DNA of 63,204 bases, filler included, from Octopus bimaculoides (taxonomy: Eukaryota): the NCBI RefSeq assembly GCF_001194135.2. It is 5 parts of 5 records of this genome, joined end to end, with 100 filler letters (N's around TTAATTAATTAA, not from the genome) between each part and the next. Parts side by side here need not be neighbours in the genome. Positions count along the whole stretch, not along the records: positions 1 to 8,269 come from NC_068985.1; positions 8,370 to 16,894 come from NC_068982.1; positions 16,995 to 36,724 come from NC_068983.1; positions 36,825 to 60,720 come from NC_068999.1; positions 60,821 to 63,204 come from NC_069001.1. One strand, 5' to 3'. The notes under the pieces are model-generated. The model did no database searches. It was given only the letters and a program-made list of their open reading frames with translations, and was not told the DNA's origin. This document shows, one piece after another, positions 1 to 63,204 of this stretch (the first letter of the stretch is position 1; every line of letters begins with the position of its first letter). The position numbers and the translations under genes are program-made.

Positions 1-60
1 TATATATATATATATATATATATCATGTATATATATATCATATATTTGTATATATATACT
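1..60. repeat. (TA)n-rich microsatellite
   Basis: Direct reading; one of many (TA)n tracts in the window. Confidence 0.9.
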
Positions 61-1320
61 TGATGAATTCTAAATCTATAGAGCGTAGGTGAATACGTCC
101 CTCTATAATTTTTACTTACAAGACTCGAACTTTTAGAATCGGTAGCGCATCGAAGAAAATACTTAGCGGTATTATTTTCTGCGAAATCTGTTAAGATACC
201 AGTTCACATCAAGAATCTTGCGAAACAGATGCAAGAACGAGATAATATTTCTGTTAACAAAATAACTATGTAGAACATCAACTGAAAATCAGATAATGTT
301 AGAGTTTATATTTGCAGTTCTTTTAAAAATTGTTGTAGCTGGTGTAGGATACCATTTTAAAGTAGACGAAGTGTATTTTCTTCCCAATCGGGCGCATTCA
401 GAAATAATTTTTATTACTGTCGTATTTATTTCACATGCACAACAAGCATGTAACCAATTTACAGATTCGTTTCAGTAAATCTTTTCTCCGTAGCGTATTT
501 TCTCTCTACCATAACATTTCAACCAACGACAACGCCATCGCAATCTCCCCGTGTTTATTTTACATTTTAACTCCTGTTTAGTTAAATAAAAATAATAGAC
601 ACAACTATTCCTAAACTAATAGCAATTTTACTTGCAGTATAATATTGCATCTCACCTAACTGCATACAAATATGTATTTAAATTTTTCGTTCTATAATAA
701 CAAACTTTTTCGTCGTTAATATTTCAATTTCCCAAAACTTTCAACGATATTGAGTTGAACCATTTTACTTTCATATTTTCTGCTTAGAAAAATTGAATTT
801 ACTCAGTTAACTTGCATTGATATTTAGTTATATAAATCTGTTACATTTACCGCAAAGATAGAAAAAAAAAAACCTCCACACACTCACATACAAACACCCA
901 CATCCACTTAATCTGGTTCATTGATATCGTTCTTTTGTTTTTCAATGTCTCTGTTTGAACTTGAATTCGCGTTTGGTGATGATCACAGCTAGCAATAAAA
1001 CATCCCCGCAGTTAACAAAAACGCCTACAGATATATATCGCACCCATTCACATTTGGAAGCAAATAATGGACGTCGATAAAATATCAAAAGAACAGCTTC
1101 AGCTATCGCACTAGAAGAAAGAAAGATCGATACTTTGCACATATTAACTCCTTCTTGAACACTAAACAACATTTTCTACCTTCTTGACGAGCTTCATTCA
1201 CCACCATAAAACCTGAGAGAATACTTTACGACACTTCCTGGTCAGTTATTGATACCGTAACGCTGTTCCTGGGGAGTCGAATAACAAGCAATTTATACTA
1301 CCAGCATTTTGCAGAAATAG

Positions 1321-1895
1321 GGGTCTCAAATTCTGATTCAAAAATAGCAATTTCGAGGGGAGGAGATAAGCCGATGAAATCAACCCTAGTGTTCAAGTGG
1401 TACTTATTTTATCGACCCCGAGAAAATGAATGGCGAAGTCGACAACGGCTGAATTTGAACTCAGAACGTAAAGATAGACAAAATGTCACTACCGCCTAAA
1501 TATCTCTAGAAATAACCTTGTCTACTATAGGCACAAGGCCTGAAATTTAAGGGAGGAGACTAGTCGATGAAATCGACACCAGTGCGCAACTGGTACTTAT
1601 CTAATCGACCCCCGAAAGTATGAAAAGCAAAGACGACCCGGCGGAATTTGAACTCACAACGTAGCGGCAAACTAAATAACACTAAGCATTTCGCCCGGCG
1701 AGCTAACGAGTCTGCCAGCTCGCTGCTTAAATGTCTTTAGAAATAATCTTGTCTATACTATAGGCACACGGCCTGAAATTTAGAGGAGTGGGTAGTCGAT
1801 GAAATCGACCCCAGTGCGTAACTGATACTTATTTCATCGACCCCGAAAGGAAGGAAAGGCAATGTTGACCTCGGCGGAATTTGATCTCAGAACGT
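1321..1895 (-). mobile_element. Three head-to-tail copies of tRNA-derived SINE family B (head ggcggcgagctggcagaa, central gactttgcctttcatcctttcggggtcgataaaataagtaccag)
   Basis: Copies at about 1321-1497, 1501-1727 and 1730-1895 share B box (gagttcaaattcc on minus) and central block with the copies at 45500, 47690 and 61600. Confidence 0.85.
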
Positions 1896-1963
1896 ATGTA
1901 TGTATGTACATTATTTACATTATTTACATTTGACGGATATCTGTCCTCATCTTGTTTGTTGTT

Positions 1964-2009
1964 AACACAATGTTTCGGCTGATATACCCTCCAGACTTCT
2001 TCAGGTGTC
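1964..2009 (-). ncRNA. Minimal type I hammerhead ribozyme-like motif (degenerate copy)
   Basis: Minus strand GACAC-CUGAAGA-A-GUCUG(gagggtatat)CAGCC-GAAAC-AUU-GUGUU; stem III should be ACGU, as retained in the inverted arm at 2241-2248. Confidence 0.6.
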
Positions 2010-2059
2010 TTGGAGAAATTTCGAACCTGGGTTCTCATTCCAAAGGTATTCTTCGATGT

Positions 2060-2064
2060 TGTTG

Positions 2065-2137
<73 letters not shown>

Positions 2138-2146
2138 CATTATTAT
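2060..2146. repeat. (TTA)n microsatellite
   Basis: Direct reading; explains poly-I/L/Y ORFs 1829-2226. Confidence 0.95.
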
Positions 2147-2340
2147 TCAGGTCACTGCTTGGAATCGAACTCGGAATCTTGGGGTTAGTAGCCCGTGCTC
2201 TTAACCACTACGCCATTTGCCCGTAGAGGGTATATCAGCCGAAACGTTGTGCTAGCAACAAACAAGATGAGAACAAATATCCGTCAAATGTAAATAATAT
2301 AAATAATGTACATAATTACTTATCTCTTAAATATAGAAAT

Positions 2341-2381
2341 GTTTGTATGTATGTACGTATGTATGTATGTATGTATGTATG

Positions 2382-2420
<39 letters not shown>

Positions 2421-2421
2421 A
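2341..2421. repeat. (TATG)n/(TATC)n compound microsatellite
   Basis: Direct reading. Confidence 0.9.
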
Positions 2422-2545
2422 GTTGAAATTTACTGGAGAACAAAAGACGAAGACAGGTGTATAAACAACAAGCAGGTGTTTTAATTTGACGCTCGGAAAG
2501 GTGAAAAGTCTTTTACGTTTCGAGCCACCGCTCTANNNNNNNNNN

Positions 2546-2587
<42 letters not shown>

Positions 2588-3041
2588 TAAATGCATACAC
2601 CAGTAACTCCACAACCATTCACAATGATGTGCACACATACACCCATGTATGCGTACATTGGTGTAGAGTCTTATACATTCCTTGGTCACACACCTGTTAT
2701 CTCGTCACTAAACAGACTACTCAGGATTTAATTTCAAATCTTTCAACACGCATGCACTGAGCGTTACACACACGCGTGCGCGTGCGTGTGTGCACTGCGT
2801 GTGCATGATGTACTTGTACACATACATACACATATGCACCCGCCACCCACACATACGTACACACATGAATACGTCTATACATATATATATAGGTTTATAT
2901 ATATATATATGTTATATATATTTATATATATATACATGATATATAAACATATATATATATATACATACATATACATATATCTTATATATATGTATGTTAT
3001 ATATATGTATGTGTGTGTATACGTACATACATACATACATA

Positions 3042-3096
<55 letters not shown>

Positions 3097-3885
3097 GTAC
3101 ATACGAAGTATGCTATACATCTTCGTGTGTATGACTCTATTTGCAAAAGCTGAAAATCTGTTTCCGCTTTGTTAAAATAACTAACACGACATAAAAATCC
3201 TATTATTATAAAGGTGTTAATATGAGCAAAAGAAAAAAAGAAATAATAATAATAATAATAATAATGCAAGATTATTTCACAGAAAATATTAGTGGGTTTT
3301 GAAGTAGAATACCTCAGCAGAATTTTATTACCGGAGGCTATAACTACTGAAACGAAGAAACGGATAGAGGTATTTCATAATGTAAAATGATATTTCCTAT
3401 ATCATGGATATCTTATTTTCCATTCCATAAGTAAGAAAGTAAAATGTAATTTTTATGTAATGATGGTATCTTAGATCTAGTTATTTTTTTTTTGACTCAG
3501 CGAGCTAAAGTTCAAATGAGATCGATTTCTAAGAAACTATTTTAAAGTTTTCTGTGTTCGTTTCTATCTGTTAGCTCTCTAAATTTCAATACCTGTAATA
3601 TTAAGTTTTCTATCTTAGCTTCGATTACAATTATCGCTATCGTTCTCCTGTTTTTGTATTAGACGAGGTTTATTGCTTATATAAGAGTTAAAGTATCTAA
3701 AGATGAATATAAGTGTCAAGAAGTACTTCTTGTTTTCTACTTGTTTGATTGTGGAAATAATATGGAATAACCTATATTAGTATTATTGACATTCATCTAG
3801 TAATGGTAGCAAGCTTCTTAGAATATCTGAAAAATGTATTCTGACGTCATAAAAGTATTATAAACTTTCGAGAGAATGTGTTATA

Positions 3886-4521
3886 CAGTAATTCCTCGAC
3901 TATCGCGAGTATTACGTTCCGATACCTCTCACAGAAATAATTAAAATCTTAAAAAATATAAATACTTATCGGCCGCAGAAACCCGCGATATACTAAGGAT
4001 TCCGCGATGTAAATTTATATGTATTATGGAGATGTATTTGTATAGGAAGTGACCTGATCTGAGATCGTGTGCTGAAGCAAAAAAACAATAGCAGCGTCAA
4101 AGGTGCTTATAAACCATTTAAAAACACACAAAAGTGTTAGATTCACTTCAACATTTAAATTTAATTTGTCAAAATATTTTCGTCGCTTTCAGACCGCGAC
4201 CCGTTCACTGACAAAATTCCGTGCTGCATCTGAGAAAGTAACAGTTAGTTCATGATAGATATGTACGTACGTACGTACGTATGTATGTATGTATGTATGT
4301 ATGTATGTATGTATGTATGCGTGTATGTTTGTACGTATGTATGTATGTATGTAATTTACATATATTAATTTACATATATTAAGCCAAAAAAGTCTGCGAC
4401 AGGTGAATAACGATGTACTGAGGGCGTGATAGATGAACCGCGATGTACTTAGTGCGCGATTGGTGAACCTCGATGTACTGAAGGCGCGATAGGTGAACCA
4501 CGATATGGCGAAGGATTACTG
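3886..4521. mobile_element. Tc1/mariner (pogo/Tigger-like) MITE with internal cargo
   Basis: TA-CAGTAATTCCTCGAC left end, GGATTACTG-TA right end (imperfect TIR, TA TSD); same family at 24359-24576. Confidence 0.7.
4165..4216 (-). ncRNA. Hammerhead-like fold with G3-C8 core variant
   Basis: Minus strand UUUGUCA-GUGAACG-G-GUCGC(ggucugaaa)GCGAC-GAAAAUAUU-U-UGACAAA: 7-bp stem I, 5-bp stem II, palindromic AAUAUU stem III. Confidence 0.5.
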
Positions 4522-5959
4522 TAGTTCCTTGTTAGAATAGTAGATACTTAAGCATATAAAGCAATAAATATTAGCATGTAAATTCTGGGTTAGTTTGCAA
4601 AAGCATTTTAGATGTGAAAAACCGAAAGCTGCCCGTACGACATTCGAAGGATTTCTTTGGTTAAACCGTTGAACGGCTGCATGTACAAGGGTTTTTCAAT
4701 TCAACGTTTGCATACCATCATTTATAGCTTTACCTGGTATCAGATCCACTGCTCTCTCAAAAGAACTCTCTCTTGGTATTTATTCCAGTACTTCATGAGC
4801 TGAGTTCAAATTCCGCCGGTGTTATCTTTTCTTTCATAAATAAATAAAAATAGTACCGCTCAACCACCATGTTGGTGATATCGATTATCCTCGTTCTTTT
4901 AAAATCGCTAAGCTTGCAAACAATTAGTTATCGGACGAAGTACTTTGCAATATTGCTGTGTAAAAGACACACCACTGTCAATTATTTGACGAATGTTGCC
5001 GCACATCGGTAACATTCATCTATTTCTAGAAATTGGAGTCATAACCCCGAAATATTGAATACAAGGTAAGTCTACATTAATTCACATAATCGTTTTCTTG
5101 TGATTTACATTGCATTTACTTCGCATTGTTTTGGCCTTACCCACGATCCTTTATACAATATATTCTACACAATGCTTCACAGTAATTATTCCAGGATATT
5201 TGTTTGTTTGTGCATGCAACAAACGTCCACTGCTTAAGTGTAGACTTTCGATTACCGCAGTATAGTCTCCGCAATGATTTCAATTTTTGAGCGGCAGCAT
5301 TTCGTAAAAATTCTGCAAATGAAAATATATTACAATGCATAGAAATTAAAGTACTATAATAGATTTTAACGTTCAACCTAACTGAAGTGTAGAGATCATA
5401 CTTAAACGAAAGACGGATATGAAGCAACGACAGAATCATATGATCAAATCAACTGGGTAAATTTTATGAGGCCTCAGAAAAATTATTTTATATAATGTAA
5501 CCAGTAAGATTTAGAACAAGAAATTGTGAAATATTTATAACCGTAAAGGAACGCTGACAATATATATAAAAGGTACGATCAAACCCAACGTTTTATATCA
5601 ATTTACAGTTGCGAAAATTTAAAGCTTCATAGTAATGTTACAACAGACGCTTGGAGAAGTTAAATGTTTAAACATGGAATATTAAGTGAGAACACAAGAG
5701 AGTTCAGATATTGAAGAAATTTCATACTTTTATTTTTAATACTCTCAAGTTACAGCATTTTCACAAATAATACGAGCTAAATTTGAAGCAGAAAATGTCC
5801 TTTCAAAATATAAATTGTTAATGTTACAACAACACTTGCAGAGCTAAAATCAGATAATTTAAGATTTATTCAACACTTCCATTTCGCGTACTTTTAGCCA
5901 ATTTCCCTATTTCTTTGGTATGTGTTTGTAAGCATATATATATATATATACATGTATAT

Positions 5960-6020
<61 letters not shown>

Positions 6021-6022
<2 letters not shown>

Positions 6023-6420
6023 CGCAAGCGTGGTGTGTGGTAAGAAGGTTGCTTCCCAACCACATGGAACAAGGTTCAGTCCCACAGCGTGGCACCTTGG
6101 CCAAGTGTGTTCTACTATAGCCTTGGGCCGACCAAAGCCTTGTGAATTGATTTGCTTGATGGAAACTGACCGAGGCTTGCCGATTACACACACACACACA
6201 CACATATATATGTATATATTTGTGCGTCTACGTTTGTGCACCCCACCATCACTTTACAACCAGTGTTGGTGTGTTTATGTCTCCGTCACTAAACAGTTCG
6301 GCAAAAGTGATCGATAGAATAAGTACTAGGATTACAAAGAATAAGTCCTAGTGTCGATTTGTTCGACTAAAGACGGTGCTCCAGCATGGCCGCACTCAAA
6401 TGATTGAAACAAGTAAAAGA
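6021..6420 (+). mobile_element. tRNA-derived SINE family A (CORE-like cttgggcaagtg block, internal microsatellite), near full length
   Basis: Head ggcgcaagcgtggtgtgtggtaagaag, B-box-like ggttcagtccc, 3' end ccagcatggccgcactcaaatgattgaaacaagtaaaaga; more than 10 related copies in window. Confidence 0.85.
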
Positions 6421-6487
<67 letters not shown>

Positions 6488-6833
6488 TAAAAATATATAT
6501 ATATATATATATTCATACATTTACACATATGTACATACGTGCACATGCATATATAAATATCATAGAAACAATTCGTATTATAAATAATCATATATTCGTA
6601 CATACACATTCATATTTATTGTGTTCATCCATGCATTCATACATTCAATCTTCATTGTTTTAGCAGCTGTGAAATATGTTAACAATTACCGTTTTCCTGA
6701 GATTTCCTGACATGTTTTATAATTGGTTTAGAGATTTAATATTCCAGCTTCCCCGTTGCTAATATCATTTCACAGAAATGCTACATAAACCTGATTTTAC
6801 CGGGTTCAAAGATTTGTGACAATTGTACTTGAA

Positions 6834-6943
6834 ATTTAGAGGACATAGTTCCGGGCTTAATCCCACTGCGTGGAACCTTGGGCAAGTATCTTCTACTATA
6901 GCCTCGAGCCGTCCAAAGCCTTGTAAGTAGATTTGGTAGACGG

Positions 6944-6998
<55 letters not shown>

Positions 6999-7335
6999 AG
7001 TTTCCGTCTAGCAAATCCACTCAGAAGGCTTTGGTCGGCTCGAGGCTATAGTAGAACACACGTGGCCAAGGTGCCACGCAGTGGGATTCAGCTCGGTACA
7101 TGTCCTCTAAATATATATATTTATGTATATGTGTGTGTGAGTGTGTGTGTTTCTGTGTTTGTCTCCCCATCATCGCTTGACAACCGATGCTGATGTGTTT
7201 ACGTCCCCATAACTTAGCGGTTCGGTAAATAGACCGATAGAATATGTACTAGACTTACAAGGAATAAGTTCTGGGGTCGATTTGTTCGACTAAAGGCGGT
7301 GTTCCAGCATGGCCGCAGTCAATTTACTGAAACAA
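6834..7335 (+). mobile_element. SINE family A copy with an internal inverted duplication of its 5' half
   Basis: Arms 6834-6946 and 7001-7112 around (TA)n; 3' half of SINE resumes at about 7150. Confidence 0.8.
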
Positions 7336-7450
7336 ATAAAAGAATAAAAGAATATGTGTGTATGTGCGTGTATGTGTGTGTGTATGTGTGTATGTGTGCG
7401 TGTGCATATAAATACATATAATGCATATATAATACATAAATACATATATA

Positions 7451-8025
7451 TGTGGTCTGATCAATAAGTATCCGGACTGTTGCCATAGTAACAAATCTAA
7501 AACATGCCGAGTAAAGCCTCTTGGTACAGATTGGCGGTCAACTCTTCTGCTTAACGTTCTAGCTCACTTCTGCTGTTTACAGTGCTCTTGGAAGGAACAT
7601 GTGTAACGTGTGATCGTTACATCGACCATGATAAAGGAAGTTGTCATGCCGATAACTGCTCAAAAGCCTACGCAAAGTTGCAGAAAATGTACAGAGAGGT
7701 GTGTATGAGATGCACACAAGTGTAGAGTGGTTAAGGCGTTTCCAATATGGACGAAAAATACCGATAATGACGAACGTTCTAGGAGACCCGCAACCAGCAG
7801 AACAGAGAAAAACATCGCAGATGTGCGTGTAGCTGTGAGTGTGAAAATCGTCGAATCACCATCCGTGAGTTATCAGAAGATGTGCAGATTAGTTACGATC
7901 CTGTTCAGTCCATTATCACTGAAGATTTGGGTATGAGACGCGTGTCTGCCATGTTTGCGACAAAACTGCTTTCAGCTGACCAAAAAGACACTGAAGTTTC
8001 AGTTGCACAAAATCTCCTTGATTAC
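7451..8025 (+). mobile_element. Mariner transposase 5' relic (TIR plus N-terminal HTH region), frameshifted
   Basis: TA-tgtggtctgatcaataagtatccggact end; peptide pieces DNDERSRRPATSRTEKNIADVR and ENRRITIRELSEDVQISY..IITEDLGMRRVSA..TKLLSADQK; truncated by a SINE at about 8031. Confidence 0.8.
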
Positions 8026-8030
8026 TCTTT

Positions 8031-8240
8031 TACTCTTTTACTTGTTTCAGTTATTTGACTGTGGCCATGCTGGAGCACCGCCTTTAGTCGAGCAAATCGA
8101 GCCCAGGACTTATTCTTTGTAAGCCTAGTACTTATTCTATCGGTCTCTTTTGCCGAACCGCTATGTTACGGGGACGTAAACACACCAGCATCGGTTGTCA
8201 AGCGATATGAGGGGGGCAAACACAGACACACAAACGTATA
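8031..8240 (-). mobile_element. SINE family A, 3' half
   Basis: Reverse complement of the 6240-6420 segment. Confidence 0.85.
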
Positions 8241-9942
8241 TATATGTATATATATATATATATATATATNNNNNNNNNNNNNNNNNNNNNNNNNNNNNNN
8301 NNNNNNNNNNNNNTTAATTAATTAANNNNNNNNNNNNNNNNNNNNNNNNNNNNNNNNNNNNNNNNNNNNACTTCAAGGATCGGATACCGCAAGACGGACT
8401 CGCAGTCGAGGAAAGGAAAACCGAGGTAAGGCGATTACATCTACTCGTACGCACACACCACAAACTAAATCTTAGAAAAGACAATCTGCCGGAACAGCGA
8501 TTTCTAATTCAGAGTAATTGCTCCAGCTAGGGAAAACACTACATTTATCTGGGATGATTTCAGTGGCGTAGCGAGAGAAGCCGATAGTCTCATCCTTCGC
8601 TGATGGGAAGTAAACCGTTACACTTTAAAAAGGGAGTAGATCACAAGTGCAAAATATAAAAAAGAAAGAAAATGGCCCACACAAATTCTTCGGTTTCGTG
8701 CTTCCTCCTACACTGTAGCAGAAATACAGGGACCGTGAAGCCATAATTAATGCTTAGTAACTGCTGCTAATCCATATTTAAAATCGAATTCGTGCTCAAA
8801 AGGAAAGCATTGATGTACTTCGAAAGGTTAACTTAGCTCAGATTAGGTTAAATTATCCCAACTTAGTTTAGTTTAAATGGATGATTTCTTTGCTGTGCTG
8901 GCACTCTTGTACTACTGAGGTAAACCTGTAATTACTCCAGATTAATCGTTAGTAATCTTGAAGGAATGACACACACTTTTATAATTGTAATGTTTTAGCA
9001 TACATAAATATTATACAGTTCATTATAAATATAAATCCAACAAACGCTTTTAAATTAAAACAGCCGAATGCGACAAGAATGCTTAGTAAAAGTTTAAAAA
9101 CTGCATTTTCTTTGTATTGTTTGCTCACTTGTTTTCCAATACTTGAAAGGCAAGGTGACGTTTGTGATTTTGAAGCATAAATCGACACTAAGGTCTACCA
9201 ATAATTTTTGTTAAATAAATGACTAAATTTATAAAAATAAATACTGTTAAACTGGAACGATAATTATTGTTTTCAGATTTTAACTCTTCTCATTTCTTGA
9301 CCAAAAAAGAAAGTTAGATTATTAAGTGGGCGAATCTGCATGTATATCCCTCGGCTTTCTTGAGAGAGACAAATTTAAAGAGAAAAAAATTGTTGCGCGC
9401 GTTTCAGAAATTCAAGTGTTCATCTTCGTAAAAAAAGTAAGATATGAGTACTACCGTTAATTGTTTTTAAAAGGCATGCAAACACACATTATGAAATACA
9501 TTATAACTAGAAAGTAAACTTACTATTCATCATTTAAAATATTCAAAACTAAGGAAATGATACATTCGATTTATGTGTATAATCTATATACTTATAGTGG
9601 TCTATGACATTATTTTAATTTACAATTAACTCAACAAAAATTATATTCGATCTTTAAGATTTTCCTGGAGTGTGTATGGAACAGTCCAATCATGATAACA
9701 TAATATACAATATACTGCCTCATTTTTGTGCAAAAACACGTAGCGAAAATGAAACAAAATTATCGTGAGTTTCTGCTTTCAACACCATTCAGTGTCAGAT
9801 AGATGACATGGCAGAAGATGTTGAAATGCTAGTTGTAGCAATCAAGAGCATCAACGCAAAGTTTTGCTTTTCAGCTGGAAGAGTCGACTGATGTTTCTAA
9901 TTATATTCAACCGATCTGCTTTTCTTTCTATATTGGTGATAA

Positions 9943-12551
9943 CACTGGTCAACAATTTCTGAAAAATTGTGAGCTTCTTAAATGAGATTAGTTTATTATT
10001 ATGTATTTTTATGCACAGAATCCAAATATCACCTTGTTAAACGCTTATTGGCTATTGATTAAAAGATAAGCGGCATGTAATATTTGATTATTTTATTAGA
10101 ACGTACAGTATGTGTCATTATATGTTTTAAGCTCTAAACCATATTGTTATATGTTCATATCTATGTGAATGCGTAGGTATACGTATATATGAATACATCT
10201 TCACTAGTAGTACTATTTTGTTAAGCGCATCTACTAAGCAGTATGAACTGTGTTTAAGGCAGATACGCACAGCGTGTATCACTCCGCTATAGACACGGTT
10301 TGTAAACATGTCAAATAAAGTAAACACGTAGAAACATAACAATGCCTTCAGTGAGTTGTTTATTATCCCACAAAGAACAAAAGAATACATAACACATATC
10401 TACTCTTCTTTTTTGCTTGACGCTTAAAGTAGGCTGATGAATCATCTCTTGCCAATGTCCAGTAATAGTCTGCAAGCATTGTTGTGTTCCATTTACCCTA
10501 GTACCGCTTTTCCATGGTTGAAATATCTTGGGGAAACCTTTCATAATGTTCGTTACTAACTGTCCTACAGCTCGCCGGAAAATGTCTAAATGTGAGTCCA
10601 AAAAGTGGATTTTAAGTGACATGTTACAATCCATGTCCTTGTAAGCCTTGATGAGTTTTTCCATCAATTCTTTATAGTTCCCTTCCCTTCTGTTGCCGAG
10701 AAATCTCTTCGCCACTAGCTTGAATGGTTCACAAGCAGCTTTCTTCTTCCTGTGAAGGGCTGATTCAAAGTCATCATCTTTAAGAAGCTCTCGAATCTGA
10801 GGATCAATGAAAATTCCCCCTTTTATCTTAGCGTCGCTCAGTGTGGGGAATTTTGATGTTAAATACTTGAATCTCTGACCAAGTTTCTCCATAGCTTTTA
10901 CAAAGTTTTTCATGAGCCTCAGTTTTATGTGTAATAGTGGTAGCAAAATTTTGTTTGGTTCAGTGAGAGGTGGATGTTGAACATTTTTCATCCCAGGCTC
11001 CAATGACTGACGAAGTGGCCAGTCTCTCCTGGTATAGTGGGAACCTCTTGTGCGGTTGTCCCATTCACACAGAAAGCAGCAGTACTTGGTGTATCCACCC
11101 TGCAAGCCCATCACAAAAGCAACAACCTTTAAGTCACCACAGAGCTGCCATTGATGTTCATCATATCTTATGCATTGCAATATATTCATGTGTGGTGCAT
11201 AGTCCACAGGAACTGATGGTTCGCCATTGCCGTTATGCGGCAAGACACCTTTCAGACTCGTTTTGATGAATCTATGAACATCCCCCAGTGTCTGGTGCTT
11301 CCATCAGACCATTAATATTGTTGCAGGTCACTAAATCGCCGTTCATTACGAAGAAATCATTGAACTGCTGCTGACAGTCGCGAAATTTTGAAATTTTCAC
11401 ATCAACTGCTAGGAGATACCACTGTTGAAGACGAGAGTCTAGCAGCTCTGCCTTATTCATGGGTTGTTGTAGATCCCTGACAAGGTCATGGAGTTCCCAT
11501 TGTGTTATGAGATGTGGCCTAGAAAAGTGTGCTTCATCAAAATTTGGGTCACTCTGTAATCTTTTTCTGCTTCCTCATCACCACTTTCCTAATCTGACTC
11601 AAAGGATACCGAAGTTGGTGCATCAGGAACAGGTCGTCCTTTTCTGCTTCCTCCTCACCACTTTCGAAGGATACCGAAGTTGGTGCATCAAGAACAGGTG
11701 GACCTTCTCCATGTAGAACTGGGCGAATAGCTGATGGAATGTTTGGATATTCAATAGACTCCTTTTTTTTCTTTGACAAGCTCTTTTGTACTGCAGAAGT
11801 AACAATTGTCGGTATGGTCTGGTGGCTCCCGCCACGTCATTGTCACAGCAAAAGGTATTATTTTTCTCTTCCTATTCAACCATTGGTGACGGTTAACAGC
11901 ACAAGTGTTGCAGCATATGTGAGGAGCCCAGTTCTTATTCTGGTTACCAATCTTGCATCCAAAATATAGGTGATATGCCTTTCTAACTATAGCAGTTATA
12001 CAGCGCTTCTGTGATGCAAAGGTCGCCCTACCACAAATGTAGCAGAAGTTTTCTGCCTTATTCACACAAGTACGAGGCATCTGAAAGAAGAAAACAACAA
12101 ACAATTAGAAGATAAACAGAAAATTTATTCTTAAATTTATCATTATCACACAAAGCATGACAGCTTAGCAGGATTATTTATATTATTCAGTAAGAGAATG
12201 AAATTAATATAAATGTCTTACATGCATATCAAAAGCTTGCTTGATGAATATTTATTATAAGTTTTAAAAAGTGTTTGACTAGGAAAATCACCTACCTTTC
12301 AACTCAAAGTGTAAACTTGCACAGCACAACCACCTTCTATTACTGCTGGAACGATACTGAAAGGCAGTGAGACTGTGAGTGTGGTAAGAAACACACAGCC
12401 GCAAGCGTGTTGGAACCTGTTGTGACACTTAGGTGTATCTTGAAAAGCGGAGCTAACAAACGAATTTAACCATGATATTCATTATCAGCGACCTAAAATT
12501 TGGTGTAGATTTCTACTCTGGTCTCTGAAGCATATTTGTTGTTGACCAGTG
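9943..12551 (-). mobile_element. Chapaev3-like (CMC superfamily) DNA transposon, full length, decayed transposase
   Basis: 13-bp perfect TIR CACTGGTCAACAA at 9943-9955 and 12539-12551; TAA TSD at 9940-9942 and 12552-12554. Confidence 0.85.
10311..12080 (-). pseudogene. Chapaev3-like transposase pseudogene (several frameshifts/stops, internal duplication about 11561-11704)
   Basis: ORF pieces MPRTCVNKAENFCYICG..WAPHICC..WREPPDHTDNCYFC, YPNIPSAIRPV, KAELLDSRLQQW, GDLKVV..GLQGGYTKYCCFLCEWD, LHIKLRLMKNFVKAM, MSLKIHFLDSHLD; ATG 12080 preceded by an acceptor-like ttcttctttcag. Confidence 0.85.
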
Positions 12552-14060
12552 TAATCAGCTGAAAGATGAGTACTTTTTGTTTTCTATTGAAGCAACAACC
12601 GCAGTACATGACATTATTCATATGCAATCAACCTCCTTGACAAAGTATGGAATATTGTGAAAAAGGCTAGGATCACTGCCAATCTGGTTTTGTTTCATAG
12701 GCAAAAAAGAAAGCTCCTTTGCTTACTTGTGCGCATTGCTCTATTCCCTGATAAGTTATCACAACCCAAAATTCTTCCTGGCATGTTTGAAGACGAAAAG
12801 ATCTGTGTTATATGAGGAATCAGTTTTGGAAATGGTCGAACACTTTACTCCCGTTTGTTCAGAGAGATATGTGAAGAATTTAGCTCTGAATAAGTTGAAC
12901 TGTTTTTACGAAATGGGATGAGATGCTTGCCTCGCGACAAGATTTTGGACCTACAATCAGAAATAGCATATTTTATTTCTTAAAAGCACCCTAAAATCAT
13001 TCCTTCTGTGACGACAAGTTCACTCGCCTATGCTATGTTTACCAGTTTAAGCCAATTTCTTCAATGTAGCAAGATTGAATGCCTGGGGATCGAAATTAAT
13101 GAACAACTGCTCATACTTTAGATGTCAATGACAAATATTTTCCGGAGCGTCAGTCGTTACAGGAGAAACACCACATAGATAAAGCAACCGAAGATGCTAT
13201 TTTTGATACCGGCACTGCAACAGACGAATTCATGAAAGTGAGAAATGTTTCCGTGACTCTTAGCACATTTGATATTGTTGAGGCATTGCATCTTTCTAGC
13301 ATCAACAGAAACAATGAGAGACTCAAATCAGTCTATCGATATGCTTCTTCCATTTCCCACTCAGTATATGGACTTGGGTTCAATATACTACATCGTGTTG
13401 GAAACTAGAAATTGACTTATCCTGAGCGTAGATATGACTCTCAACCATACAACCAAAATCAGATACTGACAAAACAATTTCATCCATGCCACTAAGATTC
13501 AGTCTATAACAGCATGGTGGAGCAAGTGCTGAATCATGCTAGAACTGTGCCCTTGTGTTTTGTATAAAACATCATTTTACATTTGTACTCAATAATTTTC
13601 TGAATTTTTTCCCCTAAACAACTGTGGTTCTTTGTACCTCCTTCTTTGGAAATATGCTCATGTTATATACCAATCTATAACAATTCGAATTCAAATTCAA
13701 CTAACTTCACTTCATCCAACCACAAGAATTATTTACGAAAAGACTAGTTAATATAATTTCATAGTTATATAATATTTATTACTGGGGGCTGGTTGAGACA
13801 ACTGTTTTAAATTATTTCTTTTTTTCGCTATTCCTCAAATGGTTATGACAATAATCAATCTCTTGCACTCATTTTCTACAGTTTATTTAATACAGGAACT
13901 GTATGGTTATAATTCAGAACATAAAATTTGAACTATATTTTATGAAAATCGAAGCACTATCAAATTTTTAAATATTTTAGAAACATAAATGTTTTATTGA
14001 TAACCTCAGATATTTAATATTCTTGGAGTGTTAGATACAGCTAATGAAAATTTATCATTA

Positions 14061-14068
14061 TGACGTCA
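14061..14068. promoter_or_regulatory. Palindromic CRE-like site TGACGTCA, about 250 bp upstream of the phosphorylase ATG
   Basis: Exact consensus match; function inferred only from position. Confidence 0.25.
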
Positions 14069-14314
14069 TAAAGAAATTGAAAACCCTCCCACTTTCATTT
14101 ATATGTTAGAACATAAAATACATTAAAAGAAGAGGAATCGGAAGCTAGCCAGTTCTACCAGTAATTCTTTCGTTTATCAATCTCTACGGTATTTGTTTTG
14201 ACTTATCACTTACATATAGACATATATTTATGCTTTATGTGTTGTGTGAAGAACGTATGCGAAGGCATATAAATCCAAAATTGTAAAATAATACTTCAAC
14301 AATCGGTTATAAAC

Positions 14315-16822
14315 ATGGATGAGAGTGCTGTTATGAAAAGACGTATTACGATTCGTGGCATTATAGAGAAAGATACTGTTGAGAATATAAAGAAAGCTTT
14401 CAACCGCCACATCCATTTCACTTTAATGAGAGATAGAAATGTGGCGACCCCAAGAGATTATTATTTTGCTCTGGCGCTGACAATAAAAGACCAGTTGATT
14501 GGGCGTTGGATTCGAACACAGCAATACTATTACGATGTTGATCCAAAACGCGTTTATTATATTTCTATGGAATTTTACATGGGGAAGTTTTTGAAAAATG
14601 CCTTGATTTGTTTGAATAGTCTAGCGAATTATGAAGAAGCGATGAAGCAGTTAAACCTAGATTTGAACAGTTTACTTGAACAAGAAGAAGAAGCAGGTTT
14701 AGGAAATGGTGGTCTTGGAAGATTAGCAGCTTGCTTTTTAGATTCCATGGCTACAGTGGGTATCGCTGGTTATGGATATGGAATTCGGTACAATTATGGT
14801 ATATTTAAACAGTACATGGAAAATGGATGGCAGTGTGAATCAGCCGACGAATGGCTTCTGTACGAAAATCCATGGGAAAAACAAAGACCGGAACACAAAG
14901 TAGATGTAAATTTTGGAGGTCGCGTTGAATTGATTGATGAACGATTTCAGTGGGTTGACACCTACAAAGTAATTGCAACGCCATATGACTACCCAGTTTC
15001 CGGTTTTGCAAATAATAAAGTAAACACACTTAGACTTTGGTCAGCTAAAGCACCACATAATTTCCAATTGCAATTTTTCAATAATGGTGATTATATAAGA
15101 GCTGTTTTAGATAGAAATTCGGCAGAAAATATCTCCTGTGTCCTGTACCCCAATGATGCTTTCTTTGAAGGTCAAGAATTGCGACTCAAGCAAGAGTATT
15201 TCCTAGTAGCAGCAACTTTACATGATGTTATACGAAGATTCAAAGCTGACATTTATGGACGTAGTAAAAAAGGAAAAGCAATGTTTTTTAACCTACCAAA
15301 GAAAGTTGCAATTCAGTTGAATGACACCCATCCTGCATTGGCAATACCAGAGTTAATGAGAATTCTTGTAGATGAAGAATACATTGACTGGGACGCTGCA
15401 TGGAGCATTTCCTGTCAGACATTTGCTTATACAAATCACACATTAATGTCAGAAGCACTTGAACGGTGGCCTGTTACCATATTCGAAACATTACTTCCGA
15501 GACATTTGCAACTTATTTATCATATCAACCATTTACATTTAGAAAAAGTTGCTAGAGAATATCCCAACGATCCTGATCGCATTCGGCGAATGTCCGTATT
15601 CGAGGAATACCCTTATAAGAAAATAAACATGGCGTACCTTTGTATCGTCGGTTCACATGCAGTTAATGGTGTTGCACATCTTCACTCGGAACTGATAAAA
15701 TCAGGTCTTTTCAAAGATTTCTATGAAATGTCACCCGAAAAGTTTCAAAATAAAACAAATGGAATATCCCCAAGACGATGGATTCTCCAGTGTAATACTG
15801 CACTAGCGGATGCACTTGTGGACAAAATTAGTAATCAGTGGGTAACTAATTTATCAAAATTAAGGGAAATTGAATCATTTATTTATGATCAAGACTTTGT
15901 AAGAACTATAATGTCAATAAAACGAGAAAATAAAAGAAGACTCGCCCAGTATATTAAAGATCACTATGACAAAACTATAAATGAAGATTCCTTGTTTGAC
16001 GTTCATGTCAAAAGGATCCATGAATATAAACGCCAATTATTGAACTGTTTGCATGTAATTACCAAATACTGTCGTATTAAATACGAAAAACAAAATGTGG
16101 TGCCTCGAACAGTTATAATTGGAGGTAAAGCAGCACCAGGATATAAAATGGCCAAACTCATAATAAAGTTCATTAACAATGTTTCTCTTGTCATCAACGA
16201 TGATCCTGACATAGGAGATCAACTTAAAGTAATCTTCCTGGAAAATTATTGTGTATCTTTAGCAGAACTAGTAATTCCAGCTGCTGAGCTAAGTCAACAA
16301 ATTTCAACAGCTGGCACAGAAGCTTCGGGAACAGGCAACATGAAATTTATGGCTAACGGGGCTTTAACAATTGGCACACTGGATGGAGCTAATATTGAGA
16401 TGGCAGAAGAAGTAGGGCAAGAAAATATGTTTATTTTTGGACATTGTGTTGATGAAGTAAATAGAATCAAAGAATCAGGATATGATCCATCAGAATATTA
16501 TCATGGATCAGATGAATTGAAAAGAGCATTAGATTTAATCAAAGATGGCTATTTTAGCCCGGAAGACTCTAGCTTGTTTACAGATATATTTAACAATTTG
16601 TTTTATAGCGACGAATATTTACTGTTAGCTGACTTCCAGTCATATATGGAGGCACAGGATCAAGTAGAACAACTTTACAGAAGGCCCGAAGAATGGACCA
16701 GAAAATCAATCCTAAATATTTCTGCTTGTGGGAAATTTTCAAGTGACAGAACAATACGAGAGTACTCCAGAGACATTTGGAATGCAGAACTATCAGAAAC
16801 TCTTCTTCGTCCAAACCTCTAG
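14315..16822 (+). CDS. PYG: Glycogen phosphorylase (GT35), single-exon CDS, 835 aa
   Basis: Uninterrupted ORF with [53 protein letters not shown]-site [34 protein letters not shown]; co-linear with animal phosphorylases end to end. Confidence 0.98.
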
Positions 16823-17557
16823 ATATTTGTAATCAATAACTTCCATTTATGATTATCTTTATTTCAAAATTATTCTCAAATTAGAAAGTACTATNNNNNN
16901 NNNNNNNNNNNNNNNNNNNNNNNNNNNNNNNNNNNNNNTTAATTAATTAANNNNNNNNNNNNNNNNNNNNNNNNNNNNNNNNNNNNNNNNNNNNGTGTAT
17001 TATCATTTTTTCAAGAGTGACGTAATCTACCCGAAAGAGGACTGATGTTTTTTTTGTAGATAATGTCTTGGCTCCAGGTTAATTAAGTTTGTTTTTGTTT
17101 GATTGTAATATCTATTTCTTTTTCAAAACATTTTCAGTGTCTATAAGATAACTGCATTGGAAAAAGGAAAAATAGAGAGACAAAACAAACGAAGGGAATT
17201 TTCTGCATATCATAACCCGCCTGAATATGACAAATGACTTCTACTTTGAATAAAGGGAGGCAACTGATATCCATGGTTAAGTAGGTAAACTGATCTCAAC
17301 AGAAAAAAGAAAATGAATGTGAACGAAATTAAGTTAGAAAGGAAAATAAGGAAGCATTCGTTAATAAGAATAAATATTCAACGAAGCGATAAAATATGTC
17401 GTTTACATTTAATATCTTTCTATTGTAGAGCACTAGTAACCGGACATATAGACGCTAAAACTATTTTGCTTGATGTGTCATTTCAAACGCGCAGGTAGAT
17501 GTTGAGGACGTAGTTGCTGTAATGGAATATCTCGTTTTGCATCTTCTTATCTTTTAT

Positions 17558-17935
17558 ATTTTACTTGTTTTATTCATTAGACGGCGGCCATTCTGTAGCG
17601 TCGCCTTGAAGACAGTTTAGTTCTTAATTTTTGAAGCTTGGTTCTTATTCTGTCGCTTCTTTTTGCAGAACCATTCAGTTACGGAAACGTAATTGCACCA
17701 ACACCGGTTGTGAAGCGGAGTGGGGGAGGTAAACGCAGACACAAAGACACCCACACAGATATATACATATATACGTCGGGATTCTTTCAGTTTCCATCTA
17801 CCAAATTCAGTCACAGGGCTCTAAACAGCATGCGACTATATGAGAAGATAATTGCCCAAGCTACTGCACAGTGAGATTTAGCCCAGAGCCTTATGGTTGA
17901 GAAATAAATTTCTTACCACACAGACACGGTTGCCC
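17558..17935 (-). mobile_element. SINE family A, degenerate near full length
   Basis: Reverse-complement similarity to 6021-6420. Confidence 0.75.
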
Positions 17936-18154
17936 CTGTAGACACTTACCCATAGTGCCACGTAGCGCATTACTCTCACGAAGTTAGTGCCATATGGGGA
18001 CAAAGAAAACACATTTAGGATCTTACTTCAAAACAAATTTCCGTGTAATAAAGAAATTTTGAAATAAATTTTGCAACAAAAGCTTTGCAAAATGTCGGTT
18101 CCAAACGTTGGGAACTCCTTCAAAATTGTTTGATGCGCTTATCCTTTAGTACTG

Positions 18155-18265
18155 AAGGCAGTGCCTGTGTGGTATGAAGTTTGCTTCCCAACCAGAAGTC
18201 TCTGGGTTCAATCTCACTGTGTAGAAGCATGGGCAATTGTCTTCTCATATAGCTACATGTTGTCC
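18155..18265 (+). mobile_element. SINE family A, 5' part
   Basis: gtgtggtatgaagtttgcttcccaacc..gggcaattgtcttct. Confidence 0.7.
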
Positions 18266-21200
18266 ATTGCCCTTCAAGCCACGTAGCTCGACTCTGCAAA
18301 TCATTCTACAATGATGTCCTTAATTACATGCACAATAGTGATACGGATATTAAGCTCGATCTGACATTTTTTTTCCATTTCCATTCATTTGCAACATTCA
18401 CAATAAGGCGAAAACCTATTAAACTATTTAGGTAAGCGTTCCTAAATATGGTGCGTCAGATATATTTCTAATATAAGATAGAAGTTCTCACAATATGGAA
18501 CGCTAAAAGAAATAACAGTGCAATGACCTAATCTGTTCATATATGTTACGTAATTTTGACGAATTGCTCACAGATATCACATGCAATTATATAATGGAAG
18601 TGCTAATTGTTTATATTTGTAATACAGAATTTCAAAATGAAAAACCCATTGCTCTTCGTTTATACGTCTTGCGGAAGAGGACAATATAAATAAGCATGTG
18701 CTTGATCATCTTCTTTCTCTGCAATTTCCAAATTCAATATAAAATCATGAACTCTTGTCAATGTGCAATGAGTTTCTGATTCATTGATATTTCGCTGCTT
18801 TCAATCTATATTCCTTGAAAACGCTATTATTTTCCATTATACCGAAAGAACACCTTAGGCACTTTTGGAAAATATGATGCCTCTAAAGAAAGAGATAAAC
18901 GATTTGCAGAGGAATAGAGATTTCTTTCAGATTTCAACCATACCTTTAATCTAGGTCTTATAGACACGTCAACATTGATGATTTAGTATGTATACAAGTC
19001 CATATAAACATTGATGCGCATCTAAGAAGTTAAAAACTTGAACAGAAAGATAGGAATATATAAACTTGAATGGCAAGGAATCATATTTATATGATTGCCA
19101 TGTATTATATCCTGATGCAATAGGTAGTTAAATATGCGGGTCACCAAAGTTTAAATACGTCTAGCCCCTGTCTAGTGTTCAAATATTACACTCCTGTTGA
19201 AAATGGTGGCGTAAAAGAAGAGCACTCAAAACCGACATTCCTGTTTGTCAGATTGTTTTCTTTTTTTCTTTTTTGAAGACCACGACTTCGATGTTACAAC
19301 ACCTAGAAACAGTAATGCGATGATACTTTAATTTAAAATATAAGAGTCACATCGAGAAAAGTACTTTGATATCACAGTGTTAATATAAATAAGGAAGCGA
19401 ATGCTAATGGTATTTTTCAACCATTATTCCTAATTTTAACAACCATCACCCTGTTTCAAATAAGAGAATCAACTCCTTAAGTAATGTAAAATCGGGCTGC
19501 AATTATTATAATTCTGACGATGAGAAAAAGTCGATGGCAGAATGAGGATTTTGCACAAACTTGTGAGCTATCTGTTTCTTTCGCAGAGCTAATAATGAAT
19601 AAACAGGATTAAAGATTTTGATTCTTTAGGACAACTTTTGCCGAAATTATGCCGAAATATCATTCGCGTTAGCGAAAATCAGATGTGCTATATAACTTTT
19701 GCAATAACAAACACAAATATGTACAAAATGACATTCAAGAAAGATGAATACATATTTTTATAAAGAAGAATGCTCGCATGTCTTGAAATCAGCACTCACA
19801 ATTATATATATTGCACAGTCCTCTATAAAATTCCAGTAGTGTGTTTGTTGACTTTTTGTGGAATATGATCGTCTAATTAAACTAGCTCACTAAATTAGAG
19901 ATGTTTCAATTTATTAGGGTAAAAATAAAATAGATATCATTTAGTGCAGAAAACCAGTGTATCTTAGTGTTTTAGGCATACTATATTAATATGTATATTT
20001 ATATAAAGAGGTAAAAGTGAATATGCTTTATTTTATCCTCGTGTACGGTACAATAAAAATTGAGCGACATTATGCAGTAATATGAAACGTTAAAATCCAA
20101 ATATTCCATATTAAGATATTACTTCGACTCTTCATGTATAATTTCTATCATTGCTAGAATATTTAATTTGCAGTCTTTTTGTACAGAGAACACATTTTAC
20201 ACTCACCCAAAATGAGAGAAGGAAGGAATAACAGGAAGGCTTTGGGTTATATATAGAGGCGCACATAATTGTAACAAATGAGATACAAATATTGCAATGA
20301 CTTACAAGTTAACTACTATTATTTGAGTGTTACATCATATTCAATACATCTGCAGATGACTTATATGATGTCATGTAAGTTATTTATATGGCATCTCTAA
20401 AGATATTAGAAGTATGAACTACGATAAAGAAATGTAAATGTCTAGAGGATTTCCATGTAAATATAATCAATTTATAGTCATAAGTGGAATTTATAGTGAA
20501 TGGTATGCAATTCTGAGGATCATTACAATACCCATACAAAATATGATAAAGCAAACAGAATTATTGCATGGCAATATCCACTAGATTGATACGGTGTAAT
20601 TCTATTTGACAAGGAAATAAATACTAGTGGTAATCTCGAAGAAGGCAAATATGATAAATGAATGTATGTAATTCATCTAAAACACGATGGTACTTTATTT
20701 GTATAGAGTGCTTACTTAATATGCCCTTACATTCAACGCACTAAGTATTCAATGTTTTTACATTAAATGCCTACTTATAGGGGCGCCACCAATATATTGT
20801 AGAGTTAGTGTGTTCGGTGAAATTTTGTTGCAAATGTTGACTTTAATAATTTTGGCTACATTTTCAATAGGAACGAATAAAGCTCAAGCTTTATTTATTA
20901 TTTCATATCTTGTATGTTTCAAATAACTATTATCTATTTGCTTGGCGTGGATTGATTCTCAGTGGTTATGTCTTTTGCCTGCCTCTTGGACAAATAGGTT
21001 TTATACCAGTAATGCACATGTTGCGATACATTGAGTCATTACAATGCCTCTCTTCTAAAACACAGCAAGCCAATAACTCCCTTAATTATGTTTATAAATG
21101 TATAAGGACTTTTAAATAAGTTCTCCACCGATAATGGTGTTTACATACCGAAGGGCTTGGTAAAAATTATTAATTGTTGATTTATTAATAAATTAATAAA

Positions 21201-21429
21201 TTGATAAACCTTTACCCTTTTAATCGTAATAATTATTCACTCACTGATAGTAAACCGCAAATTTTCTGCGGTATTGCTTGTGACGCACATGGTAATTTCT
21301 TGGGGAGGATATAGTGGACTGGGTGGCCGATGTAGGTTCGGTTATGCTTTCAGGTTGTGCCGATGCATGAAAGTTCACTCGTTCATGCATGCAGAGCTTT
21401 GCTAGCATAGTCGAATTTACTACTAGAAT

Positions 21430-21488
21430 ATCATACCGATGAAGGAAATTGAGTATTATCGCTCATAATCCAGAAACGCGTCTATGAT
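21430..21488 (+). ncRNA. Minimal type I hammerhead-like motif with GUC triplet (degenerate)
   Basis: AUCAUA-CCGAUGA-A-GGAAAUUGAG(uauuaucg)CUCAUAAUCC-A-GAAAC-GC-GUC-UAUGAU: perfect 6-bp stem I, ACGCGU stem III; U4->C. Confidence 0.6.
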
Positions 21489-21690
21489 TAACTTCGAATG
21501 GTTAGTTTTCATTTGTTTTTTCTTCTTGTTTTTGCCTTTGTGAGTTACAAGTAATGCTATCTGTTGGAGTCTCAGGCTTTTTTAGCTGCTATTTCTGAAC
21601 TTCGGTATGCGGTGAAGCAAATGTTTGCTGGTCCCTTAATTATGTTTATAAATATATATATATATANNNNNNNNNNNNNNNNNNNNNNNN

Positions 21691-22522
21691 AAACCGATAC
21701 ACACCAATATTTAAACTTCTATTCTTGTCACCCATCACACATCAAAAAAACATCCCATACAGCATGGCCAGACGCAACTGTGCTATAGTAAGTGACCCTA
21801 TAACGCGTGAAACCAGGCTCAACGAAATGAAAAGCTTCTTTACTATACAACAAATCCCCTTAGGCCTAATTAATGAAGGAATTAAAATGGCGATGGAACT
21901 GAATATCACCCAACTACGGACACCAAAGGAAGAAGTTAATGAAAACACGATTCCGTTCATTAACACATACAGTCCAGGAATAACTAACATATACCACGTC
22001 ATAAAATTGAACTTGCCTATACTCCTTCAAAGCCCTAAGATGAAAACTCTGATTGAAAAAAACACCTTACGGAATAGCAGACGCCAACCAAAAAACCTTA
22101 CAAAACACCTGACAAGAGCAGAATTCAGATCAGAGACTAAACCAGAATTCAAAGTAAAAGAATGTGGTGATAGGAGATGTGGAACGTGTAACAATACCAG
22201 CAACTACAACTACATAGAAAGTGGTTCCCACATAAAATTCAAGAACGGATCTAGTTTTGAAATAAATGCAGATATGAACTGCAAAACACAAAATCTCATA
22301 TACTGCATCACCTGTCCAAACTGTAAAGAAAATTACGTTGGCGAAACGAATAACTCACTCTGTCAACGTGCAAGAATTCACAGGCAACATATCCGACAAG
22401 AATGCGGAGACGGAAAGTTCAAAATCTTTCCCTTTTATAAATGTACACGGGACGATCCACAATACCGAAAGGCTATGGAACTACGCTTCATAAAAAATTT
22501 CTCCCCAAAGTTAAATGTTTGA
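21691..22522 (+). mobile_element. Penelope-like retroelement ORF 3' part (RT thumb, Cys-rich linker, GIY-YIG endonuclease), Neptune-type
   Basis: TDTHQYLNFYSCHPSHIKK/NIPYSMARR thumb (1-nt frameshift in an A run near 21745); CGDRRCGTC linker; NLIYCITCPNCKENYVGET..R..H GIY-YIG; stop at 22520-22522. Confidence 0.85.
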
Positions 22523-23255
22523 AAAAGAAAAAAGAAAAGCAAGGAATATGTTTTGTATGTATATATATGTATATATGTATCATATGATATATATAGTTAT
22601 TTTTACAAATTCGATTTTTCAAATTTACAAATATCATACTAATATACTCTCATCCAGAACTACACCTTACAAAAAATAAATAAATAAATAAATTTATGAC
22701 AGGAATATATTCTAAATAGAACCCAAAGTGTATATAAAAAGAAAGGACAAAGAACATAAAAGGAAATAACTTAAAGCAAAGAAAAAACAGGAATACATTT
22801 TTTGTTTTCTTTATATTCTCTATTTATTATTCTCTANNNNNNNNNNATAGATAGATAGATAGGCAGATAGAGAGATAGATAGATAGACTGATAGTCAGAC
22901 AGATAGAGAGATGGATATGGTAAAGGAGAGAGAGAAGGGCCATTTTATTGAAATATATCTATCTATCTCTCTCTCTGCCTATATATCTATCTATCTGCTT
23001 ATACATCTTCCATTGTCTCCAAAGCCTCACCCCCAAAAAACAAAAAAACAAAACAATGTTCTGTTATAAACAAAACCCCCCAAAACACNNNNNNNNNNAT
23101 CTGCCTGTCTATCTATCTGCTTATACATCTTCCATTGTCTCCAAAGCCTCACCCAAAAAAAAACAAACAAAAAAAACAATGTTCTGTTATAAACAAAACC
23201 CCCCAAAACACCTGTTTTTATATAAATAAGCAAGATCTCTGTATTTTCACAGAAT

Positions 23256-23300
23256 TATATTTGACAAGTTTGAAAGACGAACGAAAGCGCTAAAATATAT
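23256..23300 (+). ncRNA. Hammerhead-like fold with U3-A8 core variant
   Basis: uauau-UUGACAA-GUUUG(aaaga)CGAAC-GAAAGCGCU-A-aaauaua; AGCGCU palindromic stem III; stem I needs a 2-nt bulge. Confidence 0.45.
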
Positions 23301-24358
23301 GTATAAAATAAATGAAAGATGTTATTCCAAAATTCTGACGACTTTTTTTCAATATATATATATACATAGAGAAAATTATCCATATATATTTCAATGGAGA
23401 TATATGACTTGTCTCTAAATACCAAAATCCCGTTACGAAGTTACTGGTGAGCTTGACATTCCCCTCAAATTCTTTGGGTCGAAGATAGAACGAAAGTAAC
23501 TTCTTTTCAATGCAAAAACAAAAACAAACGGTTTGTACCTTCTTAAATTAATCTTCAGAGAACATAGTTTGCAACATTATAACATTGACCACTTATTCAC
23601 GCACATGCACATGGATACATACACACTCACATAAGCACGTAAACACTTATACAGGCACACACATAAAGATAGATAACTTATAGAATTGGAATGGAAAACG
23701 TATACTTATGAAATCCCTACTGTTGTTTCCACATATTTTAAAACCGGTAGTAGATTGATGTGATGTTTCGCTATCTTTTGCATCCATCCAAGGTGTTAGA
23801 TGCATCTCCTCCAATGACTGCTAAGGGTGTAGCATCTTCACCGTTCATGTTTCGGCTCATTGTTTGACATTAAACTACCGTCGTCGCATAATCACAAAGG
23901 TTTCAATACTGTCAGACGAGGGCTAGAACGGAATATAATGGGCCCATGAATAATAAGAGAGAAAAACATGGACGTGAATTTCTTCTTCCTTTATTATATC
24001 TGTTACGTAAGTCTCAGTAAGTGATGTCACGCCAACAGCGCATCCTCTCTTCATTTCACTCCTGTGTGAAAATGTCTACCAAATGTCATGTCATTTTCAG
24101 CAGTTTCCAGATAAAACTAAAGCTATAGGTGCATTGACAAACATAGTAAAATTAGCATCAAAATAGAAAATACATAAACAGGCAAATACTGAGTATAAAT
24201 AAATAGAGGTTGACTATATATTACCATTATATCATAATGGTCAGATCAAAGTGAATAACGTGTTAAGCCTACTGTAGAATAAAGCGAAAATAAAATAAAA
24301 GCTTAAAGATCGTCAGAGAAATGTAACTATTATACACAATATTACAGGAGTATAAATA

Positions 24359-24576
24359 CAGTAATGCCTCGACTATCGCGGGTGAAACGATCCAAAACCC
24401 CCGTGATAAGTGAACATCCGTGAAAAAGAAACAATTCTGCAGGGGTATATTTTTTTAATTATTTTTATAATTTGTATTTATTTTATTATAAATACAGAAC
24501 AACACCATGGAAGAATCGATGTAAACTTAAATAATAAACCACGATAGGTGAAGCGAGGCATGGCGAGGAATTATTG
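24359..24576. mobile_element. Tc1/mariner (Tigger-like) MITE
   Basis: TA-CAGTAATGCCTCGAC ... GCGAGGAATTATTG-TA; same family as 3886-4521. Confidence 0.7.
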
Positions 24577-25543
24577 TATTATACTACACCAGCCCCTCCA
24601 ATAATAGTACGTAAACATAGAAACGGTTCCGAATTTGACATAATAACTGGATTTTCTTTTAAATTTGTCTTAGGTACATACTGGTTACCTTTTGCTAAGA
24701 AGAACCCTAACCGTAACCGTAACCCAAAGTAAATATAATAAAAATGTCTTTCTCACTCTCGCTGTGTCTGTCCTCNNNNNNNNNNNNNNNNNNNNNNNNN
24801 NNNNNNNNNNNNNNNNNNNNNNNNNNNNNNNNNNNNNNNNNNNNNNNNNNNNNNNNNNNNNNNNNNNNNNNNNNNNNNNNNNNNNNNNNNNNNNNNNNNN
24901 NNNNNNNNNNNNNNNNNNNNNNNNNNNNNNNNNNNNNNNNNNNNNNNNNNNNNNNNNNNNNNNNNNNNNNNNNNNNNNNNNNNNNNNNNNNNNNNNNNNN
25001 NNNNNNNNNNNNNNNNNNNNNNNNNNNNNNNNNNNNNNNNNNNNNNNNNNNNNNNNNNNNNNNNNNNNNNNNNNNNNNNNNNNNNNNNNNNNNNNNNNNN
25101 NNNNNNNNNNNNNNNNNNNNNNNNNNNNNNNNNNNNNNNNNNNNNNNNNNNNNNNNNNNNNNNNNNNNNNNNNNNNNNNNNNNNNNNNNNNNNNNNNNNN
25201 NNNNNNNNNNNNNNNNNNNNNNNNNNNNNNNNNNNNNNNNNNNNNNNNNNNNNNNNNNNNNNNNNNNNNNNNNNNNNNNNNNNNNNNNNNNNNNNNNNNN
25301 NNNNNNNNNNNNNNNNNNNNNNNNNNNNNNNNNNNNNNNNNNNNNNNNNNNNNNNNNNNNNNNNNNNNNNNNNNNNNNNNNNNNNNNNNNNNNNNNNNNN
25401 NNNNNNNNNNNNNNNNNNNNNNNNNNNNNNNNNNNNNNNNNNNNNNNNNNNNNNNNNNNNNNNNNNNNNNNNNNNNNNNNNNNNNNNNNNNNNNNNNNNN
25501 NNNNNNNNNNNNNNNNNNNNNNNNNNNNNNNNNNNNNNNNNNN

Positions 25544-25811
25544 GTTGGTGCATAATTATTGCGGCGTTTTGCCACAAATTTTATTCAACAAAAACAATAA
25601 CAGTATTTAACAAAAACATATCAGACCGTCATTTAACATATTTAAATGACCGTCTGACCGTCTGCCAAGCAAATGAGAAGCAGCAATTGAAGTAGATGTT
25701 GAATATGCTCCGAAATAATCATTTAAAACAATTTTTGTTACATGGTGTTATTGTTTTTGTTGAATAACATTTGTTGAAAAAAAGCCGCAATAGTTATGCA
25801 CCAACCCAATA
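25544..25811. mobile_element. Mariner-type MITE with long TIRs
   Basis: Left GTTGGTGCATAATTATTGCGG..TTATTCAACAAAAACAATAACA, right reverse complement ending CCGCAATAGTTATGCACCAACCCAA-TA; TIR resembles Hsmar1/MADE-type ends. Confidence 0.8.
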
Positions 25812-26984
25812 TATTTATTTATCATATCCATACATATTAGCGATATACACTAATACATCTTTCAACTCGTTTAGCATTTATATTACACAAGCTTGAAGAA
25901 TGTATTGGCCAATGTATTGAATTACCTTCACCTGTAGTAACATGTTTGAACTAACATAAATTAAATGCTTCTGTATTTTAAGGAAACTAACTTACTATTT
26001 CTAAACTAAGTACCTCTGCAATTAATTTCTATTCATATTTCTACATGAGATGTGCATGCATTTCAGAGATGAACAATTTCTACAGATCTACCACATTTGC
26101 AATCTATAGAAGTTCCATAATTTTCAGTGCATTCGTTCTATCGACAAAACACATACATAAACACTCATATGTACACACTAACATGCACTCATATAACATG
26201 CACACACACGGATTGAAATATATAAAGACAGCATCTGTTCGATAAATTAATGAAGAGATATACGATAATGTTAATAAATTACCTTTTTTTTATCATTTTC
26301 GTGATTCAAATTATTTTCAGATGTTTCTATTGTCTGTCACATGGCAATTATCACGAGCTATATAAAAACAACCATTTTATTTCAAACAGCACAAAGAAAT
26401 GAAATGTATGGAGACGTATGTTAAAAATTGTGAATATAGACGCAGATGTTTTCTTTCAAAATTCCTGTTTAATGTCCACACCGGAAAGTAGATGAGGTAT
26501 CTCTACAGAAAATATAATTCAGGATAATTATCATGATATGAACATTTCAGAGCAATGAATATTACAGGAATTTTAATTGAACATTCATACTTGAGTATTT
26601 TTTTAAAAATTGATTTCTGACGTGTTTCATGTAAAATTGCAACGTAGTAAATAATGAATTCGCTGCTACCAAAACGAGAAACAGAATATATCGATCTGTA
26701 TCTTTAAAATAACTAATGTACATGGTATTTCGAAACGATTTCATTTAAGTGACATCCTTTTCTTTCCCAACATATATATATATATATCTGTGTGTGTGCA
26801 TGCGCGCGCGTGCATATATATATATATATAGTTCAAGAGATTTGAACATACAGTCCGGAAACTCTACACAGGACCGAGTCAGTGGAACAAAGATTTCGCA
26901 GTGTAAATTCAAATTTTTTAAGCGCATCTAAGTTATCAGTATACAGAGATTCTCTCAATCTCCTCTATTCACTATGTGAGTATA

Positions 26985-27192
26985 TATGTGTAAATGTGTG
27001 TTTGTGTGTGTGGGTGCGATTTTGTTTGCGTGGGCGCGTGTGCGTGTACGCGCACGTGTGTGTGTAAGTGTGTGCGTACGCTTCTGTGTGTGCGTGCGTT
27101 TGTGTATGTCTGCGTGCGCGTGTGTGTCCGTATACGTGCGTGTGCTTTTGAGTGTATGTGTTTGAGTGTGTACGTGTATGTGCGTGTTCACA

Positions 27193-27237
<45 letters not shown>

Positions 27238-27240
27238 AAG
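26985..27240. repeat. Degenerate (GT)n tract
   Basis: Direct reading; source of VCVC/HTHT ORFs. Confidence 0.85.
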
Positions 27241-28023
27241 TGATCTGTAAGTTATTAAAATATATACTTATAATATATATCCGTAACCCATTTCAACTTC
27301 TAAAGGCAAATGCACCGCAGTTAAAGGCAAAGAAGATATTCTCTCTTATAGTGAAAAGTGTAAAAGCAACATATTGGCCCAGTATTGCTTCCTCTCGGTT
27401 TCCTAGGCCCAGCGTTTCTACCTCTTTATCGATTATCAATGCGAGGTCCCGACGAAAGATAAACCTGTCCAGAGTTACCTGAGTTCTGTATTTCCCATTG
27501 ACACGGCAAAAAAGCTGAAACCGCTGCGTCTGAGAATCCGTCAGCGGGCGATTCTAGGCAGATATAGTGGTTTTACACATTTTACCATCAGAGAGAATTT
27601 TTTCATCTACGGTAAACTCAGTTAATTTGCCACGGAATTTGAAATGTATCACAAACATATTTTAACAAACCTCAATTTCGCTTATCACCAAACATTGGTT
27701 GATGGTGATACTGTTGCATTTTTTCCGACCTGGTGATCTAATAATGTTCTTGACTGTTTAGTTAACGCTACGTCTTTACAACTGCCCAATGTTAATTCTT
27801 ATCGGTATTTCCCATTGATAATGTCTGAAGAACTAGAAACGTTTCGTCTGGGATTCCGACAGAGGCAACACGTGGCAGATATGGTGTTTTTACACCATTT
27901 TTCAGTAAGAGAGGAACTTTTCTTCACACATACTGCAGTGAATTTGCGTTTATAATTTGAAAAATATCACAAACACAAACTCGCATGCACGCACACGCGC
28001 TTACAACACACACGCACAACACA

Positions 28024-28060
<37 letters not shown>

Positions 28061-28299
28061 GTAAACAATGAATGTATTGCACTGAGGTTTAGTTTAAATA
28101 TTTGACGGGAAAATAGGTGGGCAAATGTGTGATTCTTCGTTCGGATAAGGAAAAGAATGGCGGATCATATTGTCAAGTCCGAGAATACGGTGTGTGTCGT
28201 TTTATCATCGGAAAATAACTGAGTGGGAAATTGAGGAGAAATGGAGAATATATGTTTCTGGAGGCAGCAGCACGGTGCAAAAATGGTCATTGCGCGAGT

Positions 28300-28379
28300 G
28301 CGTATTGCTGTGTGTGTGTGAGTTTGTACGGAGGATGCTTGCATGTGAAGAGTGTATTTGTGTGTATAAGCAAATGCTT

Positions 28380-28421
<42 letters not shown>

Positions 28422-28930
28422 TTGCACGCGCAATGCTGCTCGTTTCGAGTAGCGTGCTTGGGATGGTATAAGTGTGCCTGTGTGTTTATGTTTGTATGAG
28501 TGATGCATATTTATTGAAGTGATGTGAACAGGTTTGTTGCAGTAGTGAAATAAGTAAGGGATGATTCAGGGGTCAAGAGGCAAGGTGATGTGTTGCGAGT
28601 CCGTAAGTGTCTCTCTCTATGTGTGCGTATGTGTTTGTGTATGTGCGTATTAGTGTGAGTGAAATCGTCTGCAAGTGTGTGTGCTGTGCATGTGATTTCC
28701 TGTGTGTGTATGTGTATGTCTGGTGTGAGTGAGTGTAGGATATGCAAACGCGCGCGTGTGTGCAATAGATATACCTGTATTATGTGGGGACGTTCAGAAT
28801 GTGATTTCCTGCAGTATGTGATTTCATGTGTGTATATGTGTATGTCCGGTGCGTGTGTGTGCGTATGTGTGTGTGCGTATGAGTGTGTGCGTATGTGTAT
28901 GCGCGTATGCGTGTGTTCTGTAGATATGCA
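28300..28930. repeat. Degenerate (GT)n-rich region
   Basis: Direct reading. Confidence 0.75.
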
Positions 28931-31900
28931 TGTAGAGTGTGGGGACGTTCAGATACGTAGATCCATGGTCAAGATAATATAAAAATCATAAAATATAAGA
29001 ATTTAAACTGAAATAAAAAAAAATAGAAAGGGTTGACAACAGTGGAAAGGAGAATTAGAAAGAAAAATATGTTGAATTATATTCCAAGTAGAAAGGATAT
29101 TCATAATTTGAAAATGTACTGTTGTACCTAGCGAAGTCTGCTATAGGTAGGAAAAGAGAGAAAGCTTTTTTTCAACATACTTGCAACTGAAAATGTTTGA
29201 TATGGAAATATTGAAGTAAATATTTTCTTATTGTGTTTCAATATATTGTTTTTACAATGACACTGAACTCTCGCATACTTCAAAAACACTGAAATTCAAG
29301 TTCTATTAGAGATTTTAAACTGATTCGTCTATTTTCTTTTGAAATATGGAATTATTATTTCTATTCACTAATCTGTCAGCGCCTAACTAGAGCCTTTTGA
29401 ATAGAATGCATTGGGTAAACCGGAACTAAACGAGACATGCCGCATGTGTGTACCTACGTAAAAAAGTGTTTTTGCCTGGGAGATCTTTATAGTAGCAGAA
29501 AAGGCATTTTAACTCCCATTTCTAAATTCCATGTGTGATGAAGCAATTAACTGCCCCCTGATTATAAGTATGTTTATAATTATANNNNNNNNNNNNNNNN
29601 NNNNNNNNNNNNNNNNNNNNNNNNNNNNNNNNNNNNNNNNNNNNNNNNNNNNNNNNNNNNNNNNNNNNNNNNNNNNNNNNNNNNNNNNNNNNNNNNNNNN
29701 NNNNNNNNNNNNNNNNNNNNNNNNNNNNNNNNNNNNNNNNNNNNNNNNNNNNNNNNNNNNNNNNNNNNNNNNNNNNNNNNNNNNNNNNNNNNNNNNNNNN
29801 NNNNNNNNNNNNNNNNNNNNNNNNNNNNNNNNNNNNNNNNNNNNNNNNNNNNNNNNNNNNNNNNNNNNNNNNNNNNNNNNNNNNNNNNNNNNNNNNNNNN
29901 NNNNNNNNNNNNNNNNNNNNNNNNNNNNNNNNNNNNNNNNNNNNNNNNNNNNNNNNNNNNNNNNNNNNNNNNNNNNNNNNNNNNNNNNNNNNNNNNNNNN
30001 NNNNNNNNNNNNNNNNNNNNNNNNNNNNNNNNNNNNNNNNNNNNNNNNNNNNNNNNNNNNNNNNNNNNNNNNNNNNNNNNNNNNNNNNNNNNNNNNNNNN
30101 NNNNNNNNNNNNNNNNNNNNNNNNNNNNNNNNNNNNNNNNNNNNNNNNNNNNNNNNNNNNNNNNNNNNNNNNNNNNNNNNNNNNNNNNNNNNNNNNNNNN
30201 NNNNNNNNNNNNNNNNNNNNNNNNNNNNNNNNNNNNNNNNNNNNNNNNNNNNNNNNNNNNNNNNNNNNNNNNNNNNNNNNNNNNNNNNNNNNNNNNNNNN
30301 NNNNNNNNNNNNNNNNNNNNNNNNNNNNNNNNNNNNNNNNNNNNNNNNNNNNNNNNNNNNNNNNNNNNNNNNNNNNNNNNNNNNNNNNNNNNNNNNNNNN
30401 NNNNNNNNNNNNNNNNNNNNNNNNNNNNNNNNTATAATTTCTATCATTTATCGGTAGCTCGATGTTTAAATGTAAATTCTGAGGATAATCTCATCATCAG
30501 ATATGTCAGCATTCGATAGAAAAACTATCATGAGTTAATCTTATCCTGTTATATTTGTTTAGACCGGATGTCTTTTACCATATGAAAAGTAGGGAATTTT
30601 CGTTGTTATCCCTATGTTAAATTGTATATGACCAAATGAATTATGCTATATCAGAAGTGAAATATTATACACATGATGATGATGATGATGAGGAGGAGGA
30701 GGAGGAGGGGGTCGAGCCGAAAAGAGAAAAGAGGGGGAGGAGAAGATGGAGGACGAGAAAGGTGGTGATAAGGAAGAGCTCGAAATTTCCAATGGAAATT
30801 TGAAAGAAAATGATGACAGGACACACATTGATGTTATAAATATTTACTATGATCGTTTAGATGCGCTATTCATGAGATTGCGAATGCTTCCGTTAATATT
30901 TATAATTATGACGATAACAATCATAATGTTGACATTTACAACAAAGAGATAACTGATCGCATATGTAATGATGACTGACGCAAAGATAACACTCATTATA
31001 TGTATGTTTATAAAACTAATGATGTTAAAGATATAAATGGTTATGACAGTTAAGTCTGTCATAAGTATAGACTGACGCCATATTCAAATTAAAATAAATA
31101 TCTTATGTAAACAAACAGTCAAAATCTCTAACATGCTGATGGAAAAGATTAGCGCCTTTATATAAGGAAGCAATTAAATAAAAGACAGCAAAAGTCAATA
31201 AAATTAATGAAATTATAATTAACCACAATTAAACAGAAATCTGTTCAAACAGTAGTTCAGAAAATTTACAATTTCGGGATGACAGTAAGTACGGTTTGCG
31301 GAAAATTTAAATCCTATTCAAAACAATTAACATAAACGAATAAAAAAAAAATTATATATACAAAAATACAAATACAAATATAAAATGGCTGTCGGAAATT
31401 CGTTACAAGAAGGGAATTCAGAATTTAATAAATACAATGGCTACAAATATCTTTAAATAGGTATTTTGGTAACCCTTTTTGGATTACAACAGATTTGAGA
31501 TAAATAACGTCAAAATATACGTTATAACTGGCGTGCGTAGGTGGTGATTTCTAGAGAATTTGACAGCGTGTTACTATTTTACATTAGCAGCGTAGAGTTT
31601 TGTGTCATAATGTCGTTCAGTTGAGCATTTGAATTATAAAACATATGACTGAATAATTAATCTTTCTTAAACGTACATTTTTACCGGTGACTGAATGCGC
31701 CTTTGCATGAAAGACGCTCGTACTCATAAAATTATGGCTATCATTAAAGTTTATGTGTATGTACTGGGTGTCCCAGTATTAACTATTGTATTTCAATGAA
31801 ATTGGACCATCCTTTTACGACAACCCAATTTTCTATGTTCTGTATTATGTTTAATACGTGTTACAAGTGTGTAAATTTTTAACTTTATTTATAATTTTAT

Positions 31901-32224
31901 ATTTTTTTCAATTTTCTATTTATAATTTTATATATCATCCCTTCTGGATTCCGCTTAACGCTAAGGATAGATTAGAAATTTACAAAGATACAGACGTAAC
32001 ATATGTTAAAAATTATAAATCTATTTGTTTTATCAAAATTAAATAATAAAGATAAGATTTTGTCAATCGTTTGAGACTTTCAGTGAAATAAATAATAATG
32101 AAATAGATATTGTATATTGAGAAAAAGGAGGCAGTCAGAATTTTGGATAATCCTTTGGCAGCTCTTTTATTATTAAAATTTATTATTTTTATTATTATTA
32201 TTATTAGTAATAATATTATTATTG

Positions 32225-32322
32225 TCAGTATTATTATTCAGGTCACTACCTGGAATCGAACTCAGACTCTTGGGGTTAGTAGCCCCATAACCGCTCTTAA
32301 CCACTACGCCATATGCCCGTGG
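32225..32322 (-). mobile_element. tRNA-like head plus (AAT)n of the 1903-2314 family, without the HHR part
   Basis: caggtcactacctggaatcgaactc..ttaaccactacgccatatgcccgt matches 2148-2224. Confidence 0.8.
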
Positions 32323-33079
32323 GCTACGCCATGCGCCACCCCAATTACTAGAAAAATTGAAATATAGGATCTAAATCTTGTGAGGTAGTGCTAGAAATGT
32401 AATTGCAGTCAATATTCACGTTCGTGCCTGTTGTGCACATTGGACGATATAATCGACTTACCCCTTCCCCTGAAATCGTTAGTCTTATGCTAAAATTTGG
32501 AACCTATATTCACGTTAATGATTGTTGTTACTGCGCAAAATTCACATGGTTGAAAATTTCTTGAGGAACAGCAAATAAACATTCTTTTCTTTAAACTCCA
32601 ACCAATCCAAATTACTCTATCTGCAACTACTTTTTGATTAGAAACAATTTCAATTACAAATTTGGTGAATTAGCGAATTGTTTAAAAGGTTTCTGTCCGT
32701 AATCTAAAAGGAAACAAGTTTGCCCAGTGCTTTTCAAATCTTAATGAATCTGTGACATATAAGTGAGTCTATGATATGCTGAAATTGAAAGGAATCCATA
32801 ATATACCGGTGGTTAAATGATGTGGGAGCATTAAAGCGCCATATTTAAGATGCAGTTGCAGTCACAAAAGCACACTAATATAAAGATCCTTTCTCACTTT
32901 CAAGCGATTTTCAATCGAAATATTAATGCGGGTACTTACCAGGCTCTATTTCACACACAAACAAACAAACAAATACACAAACACACAGACATGCACACAT
33001 ATCTACACATGAATTGGCACAAAGAAATACACAGAATTACACAAATACACATATTTATATACGCATATACATAAGTATG

Positions 33080-33102
33080 CATATATATATATATATATAT
33101 AG

Positions 33103-33190
<88 letters not shown>
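33080..33190. repeat. (TA)n microsatellite
   Basis: Direct reading. Confidence 0.95.
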
Positions 33191-33191
<1 letters not shown>

Positions 33192-33254
33192 CGTGTGTGT
33201 ATGTGTGCTTAAGTATATAATATATAAAAGTAATAAATGCGCCCTCTTAATGTC

Positions 33255-33400
33255 TAGCCAGTCTCATGAGCTCGGTTTCCGGTTTCAATGGCGTATGCGT
33301 TCCCCACCTGGGCTGGACACCAGTCCATGGCAGCGTTACTCATTTTTGCCATCTGAGTTGACCGGAGCAATGTGAAATGAAGTGTTTTGCTCAAGAACCA
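33255..33400 (-). mobile_element. SINE family C fragment
   Basis: gcaatgtgaaatgaagtgttttgctcaagaac shared with 54040-54075 and (reverse complement) 36425-36455. Confidence 0.65.
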
Positions 33401-34774
33401 CAATTTTACGATCATGGTGCATATACCCACTACCTAATTTTTATATGTATGTATCTACGTATGTATGTATGTATGTAAGTATGCATGCACAAATGCACAC
33501 ACACGCAAAGAATCACACAAAGCCACACACACTCACACACTCACGCACTCAAGAAGCAAATTAAAATTAACTTGAAGCAGAATACGAGGTAAGGCATACC
33601 AGGAAATATGATCTAGTTAAAGAACATAATTATGGAAATTGATGTAAATCAGCTGACCAGTAGATGTGAATGTGGTGTAAAATTTAGCAGAAAAGAAACA
33701 CATTCTGCCCAACAAATAAGTTACAATACCCATATATTCTACCTAGTATACTCGTAGTCGTAATTATTTCAGTACTCAGATACCTCGAAAAAAAACTGAA
33801 AATCTGCGCTTAACCAGCAAGAACACGGCGATGTTAAGATACATACATACCATCAAACACAAAGCTCCATAATGTAAAACGTATCAAAGATGTGGTATAC
33901 CATGACTGCTTATATACATGAGTAGATATCTAAATATGTGTACACCTACAAACACCATAGGGCAATGTCCCGTTTACTCGATGACATTCATGCTCGCAAC
34001 CATGTATGCGCTTATCAATACGTAGGTATATTCACGCATATATAAGTTTGCGCGTGCACATGTATTGGCATCAACGCATACAAATATATAACATATCAAT
34101 AAACATTCCGCTTCGTGTTTATGAATTAGTTCTGTCTCCATTGGGGGAAAATTAAATTAAAATGAGGAAAAACATACCGTCGTAGTCATAAATACTTGCA
34201 CAATTGCTTTCCAATAAGTTCATATACACATACACAAACGTACGCACACGCAGGTACATATCACACACACACACACATACACACACACATACATACACAA
34301 AATACATGCATATATACATATGTAAATATGCAATCTATATACACAATGCATATATATAAGTATATATNNNNNNNNNNNNNNNNNNNNNNNNNNNNNNNNN
34401 NNNNNNNNNNNNNNNNNNNNNNNNNNNNNNNNNNNNNNNNNNNNNNNNNNNNNNNNNNNNNNNNNNNNNNNNNNNNNNNNNNNNNNNNNNNNNNNNNNNN
34501 NNNNNNNNNNNNNNNNNNNNNNNNNNNNNNNNNNNNNNNNNNNNNNNNNNNNNNNNNNNNNNNNNNNNNNNNNNNNNNNNNNNNNNNNNNNNNNNNNNNN
34601 NNNNNNNNNNNNNNNNNNNNNNNNNNNNNNNNNNNNNNNNNNNNNNNNNNNNNNNNNNNNNNNNNNNNNNNNNNNNNNNNNNNNNNNNNNNNNNNNNNNN
34701 NNNNNNNNNNNNNNNNNNNNNNNNNNNNNNNNNNNNNNNNNNNNNNNNNNNNNNNNNNNNNNNNNNNNNNNNNN

Positions 34775-34808
<34 letters not shown>

Positions 34809-35975
34809 ATGTATATATATATAAAGATATATGTGGTTATGAGTAAATTTATGTATATAAATTCTTCATACGGACTGAATATTAACCTGGAAATTTAATA
34901 TAACTGATGATAGGGCAATGCTTATATATTGTTAGCACATCCTGCTGCTGCCCTCTAATATCCAATTTTGACACAGAAATTAGATGTATGAATGATAAAT
35001 AGGTCTGGCATGCTTATATAATTATTAAACACTATTAAAACCAAACATTTGCGAGGAGATGTCGATCTATCATTACACATCTCCAACATTAACGAACCGA
35101 TGCATGAACCAATGCGCGTAAAGTACGTACGGCTGATTTATTTGAATCCGGCTGACCAGCATTGTCAACCTTTGATTCCTATAGGTCTCACTCCTGGAAT
35201 TCGATTACATTCATTCTATATGCAAACTAGCATTGTAAGATTGAAGTAATCTGTTCAGGAAGCAATTATATTTGAAAATATTCTGTAGCTATTTATATAA
35301 GCGATTCATATTATTGATACGAAAAATAATTGCATAAAACAATCTTATTTTTTCTCAATTATAAAGTAGTGCGTACAATGTGACTCACCTAAGCATTTTA
35401 AATCAGAATTCGAAAATTGTGTTCAACGATATTGCAAAGGCGACCTTGAGTAGGGAGTAGCTTTTCTTCTACCAAATGGAAATATGTCCTAATTTTAATC
35501 TATAGGAAGGAACTTGTAAGTTCTGTAGTTGTGAAGACACTTTTGAGCAATGCCTTTAATAAATTAATTTTGCACTGGCAAATAATATTTGAAAGATTCT
35601 GGTTGTGTTTAAGACTTTTTTTTTAATCTCCATGTGGAATTTTTGATTCTTGAGGGGTTTTTTTCAATAATGAAATACTTTGATGGTTAATGTTATATAT
35701 TTCTGTATCCCTTGGGATGGGTATTGTGATGTATACACGCATACAAGCACATACGCGCACACACGCATACATGTATATTTAAACACACGCAGATATATCC
35801 AATCAAAACCAGACAGTGAAACATGAACATACATATATACATAACCACACTCACACACACACAAACAAAAACACATACGCGTGAATATTGCGCGTGAATA
35901 TTGATTCATATATACAAAAATAAAAAGACACCGACGCACATACACGGACAAGAAAACACGCATACACATGTAGAC

Positions 35976-36019
<44 letters not shown>

Positions 36020-36077
36020 TCAAACAATGGTACAAGTAAAAATGAATATACTAACGTAACTTAATCTTTTAGCTTTT

Positions 36078-36300
36078 AGCTTTTACTTGTTTCAGTCATT
36101 AGACGGCGACCATACTGGGGCACCGTGTCAAGCAATATTTTTACTTCAATAAACTGCCCCCAGCACTTATTTTTGTGTGAAGCCTGGTGATTATTCTATC
36201 GTTTTCTTTTGGCGAACCGCTATGTTGCGTGGATGTAAACAAACCAACACGGGTTGTGAAGAAGTAGTGAGACACAAATACCGGTACAAAGATACGAACA
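36078..36300 (-). mobile_element. SINE family A, 3' half
   Basis: ttttacttgtttcagtcattagacggcgaccatactggggcaccg. Confidence 0.75.
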
Positions 36301-36346
36301 AACATACATATACATACATACACACACACACACATATATATGTGAA

Positions 36347-36675
36347 GGCGCATGGCTCTGTGGTTAGAGCATCGAGCTTACAATCGTGAGGTCGTGAGTT
36401 CGATTCCCGAACCGGATGTGTGCTGTGTTCTTGAGCAAGACACTTTGTTTCACGTTGCTACAGTTAACTCAGCTGTAGCAATGAGTTGCGACATCACTGG
36501 GGCCAAGCTGAATTGGCATTTGCCTTTCCCTTGGATAACATCAGTGGTGTGGAGAGGGGAGGCTGGTATGCATGGGTGACTGCTGGCCTACCTCAAACAA
36601 ACTTGCCCGGATTTGTGCGTTGGAGGGTAACTTTCTAGGTGCGAGTCATGGTCATTCATGACCGAAGGGGGTCTC
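36347..36675 (+). mobile_element. tRNA-derived SINE family C, near full length
   Basis: A box TGGCTCTGTGG, B box GTTCGATTCC, central tgtgttcttgagcaagacacttt. Confidence 0.8.
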
Positions 36676-38234
36676 CTCTCATACATACATACATACATGC
36701 ATACATACATACGACAAGCTTCTTNNNNNNNNNNNNNNNNNNNNNNNNNNNNNNNNNNNNNNNNNNNNTTAATTAATTAANNNNNNNNNNNNNNNNNNNN
36801 NNNNNNNNNNNNNNNNNNNNNNNNAAGAAGGGATAGAGAGGCAGGCATAGAGGATGAAGGGAGATAATTTAGTGGTCCAGTTGGGGTGGGGGGATCAGTG
36901 TAAAGTGTGAGTGAAGAGAATGACATTTAATGGATGAAGAATGACTGACAAGTGAAATGGTTTCCAATAGCAAGAAAAAGTGGGATGCTTGCAAGGATAG
37001 GAAGCTGCGGGGAGAGTGATGAGATGTGATGGGATAGATATTCAGAGGCATTGGGTGAGGTTCCCATTTGTGCATATACATTTGTGCATATACATATGCA
37101 TGGTACACAGCAATTTTTGTTTGCCTAGACTGGAACCAGACTTAAGAGACCAAAAGGTATCAGTTGCTCTCTGCAGCCTGAAAGATATTTCATCATCCAA
37201 GAACAGCTGAATGTGCTGCCCAGGTAACTGGTTTGTGGCCAAGAATGTTTATGTCACATAGCCAACTGAAAATGGTGTTTCCTGGGGCTAAATAGCAGTA
37301 GTACTTTCCCCCTTTCCTGGGACTGCCACATTAAGTTGGCAACAAACCATCACTTTATTGTGCTGCTACTGTATAAATCTCTTAGAGATTTAGAAATGCA
37401 ATATTACTAATTTTATATATATNNNNNNNNNNNNNNNNNNNNNNNNNNNNNNNNNNNNNNNNNNNNNNNNNNNNNNNNNNNNNNNNNNNNNNNNNNNNNN
37501 NNNNNNNNNNNNNNNNNNNNNNNNNNNNNNNNNNNNNNNNNNNNNNNNNNNNNNNNNNNNNNNNNNNNNNNNNNNNNNNNNNNNNNNNNNNNNNNNNNNN
37601 NNNNNNNNNNNNNNNNNNNNNNNNNNNNNNNNNNNNNNNNNNNNNNNNNNNNNNNNNNNNNNNNNNNNNNNNNNNNNNNNNNNNNNNNNNNNNNNNNNNN
37701 NNNNNNNNNNNNNNNNNNNNNNNNNNNNNNNNNNNNNNNNNNNNNNNNNNNNNNNNNNNNNNNNNNNNNNNNNNNNNNNNNNNNNNNNNNNNNNNNNNNN
37801 NNNNNNNNNNNNNNNNNNNNTCTAATTGAGCACACTTAGTGTCAAAAGCTCTCCAGCAATGACCATCCCGTTATTTTAGGGCTACGTAGGACTGACTAAA
37901 TTTTCAAATGTGTTCTTCCCCCAAGTCAGTTGGATACGATTTGAGGGAGATTGAACTGCTGTTCTTTCTAGCAGATCGAACGGTCACAAGCGAGGCTTGT
38001 ATCGTTGAGAAGCGTTCATAAATTGGAAAAGAATGGTAAGTTCTGTGTTGTTTGATGGCTCAGCTTCGAAGAAGTTTCATTTGAAGAATGTCAACAAGAA
38101 GTCTTCCAGGAAGAGGGTTCCCCACGTTTAATTTGGAGGTTATTTGACTTTTTTGGGTATCCCAATGTTTTGTATGTGGATAATTCATTTTTTAATAGAT
38201 TCCGATTATATGGAAATTTCATTTTCATACGTAA

Positions 38235-38496
38235 CAGTGCTTCTCAAACTATCTGATGTGGCATACCGGCAGTTTTTTTTTCTTCCAATGTGCCAATATT
38301 AATTTATACCGGAAACAATATATATAATGAATATAATAAAAGTTGACAATTTTATCTTTTATTTATCTTGTAAACAATTAATACAATATTACATAAGCAT
38401 TTTATAATGTTTCTTTTCTGGAAACTCGCCGACTACGGGCAGCTGATGGCTCGCGGACCGGCACCGGTCCACGGACCACCATTTTGAGTAGCACTG
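38235..38496. mobile_element. hAT-type MITE
   Basis: TIR CAGTGCTTCTCAAA / TTTGAGTAGCACTG; degenerate 8-bp flanks atacgtaa / gtatataa. Confidence 0.7.
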
Positions 38497-38788
38497 GTAT
38501 ATAACATATAAACATGTATATCTTTTAGAACATTGTCATTTTATAAGATTTTGCTGGCAAATTCCTAAATTAACATAAACATTTATTTTATATGAAAGAA
38601 AATTACTGGAGAACTTCTAATTCTTCCAAATCTTTCTGCTTAAACAATTGAAATCATTTGTGGGGGATTTTTTTTTTATTACAGCAACTGGTCGTACACC
38701 ACAAGGTATAACGGAACCTACTGAAGCAGGCATGCTCTATATTTTATTAAATTATTTCATGGAAAAATCTGTTTACACACACACACAC

Positions 38789-39135
38789 GGCAGGCAGGCC
38801 GCGTGGTCAGGAAGTTCGATTCGCAACCACATAATTTCGGGTTCAGTACCACTACATGGCATCTTCGTGTCTTTATAATCATGGGTCATTCAATACTTTT
38901 AAAGTGAATTTTGTATGTAAGTATGTATATGAGTGTATATATCTAGGCGTGTGTGCGTGTATCTCTGTCCATCGCTCCATTAACGCTTGATAACCGGTGC
39001 TAGTTTGTTTACGTCCCTCCTCTTTACGTAACAATTCGGCAAGAGACCGACATAAGCACTGAAGATGGTTCCATCGACTAACACTACAATGCGGTGCCCC
39101 TGCATGGCTGCAATCCAACTACCGAAAATAAATAA
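38789..39135 (+). mobile_element. SINE family A, degraded
   Basis: Head and 3' end motifs partially retained. Confidence 0.6.
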
Positions 39136-39220
39136 AAGAATCTTAAAAGTATTTTATATATATATATATATNNNNNNNNNNNNNNNNNNNNNNNNNNNNN
39201 NCTTTGGTTTCCCGTCCATG

Positions 39221-39275
<55 letters not shown>

Positions 39276-39276
39276 G

Positions 39277-39318
<42 letters not shown>

Positions 39319-42300
39319 GACACACAGACAATACATGTGTGTGTGTGCTTGTGTATGTATGTAATGATCTCTTTCGCCGGTCATTTTCATCTTCAATGCA
39401 ATGAAATGACCAGTCAGAGACTGAAACCATTTTCTAGACAAGCTAAGCTAGAGTTTAATCAACCACAGACCATTTTGTTCACATTAAACTCTACTTTTGA
39501 AATTAGTGAAGCCTCCCGTGTTGAACATTATTGATGGTATGTCTGCTGGACCTACAAGGTGCTACAGTAGTTGTCCATACTCAACCAAACCATCTTACAC
39601 CAACACTGACATGGTCTGTTATATGAAAAATAAATAAACACTACCATATATAGCAGTTGACTGCTATATCCTCACTGCAAGACCTCTTTTCTTGAACAAT
39701 ATCGCTATTGTTAGCATCCTGTGTTCATTATGTTCAGAATGCTTCGATCACGTTTAAGCTTGTATTCAGCTCTGTCTTCCAACGACATATGAGTAAAATA
39801 AATATTATTATGTCTAGTCAGGCAAGAATTATAGTTGATTAATAGAATTATCGTTGCTTCCTGATTAAGGTTTGTTTATCAACAACAGCAGATTCTAACC
39901 AGAGGTACCGTTAACTTTGGTCTTAAGCGCAGGAATCGGTTTATGTCGTCACACTTCCTTCTTTCGTCAGTTTCCTAAAGGTAAGGCGTTACTCTTTCTT
40001 CGTTTCTGGTTTATTTATCTGCTTCCTGACATATATATTGCTAATGGTAACTTAAAATTAAAAAAAAAAAAAAACTATTTCATCATATTGGAAGATTTAA
40101 NNNNNNNNNNNNNNNNNNNNNNNNNNNNNNNNNNNNNNNNNNNNNNNNNNNNNNNNNNNNNNNNNNNNNNNNNNNNNNNNNNNNNNNNNNNNNNNNNNNN
40201 NNNNNNNNNNNNNNNNNNNNNNNNNNNNNNNNNNNNNNNNNNNNNNNNNNNNNNNNNNNNNNNNNNNNNNNNNNNNNNNNNNNNNNNNNNNNNNNNNNAT
40301 TAAAAGTTTAAATTTTAAAAAATTATATGAACTTCATCAGTCAATCCTATTTAAATCTGTGATTTCTTTTAATTTCGCTTCACATAATGCTTGTTTATAA
40401 AAAAATAACTTGTGCAATCAGAAGTAAAACCTGTTTCTTTAGTGATCAATAACCTGCTTTCAGTAGATCTTATAATATTATCAGTTGACTTACTAATAAC
40501 TACCAACATCACGGAAAGGTTTTCCACACGTTTTATTTAAATATGATGCTTGAATGGGTGTAATTCTATAGATTATTGATACCTGTATTATTGTCAGAGC
40601 CAGCTTGGGTCGTGTTACTGTCCCGTCTGGATACCCAACTTTTAAAGAGAAGTGCAGTCAATTGTATCAATAACAATGTACTGGTAATTGTTTTATCGAC
40701 CCGGGGCGGGGACTAAAATTTGACGCTCGCCTTATTTGAACTCCTAATAATAAAACATTAAATTAGATACTAGAGCTGCCTACTAATTGATATTTCATTT
40801 TCAACTTCGTCTTACGAAATGTAAGAATCTGTTTCTCGTAATTTATTCCCAAAAGTCAAAAAGATGGTAATTATTAAAAGGCACTGATGTATAATTTTCT
40901 GTCAGTATATATATATATATATATATTAAAAATGGGGGAGGCCGGTTTATGGGATTACTTTAGGTTTCCCGTCCTTAAAGGGTTTAGCTTTATGGCGTAT
41001 CGTCAGATCCCAAAACCTGTTGGCCCATAACCTCTTGAAAATATTTTGGTTAATGTTTACATAATATGGTTTATTTTTAATATTTAGAGAGAGAGAGAGA
41101 GAGAGATATCTTGAACGAATGTGAGCTTATGACAGCAGCTCTACTTGTTATGCTCGATATCTCATTAGGTACAAACACCGATTTTCTGGACACTGATTTT
41201 CCGGAACCTCTTATGTTCTGCACTAATTCACGAGTAGGAACTTCAAATTCCCGCGGCCGCTAGAATAGTTTACTGATACCTTGCGCAGTACAGAATTAAT
41301 GAACATGTATCATTTATACTAATTTACAAATACCTGTATGCCATTTAATTACGTAAGTAAGCTTAATATTTGTTTAATTTTCAGTGTGACCACTCTGGGT
41401 TCGGAAAAATAAGTAAGCCTAATCCGGAATGGATTTGGAACCAAAGTTTCTGGGAAATCAATGTTGTTTCTCTACTAGATAATAAAAGTACACGTACTAT
41501 AATATTAATTGTTACATTATTTGGCAAACGAAAGATCGCCTATTATTTCAGGTATTGCACAAGAGAAATGGATACTTTTGGTGTAAAAGTGTGACAATTA
41601 TAAATCGTAAAAACAGATAAGGTCTGCCGTGCGATGATGAGGAAAAGATAGGGGTAGTATTTTGGGGGATAGAAATGACATCACGGGGAGAAAAGTTAGT
41701 AAAAATGTCACGTTTCATTTAAGTCCCTTAGATCGTAGGAGTAATTGTCAGTATGTGTCTTGTACACAACGACATCATTAATTAATGACATCACACGTGT
41801 AAAAAAATCTTTCATAAAAACAATGAAAGAAAAAGCGAAAACAACTGAAAAATGTGTTGATTTTTTCCGTCTTCTTCTGGATCCAATATTTTCGTTCTCG
41901 AGTTTAAATTAACATTTTAATTTTTAAATCACATTAGACTGTCACCTGCCTACTGCCAATCTTAGAGTGTCCCTGTTAGGGACTGCCCTCTCTTTTACTG
42001 ATTCTGAGTGAAAAATAAATCCAAAAATTTGAATACAAAATTAAAATTTTAAAAAGTCCGGATTTTTATTTTAGGACGGTAGCATACCTACACAAGTGTG
42101 CTCCACCAACTTTGTTTCCTCGTAACTTTCAGAAACATCGATATTTTTAATGTTATTGCATGCGCAATCTTAGTAATATAAGGCTATTCTTTTGTAAGTT
42201 ATCCTGGTGGTTGAAACAATTGGGAATGTGTATCCTATATGATGCTTGGACTCCTGTGTCATCTAAAAGCTTGGGCATTGAACAGTTGTCTAGGTTTAGG

Positions 42301-44041
42301 GACCCAATGCTGGTCTATGTATACTGTAGCTTACTGTCAATACGTATATACTATAGGACTAAAATGCTGTTAAGACGTTCCTGATGGACGCTAGGGAAAC
42401 ATGTATGTATCACATGTGATATATAGAGCAGCCTACTTTCTATCACACATAACAGTCTAGGTATTACAATGCATAGGCATAGTTATTTCGGTAAATTTTG
42501 GGAAGTACCGCCGCACGAGTTTCACTAAGAAAAAAAAATACCTCGGATTTTTTGCCTGGAATTAAGTACCCTCATCTCCTAATGTGCCGCAAACCCCTTA
42601 TTTTTTTTTCGAAAAAAAAAAAAAAAAAAAAAGAGTGGGTGGGAAACGGATCCCGCCCCCATTCCGGAATCGTTGAAAAATTTTTTTACGTTGAATGAAT
42701 TACGGTGATCGTCTAATATGCCACAAAATACTATTTTTGGTGCGGTAATTTCATCACCCCGTCACCTCCAGCATTTTACAGAAAAACGCTTTCGAGATTA
42801 TGGATTACATGGTTCGTTATTAAATATGTATTTACTAGTTGACCCGATGTGGACCCGTTGAATATATGAGGCCCTCATTAGTACAACTACACATCAGCCT
42901 TCTTACAAAGTTTACATAACGGTCATACACCACCATATTTTCCACTGTTCATATATAACTGATACCATACACCATTTCAGTTATATATATATATATACAT
43001 CCAACCTGGAATTATATCTCGAGTCATTCTGAGGTCTTGCAGTAGCAGTTAAGCTAAACTTTACTGATGAGGTCGAAACATGCTCCTGGAGTTATCCTCA
43101 TATTTCCAAATATCAGACTTACTTCCCAATGTCCGCTATTTTTTCAGAAAGATTTCAGATTTGCCTCCCTTGTTTTTTGTTAATCCAATTTGTTATTTTG
43201 ATAATGATTTTTCTTGACATTTCGTAGCTTATTACATCAAATATGTTTGTGCCCACTTTACTATTCAAATGACTGGAAAAGGTAATAAAGTTGGCCACCA
43301 GGAGGTAGCGAACAGTAGGGTGAGGGGTTCAAATAGAAGATGAGAGTCTTCAAATATTCAGAGTTGATGAATGAATCAACCTCTCCGGGCAGCTTGCCTG
43401 AACCAAACCAATTTTTTCCTGCCAGACGTTCTGACCAAGTGATGAGGTACGAACATCTGGCTTCCGTTTTAGTCACATTGGTCTTTTGCTAACTAAATAT
43501 CTCTTTGCACATGCTATGACTACAGATGACAGCAGTAGTTCAGTAACTGAGTTGGTTGATCCTGGCTGTCGACGGTTTTTTTGTCTGTTCATCTGTTCAG
43601 CATCTAGTGATATTTGCCATTGATTTCATACGTTCAGTTACCATAGTAGTTCTCATCCACTATGCTGCATCCTGTGATTGCAACGTATCCTGGCTTAGGT
43701 AGGTTACATGCTAATTAACCTATAACAGGGATTGTGACAGGTGCTACTACTCAGAGTTAGAATAGACCTGGGAACAGTATTGTCTAAGAGGTTATTTAAC
43801 ACTCTTCATAACCCTGGGGCTCTGGAACCAAGACCCTACCATCAGATGCAGTTTAAACTCATACTAAGGACTGATGTATGAATCAATAAAATAATAGTTC
43901 ATTAATGATTCGTTTAAAGTCATACTGAGGACAGGTGTATGAATTATTGAAATAATTATTAAAAACAGAACCAATAATGAAAATGAACATAAAAAAGAAA
44001 TAAAATAAATTTTTATTTATTACACACTTTGAAAATGTTAA

Positions 44042-44261
44042 CCCTTTTGCGTTCAAATTACTCTGCCAAATGTGAAGCTTATTTATTCATGTTGTTTTGA
44101 ATTAATCATGTATTGTCTCATGGCTTTGAGATTTTGATGATGTTATTGTCTATTTTTAGAATGGCATTATAGGGTAGATGTTAGAGCTTAGATCAAGCCA
44201 GTTTGACCATAAAACAGGAGGTATATTTTGGCTGGATATGGCCATTTTAAACGCTACAGGG
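44042..44261. mobile_element. piggyBac-like MITE
   Basis: TTAA-CCCTTTTGCGTTCAAA ... TTTAAACGCTACAGGG-TTAC; related 5' end at about 46222. Confidence 0.55.
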
Positions 44262-44703
44262 TTACAGCAACTATCTACAGTAAAGCTTGTCTGTCTTTAT
44301 ATTACTGGCATAAAAGACACACAGGCATGTTAGATGCACCTCACCCCAGTTTCAACAACACATATCCAGGAAAAAATTTTTTAGTACATTCAGGAACAAA
44401 ATTAGCTTATGGAAGGTTCAACTTTGCATGTAGGGCCCAAAGTGAGGTATTTTTCTTTTCATTTGTTTTTTATTTTGGAAAATGTGCATCTTATATGCCA
44501 TCATATATGGTATTTCTGCCACATGATGGTGTTTTACCCAATTTATTGTTGCCTAAACATTCGTTTTTCATTTATTTGGAACTATATTTTTCTTTTTCTT
44601 TGCTTTTATTTTAAATATTCTTTGCAGATAATTCAAACTGGGGTGTGGCAAGTCTCGATCAAGACCAGTTAGTCCTAACGGTGCAGGTAGAAATAATAGC
44701 TGC

Positions 44704-47700
44704 ATGGACAAGTCAGTTGACAAACAGCAAGCTGCAAAGAACATGATTCCTCAGTTTCCTGCTGCCAATTCCCAGCAGCGTTCTTCATCATCTTCGATGT
44801 CTTCGGGTGGACGCAACAAAGTTGCTCTGAAGGAATGCCGATCTTTAATGGACTGGATACGCTTATCACGAAGTGGTGAAGACCTTACTGGAATCGGGGG
44901 AAAGGTAATTGATGTCACCCCAGAAGAACTGCGGAAACACAATACTGAGAATGATGCATGGATGGCTATAAGAGGTAAATATTTTTCCTTTAGTTTACCA
45001 TTAATAAATTCCTTTGAAATACTCAACAAAGCTATATAAGTCATGTGTGTTTTCGCCCGTGATTTGATAAGCAGTGCCAAGTTTTACAATTCTGTAAATA
45101 ATAATAATAATAATAATAATATTTTATAAGCTTAAAGCTTATAAGCAATCATTGGTTTTCTTTAATCAAGACATGTTGATTGCTAATGAGTTTTAAGCTC
45201 ATAAAAAATTATCATATAAATCTGTTGTAACGTAATTTGTTATGTACAATAAATAAGATAACCAGACAACAGTAAAAACAACGCAATGGACTAACAAATC
45301 TCTTTACAAACCAACGAACAATATTCCTTGTGAATTGACCAACCGACACCTTCTGACTTCACTGCAAACTAACATGAACTTTACTTGATTCCAAACTCTG
45401 AATCTCACTTGGATTGTTACCATTTATACTTTACTCGGACCAGTCTATCTCTCACAAGGGGGCATCGTGACTCTCATCACAGCAAAATCATACTTGATAA
45501 ATATTGGGTTCAAATTTTGGCACAGGGCTGGCAATTTCCCGAGAGTGGGGTTGTCAGTTCTATTGACCCCCAGTGCTCAACTGGTACTTATTTTGTTGAC
45601 CCCACCCAAAAAGAATAAAAGGCAGAGTCAGCATCAGTGGAATTTGAACTCAGAATGTAAAGATGGACAAAATGTGAGTAAGCATTTTGCCCGGCATGCT
45701 AACAATTCTGCCAGCTCACTGCCTTGTTCATATAATTAATATTGGTCTCAAAATTTTGCACAAGGCCAGCAATTTCGTGGGTGGGGGAGGGGATAATTTG
45801 ACTATATTGATCCCAGTGCTCAACTGGTACTTATTTTATCAACCCCGAAAGGATGAAAGGTAAAATGATGATGATGATGATGCAACTCCATACCCCTTAT
45901 ATTGTGTTCGTATGTAACATTACATACAAGATGAAGGAAACTGGACTTCACTGTGTAAATGGTTTGGCTCATTGTTTGTTTTTTATTTTGATGTTCGCCA
46001 TTTTATGTACATAATACAAAAGATCACTGACATTTATGAATAGTTTATGATTTCTTTCAGGTAGAGTATATAATGTCACACCATATATGGAGTATCATCC
46101 TGGAGGTATTGCTGAGTTAATGCGTGGTGTCGGTAAAGATGGAACCCAGCTGTTTGATGAGGTAAAAACATTTAATTTCTTTTGTCGCTTTAAAAGATTC
46201 AAGCATTTTTGCTTCAACTCTTTAACCCTTTAGCATTTAAACTGGCCATATCCGGCCAAAATATTCTACCTGTTTTGTCTTCAAGCTGGCATTTTTCTCC
46301 ACTAAGTTCTTTAAAAAAATGAACATTAATTCATTTTGTAGTATCTGAGAAAAGTGAATGTTCTTCGTTTCATCTGTGATTCTATTTATTTAGATCCATC
46401 GTTGGGTTAATGTCAATTCTATGCTTGAGAAGTGTTACATTGGACAGTTGAAGAGTGAACAGATCTTTGAAAGTAAGTGTTGTTTTATGCATTTCTTTTA
46501 ATACATAATTTTAGGTGGGTAGGGAGTAGAATAAAGTACCAGGCAAATACTGAATTTCAATATTTCTTATTTGAAACCATTATTGTTATTATTATTATTA
46601 TTATTATTGAGTGAGAGAGCAGTGCATGCCATCAAAGTGACACTGGGGTAGAATATATGAAGCCCAGTATACCCATCATGACTACCCATTTGATAAGGGT
46701 ACACCAGGCACATGCATCACAACCCTGTATATGCAACATGGTGATCTCATAGCAAGATAAACAGTGCTCGACCTTGCAGGTGGGCCTAATTAGAATTTTC
46801 TTCAGGTTGAGTTGCTCATCTCGCTCAAAAGGTCCCTGAATAAGGGACTTTTTAAAGATGTTGAACAAAGATGTTTAAAGATGTTGAGCAAAGATGTTTA
46901 AAGATGTTGAGCAATGTTTAAAGATGTTGAACAAAACACAGATGTTTTCAAAGGTAAATAATCCAAACCCCCAAAGAATTCCTCTCAATACATGGCTATG
47001 ATGCTCCCCCACTACTTCTGCTCGTGATCAGAGATGCACATATCGTCAGCCACGAAGGGACATGCTCAACTGGTTAAGGTCAAACAACTGACAAGCAAAT
47101 CTGTGGTATTGAGCAGAATATTTGCTGTAGTCCATCTTTTTATACCAAGACAAAACAATGTACATGATAACACTTCCATTCAGTTAAGGTCAGAAGCCAT
47201 GAGAGCCACTGCCTGGTACTGCATCAGGGCATTTATTCTTATTTTTGTTACTATTATTATTATTGAGGTTAAGGTGGCGAGCTGGCAGAATTGTCAGCTC
47301 GTTAAGCAAAATGCTTAGCGGTATTTCACCTGCTTTTACATTCTGAGTTTAAATTCCGCCGAGGTCGACTTTGCCCCAGTGTGTTTTGGCTTGGTTTCTA
47401 TGGCTGGATGCCCTTCCTAATGTCAACCACTCTACAGAATATACTGGGTGTCTTTTCTGTACCATCAACATGGATGCCAGGCAGTTCTTACGATTATAAT
47501 GAATAAACATGTCACACAAATTATAATATGTTTCTCTTATTTCCATTTTTCAGAGAAAAATTTCAGTTCAAGACTAAACTTTCCCACTCCTGTGTTACCT
47601 CCAGGTAAAAAAATTATAAATTTTGGTATCAGATTTTTAAAAGTATTTTTAAGAAGGTCTTTCTGTTTTTTTAAAAAAATTTTTTTATTGAGGACAAAGG

Positions 47701-48148
47701 TAGCAAGCTGGCAGAATCATTAGCTCATTGGGCAATATGCTTAGCAGCATTTCATCTGCCTTTATGTTCTGAGTTTGAACACCGCCAAGGTTGACTTAGC
47801 CTTTCATCCTTTCGGGGGTCGTTAAAATAAACACCAGTTGAGCACTGGGGTCGATGTAATCGACTTACTTCCTCCCCAAACTTGCTGGCCTTGTGTCAAA
47901 ATTTGAAATCATTATTTTTTTTTTCTTTTAATTGTTTTAGTCGTCTGACTGGGGCCATGCTGGAGCACTGCCTTTTAGTCAAAGAAATCGACTGCTGGAC
48001 TTATTCTTTGTAAGTCTGGTACTTATTCTATCAGTCTCTTCTGGTGAGCTGGTAGGTTACGGAGACGTAAACACACCAACATCAGTTGTCAAGCGATGGT
48101 GAGGGCAGTGACAAACACAAACACACACACACACACATAAATATATAC

Positions 48149-48236
<88 letters not shown>

Positions 48237-51200
48237 CAGGCTTCTTTCAGTTTCCATCTACCAAATCCACTCACAAGGTTTTGGTTGGCTTGAAGCTATA
48301 GTAGAAGACACTTGCCCAAGGTACCACACGGTGGGACTGAACCTAGAACCACATGGTTGGGAACCAAGCTTTTTACCACACAGCCACTCATGCGTCTGTA
48401 ACAATTGTTCATTTGACTTGGTAAGATGAAAAATTATTTGATTTATGAATGTAACAGTTTCATCTTTATACTGGTACATTACTAATTATTTTCTACTCAC
48501 TACTATTATAATTAATTATTATAATATGTTTTTTTATTATCAGTTTTTAAAGAACCGCCTGCCACTAGCAAACAACCAAGGTAAGTCCAATAGATCTTTG
48601 ATTCCAATAGTTATAGAGTTAAACCCTTAATATTATAGCTGAATAAAGGCAGTGAGCAGCCAGAATCCTTACTGCACCAGACAAAATACTTAACAGTCAC
48701 TGAGATCAGTTTTGTCTTTCATCCTTTTGGGGCTCATTAAAATAAGTACCAGTTGAGCATTGGGGTCGATGAAATTCACTCACACTTCCCCTCAAAATTG
48801 TTTGCCTTATGCCAAAATTAGAAAAATATTGTATTTGAATATTACAGAAAATTAAAGTACAGATTGTGATTAGTTACAAATATACAGTGGAGCCTGGTGC
48901 AATCCTCTGGTTTACCAGCTCCTGTCAAACCATCCAATCCATGCCAGCTTGGAAGATGGATGTTAAATGATGATGATAACCGTGGGAAAACTAGCATTAA
49001 TTTCTCTTAGTCCTTTGTTTTAAATTCAAGCCATTTATTTCTATATGCAGTTGTAATCATCATCGTCGAATAATGTCCGCTTTCCATGCTAGCATGGGTT
49101 GGACGATTTGACTGAGGACTGGTGAACCAGAAGGCTACACCAGGCTCCAATCTGATTTGGCAGAGTTTCTACAGCTGGATGCCCTTCCTAATGCCAACCA
49201 CTCCAAGAATGTAGTGGGTGCTTTTACGTGCCACCGGCACGAAGGCCAGTCAGGCGGTACTGGCAACGGCCACGCTCAAAATGGTGTATTTTACGTGCCA
49301 CCTGCACAGGAGCCAGTCCAGCAGCACTGGCAACGATCTCGCTCGAATGTCTTTACATGTGCCAGGAAGGCGACGGTGCCATCACGATTAATATTTCTAT
49401 AATATATGTATCAAAGTCTGCTGCACAGTGGCACCCATTTGATGTTCAGTTAATAGACATCATCAGCTATTCTCTGTACAATACAAATTTGTACGGATTT
49501 TATACAGGTTCATGTATTTCCCAGCATACAAGTTGATGTAGTATGTAGTCTAAACATTCAAACATAATCACCATCTTTCCAAATTCAACTGCATTTCACA
49601 TGGAACTCTTGTGCCTATGAAGTCATCGTGGTGTATAAGTCGACCTGCTTCTTTTGGCTGTAAATTTTGGTCTGAAGAATTTGACTTGTACGTCAGAAAA
49701 TATGGTAATTCACTGATTATCTCAGAGATTATCTGGAAAGATGATTGGGGAGTTTTGTTTTTGTTAATGTTCTCTTAATAATCCCCTTTGTGGACTGATT
49801 TCTACTGATTTTAGTTGATAAAATAGTTGTGGTATTCTTTTTAGTTTGTTTCTTTCAATTATATTAATGTTACTGAATCTATTTAATTTATTGATTACAA
49901 TATTGTAAATCTATTTTCAGTTCTGATTGGTTCCAGAGTGAAACCTCAGTTACAGTAGTTCTCTATACACATTGCACTTCTATGAAATCAGAATATGTTA
50001 TTGTTGATCGTAATGATAATGACTTACATCTTTATACATTTATTAAACCAAAAATGTTTAAAATGCACATCAGTAAGTACAATTTTAACCAATCTCATAG
50101 AAAATGAAAACTTTAGACTATTGAATTTAGTTTTGAAAATTTTATTTCATAAGACAGTCATAAGTGATAATTCCTGTTTGGGGTTATAAATTTTGAGAAA
50201 GCATGCATACATGTAGTATATATGGGAGGGTGAGTAGCAGAGAGGTGGAAACAAAGGAATGTGTAAGGAAATTGTAGAGTGCAAGGAAGGAGCAAACCAA
50301 GACAAACCATGACCCTCGCAAGTGTGAGCAGATAGAAGATCAACTTATGTGAAGGCAGGAACTAATTATTTTCTAACACTTTCATTCTTTCTTGATAATT
50401 GGTTATTAGCATACTGTTGGTTAAAACAAAATTGTCTACCCCATCTGCTGAAGAAAAACAGGAAAAACAAAACATTCCATGAATGTCTTCTAAACTAACT
50501 TCATATGTTTAATTTTATTAATTTTTACCTTGGGTTATGTCATGCTGGTAATTTCAAATAAGGATGAAACGGTACTATACGTGGTTGCATATGATGAGAA
50601 AATTTAAGATCTTTGTAATGAGGAGAGGAAAAAAGTTAAATGTATATATTCTTTGCATCTTCTTTGTTACTCTTAGATTTAAAATTCTAACTTATAATAA
50701 TTTAGTAGGGATTATCTCCATTACAACAACTACTGCCAGGGCACATCATGTGTTCAAATAAAATCATTTTTTGAAATCACCAAAAAGAAATTATTATTTT
50801 TAGAGAGAGAAAGTGATGTGCAAGAAGAATGAATGATTTTCTATACTGATAGCATGTGTGTACATCATTGATTTTAGTTAACTAAATATTATCACTTCAA
50901 AAGCTAATATTTTAAACATTAGGGATGAAACCTTCTCTCTCTGCATATATAAGCATTGTTTCACACTCTGAAATTTCAAAGAAGATCCCTCCCCACCCAC
51001 CTTTACCAGGTTTTCTTCTCTGAACATGGACATTAACTGTATGCATAAAAGGCATAAAAGACACATACCCTCATGCCGGTCTCCTTCAGCACATAGATAT
51101 ACAAGCATCATACATGTCCAGGACATTACATGATATCCACAAACTTATCATGCAACAAACTCATAATTTTTTATTCCCATAAACTAGACTTGATGTCAAA

Positions 51201-54200
51201 ATATGTGTGAGATACATGAAACTCCAAACACAAACAAAATCCATAATGATGGTCGAGGCAACATTTAGTGAGTATTTATTAATCTTTGCTTTATTTATAT
51301 TTTAGATTTAACAGAAGAAATTACATCTACTTACAAAGGTTTGTGAATTTTTAATTTATAGTTTTATTTTTTTTGTCCCTGTTAAAATGATTAGAGGGGA
51401 CACAAGGCCAATAAAATTTAATTGGAGTAGTTTGGGGGGAATTCATTATAAAATGTTATTGTTGGTACAGGTGTGGCTGTGCAGTAAGAAGTTTACTTCC
51501 CAAGCTCATGGTTCCAGGTTCAGTCCTTCTGTGCAGCACCTTGGGCAAATGTCTTCTGCTCAGGCCTCAGGGACTTATGTAAACAGGAGTAGACATTGTA
51601 AGCTTTGTTTGGCAGAGAAGACATGTATCCTAAAAAACTCACTTGACTTGGGAACCTTTTTAAACTCAAGGGAAGAAGTGTTTAGCCAATGCCCACAATC
51701 TTGGAACCACCCAGATGTTGAATAAAACAACTACATCTCCTTCCTAGAACACCACCACAGATGGAGCTGGAATTTTAGATAAATCAACAATAGCAGCATC
51801 TTAGAACACCACAAATCCTCATGGAGTATCTAAATGGAAAATGGGTTTGTCGTTTCAGTGACAGTGATGCAGTCAGGAGCTGTTCAAATTGTTCTTAAGA
51901 AAGAAAATCCTTTAATTCATTGGCCTTCATTAGGAGAAATCCTTGAACAAAATTTCACAAAGACTCACCCAGGTCAGTTTGTTTTACATTGTTTTGTTTC
52001 AATTTATTATTATTTTTAATTCATCATCATCATATGTCCATTTTCTATGCTGGCATGAGTTAGACGGTTTGACAAGAGTTGGTCAGCTGAAGAGCTGCCC
52101 AGGCTCTATGCCTGCTTTGGCATGATACTGTGGCTGGATGCCCTTCCTAATGCCAACTACCTTACAGAGTGTACTGGGTGCTTTTACTCAGCACCGGCAT
52201 GGGTGCATTTACACGACACTGGCATCCATGAGCCCAAACTTTCTTGTCATTTAATGTTTGGTTTTCCATGCTTATATATGTATGTGTGTGTTACTGTTTC
52301 CTTGCCTTGACTTCATGTGATAACTGTAAATGAATGTTCCTGTCATGTCCTTTGTTTCCAATCTTCAATGAAAAACATGTCGGGTCATGGAGAAATATTA
52401 CCTTGCTTGGAAATAGGTGAGGATTTACGACAAGAAGTGCATCTAACTGTAAAAAGAAAATCCACCTCAGCAAATTCTGTCTGACCCATGCAAGCATGGA
52501 AAAGTGGATGTTAAAATGATGAGGATGATTAAATATTCGTATTATTTATCTTAACAATAATTAAAAATAAGATTCTTTAAATTAATTTATAAAAGTGTGG
52601 CTGTGTGGTAAGAAGCTTGCTTTCCAGCCACATGGTTCTGGGTTCAGTCCCACTGCATGGCATCTTTGGCAATTGTCTTCTATGATACCCTCATATCGAC
52701 TAAAGCCTTGTGAGTGGATTTGGTAGACCAAAACTGAAAGAAGTCTATCGTAGATATATATTTGTGTGTGTCTGTCCCAACTGGTGTTGGTGTGTTTATG
52801 TTCCCATAACTTAGCAGTGCAGCAAAAGAGAACGATAGAATAAGTACCAGGCTTCAAAAAAAAGTACTGGGATCGATTCGTTCAATTCAAAAGTCTTCAA
52901 GGTGACGCCCCAACATGGCCACAGACTAATGGGTGAAACAAGAAGTAAAAGATAAGAGATAAGATATTTAAAATGTAAAAATTTAAAAAATGTATTTTTT
53001 TTTTTCCCTAAAATAATTTTTATATGTGTTTCAGAAACTCTTTCAAGAGATTGTATCATAGACACAGTGAAGCAATTAACACATGACACTAAATTATTCC
53101 GAATATCATTACCAGAAGGTTGTTTAATGACTGTACCAATTGGATTTCATTTACGCGTTTATCACACAATTTCAGGTAAGTCAGCTTTTTGACGTTAATG
53201 ATAGGCTTGAATTAATGACTGCAGCAATACAAGTCAGCTTCTTCTGTCCCTGTATCTTTCTTTTGTATTGCTCTGTATTATACCCAACTTTTGTTGAGGT
53301 GGTGGTGGTGTCTTATGGGTACTTGGTGACCTCACTCATGCTGGTGCCACATAAAAACCACCCAGTACATTCTGTGAAGGGCATCCAGCTGTAGAAAACA
53401 TGCTAAAGCTGACATTGGAACTTGGTGCAACTGTCTGACCCTTTCATTTTATATTTATATTGAACCGTCCAATCCATGCCAGTGTGGAAAACGAAATGTT
53501 AACGATGGTGATGGTGATGGAACATCTCAAAAAAAGCCATTATATGATGATGATGATCATCATCATTTAACATCCGTTTTCTATGCTGGCATGTGTTGGA
53601 TGGTTTGACAAGGCGCTGGCAAACCAGAGAGCTGCACCAGGCTCCATGTCTGTTTTGACATGGTTTCTATGGCTGGATGCCCTTCCTAATGTGTGTTTTT
53701 ACACAGCACTGGCACAGGTATGTTTACATGGCGCCAGCATGGGTGCTTTTTATGTGGCACCAGAATTCGCAAGCAGATGATTCATTGGCAGAAGAAATGA
53801 CAAAAATGCATGCTTGTCATAATTTTCAGGGAAGTGCAAACGTATACACAGACACATATATGTGCATACACACACACACATACTCACATAAATTTACATC
53901 AAAAAGATCAAAGGTCTTTCCCAAGCCATAGGCCCTAAGGCTGGTTTCCAAGACTCTGGAGTATACGTATCCTTGCCTCCTTGGGCAGGATGTTGGTCCA
54001 TTGCAGAGTTACTCACTTTTGCCACCTGAGTAGACTGGAACAATGTGAAATGAAGTGTTTTGCTCAAGAACACAAAGTATCACCCCCAGTCCAGGAATCG
54101 AAACCGCAATCTTACAGTCATGAATGCAACACCCTAACCACTAAGCCATGCACTTTCACATATATGTACAAACACTTACACATACACAGAAATATATATC

Positions 54201-57200
54201 TGACTGGCTCCTGGGCCAGTGATACGTAAAAAGCACCATTCAAGCATGGTCGTTCCCAGTGTCCCCTGACTGGCTCCTGTGCCAGTGGCACATAAAAGCA
54301 TCCACTACATCTTCGGAGTTGTTGGCTTTAGGAAGGGCATCCAGCTGTAGAAACCTTACCAAATCAGATTGGAGCCTGGTGCAGCCTCCTGGCTTGCCAG
54401 TCCTCAGTCAAACCGTCCAACCCATGCCAGCATGGAAAGCAGACGTTAAACGATGATGATGATGATATTTGAAAGTCTATGAGAATTACTTAATACAGTT
54501 TTGAAGTGTAAAGGTGATTTTTTTTTTGTTTTTTTTTAAAAACAATCTTATGAAATCTTTTATCAGTATGTTACGTTTTTCAGAAGAATTTTTTACTAGT
54601 GTGTGACCACTTTCAATTAACCATTACAAACACACATGCTATGCACCTATATATACAGGTAGACGTAGGTATGCACATACCTGTACGTATATATGCATAT
54701 ACTCATTTATTATTTGTTATATATTTACATATACACACGCTAATACACGACTTATAATACCCAATCCTGTTCATACAACGACTGTGGCAAACTAGTCGGC
54801 ATACAGCACTTACTCGGTATTACCTGTATCCTCCTGGGTTTGGTTAAATCCAATACCCTCCTCAACCTTATATATATATATATTCACATAAATGTAAAAG
54901 GCTTCTTTTTGTTTTGGTTGTAATATTAAATGTCTTTGTTTTGTAAATTATCTTGAATATGAAACAAAATTCTTCATTATTTTTTTTTATCTTGTCCATC
55001 AGATACGGAACTATATCGACAATACACGTTAGTGCTACCATCAATGCAAGCTGAGGATCAGGATATGGCTTCAGACCAAGGCCATTTTCTATATCTCATG
55101 ATAAAGATATACGAGCAGGGAGCATTAACGTCCTGGATCAATACACTAAAAAGTGGTCAGTTGGTTTTTGAGTTTCAAAACAAAAGTTCTTACACATTTA
55201 CGCAAGATTCAAGCAAGCAACAAAGAAACCATTCTTTTTCATTTGAATATAAGTTACATATATTAACAGGCATCATTCTTTCCCCCCTCTCTCTCTCTTT
55301 CTCCCCCCCCCCTCTCCTACACACACACACACGCATCTTTAGATGATTTCTTAAACTCTTTTATTTTCTTAACATTGTTATAGGCGCAGGCATGGCTGTG
55401 TGGTAAGAAGCATGCCTCCCAACCACAGGGTTTCAGTCCCACTGCGTGGCACTTTGGGCAAGTGTCTCCTTCTATAGCCTTGAGCCGAGCAAAGCCCTGT
55501 GAGTGGATTTGGTAGATAGAAACTGAAATCTCCACCAACAACAACAACACTACTACCATCACTGCTGCTGCTACTACTACTACTACAGCTACCACTACTA
55601 CTAAAACTGCCACCACCACTACTACATCATCATCAAGGGTGGCATCATCATAACCACAACCTGTAACATTTTTGCAAAATTTTTCTAGAATAAATTAATA
55701 GCAAATTTGGATTCAGCATCAAAAATTACATCTATATGATACATTAAAAAAATATTTTAAAGTTAATTGTAAACAGTGACAAAAACCAGAAAGATCCTTG
55801 GAGTTTTGTTCAGTGTAAGGGAGTTTGTCAAGTAAATAAGACTTGAAATTTTTTTGCATTTTTGATTCCCTATATTCTTTATTTTCTAGGTAGCTCCATT
55901 AAATTAAGTTTGTTTGAAGGAAACTTTGATGAAACAAGACTTGAGAAATGCAGCCATTTAATCCTGTTTGCTGCAGGAACTGGTATAACACCAATGATCA
56001 GGCTTATCTATTATGCCTTAAATGACCCAAAGAAAAATATCAGGTAAAATCCATCTTCCAAGTTTAATGTTCAACTGAATCGTTTATTGATATTTAAAAT
56101 TCATTGGTATAGCTGTAAGGTAAGAAGTTTGCTTCCTGAGTACAAAGCTTTTAGTTCAATCCCACTGCATGACACCTCGGGCACATGTCTTCTTCTATAG
56201 TGCCGGGTCTTCTTCTGTAGCCTTGTCAATGAATTTGCAAGATGGAAACAGTGTCAAAACTTGTTCATCATCACCATCATCATCATGTCCCTTTTTCCAT
56301 ACTGGCATGAGTTGGATGGCTCAGCACGACTTGACAAGCTAGAGAGCTGTGTTGAGCTTTAATGTCTACTTTGGCATAGCTTCTACTGCTGGATGCCTTT
56401 CCTAACACCAATCACTTCACAGAGTGTAATGGATATTGTTTTTTTTTTGTGTTACCAGCACTGGTGAAATCTCTAAGTACCTGCAAATAAGGAAAAGCGA
56501 TAGAAAACTCCAGCTAAGTCACAAGTATTTACTCACAATCAACTTTTATTTCTTGTCTTACAAATTTTCAGTGTGGCCACCACCTGCAGCATGGGCAACA
56601 TCAAGGCAATAAGAGAATTCCTCCCAGATGCATATCAGCATATAACAAGCCACTGTGTTCTTCTTTGGCTGTCTAGTTGAATGCTTTATCGAAGTTTTTC
56701 CATTTCCCTTCTATGTCAATATCTTCTGGAATTGCCTCAAGCATTCTTTAGTTTCATAATGAACTTGCTTTTGATATGTTGATATGCATCTGGAAAGAAT
56801 TCTCTTATCACACTGATGTTGCTCATGCTGCAGGTGGTGGCCACATTGAACACTTGTAAGACAGGAAATAAAAGTTGATTGTGAGTAAATACTTGTGACT
56901 TATCTGGAGGTTTCTATTTCTTTTCCTTATTAAAATATTGCATAATGAAATCAGTTCATTCTTTTTGAATAACATCGTATACCATTTTTGGTTTTTATGC
57001 TATTTTCATTTCCATTTTATCTTTGTAGATGTGTTAACTTAATTTTCTTTAATAAAACACAAGAAGATATTATATGGCGAGAAGAGTTCAATAAACTATC
57101 AAATCAAGATGAAAGGTAATTCAATATTTTTCATAAATATCAATTTATTCATTTAGTGTAACTCATCAATTTTTCTGTATTAGCTTTAATACAATTTTGT

Positions 57201-58775
57201 TTATCAGTTTATTTGAAGTTTCACCATTTCTCATTAACTTAGCAAAGACAGTGATAGTTTCTTCATACCTGAAGAACATGCGGAAGAGTGGTACCAACCT
57301 CAAGTGTTTTTGTAAACTGATCCTTGACACTGCAACATTTTCTGCCTGCACTTTGTAATTTTAAAGTGAGAGTTAATCCATGTAATCTGGTCCGACTCTT
57401 TACCCTTGGAGGTCTGACCACAGTGTTTCAGTGGGCTAAGATGGTTGCAGTGACCAACAAGCTGTAGGTTTTACATTGGAGTGGCCTTCCCCTAAATTAA
57501 TTGTTTTACAGAACTAATTGTGCTGCTCAAGATTATACAAATTACCATATGAATTGGGTGCAGTCATTGTTGTTGGTGTAGAGGAGGTACATGGCTACTC
57601 ACATTTAGGGGAAGGTGAGAATTGAAACAGTAGTAACTACAAAAAGGTAAATAGTGGTGGAGAGGTACCCACTTTCAGAACTTCACAGTCACAAACAACC
57701 CAACAACTCATTTCTATTCAATTTCAATTAACTGCTGATTTTCATTACCACTAATATATATATATATATATATATACATAAAATCCTTGTCTGAATTTGT
57801 ACTGGTTCATATTTTAATCATGTTGCATTTATTGGGTCTTTTTTTTTCTTCAGATTTCAGGTAAAATATGTATTATCACAGCCTGATAGTCAATGGTCTA
57901 GTCCTGTTGGTCATTTAAATGAAGAGTTGGCTAATCAGCATATACCTCCATTTACTTCACTTGTTGATCAGAATATGTTAATCTGCGCCTGTGGTCCTTC
58001 ACCATTCACTGCAAATACTATGAGGTAAATACCTTTGTTGAAATCACCTTCTTAATCATCATCAGTATTCTCAATCAAGTTTCTAGTAATATATGGCTTA
58101 GGTCAGGCATGGGAAACCATTTTTGAAAAGTGAGCTACATGAAACATGGCTCATCATCATGGAGGTCACATGATTAAAAAGAAAAATGAAATTTGAGGTT
58201 GATTTTCCATTGCTGTGCCATTCAGAAAGTTCCATGGGCTGCAGTTTGCCCCTGACTGGGTTAGATTAATTGTTAATGGATAAGCAGAAGTTCAAAGTTT
58301 GTAATTGATACAATTATTTCCACCTAGGACCTCTCACACCTAAATGAACCCAGTGGTTCCCAACCATTTTTTTACCTATTTTACTCAGATGGATCCCAAT
58401 TGCCATTTGATGTTTAAAAAAAGTCCTATTATATTTTTAGAGTTAAATATTAGAAATTGTATAAAGAATTGTTAAGATTCTATGTATTGTGTGTTGTAGG
58501 AATATAACCAACTTATTGCTCACAAACTTTAACACCAAAATCTCATACAAACCCTGTTTGAGAACCACTACCCTTCACCAACCCATGTAGAGCATTTATT
58601 TATTACAGTTCCTTTAACGAGTCTCAACCACATTGATTAAATCTAGTTAATTTTGTCATATTTTAACTCTTATCATCCCAGGCATTTTTCTAATAAAAGT
58701 TTTTATTTGTATATTTCCAGATTAGCGAGATTACAAGGATACGGTGACCAACATATACATCCATTTTTAGGATAA
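44704..58775 (+). CDS. CYB5R4: Cytochrome b5 reductase 4 (NCB5OR; b5 heme domain, CS domain, FAD/NADH reductase), 14 coding exons, about 532 aa
   Basis: Exons, all GT-AG and phase-compatible: 44704-44974, 46061-46161, 46394-46472, 47554-47604, 48544-48580, 49921-50072, 51306-51338, 51859-51972, 53035-53175, 55003-55155, 55890-56043, 57029-57115, 57854-58024, 58721-58775 (sum 1599 nt). Motifs [61 protein letters not shown]. Confidence 0.95.
45500..45860 (-). mobile_element. Two SINE family B copies (CpG-decayed) in CYB5R4 intron 1
   Basis: gaatttgaactcagaatgtaaag..ctgccagctcactgcc and ccagtgctcaactggtacttattttatcaaccccgaaaggatgaaagg. Confidence 0.8.
46600..47235 (-). mobile_element. Unclassified retroposon piece with (AAT)n tail and internal 23-bp tandem repeat (about 46853-46935)
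   Basis: (TTA)n abuts gagtgagagagcagtgcatgcc; repeat unit aaagatgtttaaagatgttgagc. Confidence 0.45.
47690..47912 (+). mobile_element. SINE family B, full length
   Basis: agctggcagaatcattagc..gacttagcctttcatcctttcgggggtcg..ccttgtgtcaaaatttgaaatc; partial copies at 47272-47375 and 48645-48830. Confidence 0.85.
47935..48392 (-). mobile_element. SINE family A, full length with internal (TA)n
   Basis: Reverse complement of 6021-6420 organisation. Confidence 0.85.
49066..49345 (-). mobile_element. RTE-LINE-like 3' end / SINE with (GAT)n tail
   Basis: catcatcgtc..ttccatgctagcatgggttggacg..cagctggatgcccttcctaatgccaacc; related copies 48890-48980(+), 52020-52200(-), 52430-52530(+), 53375-53520(+), 53560-53760(-), 54225-54468(+), 56270-56430(-). 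Confidence 0.75.
51571..51725 (+). mobile_element. Penelope-like ORF C-terminal relic (CxxC-x2-EK ... LN-x-R-x-E ... C), fused behind a SINE A head
   Basis: Peptide [35 protein letters not shown]. Confidence 0.5.
52597..52960 (+). mobile_element. SINE family A, full length
   Basis: Matches 6021-6420; further 5' halves at 51468-51570, 55382-55530, 56110-56235 and tandem at 59600-59935. Confidence 0.85.
53960..54155 (-). mobile_element. SINE family C, 5' part
   Basis: ggaatcgaaacc (B box) and accactaagccatgc (A box) on minus strand. Confidence 0.7.
56486..56931. repeat. Long inverted repeat (about 165-bp arms, about 115-nt spacer) in CYB5R4 intron 11
   Basis: Arms about 56486-56650 and 56770-56931, e.g. 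aagtcacaagtatttactcacaatcaacttttattt vs aaataaaagttgattgtgagtaaatacttgtgactt. Confidence 0.9.
58104..58258. mobile_element. hAT-type MITE
   Basis: CAGGCATGGGAAAC ... GTTTGCCCCTGACTG; 8-bp flanks gcttaggt / ggttagat (6/8). Confidence 0.55.
58350..58570. mobile_element. hAT-type MITE
   Basis: CAGTGGTTCCCAAC ... GTTTGAGAACCACTA. Confidence 0.55.
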
Positions 58776-59423
58776 TCCAGCATTTTTCATCTTGAACAAA
58801 CAGACACTCTCACTCCGTGTAATTGTTGTTTTTCCTCATTTAACCCCAGTATGGCGTCCATAATTGTTGTAACATGCGTACAGTCGCTCATAAAATACAG
58901 AACAATTACTCCATGTTGACATCAAAATGATGTTCCGAAGACAAAAGAAGGGAGAAGAGAAAAAACACCATTCCAGTGCCAACAATTGTTTTATGAGCAT
59001 AGATTTCATAGGGCTGTAGTCTTTACCAGGGGATGAAGTGGGGTTAGAGGTATTGTAGGCATTGAATTTGCTGCCTGTTACTAAGATAAATCATATTTTC
59101 AGGTTTAATTATATATTTACTAACATCTTAATTGAAAGGCCATTCATAACAGCTTGGTACAAAGTGAGCGAATGCATGCAGTTGCTTCACCTGCTAGAAA
59201 TAGCAGTAAAATCTCACTGAAATCACACCCTACTACCCTAATCGAAGAAAGGACACAGTGAATGATGTAATTCCAGTTACATTACAAATAAAAAAATGGC
59301 AGATGGTGTTGGACTGTCTTTCACCATTGGGTTGTTTAGTCATGTTTGACATATGAGAACAGCATGCAGCAGTTAAAATGATATTCCTTCTGTAAATTTG
59401 CTGTGATTAATCTCATTGTTATA

Positions 59424-59459
<36 letters not shown>

Positions 59460-60089
59460 ACATCGGACTGTTAATAAATATTATAAACAGAATTAATGAT
59501 GTAATATTTTGATTCCAAAATTAAATCCTCAGTTATTTAAGTCTTTCTTTCATATTTGGGTTGGCTAATTATTTTTTTTACATCAAGGCACACAGTGCAC
59601 ATGACTGTGCACTGAGAAGTATGCTTTTCAGCCACATGGTTCTGAGTTCAGTCCCACTGTGTGGCACCTTGGACAAGTGTTTTCCTCTATAGCTCTATTC
59701 TGACCAAGCATTGTGAGTGAATTTGGTAGATTGAAGCTGAAAGAAGCAGGCGGGGCTGCACGGTAAGATAGGTGCTGGCATGCCTGTGTGGTAAGAAGTT
59801 TGCTTCCCAACCACATTGTTCTAGGTTCAGTCCCACTGCATGGTACCTTGGGCAAGTGCCTTCTACTATAGCCTCAGGCCAACCAAAGCCTTGTGAGTGA
59901 ATTTGGTAGAAGAAACTGAAAGAAGCCTGTTGAAATGACTTTCTCAGCTTATCAAACTTTAATGTAGGAAAAATTTACAATCTTCTATGTTAATAAACCA
60001 TTATTGTTCCTGAAGGGTTTTTTTATACCTTCTATGGACAGCTCGAAGCTTACTAACTTCCTACACCTTGATGCTTGGATCTTACCTGT

Positions 60090-60121
<32 letters not shown>

Positions 60122-60422
60122 TGTATGCGTATCCATGAGCATGCATGTGTGTGTATGTGTGTGCAGTTTCATGTACATTTGTCGTAACAAACAAAAGAAA
60201 ATATATGCAACACATAATGTATTAATGTTCAATGTATTTGGCTGAAAATCACCTGAATCATTGCTCTGAGAGATTCAGCAAATGGTTCAAATATTTGTAT
60301 TTGTGCAGAGATATGTATTCAGATAATATATAAATATATATATATGTAAATCATAATGAAGATAATGATGATGATGATGATGATAATGATTATATATCTA
60401 CATATATATATATATATATGTA

Positions 60423-60720
60423 GGTTGCCCCTGGGAGCTCCTCTATGCTGATGACTTTGCCCTAATTACGGAGTCACTATCAGAACTAGAGGAGAAGTTT
60501 CAGGTGTGGAAGCAAGGTCTAGAATTGAAGGGCCTTAGAGTCAACCTAGCTAAAACCAAAATCCTAATAAGTAGGAAGGTAGATAAAACACAAACCCCTT
60601 CAGGTAGATGGCCCTGCTCAGTATGTAGAAAAGGAGTAGGTAGTAACTCTATAAGATGTACCCGGTGCAAGCTATGGACACATAAGAGGTGCAGCAACAT
60701 CAAAGGCAGGTTAACTAGCA
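60423..60720 (+). mobile_element. RTE-clade non-LTR reverse transcriptase fragment with PHD-like Cys/His finger
   Basis: Open frame GCPWELLYADDFALI (YADD at 60444-60455)..GLRVNLAKTK..WPCSVCRKGVGSNSIRCTRCKLWTHKRC; bounded by (TA)n and a gap. Confidence 0.85.
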
Positions 60721-61599
60721 NNNNNNNNNNNNNNNNNNNNNNNNNNNNNNNNNNNNNNNNNNNNTTAATTAATTAANNNNNNNNNNNNNNNNNNNNNNNN
60801 NNNNNNNNNNNNNNNNNNNNATATATATATATATATAATTATTGATTTAGTATATAGATTACCTGCAAAGTCTTATTTCATGGTGGCCACTCGATATAAT
60901 CATTAACGTGAATGAATTCTGTTAAGAATAAATAATAAAATATTTTTGCTCCTGATCGAAATCGCATTTCCTGCAAGCTATTTCGATGAAATATAAAAAT
61001 TTGACTTTATCTGGTGCATAAACACAGATATTTTTATATGGTGGTACGCCTTTGCTTTGTGTGGGTACGTATAAGCACCTGTGATTATGTTTCTCTAAAT
61101 ATTGTGCTGAGGATCGGAAATAAGCTCTTTATATTGCTTTAATCCCAAAAGTGGGCCCATACACATTTTAGTGTGAAGATTTATTTAGTATTTTTAATTT
61201 GCTCGCTTACAACTCGTGTTTTATAGGAGCTACACAGTCGCGTTTTAGCGCCTTTGGCGTCTTCTTTCAGCATGTTGATACCTTTAATATAATTATATAT
61301 GTATACTATTAATTTAGTATATATATATATATATATATANNNNNNNNNNNNNNNNNNNNNNNNNNNNNNNNNNNNNNNNNNNNNNNNNNNNNNNNNNNNN
61401 NNNNNNNNNNNNNNNNNNNNNNNNNNNNNNNNNNNNNNNNNNNNNNNNNNNNNNNNNNTATGATTTATCTCATCTTCATTCAAACTTTCTTTATTATTAT
61501 CCCCTTTCATTCAGCGTCTTTTTTTTTTACCAATCATTCACTATGCTGGACCACTGAACTCAGCACGGACAAACAAGGACAGACAAAGAGATTAAATCG

Positions 61600-61760
61600 A
61601 TCACATCGACTCCAGTGCGTAACTGGTACTTATTTTATCGACCACGAAAGGATGAAAGACAAAGTCAACCTCGGCGGAATTTGAACTCAGAACGTAACGG
61701 CAGACGAAATACCGTTAAGCATTTCGCCCGTTTCTGTTAGCGTTTCTGCCAGCTCGCCTT
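61600..61760 (-). mobile_element. SINE family B (CpG-intact copy)
   Basis: atcgaccacgaaaggatgaaagacaaagtcaacctcggcggaatttgaactcagaacgtaacggcagacg. Confidence 0.85.
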
Positions 61761-62468
61761 CTAGACTGCTTCTAGCTACCAAATTCTGTTCTCCCTACTA
61801 TATTCTACCTAAGTGTACTAATAAGTTCTCTCCTGAGGCACTGCCATTAAGATCTAATCAGAAGCCAGAAGGCTGCAAACCAATCATCCTAACCGTGAAG
61901 CCAATCCCGTTTCCATAATTCAATTAAATAGTTAAAAAAAAAACAAATCTGTCAGTAAAAATTTCAAGTAATAGATTTATGTAAAAAAATACAACAAAAA
62001 TAAGACTCTTTTTTTTTCATATTCCATAAATATTATAAATCATTTTCCCACGAAATTTATGAAGAAAAATAATTCAGAAACTCTTAGTGCTGCGAGATAT
62101 AAATCTATGTAACACAAACCTTACCGTTACTTCAGTGCGCTCCACACAGCAATATAACAAAAATTAAATAAATCATTGGACGCAAGGGGATGTGAAACGT
62201 AGTGTGTATGTATGGCATGGGATATATTGCAATTTCAGCTCTCAACAAACCAAAATATTTGTGAATTTGTTTCAATTCCCCGTTGTAAATACCTAACTTC
62301 TGTTACCTATGCCCACAAGGGATTGCCAAGGATGTCAAAATTTCCTGTCGTAAAATATATATATATAATATAATGGTGCGGATATGTTTATATGTTTATA
62401 CACACACATACATACATACATACATACATATATGTATATGCATATATATATATGTATATGTAGATAAT

Positions 62469-62472
<4 letters not shown>

Positions 62473-62523
<51 letters not shown>
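62473..62523. repeat. (CA)n microsatellite
   Basis: Direct reading. Confidence 0.95.
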
Positions 62524-62534
<11 letters not shown>

Positions 62535-62569
62535 AGTTCCAAGAAACACAAAAAACAATAACAAAAAAA

Positions 62570-62909
62570 CAACAAAGTGAGGACGTGATACGGATAGTGT
62601 TATTGGACGCTCGGGAAAGGAAAGAGAGAGTGTATGACGTTTCGGGCGTAGCTCTTCGTCGGAGAGATGGAAAGTTCGGAGAATGGAAAAACGGAGAAAG
62701 AAGAAAATAGTACCGATGCCTACGAGGTTACATAGTGAAAAGACCGGAAGAGGAGGTGGTGGGGGAAAAGTTCTTTCTAAGACAGGAGAGTGAAAAAGGG
62801 AGGTGAATATCTGTGCGTGCGCGAGAGTCTGCGAGTGCGTGTGTGATAACAGAACGTGTGTGTGCGTATGTATGTGTGTGTGTGTGCATGGTTTGGTGGT
62901 TTATCTGTT

Positions 62910-62942
<33 letters not shown>

Positions 62943-63204
62943 GACGTAGTGGAAGGAATTAGTAGCAGGAATAGTTAGTGGGTGCTTATGGACAATGGTT
63001 AGTGGAAGGTCAACAGGCGGTTATTGAGTATGTTGTGTATATGAGAGGTGTGTGTGCGTGTGTGCATGTGTGTATATGTGTATGTGTGTTGTGTATGTGT
63101 GTGGTTTTGTGTATGAGAGGTGTGCGTGCGTGTGTATGTGTGTGTTTATGTGTGTGTGCGTGCGTATGTGTGTTAGAGCGTAAGGATGTGTGCCAGGTAT
63201 GTGT
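62570..63204 (-). mobile_element. Probable PLE pseudo-LTR-like repeat with hammerhead-like core and GT-rich tail
   Basis: Minus 62662-62636: CCGACGA-A-GAGC(uac)GCCC-GAAAC-GUC; shares gacgctcgg..aaagg..acgtttcg.gc...gctct with 2488-2534. Confidence 0.45.

Follow-up and report, generated by a model that had tools for sequence, protein, structure and literature searches.

Minimal hammerhead motifs in repeats of Octopus bimaculoides: three kinds of 3-8 pair and a high-copy G3-C8 family

Do repeats of the Octopus bimaculoides genome carry minimal hammerhead ribozymes in which positions 3 and 8 are joined by more than one kind of Watson-Crick pair? The question arises from a stretch of 63,204 nucleotides (the window), in which the initial annotation placed five type I folds and one half fold, attributed to different repeats and to several Penelope-like element (PLE) or retrozyme lineages. 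On balance, we favour the view that these sites are decayed copies from five unrelated repeat lineages of minimal type I hammerheads, likely PLE pseudo-LTRs. As part of that reading, and with the same measured confidence, the U3-A8 and G3-C8 cores are taken as true family traits as opposed to decay. The system itself is known; one core variant, G3-C8, is probably new. If the reading is correct, a single genome harbours three Watson-Crick 3-8 pairs, with the G3-C8 family invisible to searches anchored on CUGANGA or YUGA, and CUGANGA-anchored hammerhead censuses undercount.

Six sites of unequal quality

The features considered are as follows.

1964..2009, minus strand: site A, minimal type I hammerhead, C3-G8; predicted cut after 1969
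2226..2322, plus strand: inverted, 5'-truncated sister of the repeat at A, 97 nt long, with a 91% match to 1895-1991
2514..2535, minus strand: half site with stem II, GAAA, ACGU and A17; related to E
4020..4257, minus strand: repeat copy bearing site B, delimited by depth and by loose ends; (TACA)n microsatellite at the 4257 end, truncated near 4020
4165..4216, minus strand: site B, minimal type I hammerhead, G3-C8 (G3 at 4208, C8 at 4203); predicted cut after U17 at 4172
21078..21658, plus strand: unit of 554 nt carrying site C, with a 27-nt direct repeat at its borders and (TA)n at its end
21430..21488, plus strand: site C, minimal hammerhead, core CCGAUGA (U4C), ACGCGU, C17 at 21482
21692..22522, plus strand: 3' piece of a Penelope-like ORF that covers the RT region's end, a C-x4-C-x2-C linker and a GIY-YIG endonuclease
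23256..23298, plus strand: site D (23256-23300 in the initial annotation), minimal hammerhead, U3-A8; core at 23261-23267, A17 at 23292
62636..62662, minus strand: site E, a partial motif lacking stem I, with core CCGACGA (U4C), ACGU and C17

Inspection of the sequence found the letters as annotated at all six places, but only four of the folds are complete, E having no stem I, and the quality of the motifs is unequal. The minimal hammerhead core (U4, G5, A6, A9, G12, A13, A14, A15.1, U16.1 and H17) is present in A, D and the B family, but not in C or E, which carry U4C, nor in the window copy of B, which has G9. The core readings UUGACAA in D and GUGAACG in B stand, while CUGANGA is literal in A only. 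The 3-8 pair is C-G in A, C and E, U-A in D and G-C in B; because these three pairs sit in unrelated families, the window alone shows no covariation. A C-G/U-A switch is seen among relatives of the PLE beside D. The junction-closing stems I and II have 7 and 5 bp in B, and A and D carry one mismatch each. The palindromic stem III, described as universal, is present in B, C, D, E and the half site; in A it is broken, reading ACAU, while A's sister copy keeps it intact. Every window copy carries some damage, and since the copies are also single, their sequence suggests that they are likely inactive.

Chance rates are given as matches per window in 1350 local dinucleotide shuffles, with descriptors fitted post hoc to each site and hence optimistic. 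Site A (0.032 per window) has the core CUGAAGA, an extra A, a stem I of 5 bp and four of five pairs in stem II; its sister retains GAAACGUU and ACGU and has lost the core. The letters make site A a canonical copy that has suffered damage and is paired with an inverted partner, a layout reported in PLEs (PMC4209133, in part; PMC8557442). Site C (0.046 per window) has a 6-bp stem I and an interrupted stem II with G10.1 opposite A. Assignment of C as pseudo-LTR of the ORF at 21692 was judged less likely, as its unit ends in (TA)n before a gap, it has the extra base that the ORF's clade lacks, and it bears no DNA likeness to the region 3' of the ORF. Site E pairs weakly in stem II (3/4), and its descriptor, at 2.0 matches per shuffled window, is at chance level on its own. 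The motifs do come from different repeats, yet E is related to the half site, their score of 82 exceeding the 63-69 that shuffles reached at most, which leaves five lineages; the half site has a perfect 4-bp stem II, its core being lost in an N assembly gap.

Could the set be mostly the product of pattern-seeking in AT-rich repeats? The rate for E would fit this, as would the 0.7 matches per window of a loose descriptor and the 11 of a very loose one, the weak single-strand folding z-scores (-1.9 to +1.4), and an Rfam search at E up to 5 that returned no hammerhead family among 142 matches in the window. Against it, the descriptor for B had 0/1350 matches in shuffled windows, which puts B above chance, and that for D 0.003 per window; the B family restores the lone missing core base, A9; and D-type motifs, with compensatory changes, turn up again 3' of related ORFs. 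These three lines refute pattern-seeking for B and D, and for the set as a whole we hold it to be very improbable. The best co-folds predicted for dimers of A, B and C are not hammerhead dimers. A further motif candidate near 27846 was examined and discarded.

Site D and the adjacent Penelope-like ORF

The window ORF has linker cysteines C158, C163 and C166, invariant in alignment A1, ahead of its GIY-YIG endonuclease, which agrees with the Zn-finger-like C-x(2-5)-C-x2-C linker and C-terminal GIY-YIG of Neptune and Nematis PLEs (PMC8557442). Site D lies 3' of it in sense orientation, with core UUGACAA, no extra base, a 5-bp stem II, AGCGCU and four of five pairs in stem I. Since model R1 had included site D, making its match (E 1.8e-5) circular, model R2, built without window sequence, was used instead; D is the window's top match to it (E 0.037). 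Sites A, B, C and E went unmatched by R2 with E allowed up to 3, as expected of a model without the extra nucleotide. A co-fold of two D copies is predicted to hold both stem II hairpins and to pair through the palindrome.

Sixteen related PLE loci were searched with a pattern that makes no demand on pairing, across 4,205 nt behind their ORFs. It gave 14 matches, ten of them combining a Watson-Crick pair at 3-8 with a 6-nt palindrome; among control matches, this combination occurred in 0/3 antisense and 0/19 within ORFs. The same kind of motif thus lies 3' of the ORF in 10 of the 16 loci (C3-G8, n=7; U3-A8, n=3), the ORF-then-hammerhead layout being seen in 10-11, while none was found in five, two of which have <100 nt of 3' sequence. 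No G3-C8 core occurred among the 11 motifs of these loci. Locus L041, with U3-A8 and AGCGCU-A as in site D, is sister to L038, which has C-G (97/88), and the window ORF is placed next to the two (96/92). Differing by the C-G/U-A switch, the sister pair offers a ready natural comparison for testing selection for cleavage in PLE hammerheads. In alignment A3, pair counts gave 90.5% paired (0/500 shuffles); it comprises eight locus motifs chosen for pairing plus D, and the pairing-free pattern was relied on instead.

This layout makes it likely that site D represents the ribozyme of the 3' pseudo-LTR in a PLE from the adjacent clade. It may belong to another copy than the adjacent ORF, because it lies 739 nt from the stop codon, with two gaps and a duplicated stretch between, whereas in relatives the distance is 75-285 nt, with 146 in L051. 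No other PLE ORF pieces were found in the window by tblastn with four full-length relatives, and the families of A, B, C and E have no linked ORF. Among the proposed PLE or retrozyme lineages, D alone has support for a PLE ORF link, and retrozyme-type tandem arrays were not seen in the window; a PLE origin of the A, B, C and E families is likely. The proposal of PLE-type minimal type I hammerheads was borne out, their architecture matching published PLE motifs (PMC4209133, in part).

The high-copy G3-C8 family of site B

Site B combines the core GUGAACG with an extra G, a 7-bp stem I, a 5-bp stem II, stem III AAUAUU and U17. Its repeat was matched by 5,753 and 11,435 contigs from two organisms and is thus high-copy, the 80% likeness filter of contig and read matching favouring B-like copies. 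At position 9 (4202) the family has A in 889,724/894,366 and 1,331,815/1,342,280 of contig depth (99.5% and 99.2%), and in 725/761 RNA reads. The G at this position is damage in the window copy and, with A9 in about 99% of depth, the family core is therefore GUGAACA, that is, a G3-C8 hammerhead. Together with the C-G/U-A switching around D, this makes the claimed non-canonical cores real.

Positions 3 and 8 showed no variant among the 40 family variants listed, a further 60 rows lying beyond the listing. Among the 40, the common stem changes keep pairing, U-A becoming U-G at 4169 (43% and 28%) and G-C becoming G-U at 4185 (about 6%), and the frequent differences otherwise lie within loop II or in flanking sequence (4135, 4159, 4190, 4192, 4217 and 4220). 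Small as the numbers are, this distribution suggests selection on the parent elements.

A tandem transcript of such a parent element would carry two motifs that dimerise by way of the palindromic stem III. The dimer would then close its 3-8 Watson-Crick pair and cleave after position 17, probably with the element's own protein assisting; cleavage would trim element RNA from longer transcripts. Roles for the G8 2'-OH and for G12 are established in the literature. Since catalysis draws on the 2'-OH of position 8 and on the base of G12, any Watson-Crick 3-8 pair should be compatible with cleavage, with some loss of rate. B may represent, though this is less likely than not, a high-copy family with a natural G3-C8 hammerhead that still cuts as a dimer, which would be the first such natural family described. 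The literature searched, including that on octopus and Penelope, yielded no natural G3-C8 family, although the alignments of Lunse et al. 2017 may already contain examples. That study reportedly covers small PLE-associated hammerhead variants that cleave as dimers.

Alternatively, the sites may be real hammerhead descendants of which the G3-C8 family has stopped cutting and was carried along as a passenger by PLE proteins, which copy RNA whether cleaved or not. In RNA run X21 (about 6% of reads), no pile-up of ends was seen at the B cut site, and B-family reads run about equally in both directions. Elsewhere, in vitro insertion by one PLE was unchanged in hammerhead mutants, with no RNA-seq ends at its cut site, and C3G/G8C rescue was partial only (PMC11167929, in part), while Naiad PLEs spread without canonical hammerheads (PMC8557442). 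What tells against passenger spread is that the frequent family differences among the variants listed lie mostly outside the stems, the sole one within a stem (4169) keeping its pairing, and that a double change preserving the 3-8 pair would be improbable without selection. We therefore consider it unlikely.

A further alternative makes the B family a non-LTR retrozyme or satellite-like element producing circular RNA, rather than a piece of a PLE pseudo-LTR. B has no linked ORF within the window, and its covered unit of about 240 nt lies within the 170-400 nt of metazoan retrozymes (PMC7229834, in part); with animal retrozymes traced to PLE pseudo-LTRs in a 2026 preprint (bioRxiv 10.64898/2026.07.22.740005, in part), the boundary is soft. 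Yet no tandem copy of B occurs in the window, the extra nucleotide and loop-less stem III of B are typical of PLE minimal motifs, and no RNA joint or back-joint for B was present among the 15 rows listed from X21, beyond which lay 34 more. This origin appears quite improbable, and a PLE pseudo-LTR is preferred.

Wider searches added no further family. PLE relatives in viral contigs gave 30 pattern matches and 0 confirmed, and the E-family pattern had no match in viral contigs. Scans for the G3-C8 motif covered 37 viral loci and then 90 prokaryote and 2 viral loci, with 0 full hammerheads; none of these last 92 resembled the B repeat by blastn, and the matches are read as chance.

Comparison with known systems

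The novelty first attached to these motifs was overstated, since architecture, extra nucleotide, palindrome and U3-A8 are all in Cervera and de la Pena 2014 (PMC4209133, in part). Published minimal hammerheads of PLE repeats, which cleave weakly as dimers, share with the window the type I layout, the extra nucleotide between 9 and 10.1, G10.1-C11.1, the palindromic stem III, the U3-A8 variant (about 1,300 matches in S. mansoni), numerous unrelated families per genome, mostly as single copies, and opposite-strand pairs 100-700 bp apart (same source, in part). The D clade differs in having no extra nucleotide and a 6-nt palindrome. Unlike the B family, none of the 56 representatives in Fig. S3 of that source has G3-C8, 53 beginning CUGA and three UUGA. 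Natural U3-A8 covariation and U4C as a weakened natural variant, as in C and E, appear in Perreault et al. 2011 (PMC3088659, in part), where the portion of text consulted does not name G3-C8, in contrast to B. Non-LTR retrozymes are likewise short non-coding repeats with type I hammerheads (PMC7229834; bioRxiv 10.64898/2026.07.22.740005, both in part); they form tandem arrays of mostly canonical motifs and circular RNA, whereas tandem copies were not seen in the window, nor circular joints among the rows listed (PMC7229834, in part).

The B family is abundant enough for assay and selection studies. Its reversed 3-8 pair also exists in engineered hammerheads, among them one reportedly the work of Frangieh et al. 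2024. There, C3G/G8C in the PAc (Anolis Poseidon) PLE ribozyme, which needs its protein, partly restored cleavage (PMC11167929, in part). That pair is laboratory-made, whereas the B family carries it as a natural high-copy consensus. Because the engineered swap is known to work in part, G3-C8 would be a neat confirmation rather than a surprise for specialists; as a third pair type, it lends natural support to the pairing of 3 with 8 in the hammerhead's active structure.

The six hammerhead motifs of the window

The window, 3,174 N included, consists of animal DNA rich in AT and in microsatellites, and its repeats are reminiscent of cephalopods. The initial annotation placed six minimal type I hammerhead ribozyme motifs in it and held that most copies are damaged; all six were confirmed at their coordinates, and none of A to E matches the ideal.

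Hammerhead motifs of the window (extra base, the one inserted after position 9 and ahead of 10.1; stem III, dimer-pairing stretch; position 17, predicted cut site)
Site A, 1964-2009 (-): core CUGAAGA; extra base A; stem III ACAU; position 17 U; palindrome broken, one stem II mismatch
Site B, 4165-4216 (-): core GUGAACG; extra base G; stem III AAUAUU; position 17 U; G9
Site C, 21430-21488 (+): core CCGAUGA; extra base A; stem III ACGCGU; position 17 C; U4C, interrupted stem II
Site D, 23256-23300 (+): core UUGACAA; extra base none; stem III AGCGCU; position 17 A; one stem I mismatch
Site E, 62636-62662 (-): core CCGACGA; extra base A; stem III ACGU; position 17 C; U4C, stem I absent
Half site, 2514-2535 (-): core missing; stem III ACGU; position 17 A

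Stem III, described as always palindromic, is so in B, C, D, E and the half site and is broken in A, and of the five folds listed E is incomplete, being without stem I. A strict hammerhead descriptor run over the window recovered none of the sites. Chance rates were taken from 1350 locally shuffled windows using descriptors of each site's own quality, fitted after the fact. On this post hoc basis, matches per shuffled window numbered 0 for B, 0.003 for D, 0.032 for A, 0.046 for C and 2.0 for E; B beats chance, and E, taken singly, is at chance level.

Of the 15 pairs of sites, compared with flanks included, the one more alike than every one of 200 shuffles was E with the half site, which leaves five lineages; the likeness of B to D and of C to E was equalled in 4 of 200. 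Since the lineages are separate, the three types of 3-8 core pair do not amount to covariation within one alignment, and the earlier claim that these positions covary was not borne out by the window itself.

An inverted copy of site A, cut short within stem II, lies at a distance of 234 nt. This arrangement fits what is known of Penelope-like elements (PLEs), where pairs on opposite strands (PMC4209133) and inverted copies with a truncated 5' end have been described. Between site A and this partner lies a tRNA-like SINE beside (TAA)n (2050-2224), with a copy 85% alike at 32167-32320; ARAGORN made no tRNA call. Site C is part of a 554-nt unit that has a 27-nt direct repeat on either side. E and the half site form one family whose core is seen in one copy only. 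U4C at C and E may be either damage or a trait of the family.

Other features of the window
6857-7090: two inverted repeat copies around a (TA)n tract, a long hairpin with spurious microRNA matches in Rfam
10311-12104 (-): broken frames of 330 aa and 117 aa, probably a DNA-transposon-derived protein (no Pfam match at E 0.01)
14273-16822 (+): frame of 849 codons without a break, a match to glycogen/carbohydrate phosphorylase (PF00343, 1069 bits); being intronless in an intron-rich genome, it suggests an intact retrogene
44632-45039 (+): exon in which a cytochrome b5-like domain begins
60390-60719 (+): LINE reverse transcriptase (RT) fragment with a PHD-like finger

Site D and the Penelope-like element

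A PLE ORF is represented by its 3' part in the frame at 21692-22522 (+), which carries a GIY-YIG domain (E 3e-6) and a Zn-finger-like linker of the type of Neptune/Nematis elements. Sixteen longer relatives share 32-54% identity with it, RT domains being present in most of them, and the closest named relatives of its protein are from bivalve molluscs. Compared with relatives, the fragment is disrupted close to its start (21743-21749) by an internal deletion or a frameshift, and shows a 13-residue in-frame gap within the endonuclease region (~22390). It is a dead copy.

Relatives were present at 16 loci in a metagenome scan, and the 4,205 nt 3' of their ORFs were searched with a pattern that made no demand on pairing. 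Ten of the 14 matches, in ten loci, combined a Watson-Crick 3-8 pair (7 C-G, 3 U-A) with a 6-nt palindrome, as against 0/3 on the opposite strand and 0/19 within 12,602 nt of ORF. No such motif was found at five of the 16 loci, two of which had <100 nt of 3' sequence. A further PLE-associated motif (L043:1772-1802) joins a U3-G8 wobble to a perfect ACUAGU palindrome, and may stand midway in the change between C-G and U-A. The extra base is absent from most locus motifs, as in D, and the motif at L041 has U3-A8 with AGCGCU-A, again as D.

The ORF tree (15 rows; L052 and L053 excluded because their matches are short) pairs L038 (C-G) with L041 (U-A) as sisters (97/88) and joins the window ORF to both (96/92); U-A also occurs at L047 and L051, elsewhere in the tree. 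When a covariance model was made from 10 locus motifs (L048 excluded) and no window sequence, its top match in the window was D, at 21 bits and E 0.037. The distance speaks against the link: D lies 739 nt from the ORF stop, compared with 75-285 nt in the relatives, and two gaps fall in the interval, along with a microsatellite and a 100-nt duplication. D may be part of the window PLE copy, or of another copy of the same clade. A TATA-like box, recognised by eye ~30-50 nt upstream of the hammerhead core at D (23220-23255) and at 3/11 related loci (L043, L045, L051), may mark the promoter of the pseudo-LTR, the terminal repeat carrying the hammerhead.

The repeat family of site B

The core of site B is of normal length and has family-level support. 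Its repeat adjoins a (TACA)n tract and is flanked by 15-nt inverted repeats (3884-3898 and 4509-4523). The stretch 3884-4523 is an element with 15-nt terminal inverted repeats beginning TACAGTAA; inside it are a 30-nt tandem repeat, the B repeat and a microsatellite, and it resembles a Tc1/pogo-type MITE.

Four of the 24 listed runs were mapped to 3990-4258 at 80% likeness, giving 5,753 DNA contigs and 1,786 raw RNA reads for organism A, and for organism B 11,435 DNA contigs plus 389 contigs out of a run that is probably RNA. The contig depth summed over the B core came to ~1.1 and ~1.7 million against 147-314 in the flank; it is no copy number, but the family is clearly high-copy. Position 9 (4202) is A in 889,724/894,366 of DNA contig depth for organism A and 1,331,815/1,342,280 for organism B, in 725/761 RNA reads of organism A and in 4,119/4,229 of the probable RNA run of organism B; G9, the one defect of the window copy, is therefore private to it, and the family core is GUGAACA. 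At positions 3-8, the stem II 5' strand and the palindrome, no variant row appeared among the best 40 of 100 rows. Pairing is kept where U-A becomes U-G (4169; 43% and 28%) and where G-C becomes G-U at a CpG site (4185; ~6%).

Changes at G12, likewise a CpG site, account for 2.6% and 0.4% of the depth in DNA versus 14-20% of RNA reads, suggesting old age for many of the copies transcribed. Within ~6% of one run, RNA reads ran about equally in both directions, showed no end pile-up at B and yielded no RNA joint among the best 15 of 49 rows. These reads are RNA containing the repeat and no demonstration of cleavage. No ORF linked to the family was found, and scans of viral and prokaryote collections for B-type motifs gave matches at chance level only.

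Predicted action and comparison with known hammerheads

Stem III of minimal type I motifs is not formed alone; two copies per transcript pair via the palindrome and cleave weakly (PMC4209133). In hammerheads, G12 serves as the base, with the 2'-OH of residue 8 as acid (PMC6155905). In the parent elements the motifs would cleave transcripts, whether tandem or read-through, after position 17; the 3-8 pair could drift via compensatory change. Being single and damaged, the window copies are likely inactive. In co-folding, D came out as a palindrome-paired dimer but A, B and C paired in other ways, so folding energies alone give no support to the dimer. C3G/G8C partly rescues a PLE hammerhead dependent on its protein, and cleavage was dispensable for in vitro insertion (PMC11167929).

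The system is a known one. The type I layout, extra nucleotide, G10.1-C11.1, palindrome and many families per genome were already reported, as were ~1,300 U3-A8 matches in S. mansoni (Cervera and de la Pena 2014; PMC4209133), and natural U3-A8 is reported by Perreault 2011 (PMC3088659). No natural G3-C8 core was found in the literature searched, where coverage of subscription papers was thin, and the only mention of G3-C8 was of an engineered variant (PMC3884650). In Fig. S3 of Cervera and de la Pena 2014, 0/56 rows have G3-C8, in contrast to the B family. As sequence, G3-C8 is well supported as a natural core variant; it is probably unreported, and its catalytic role is a predicted one.
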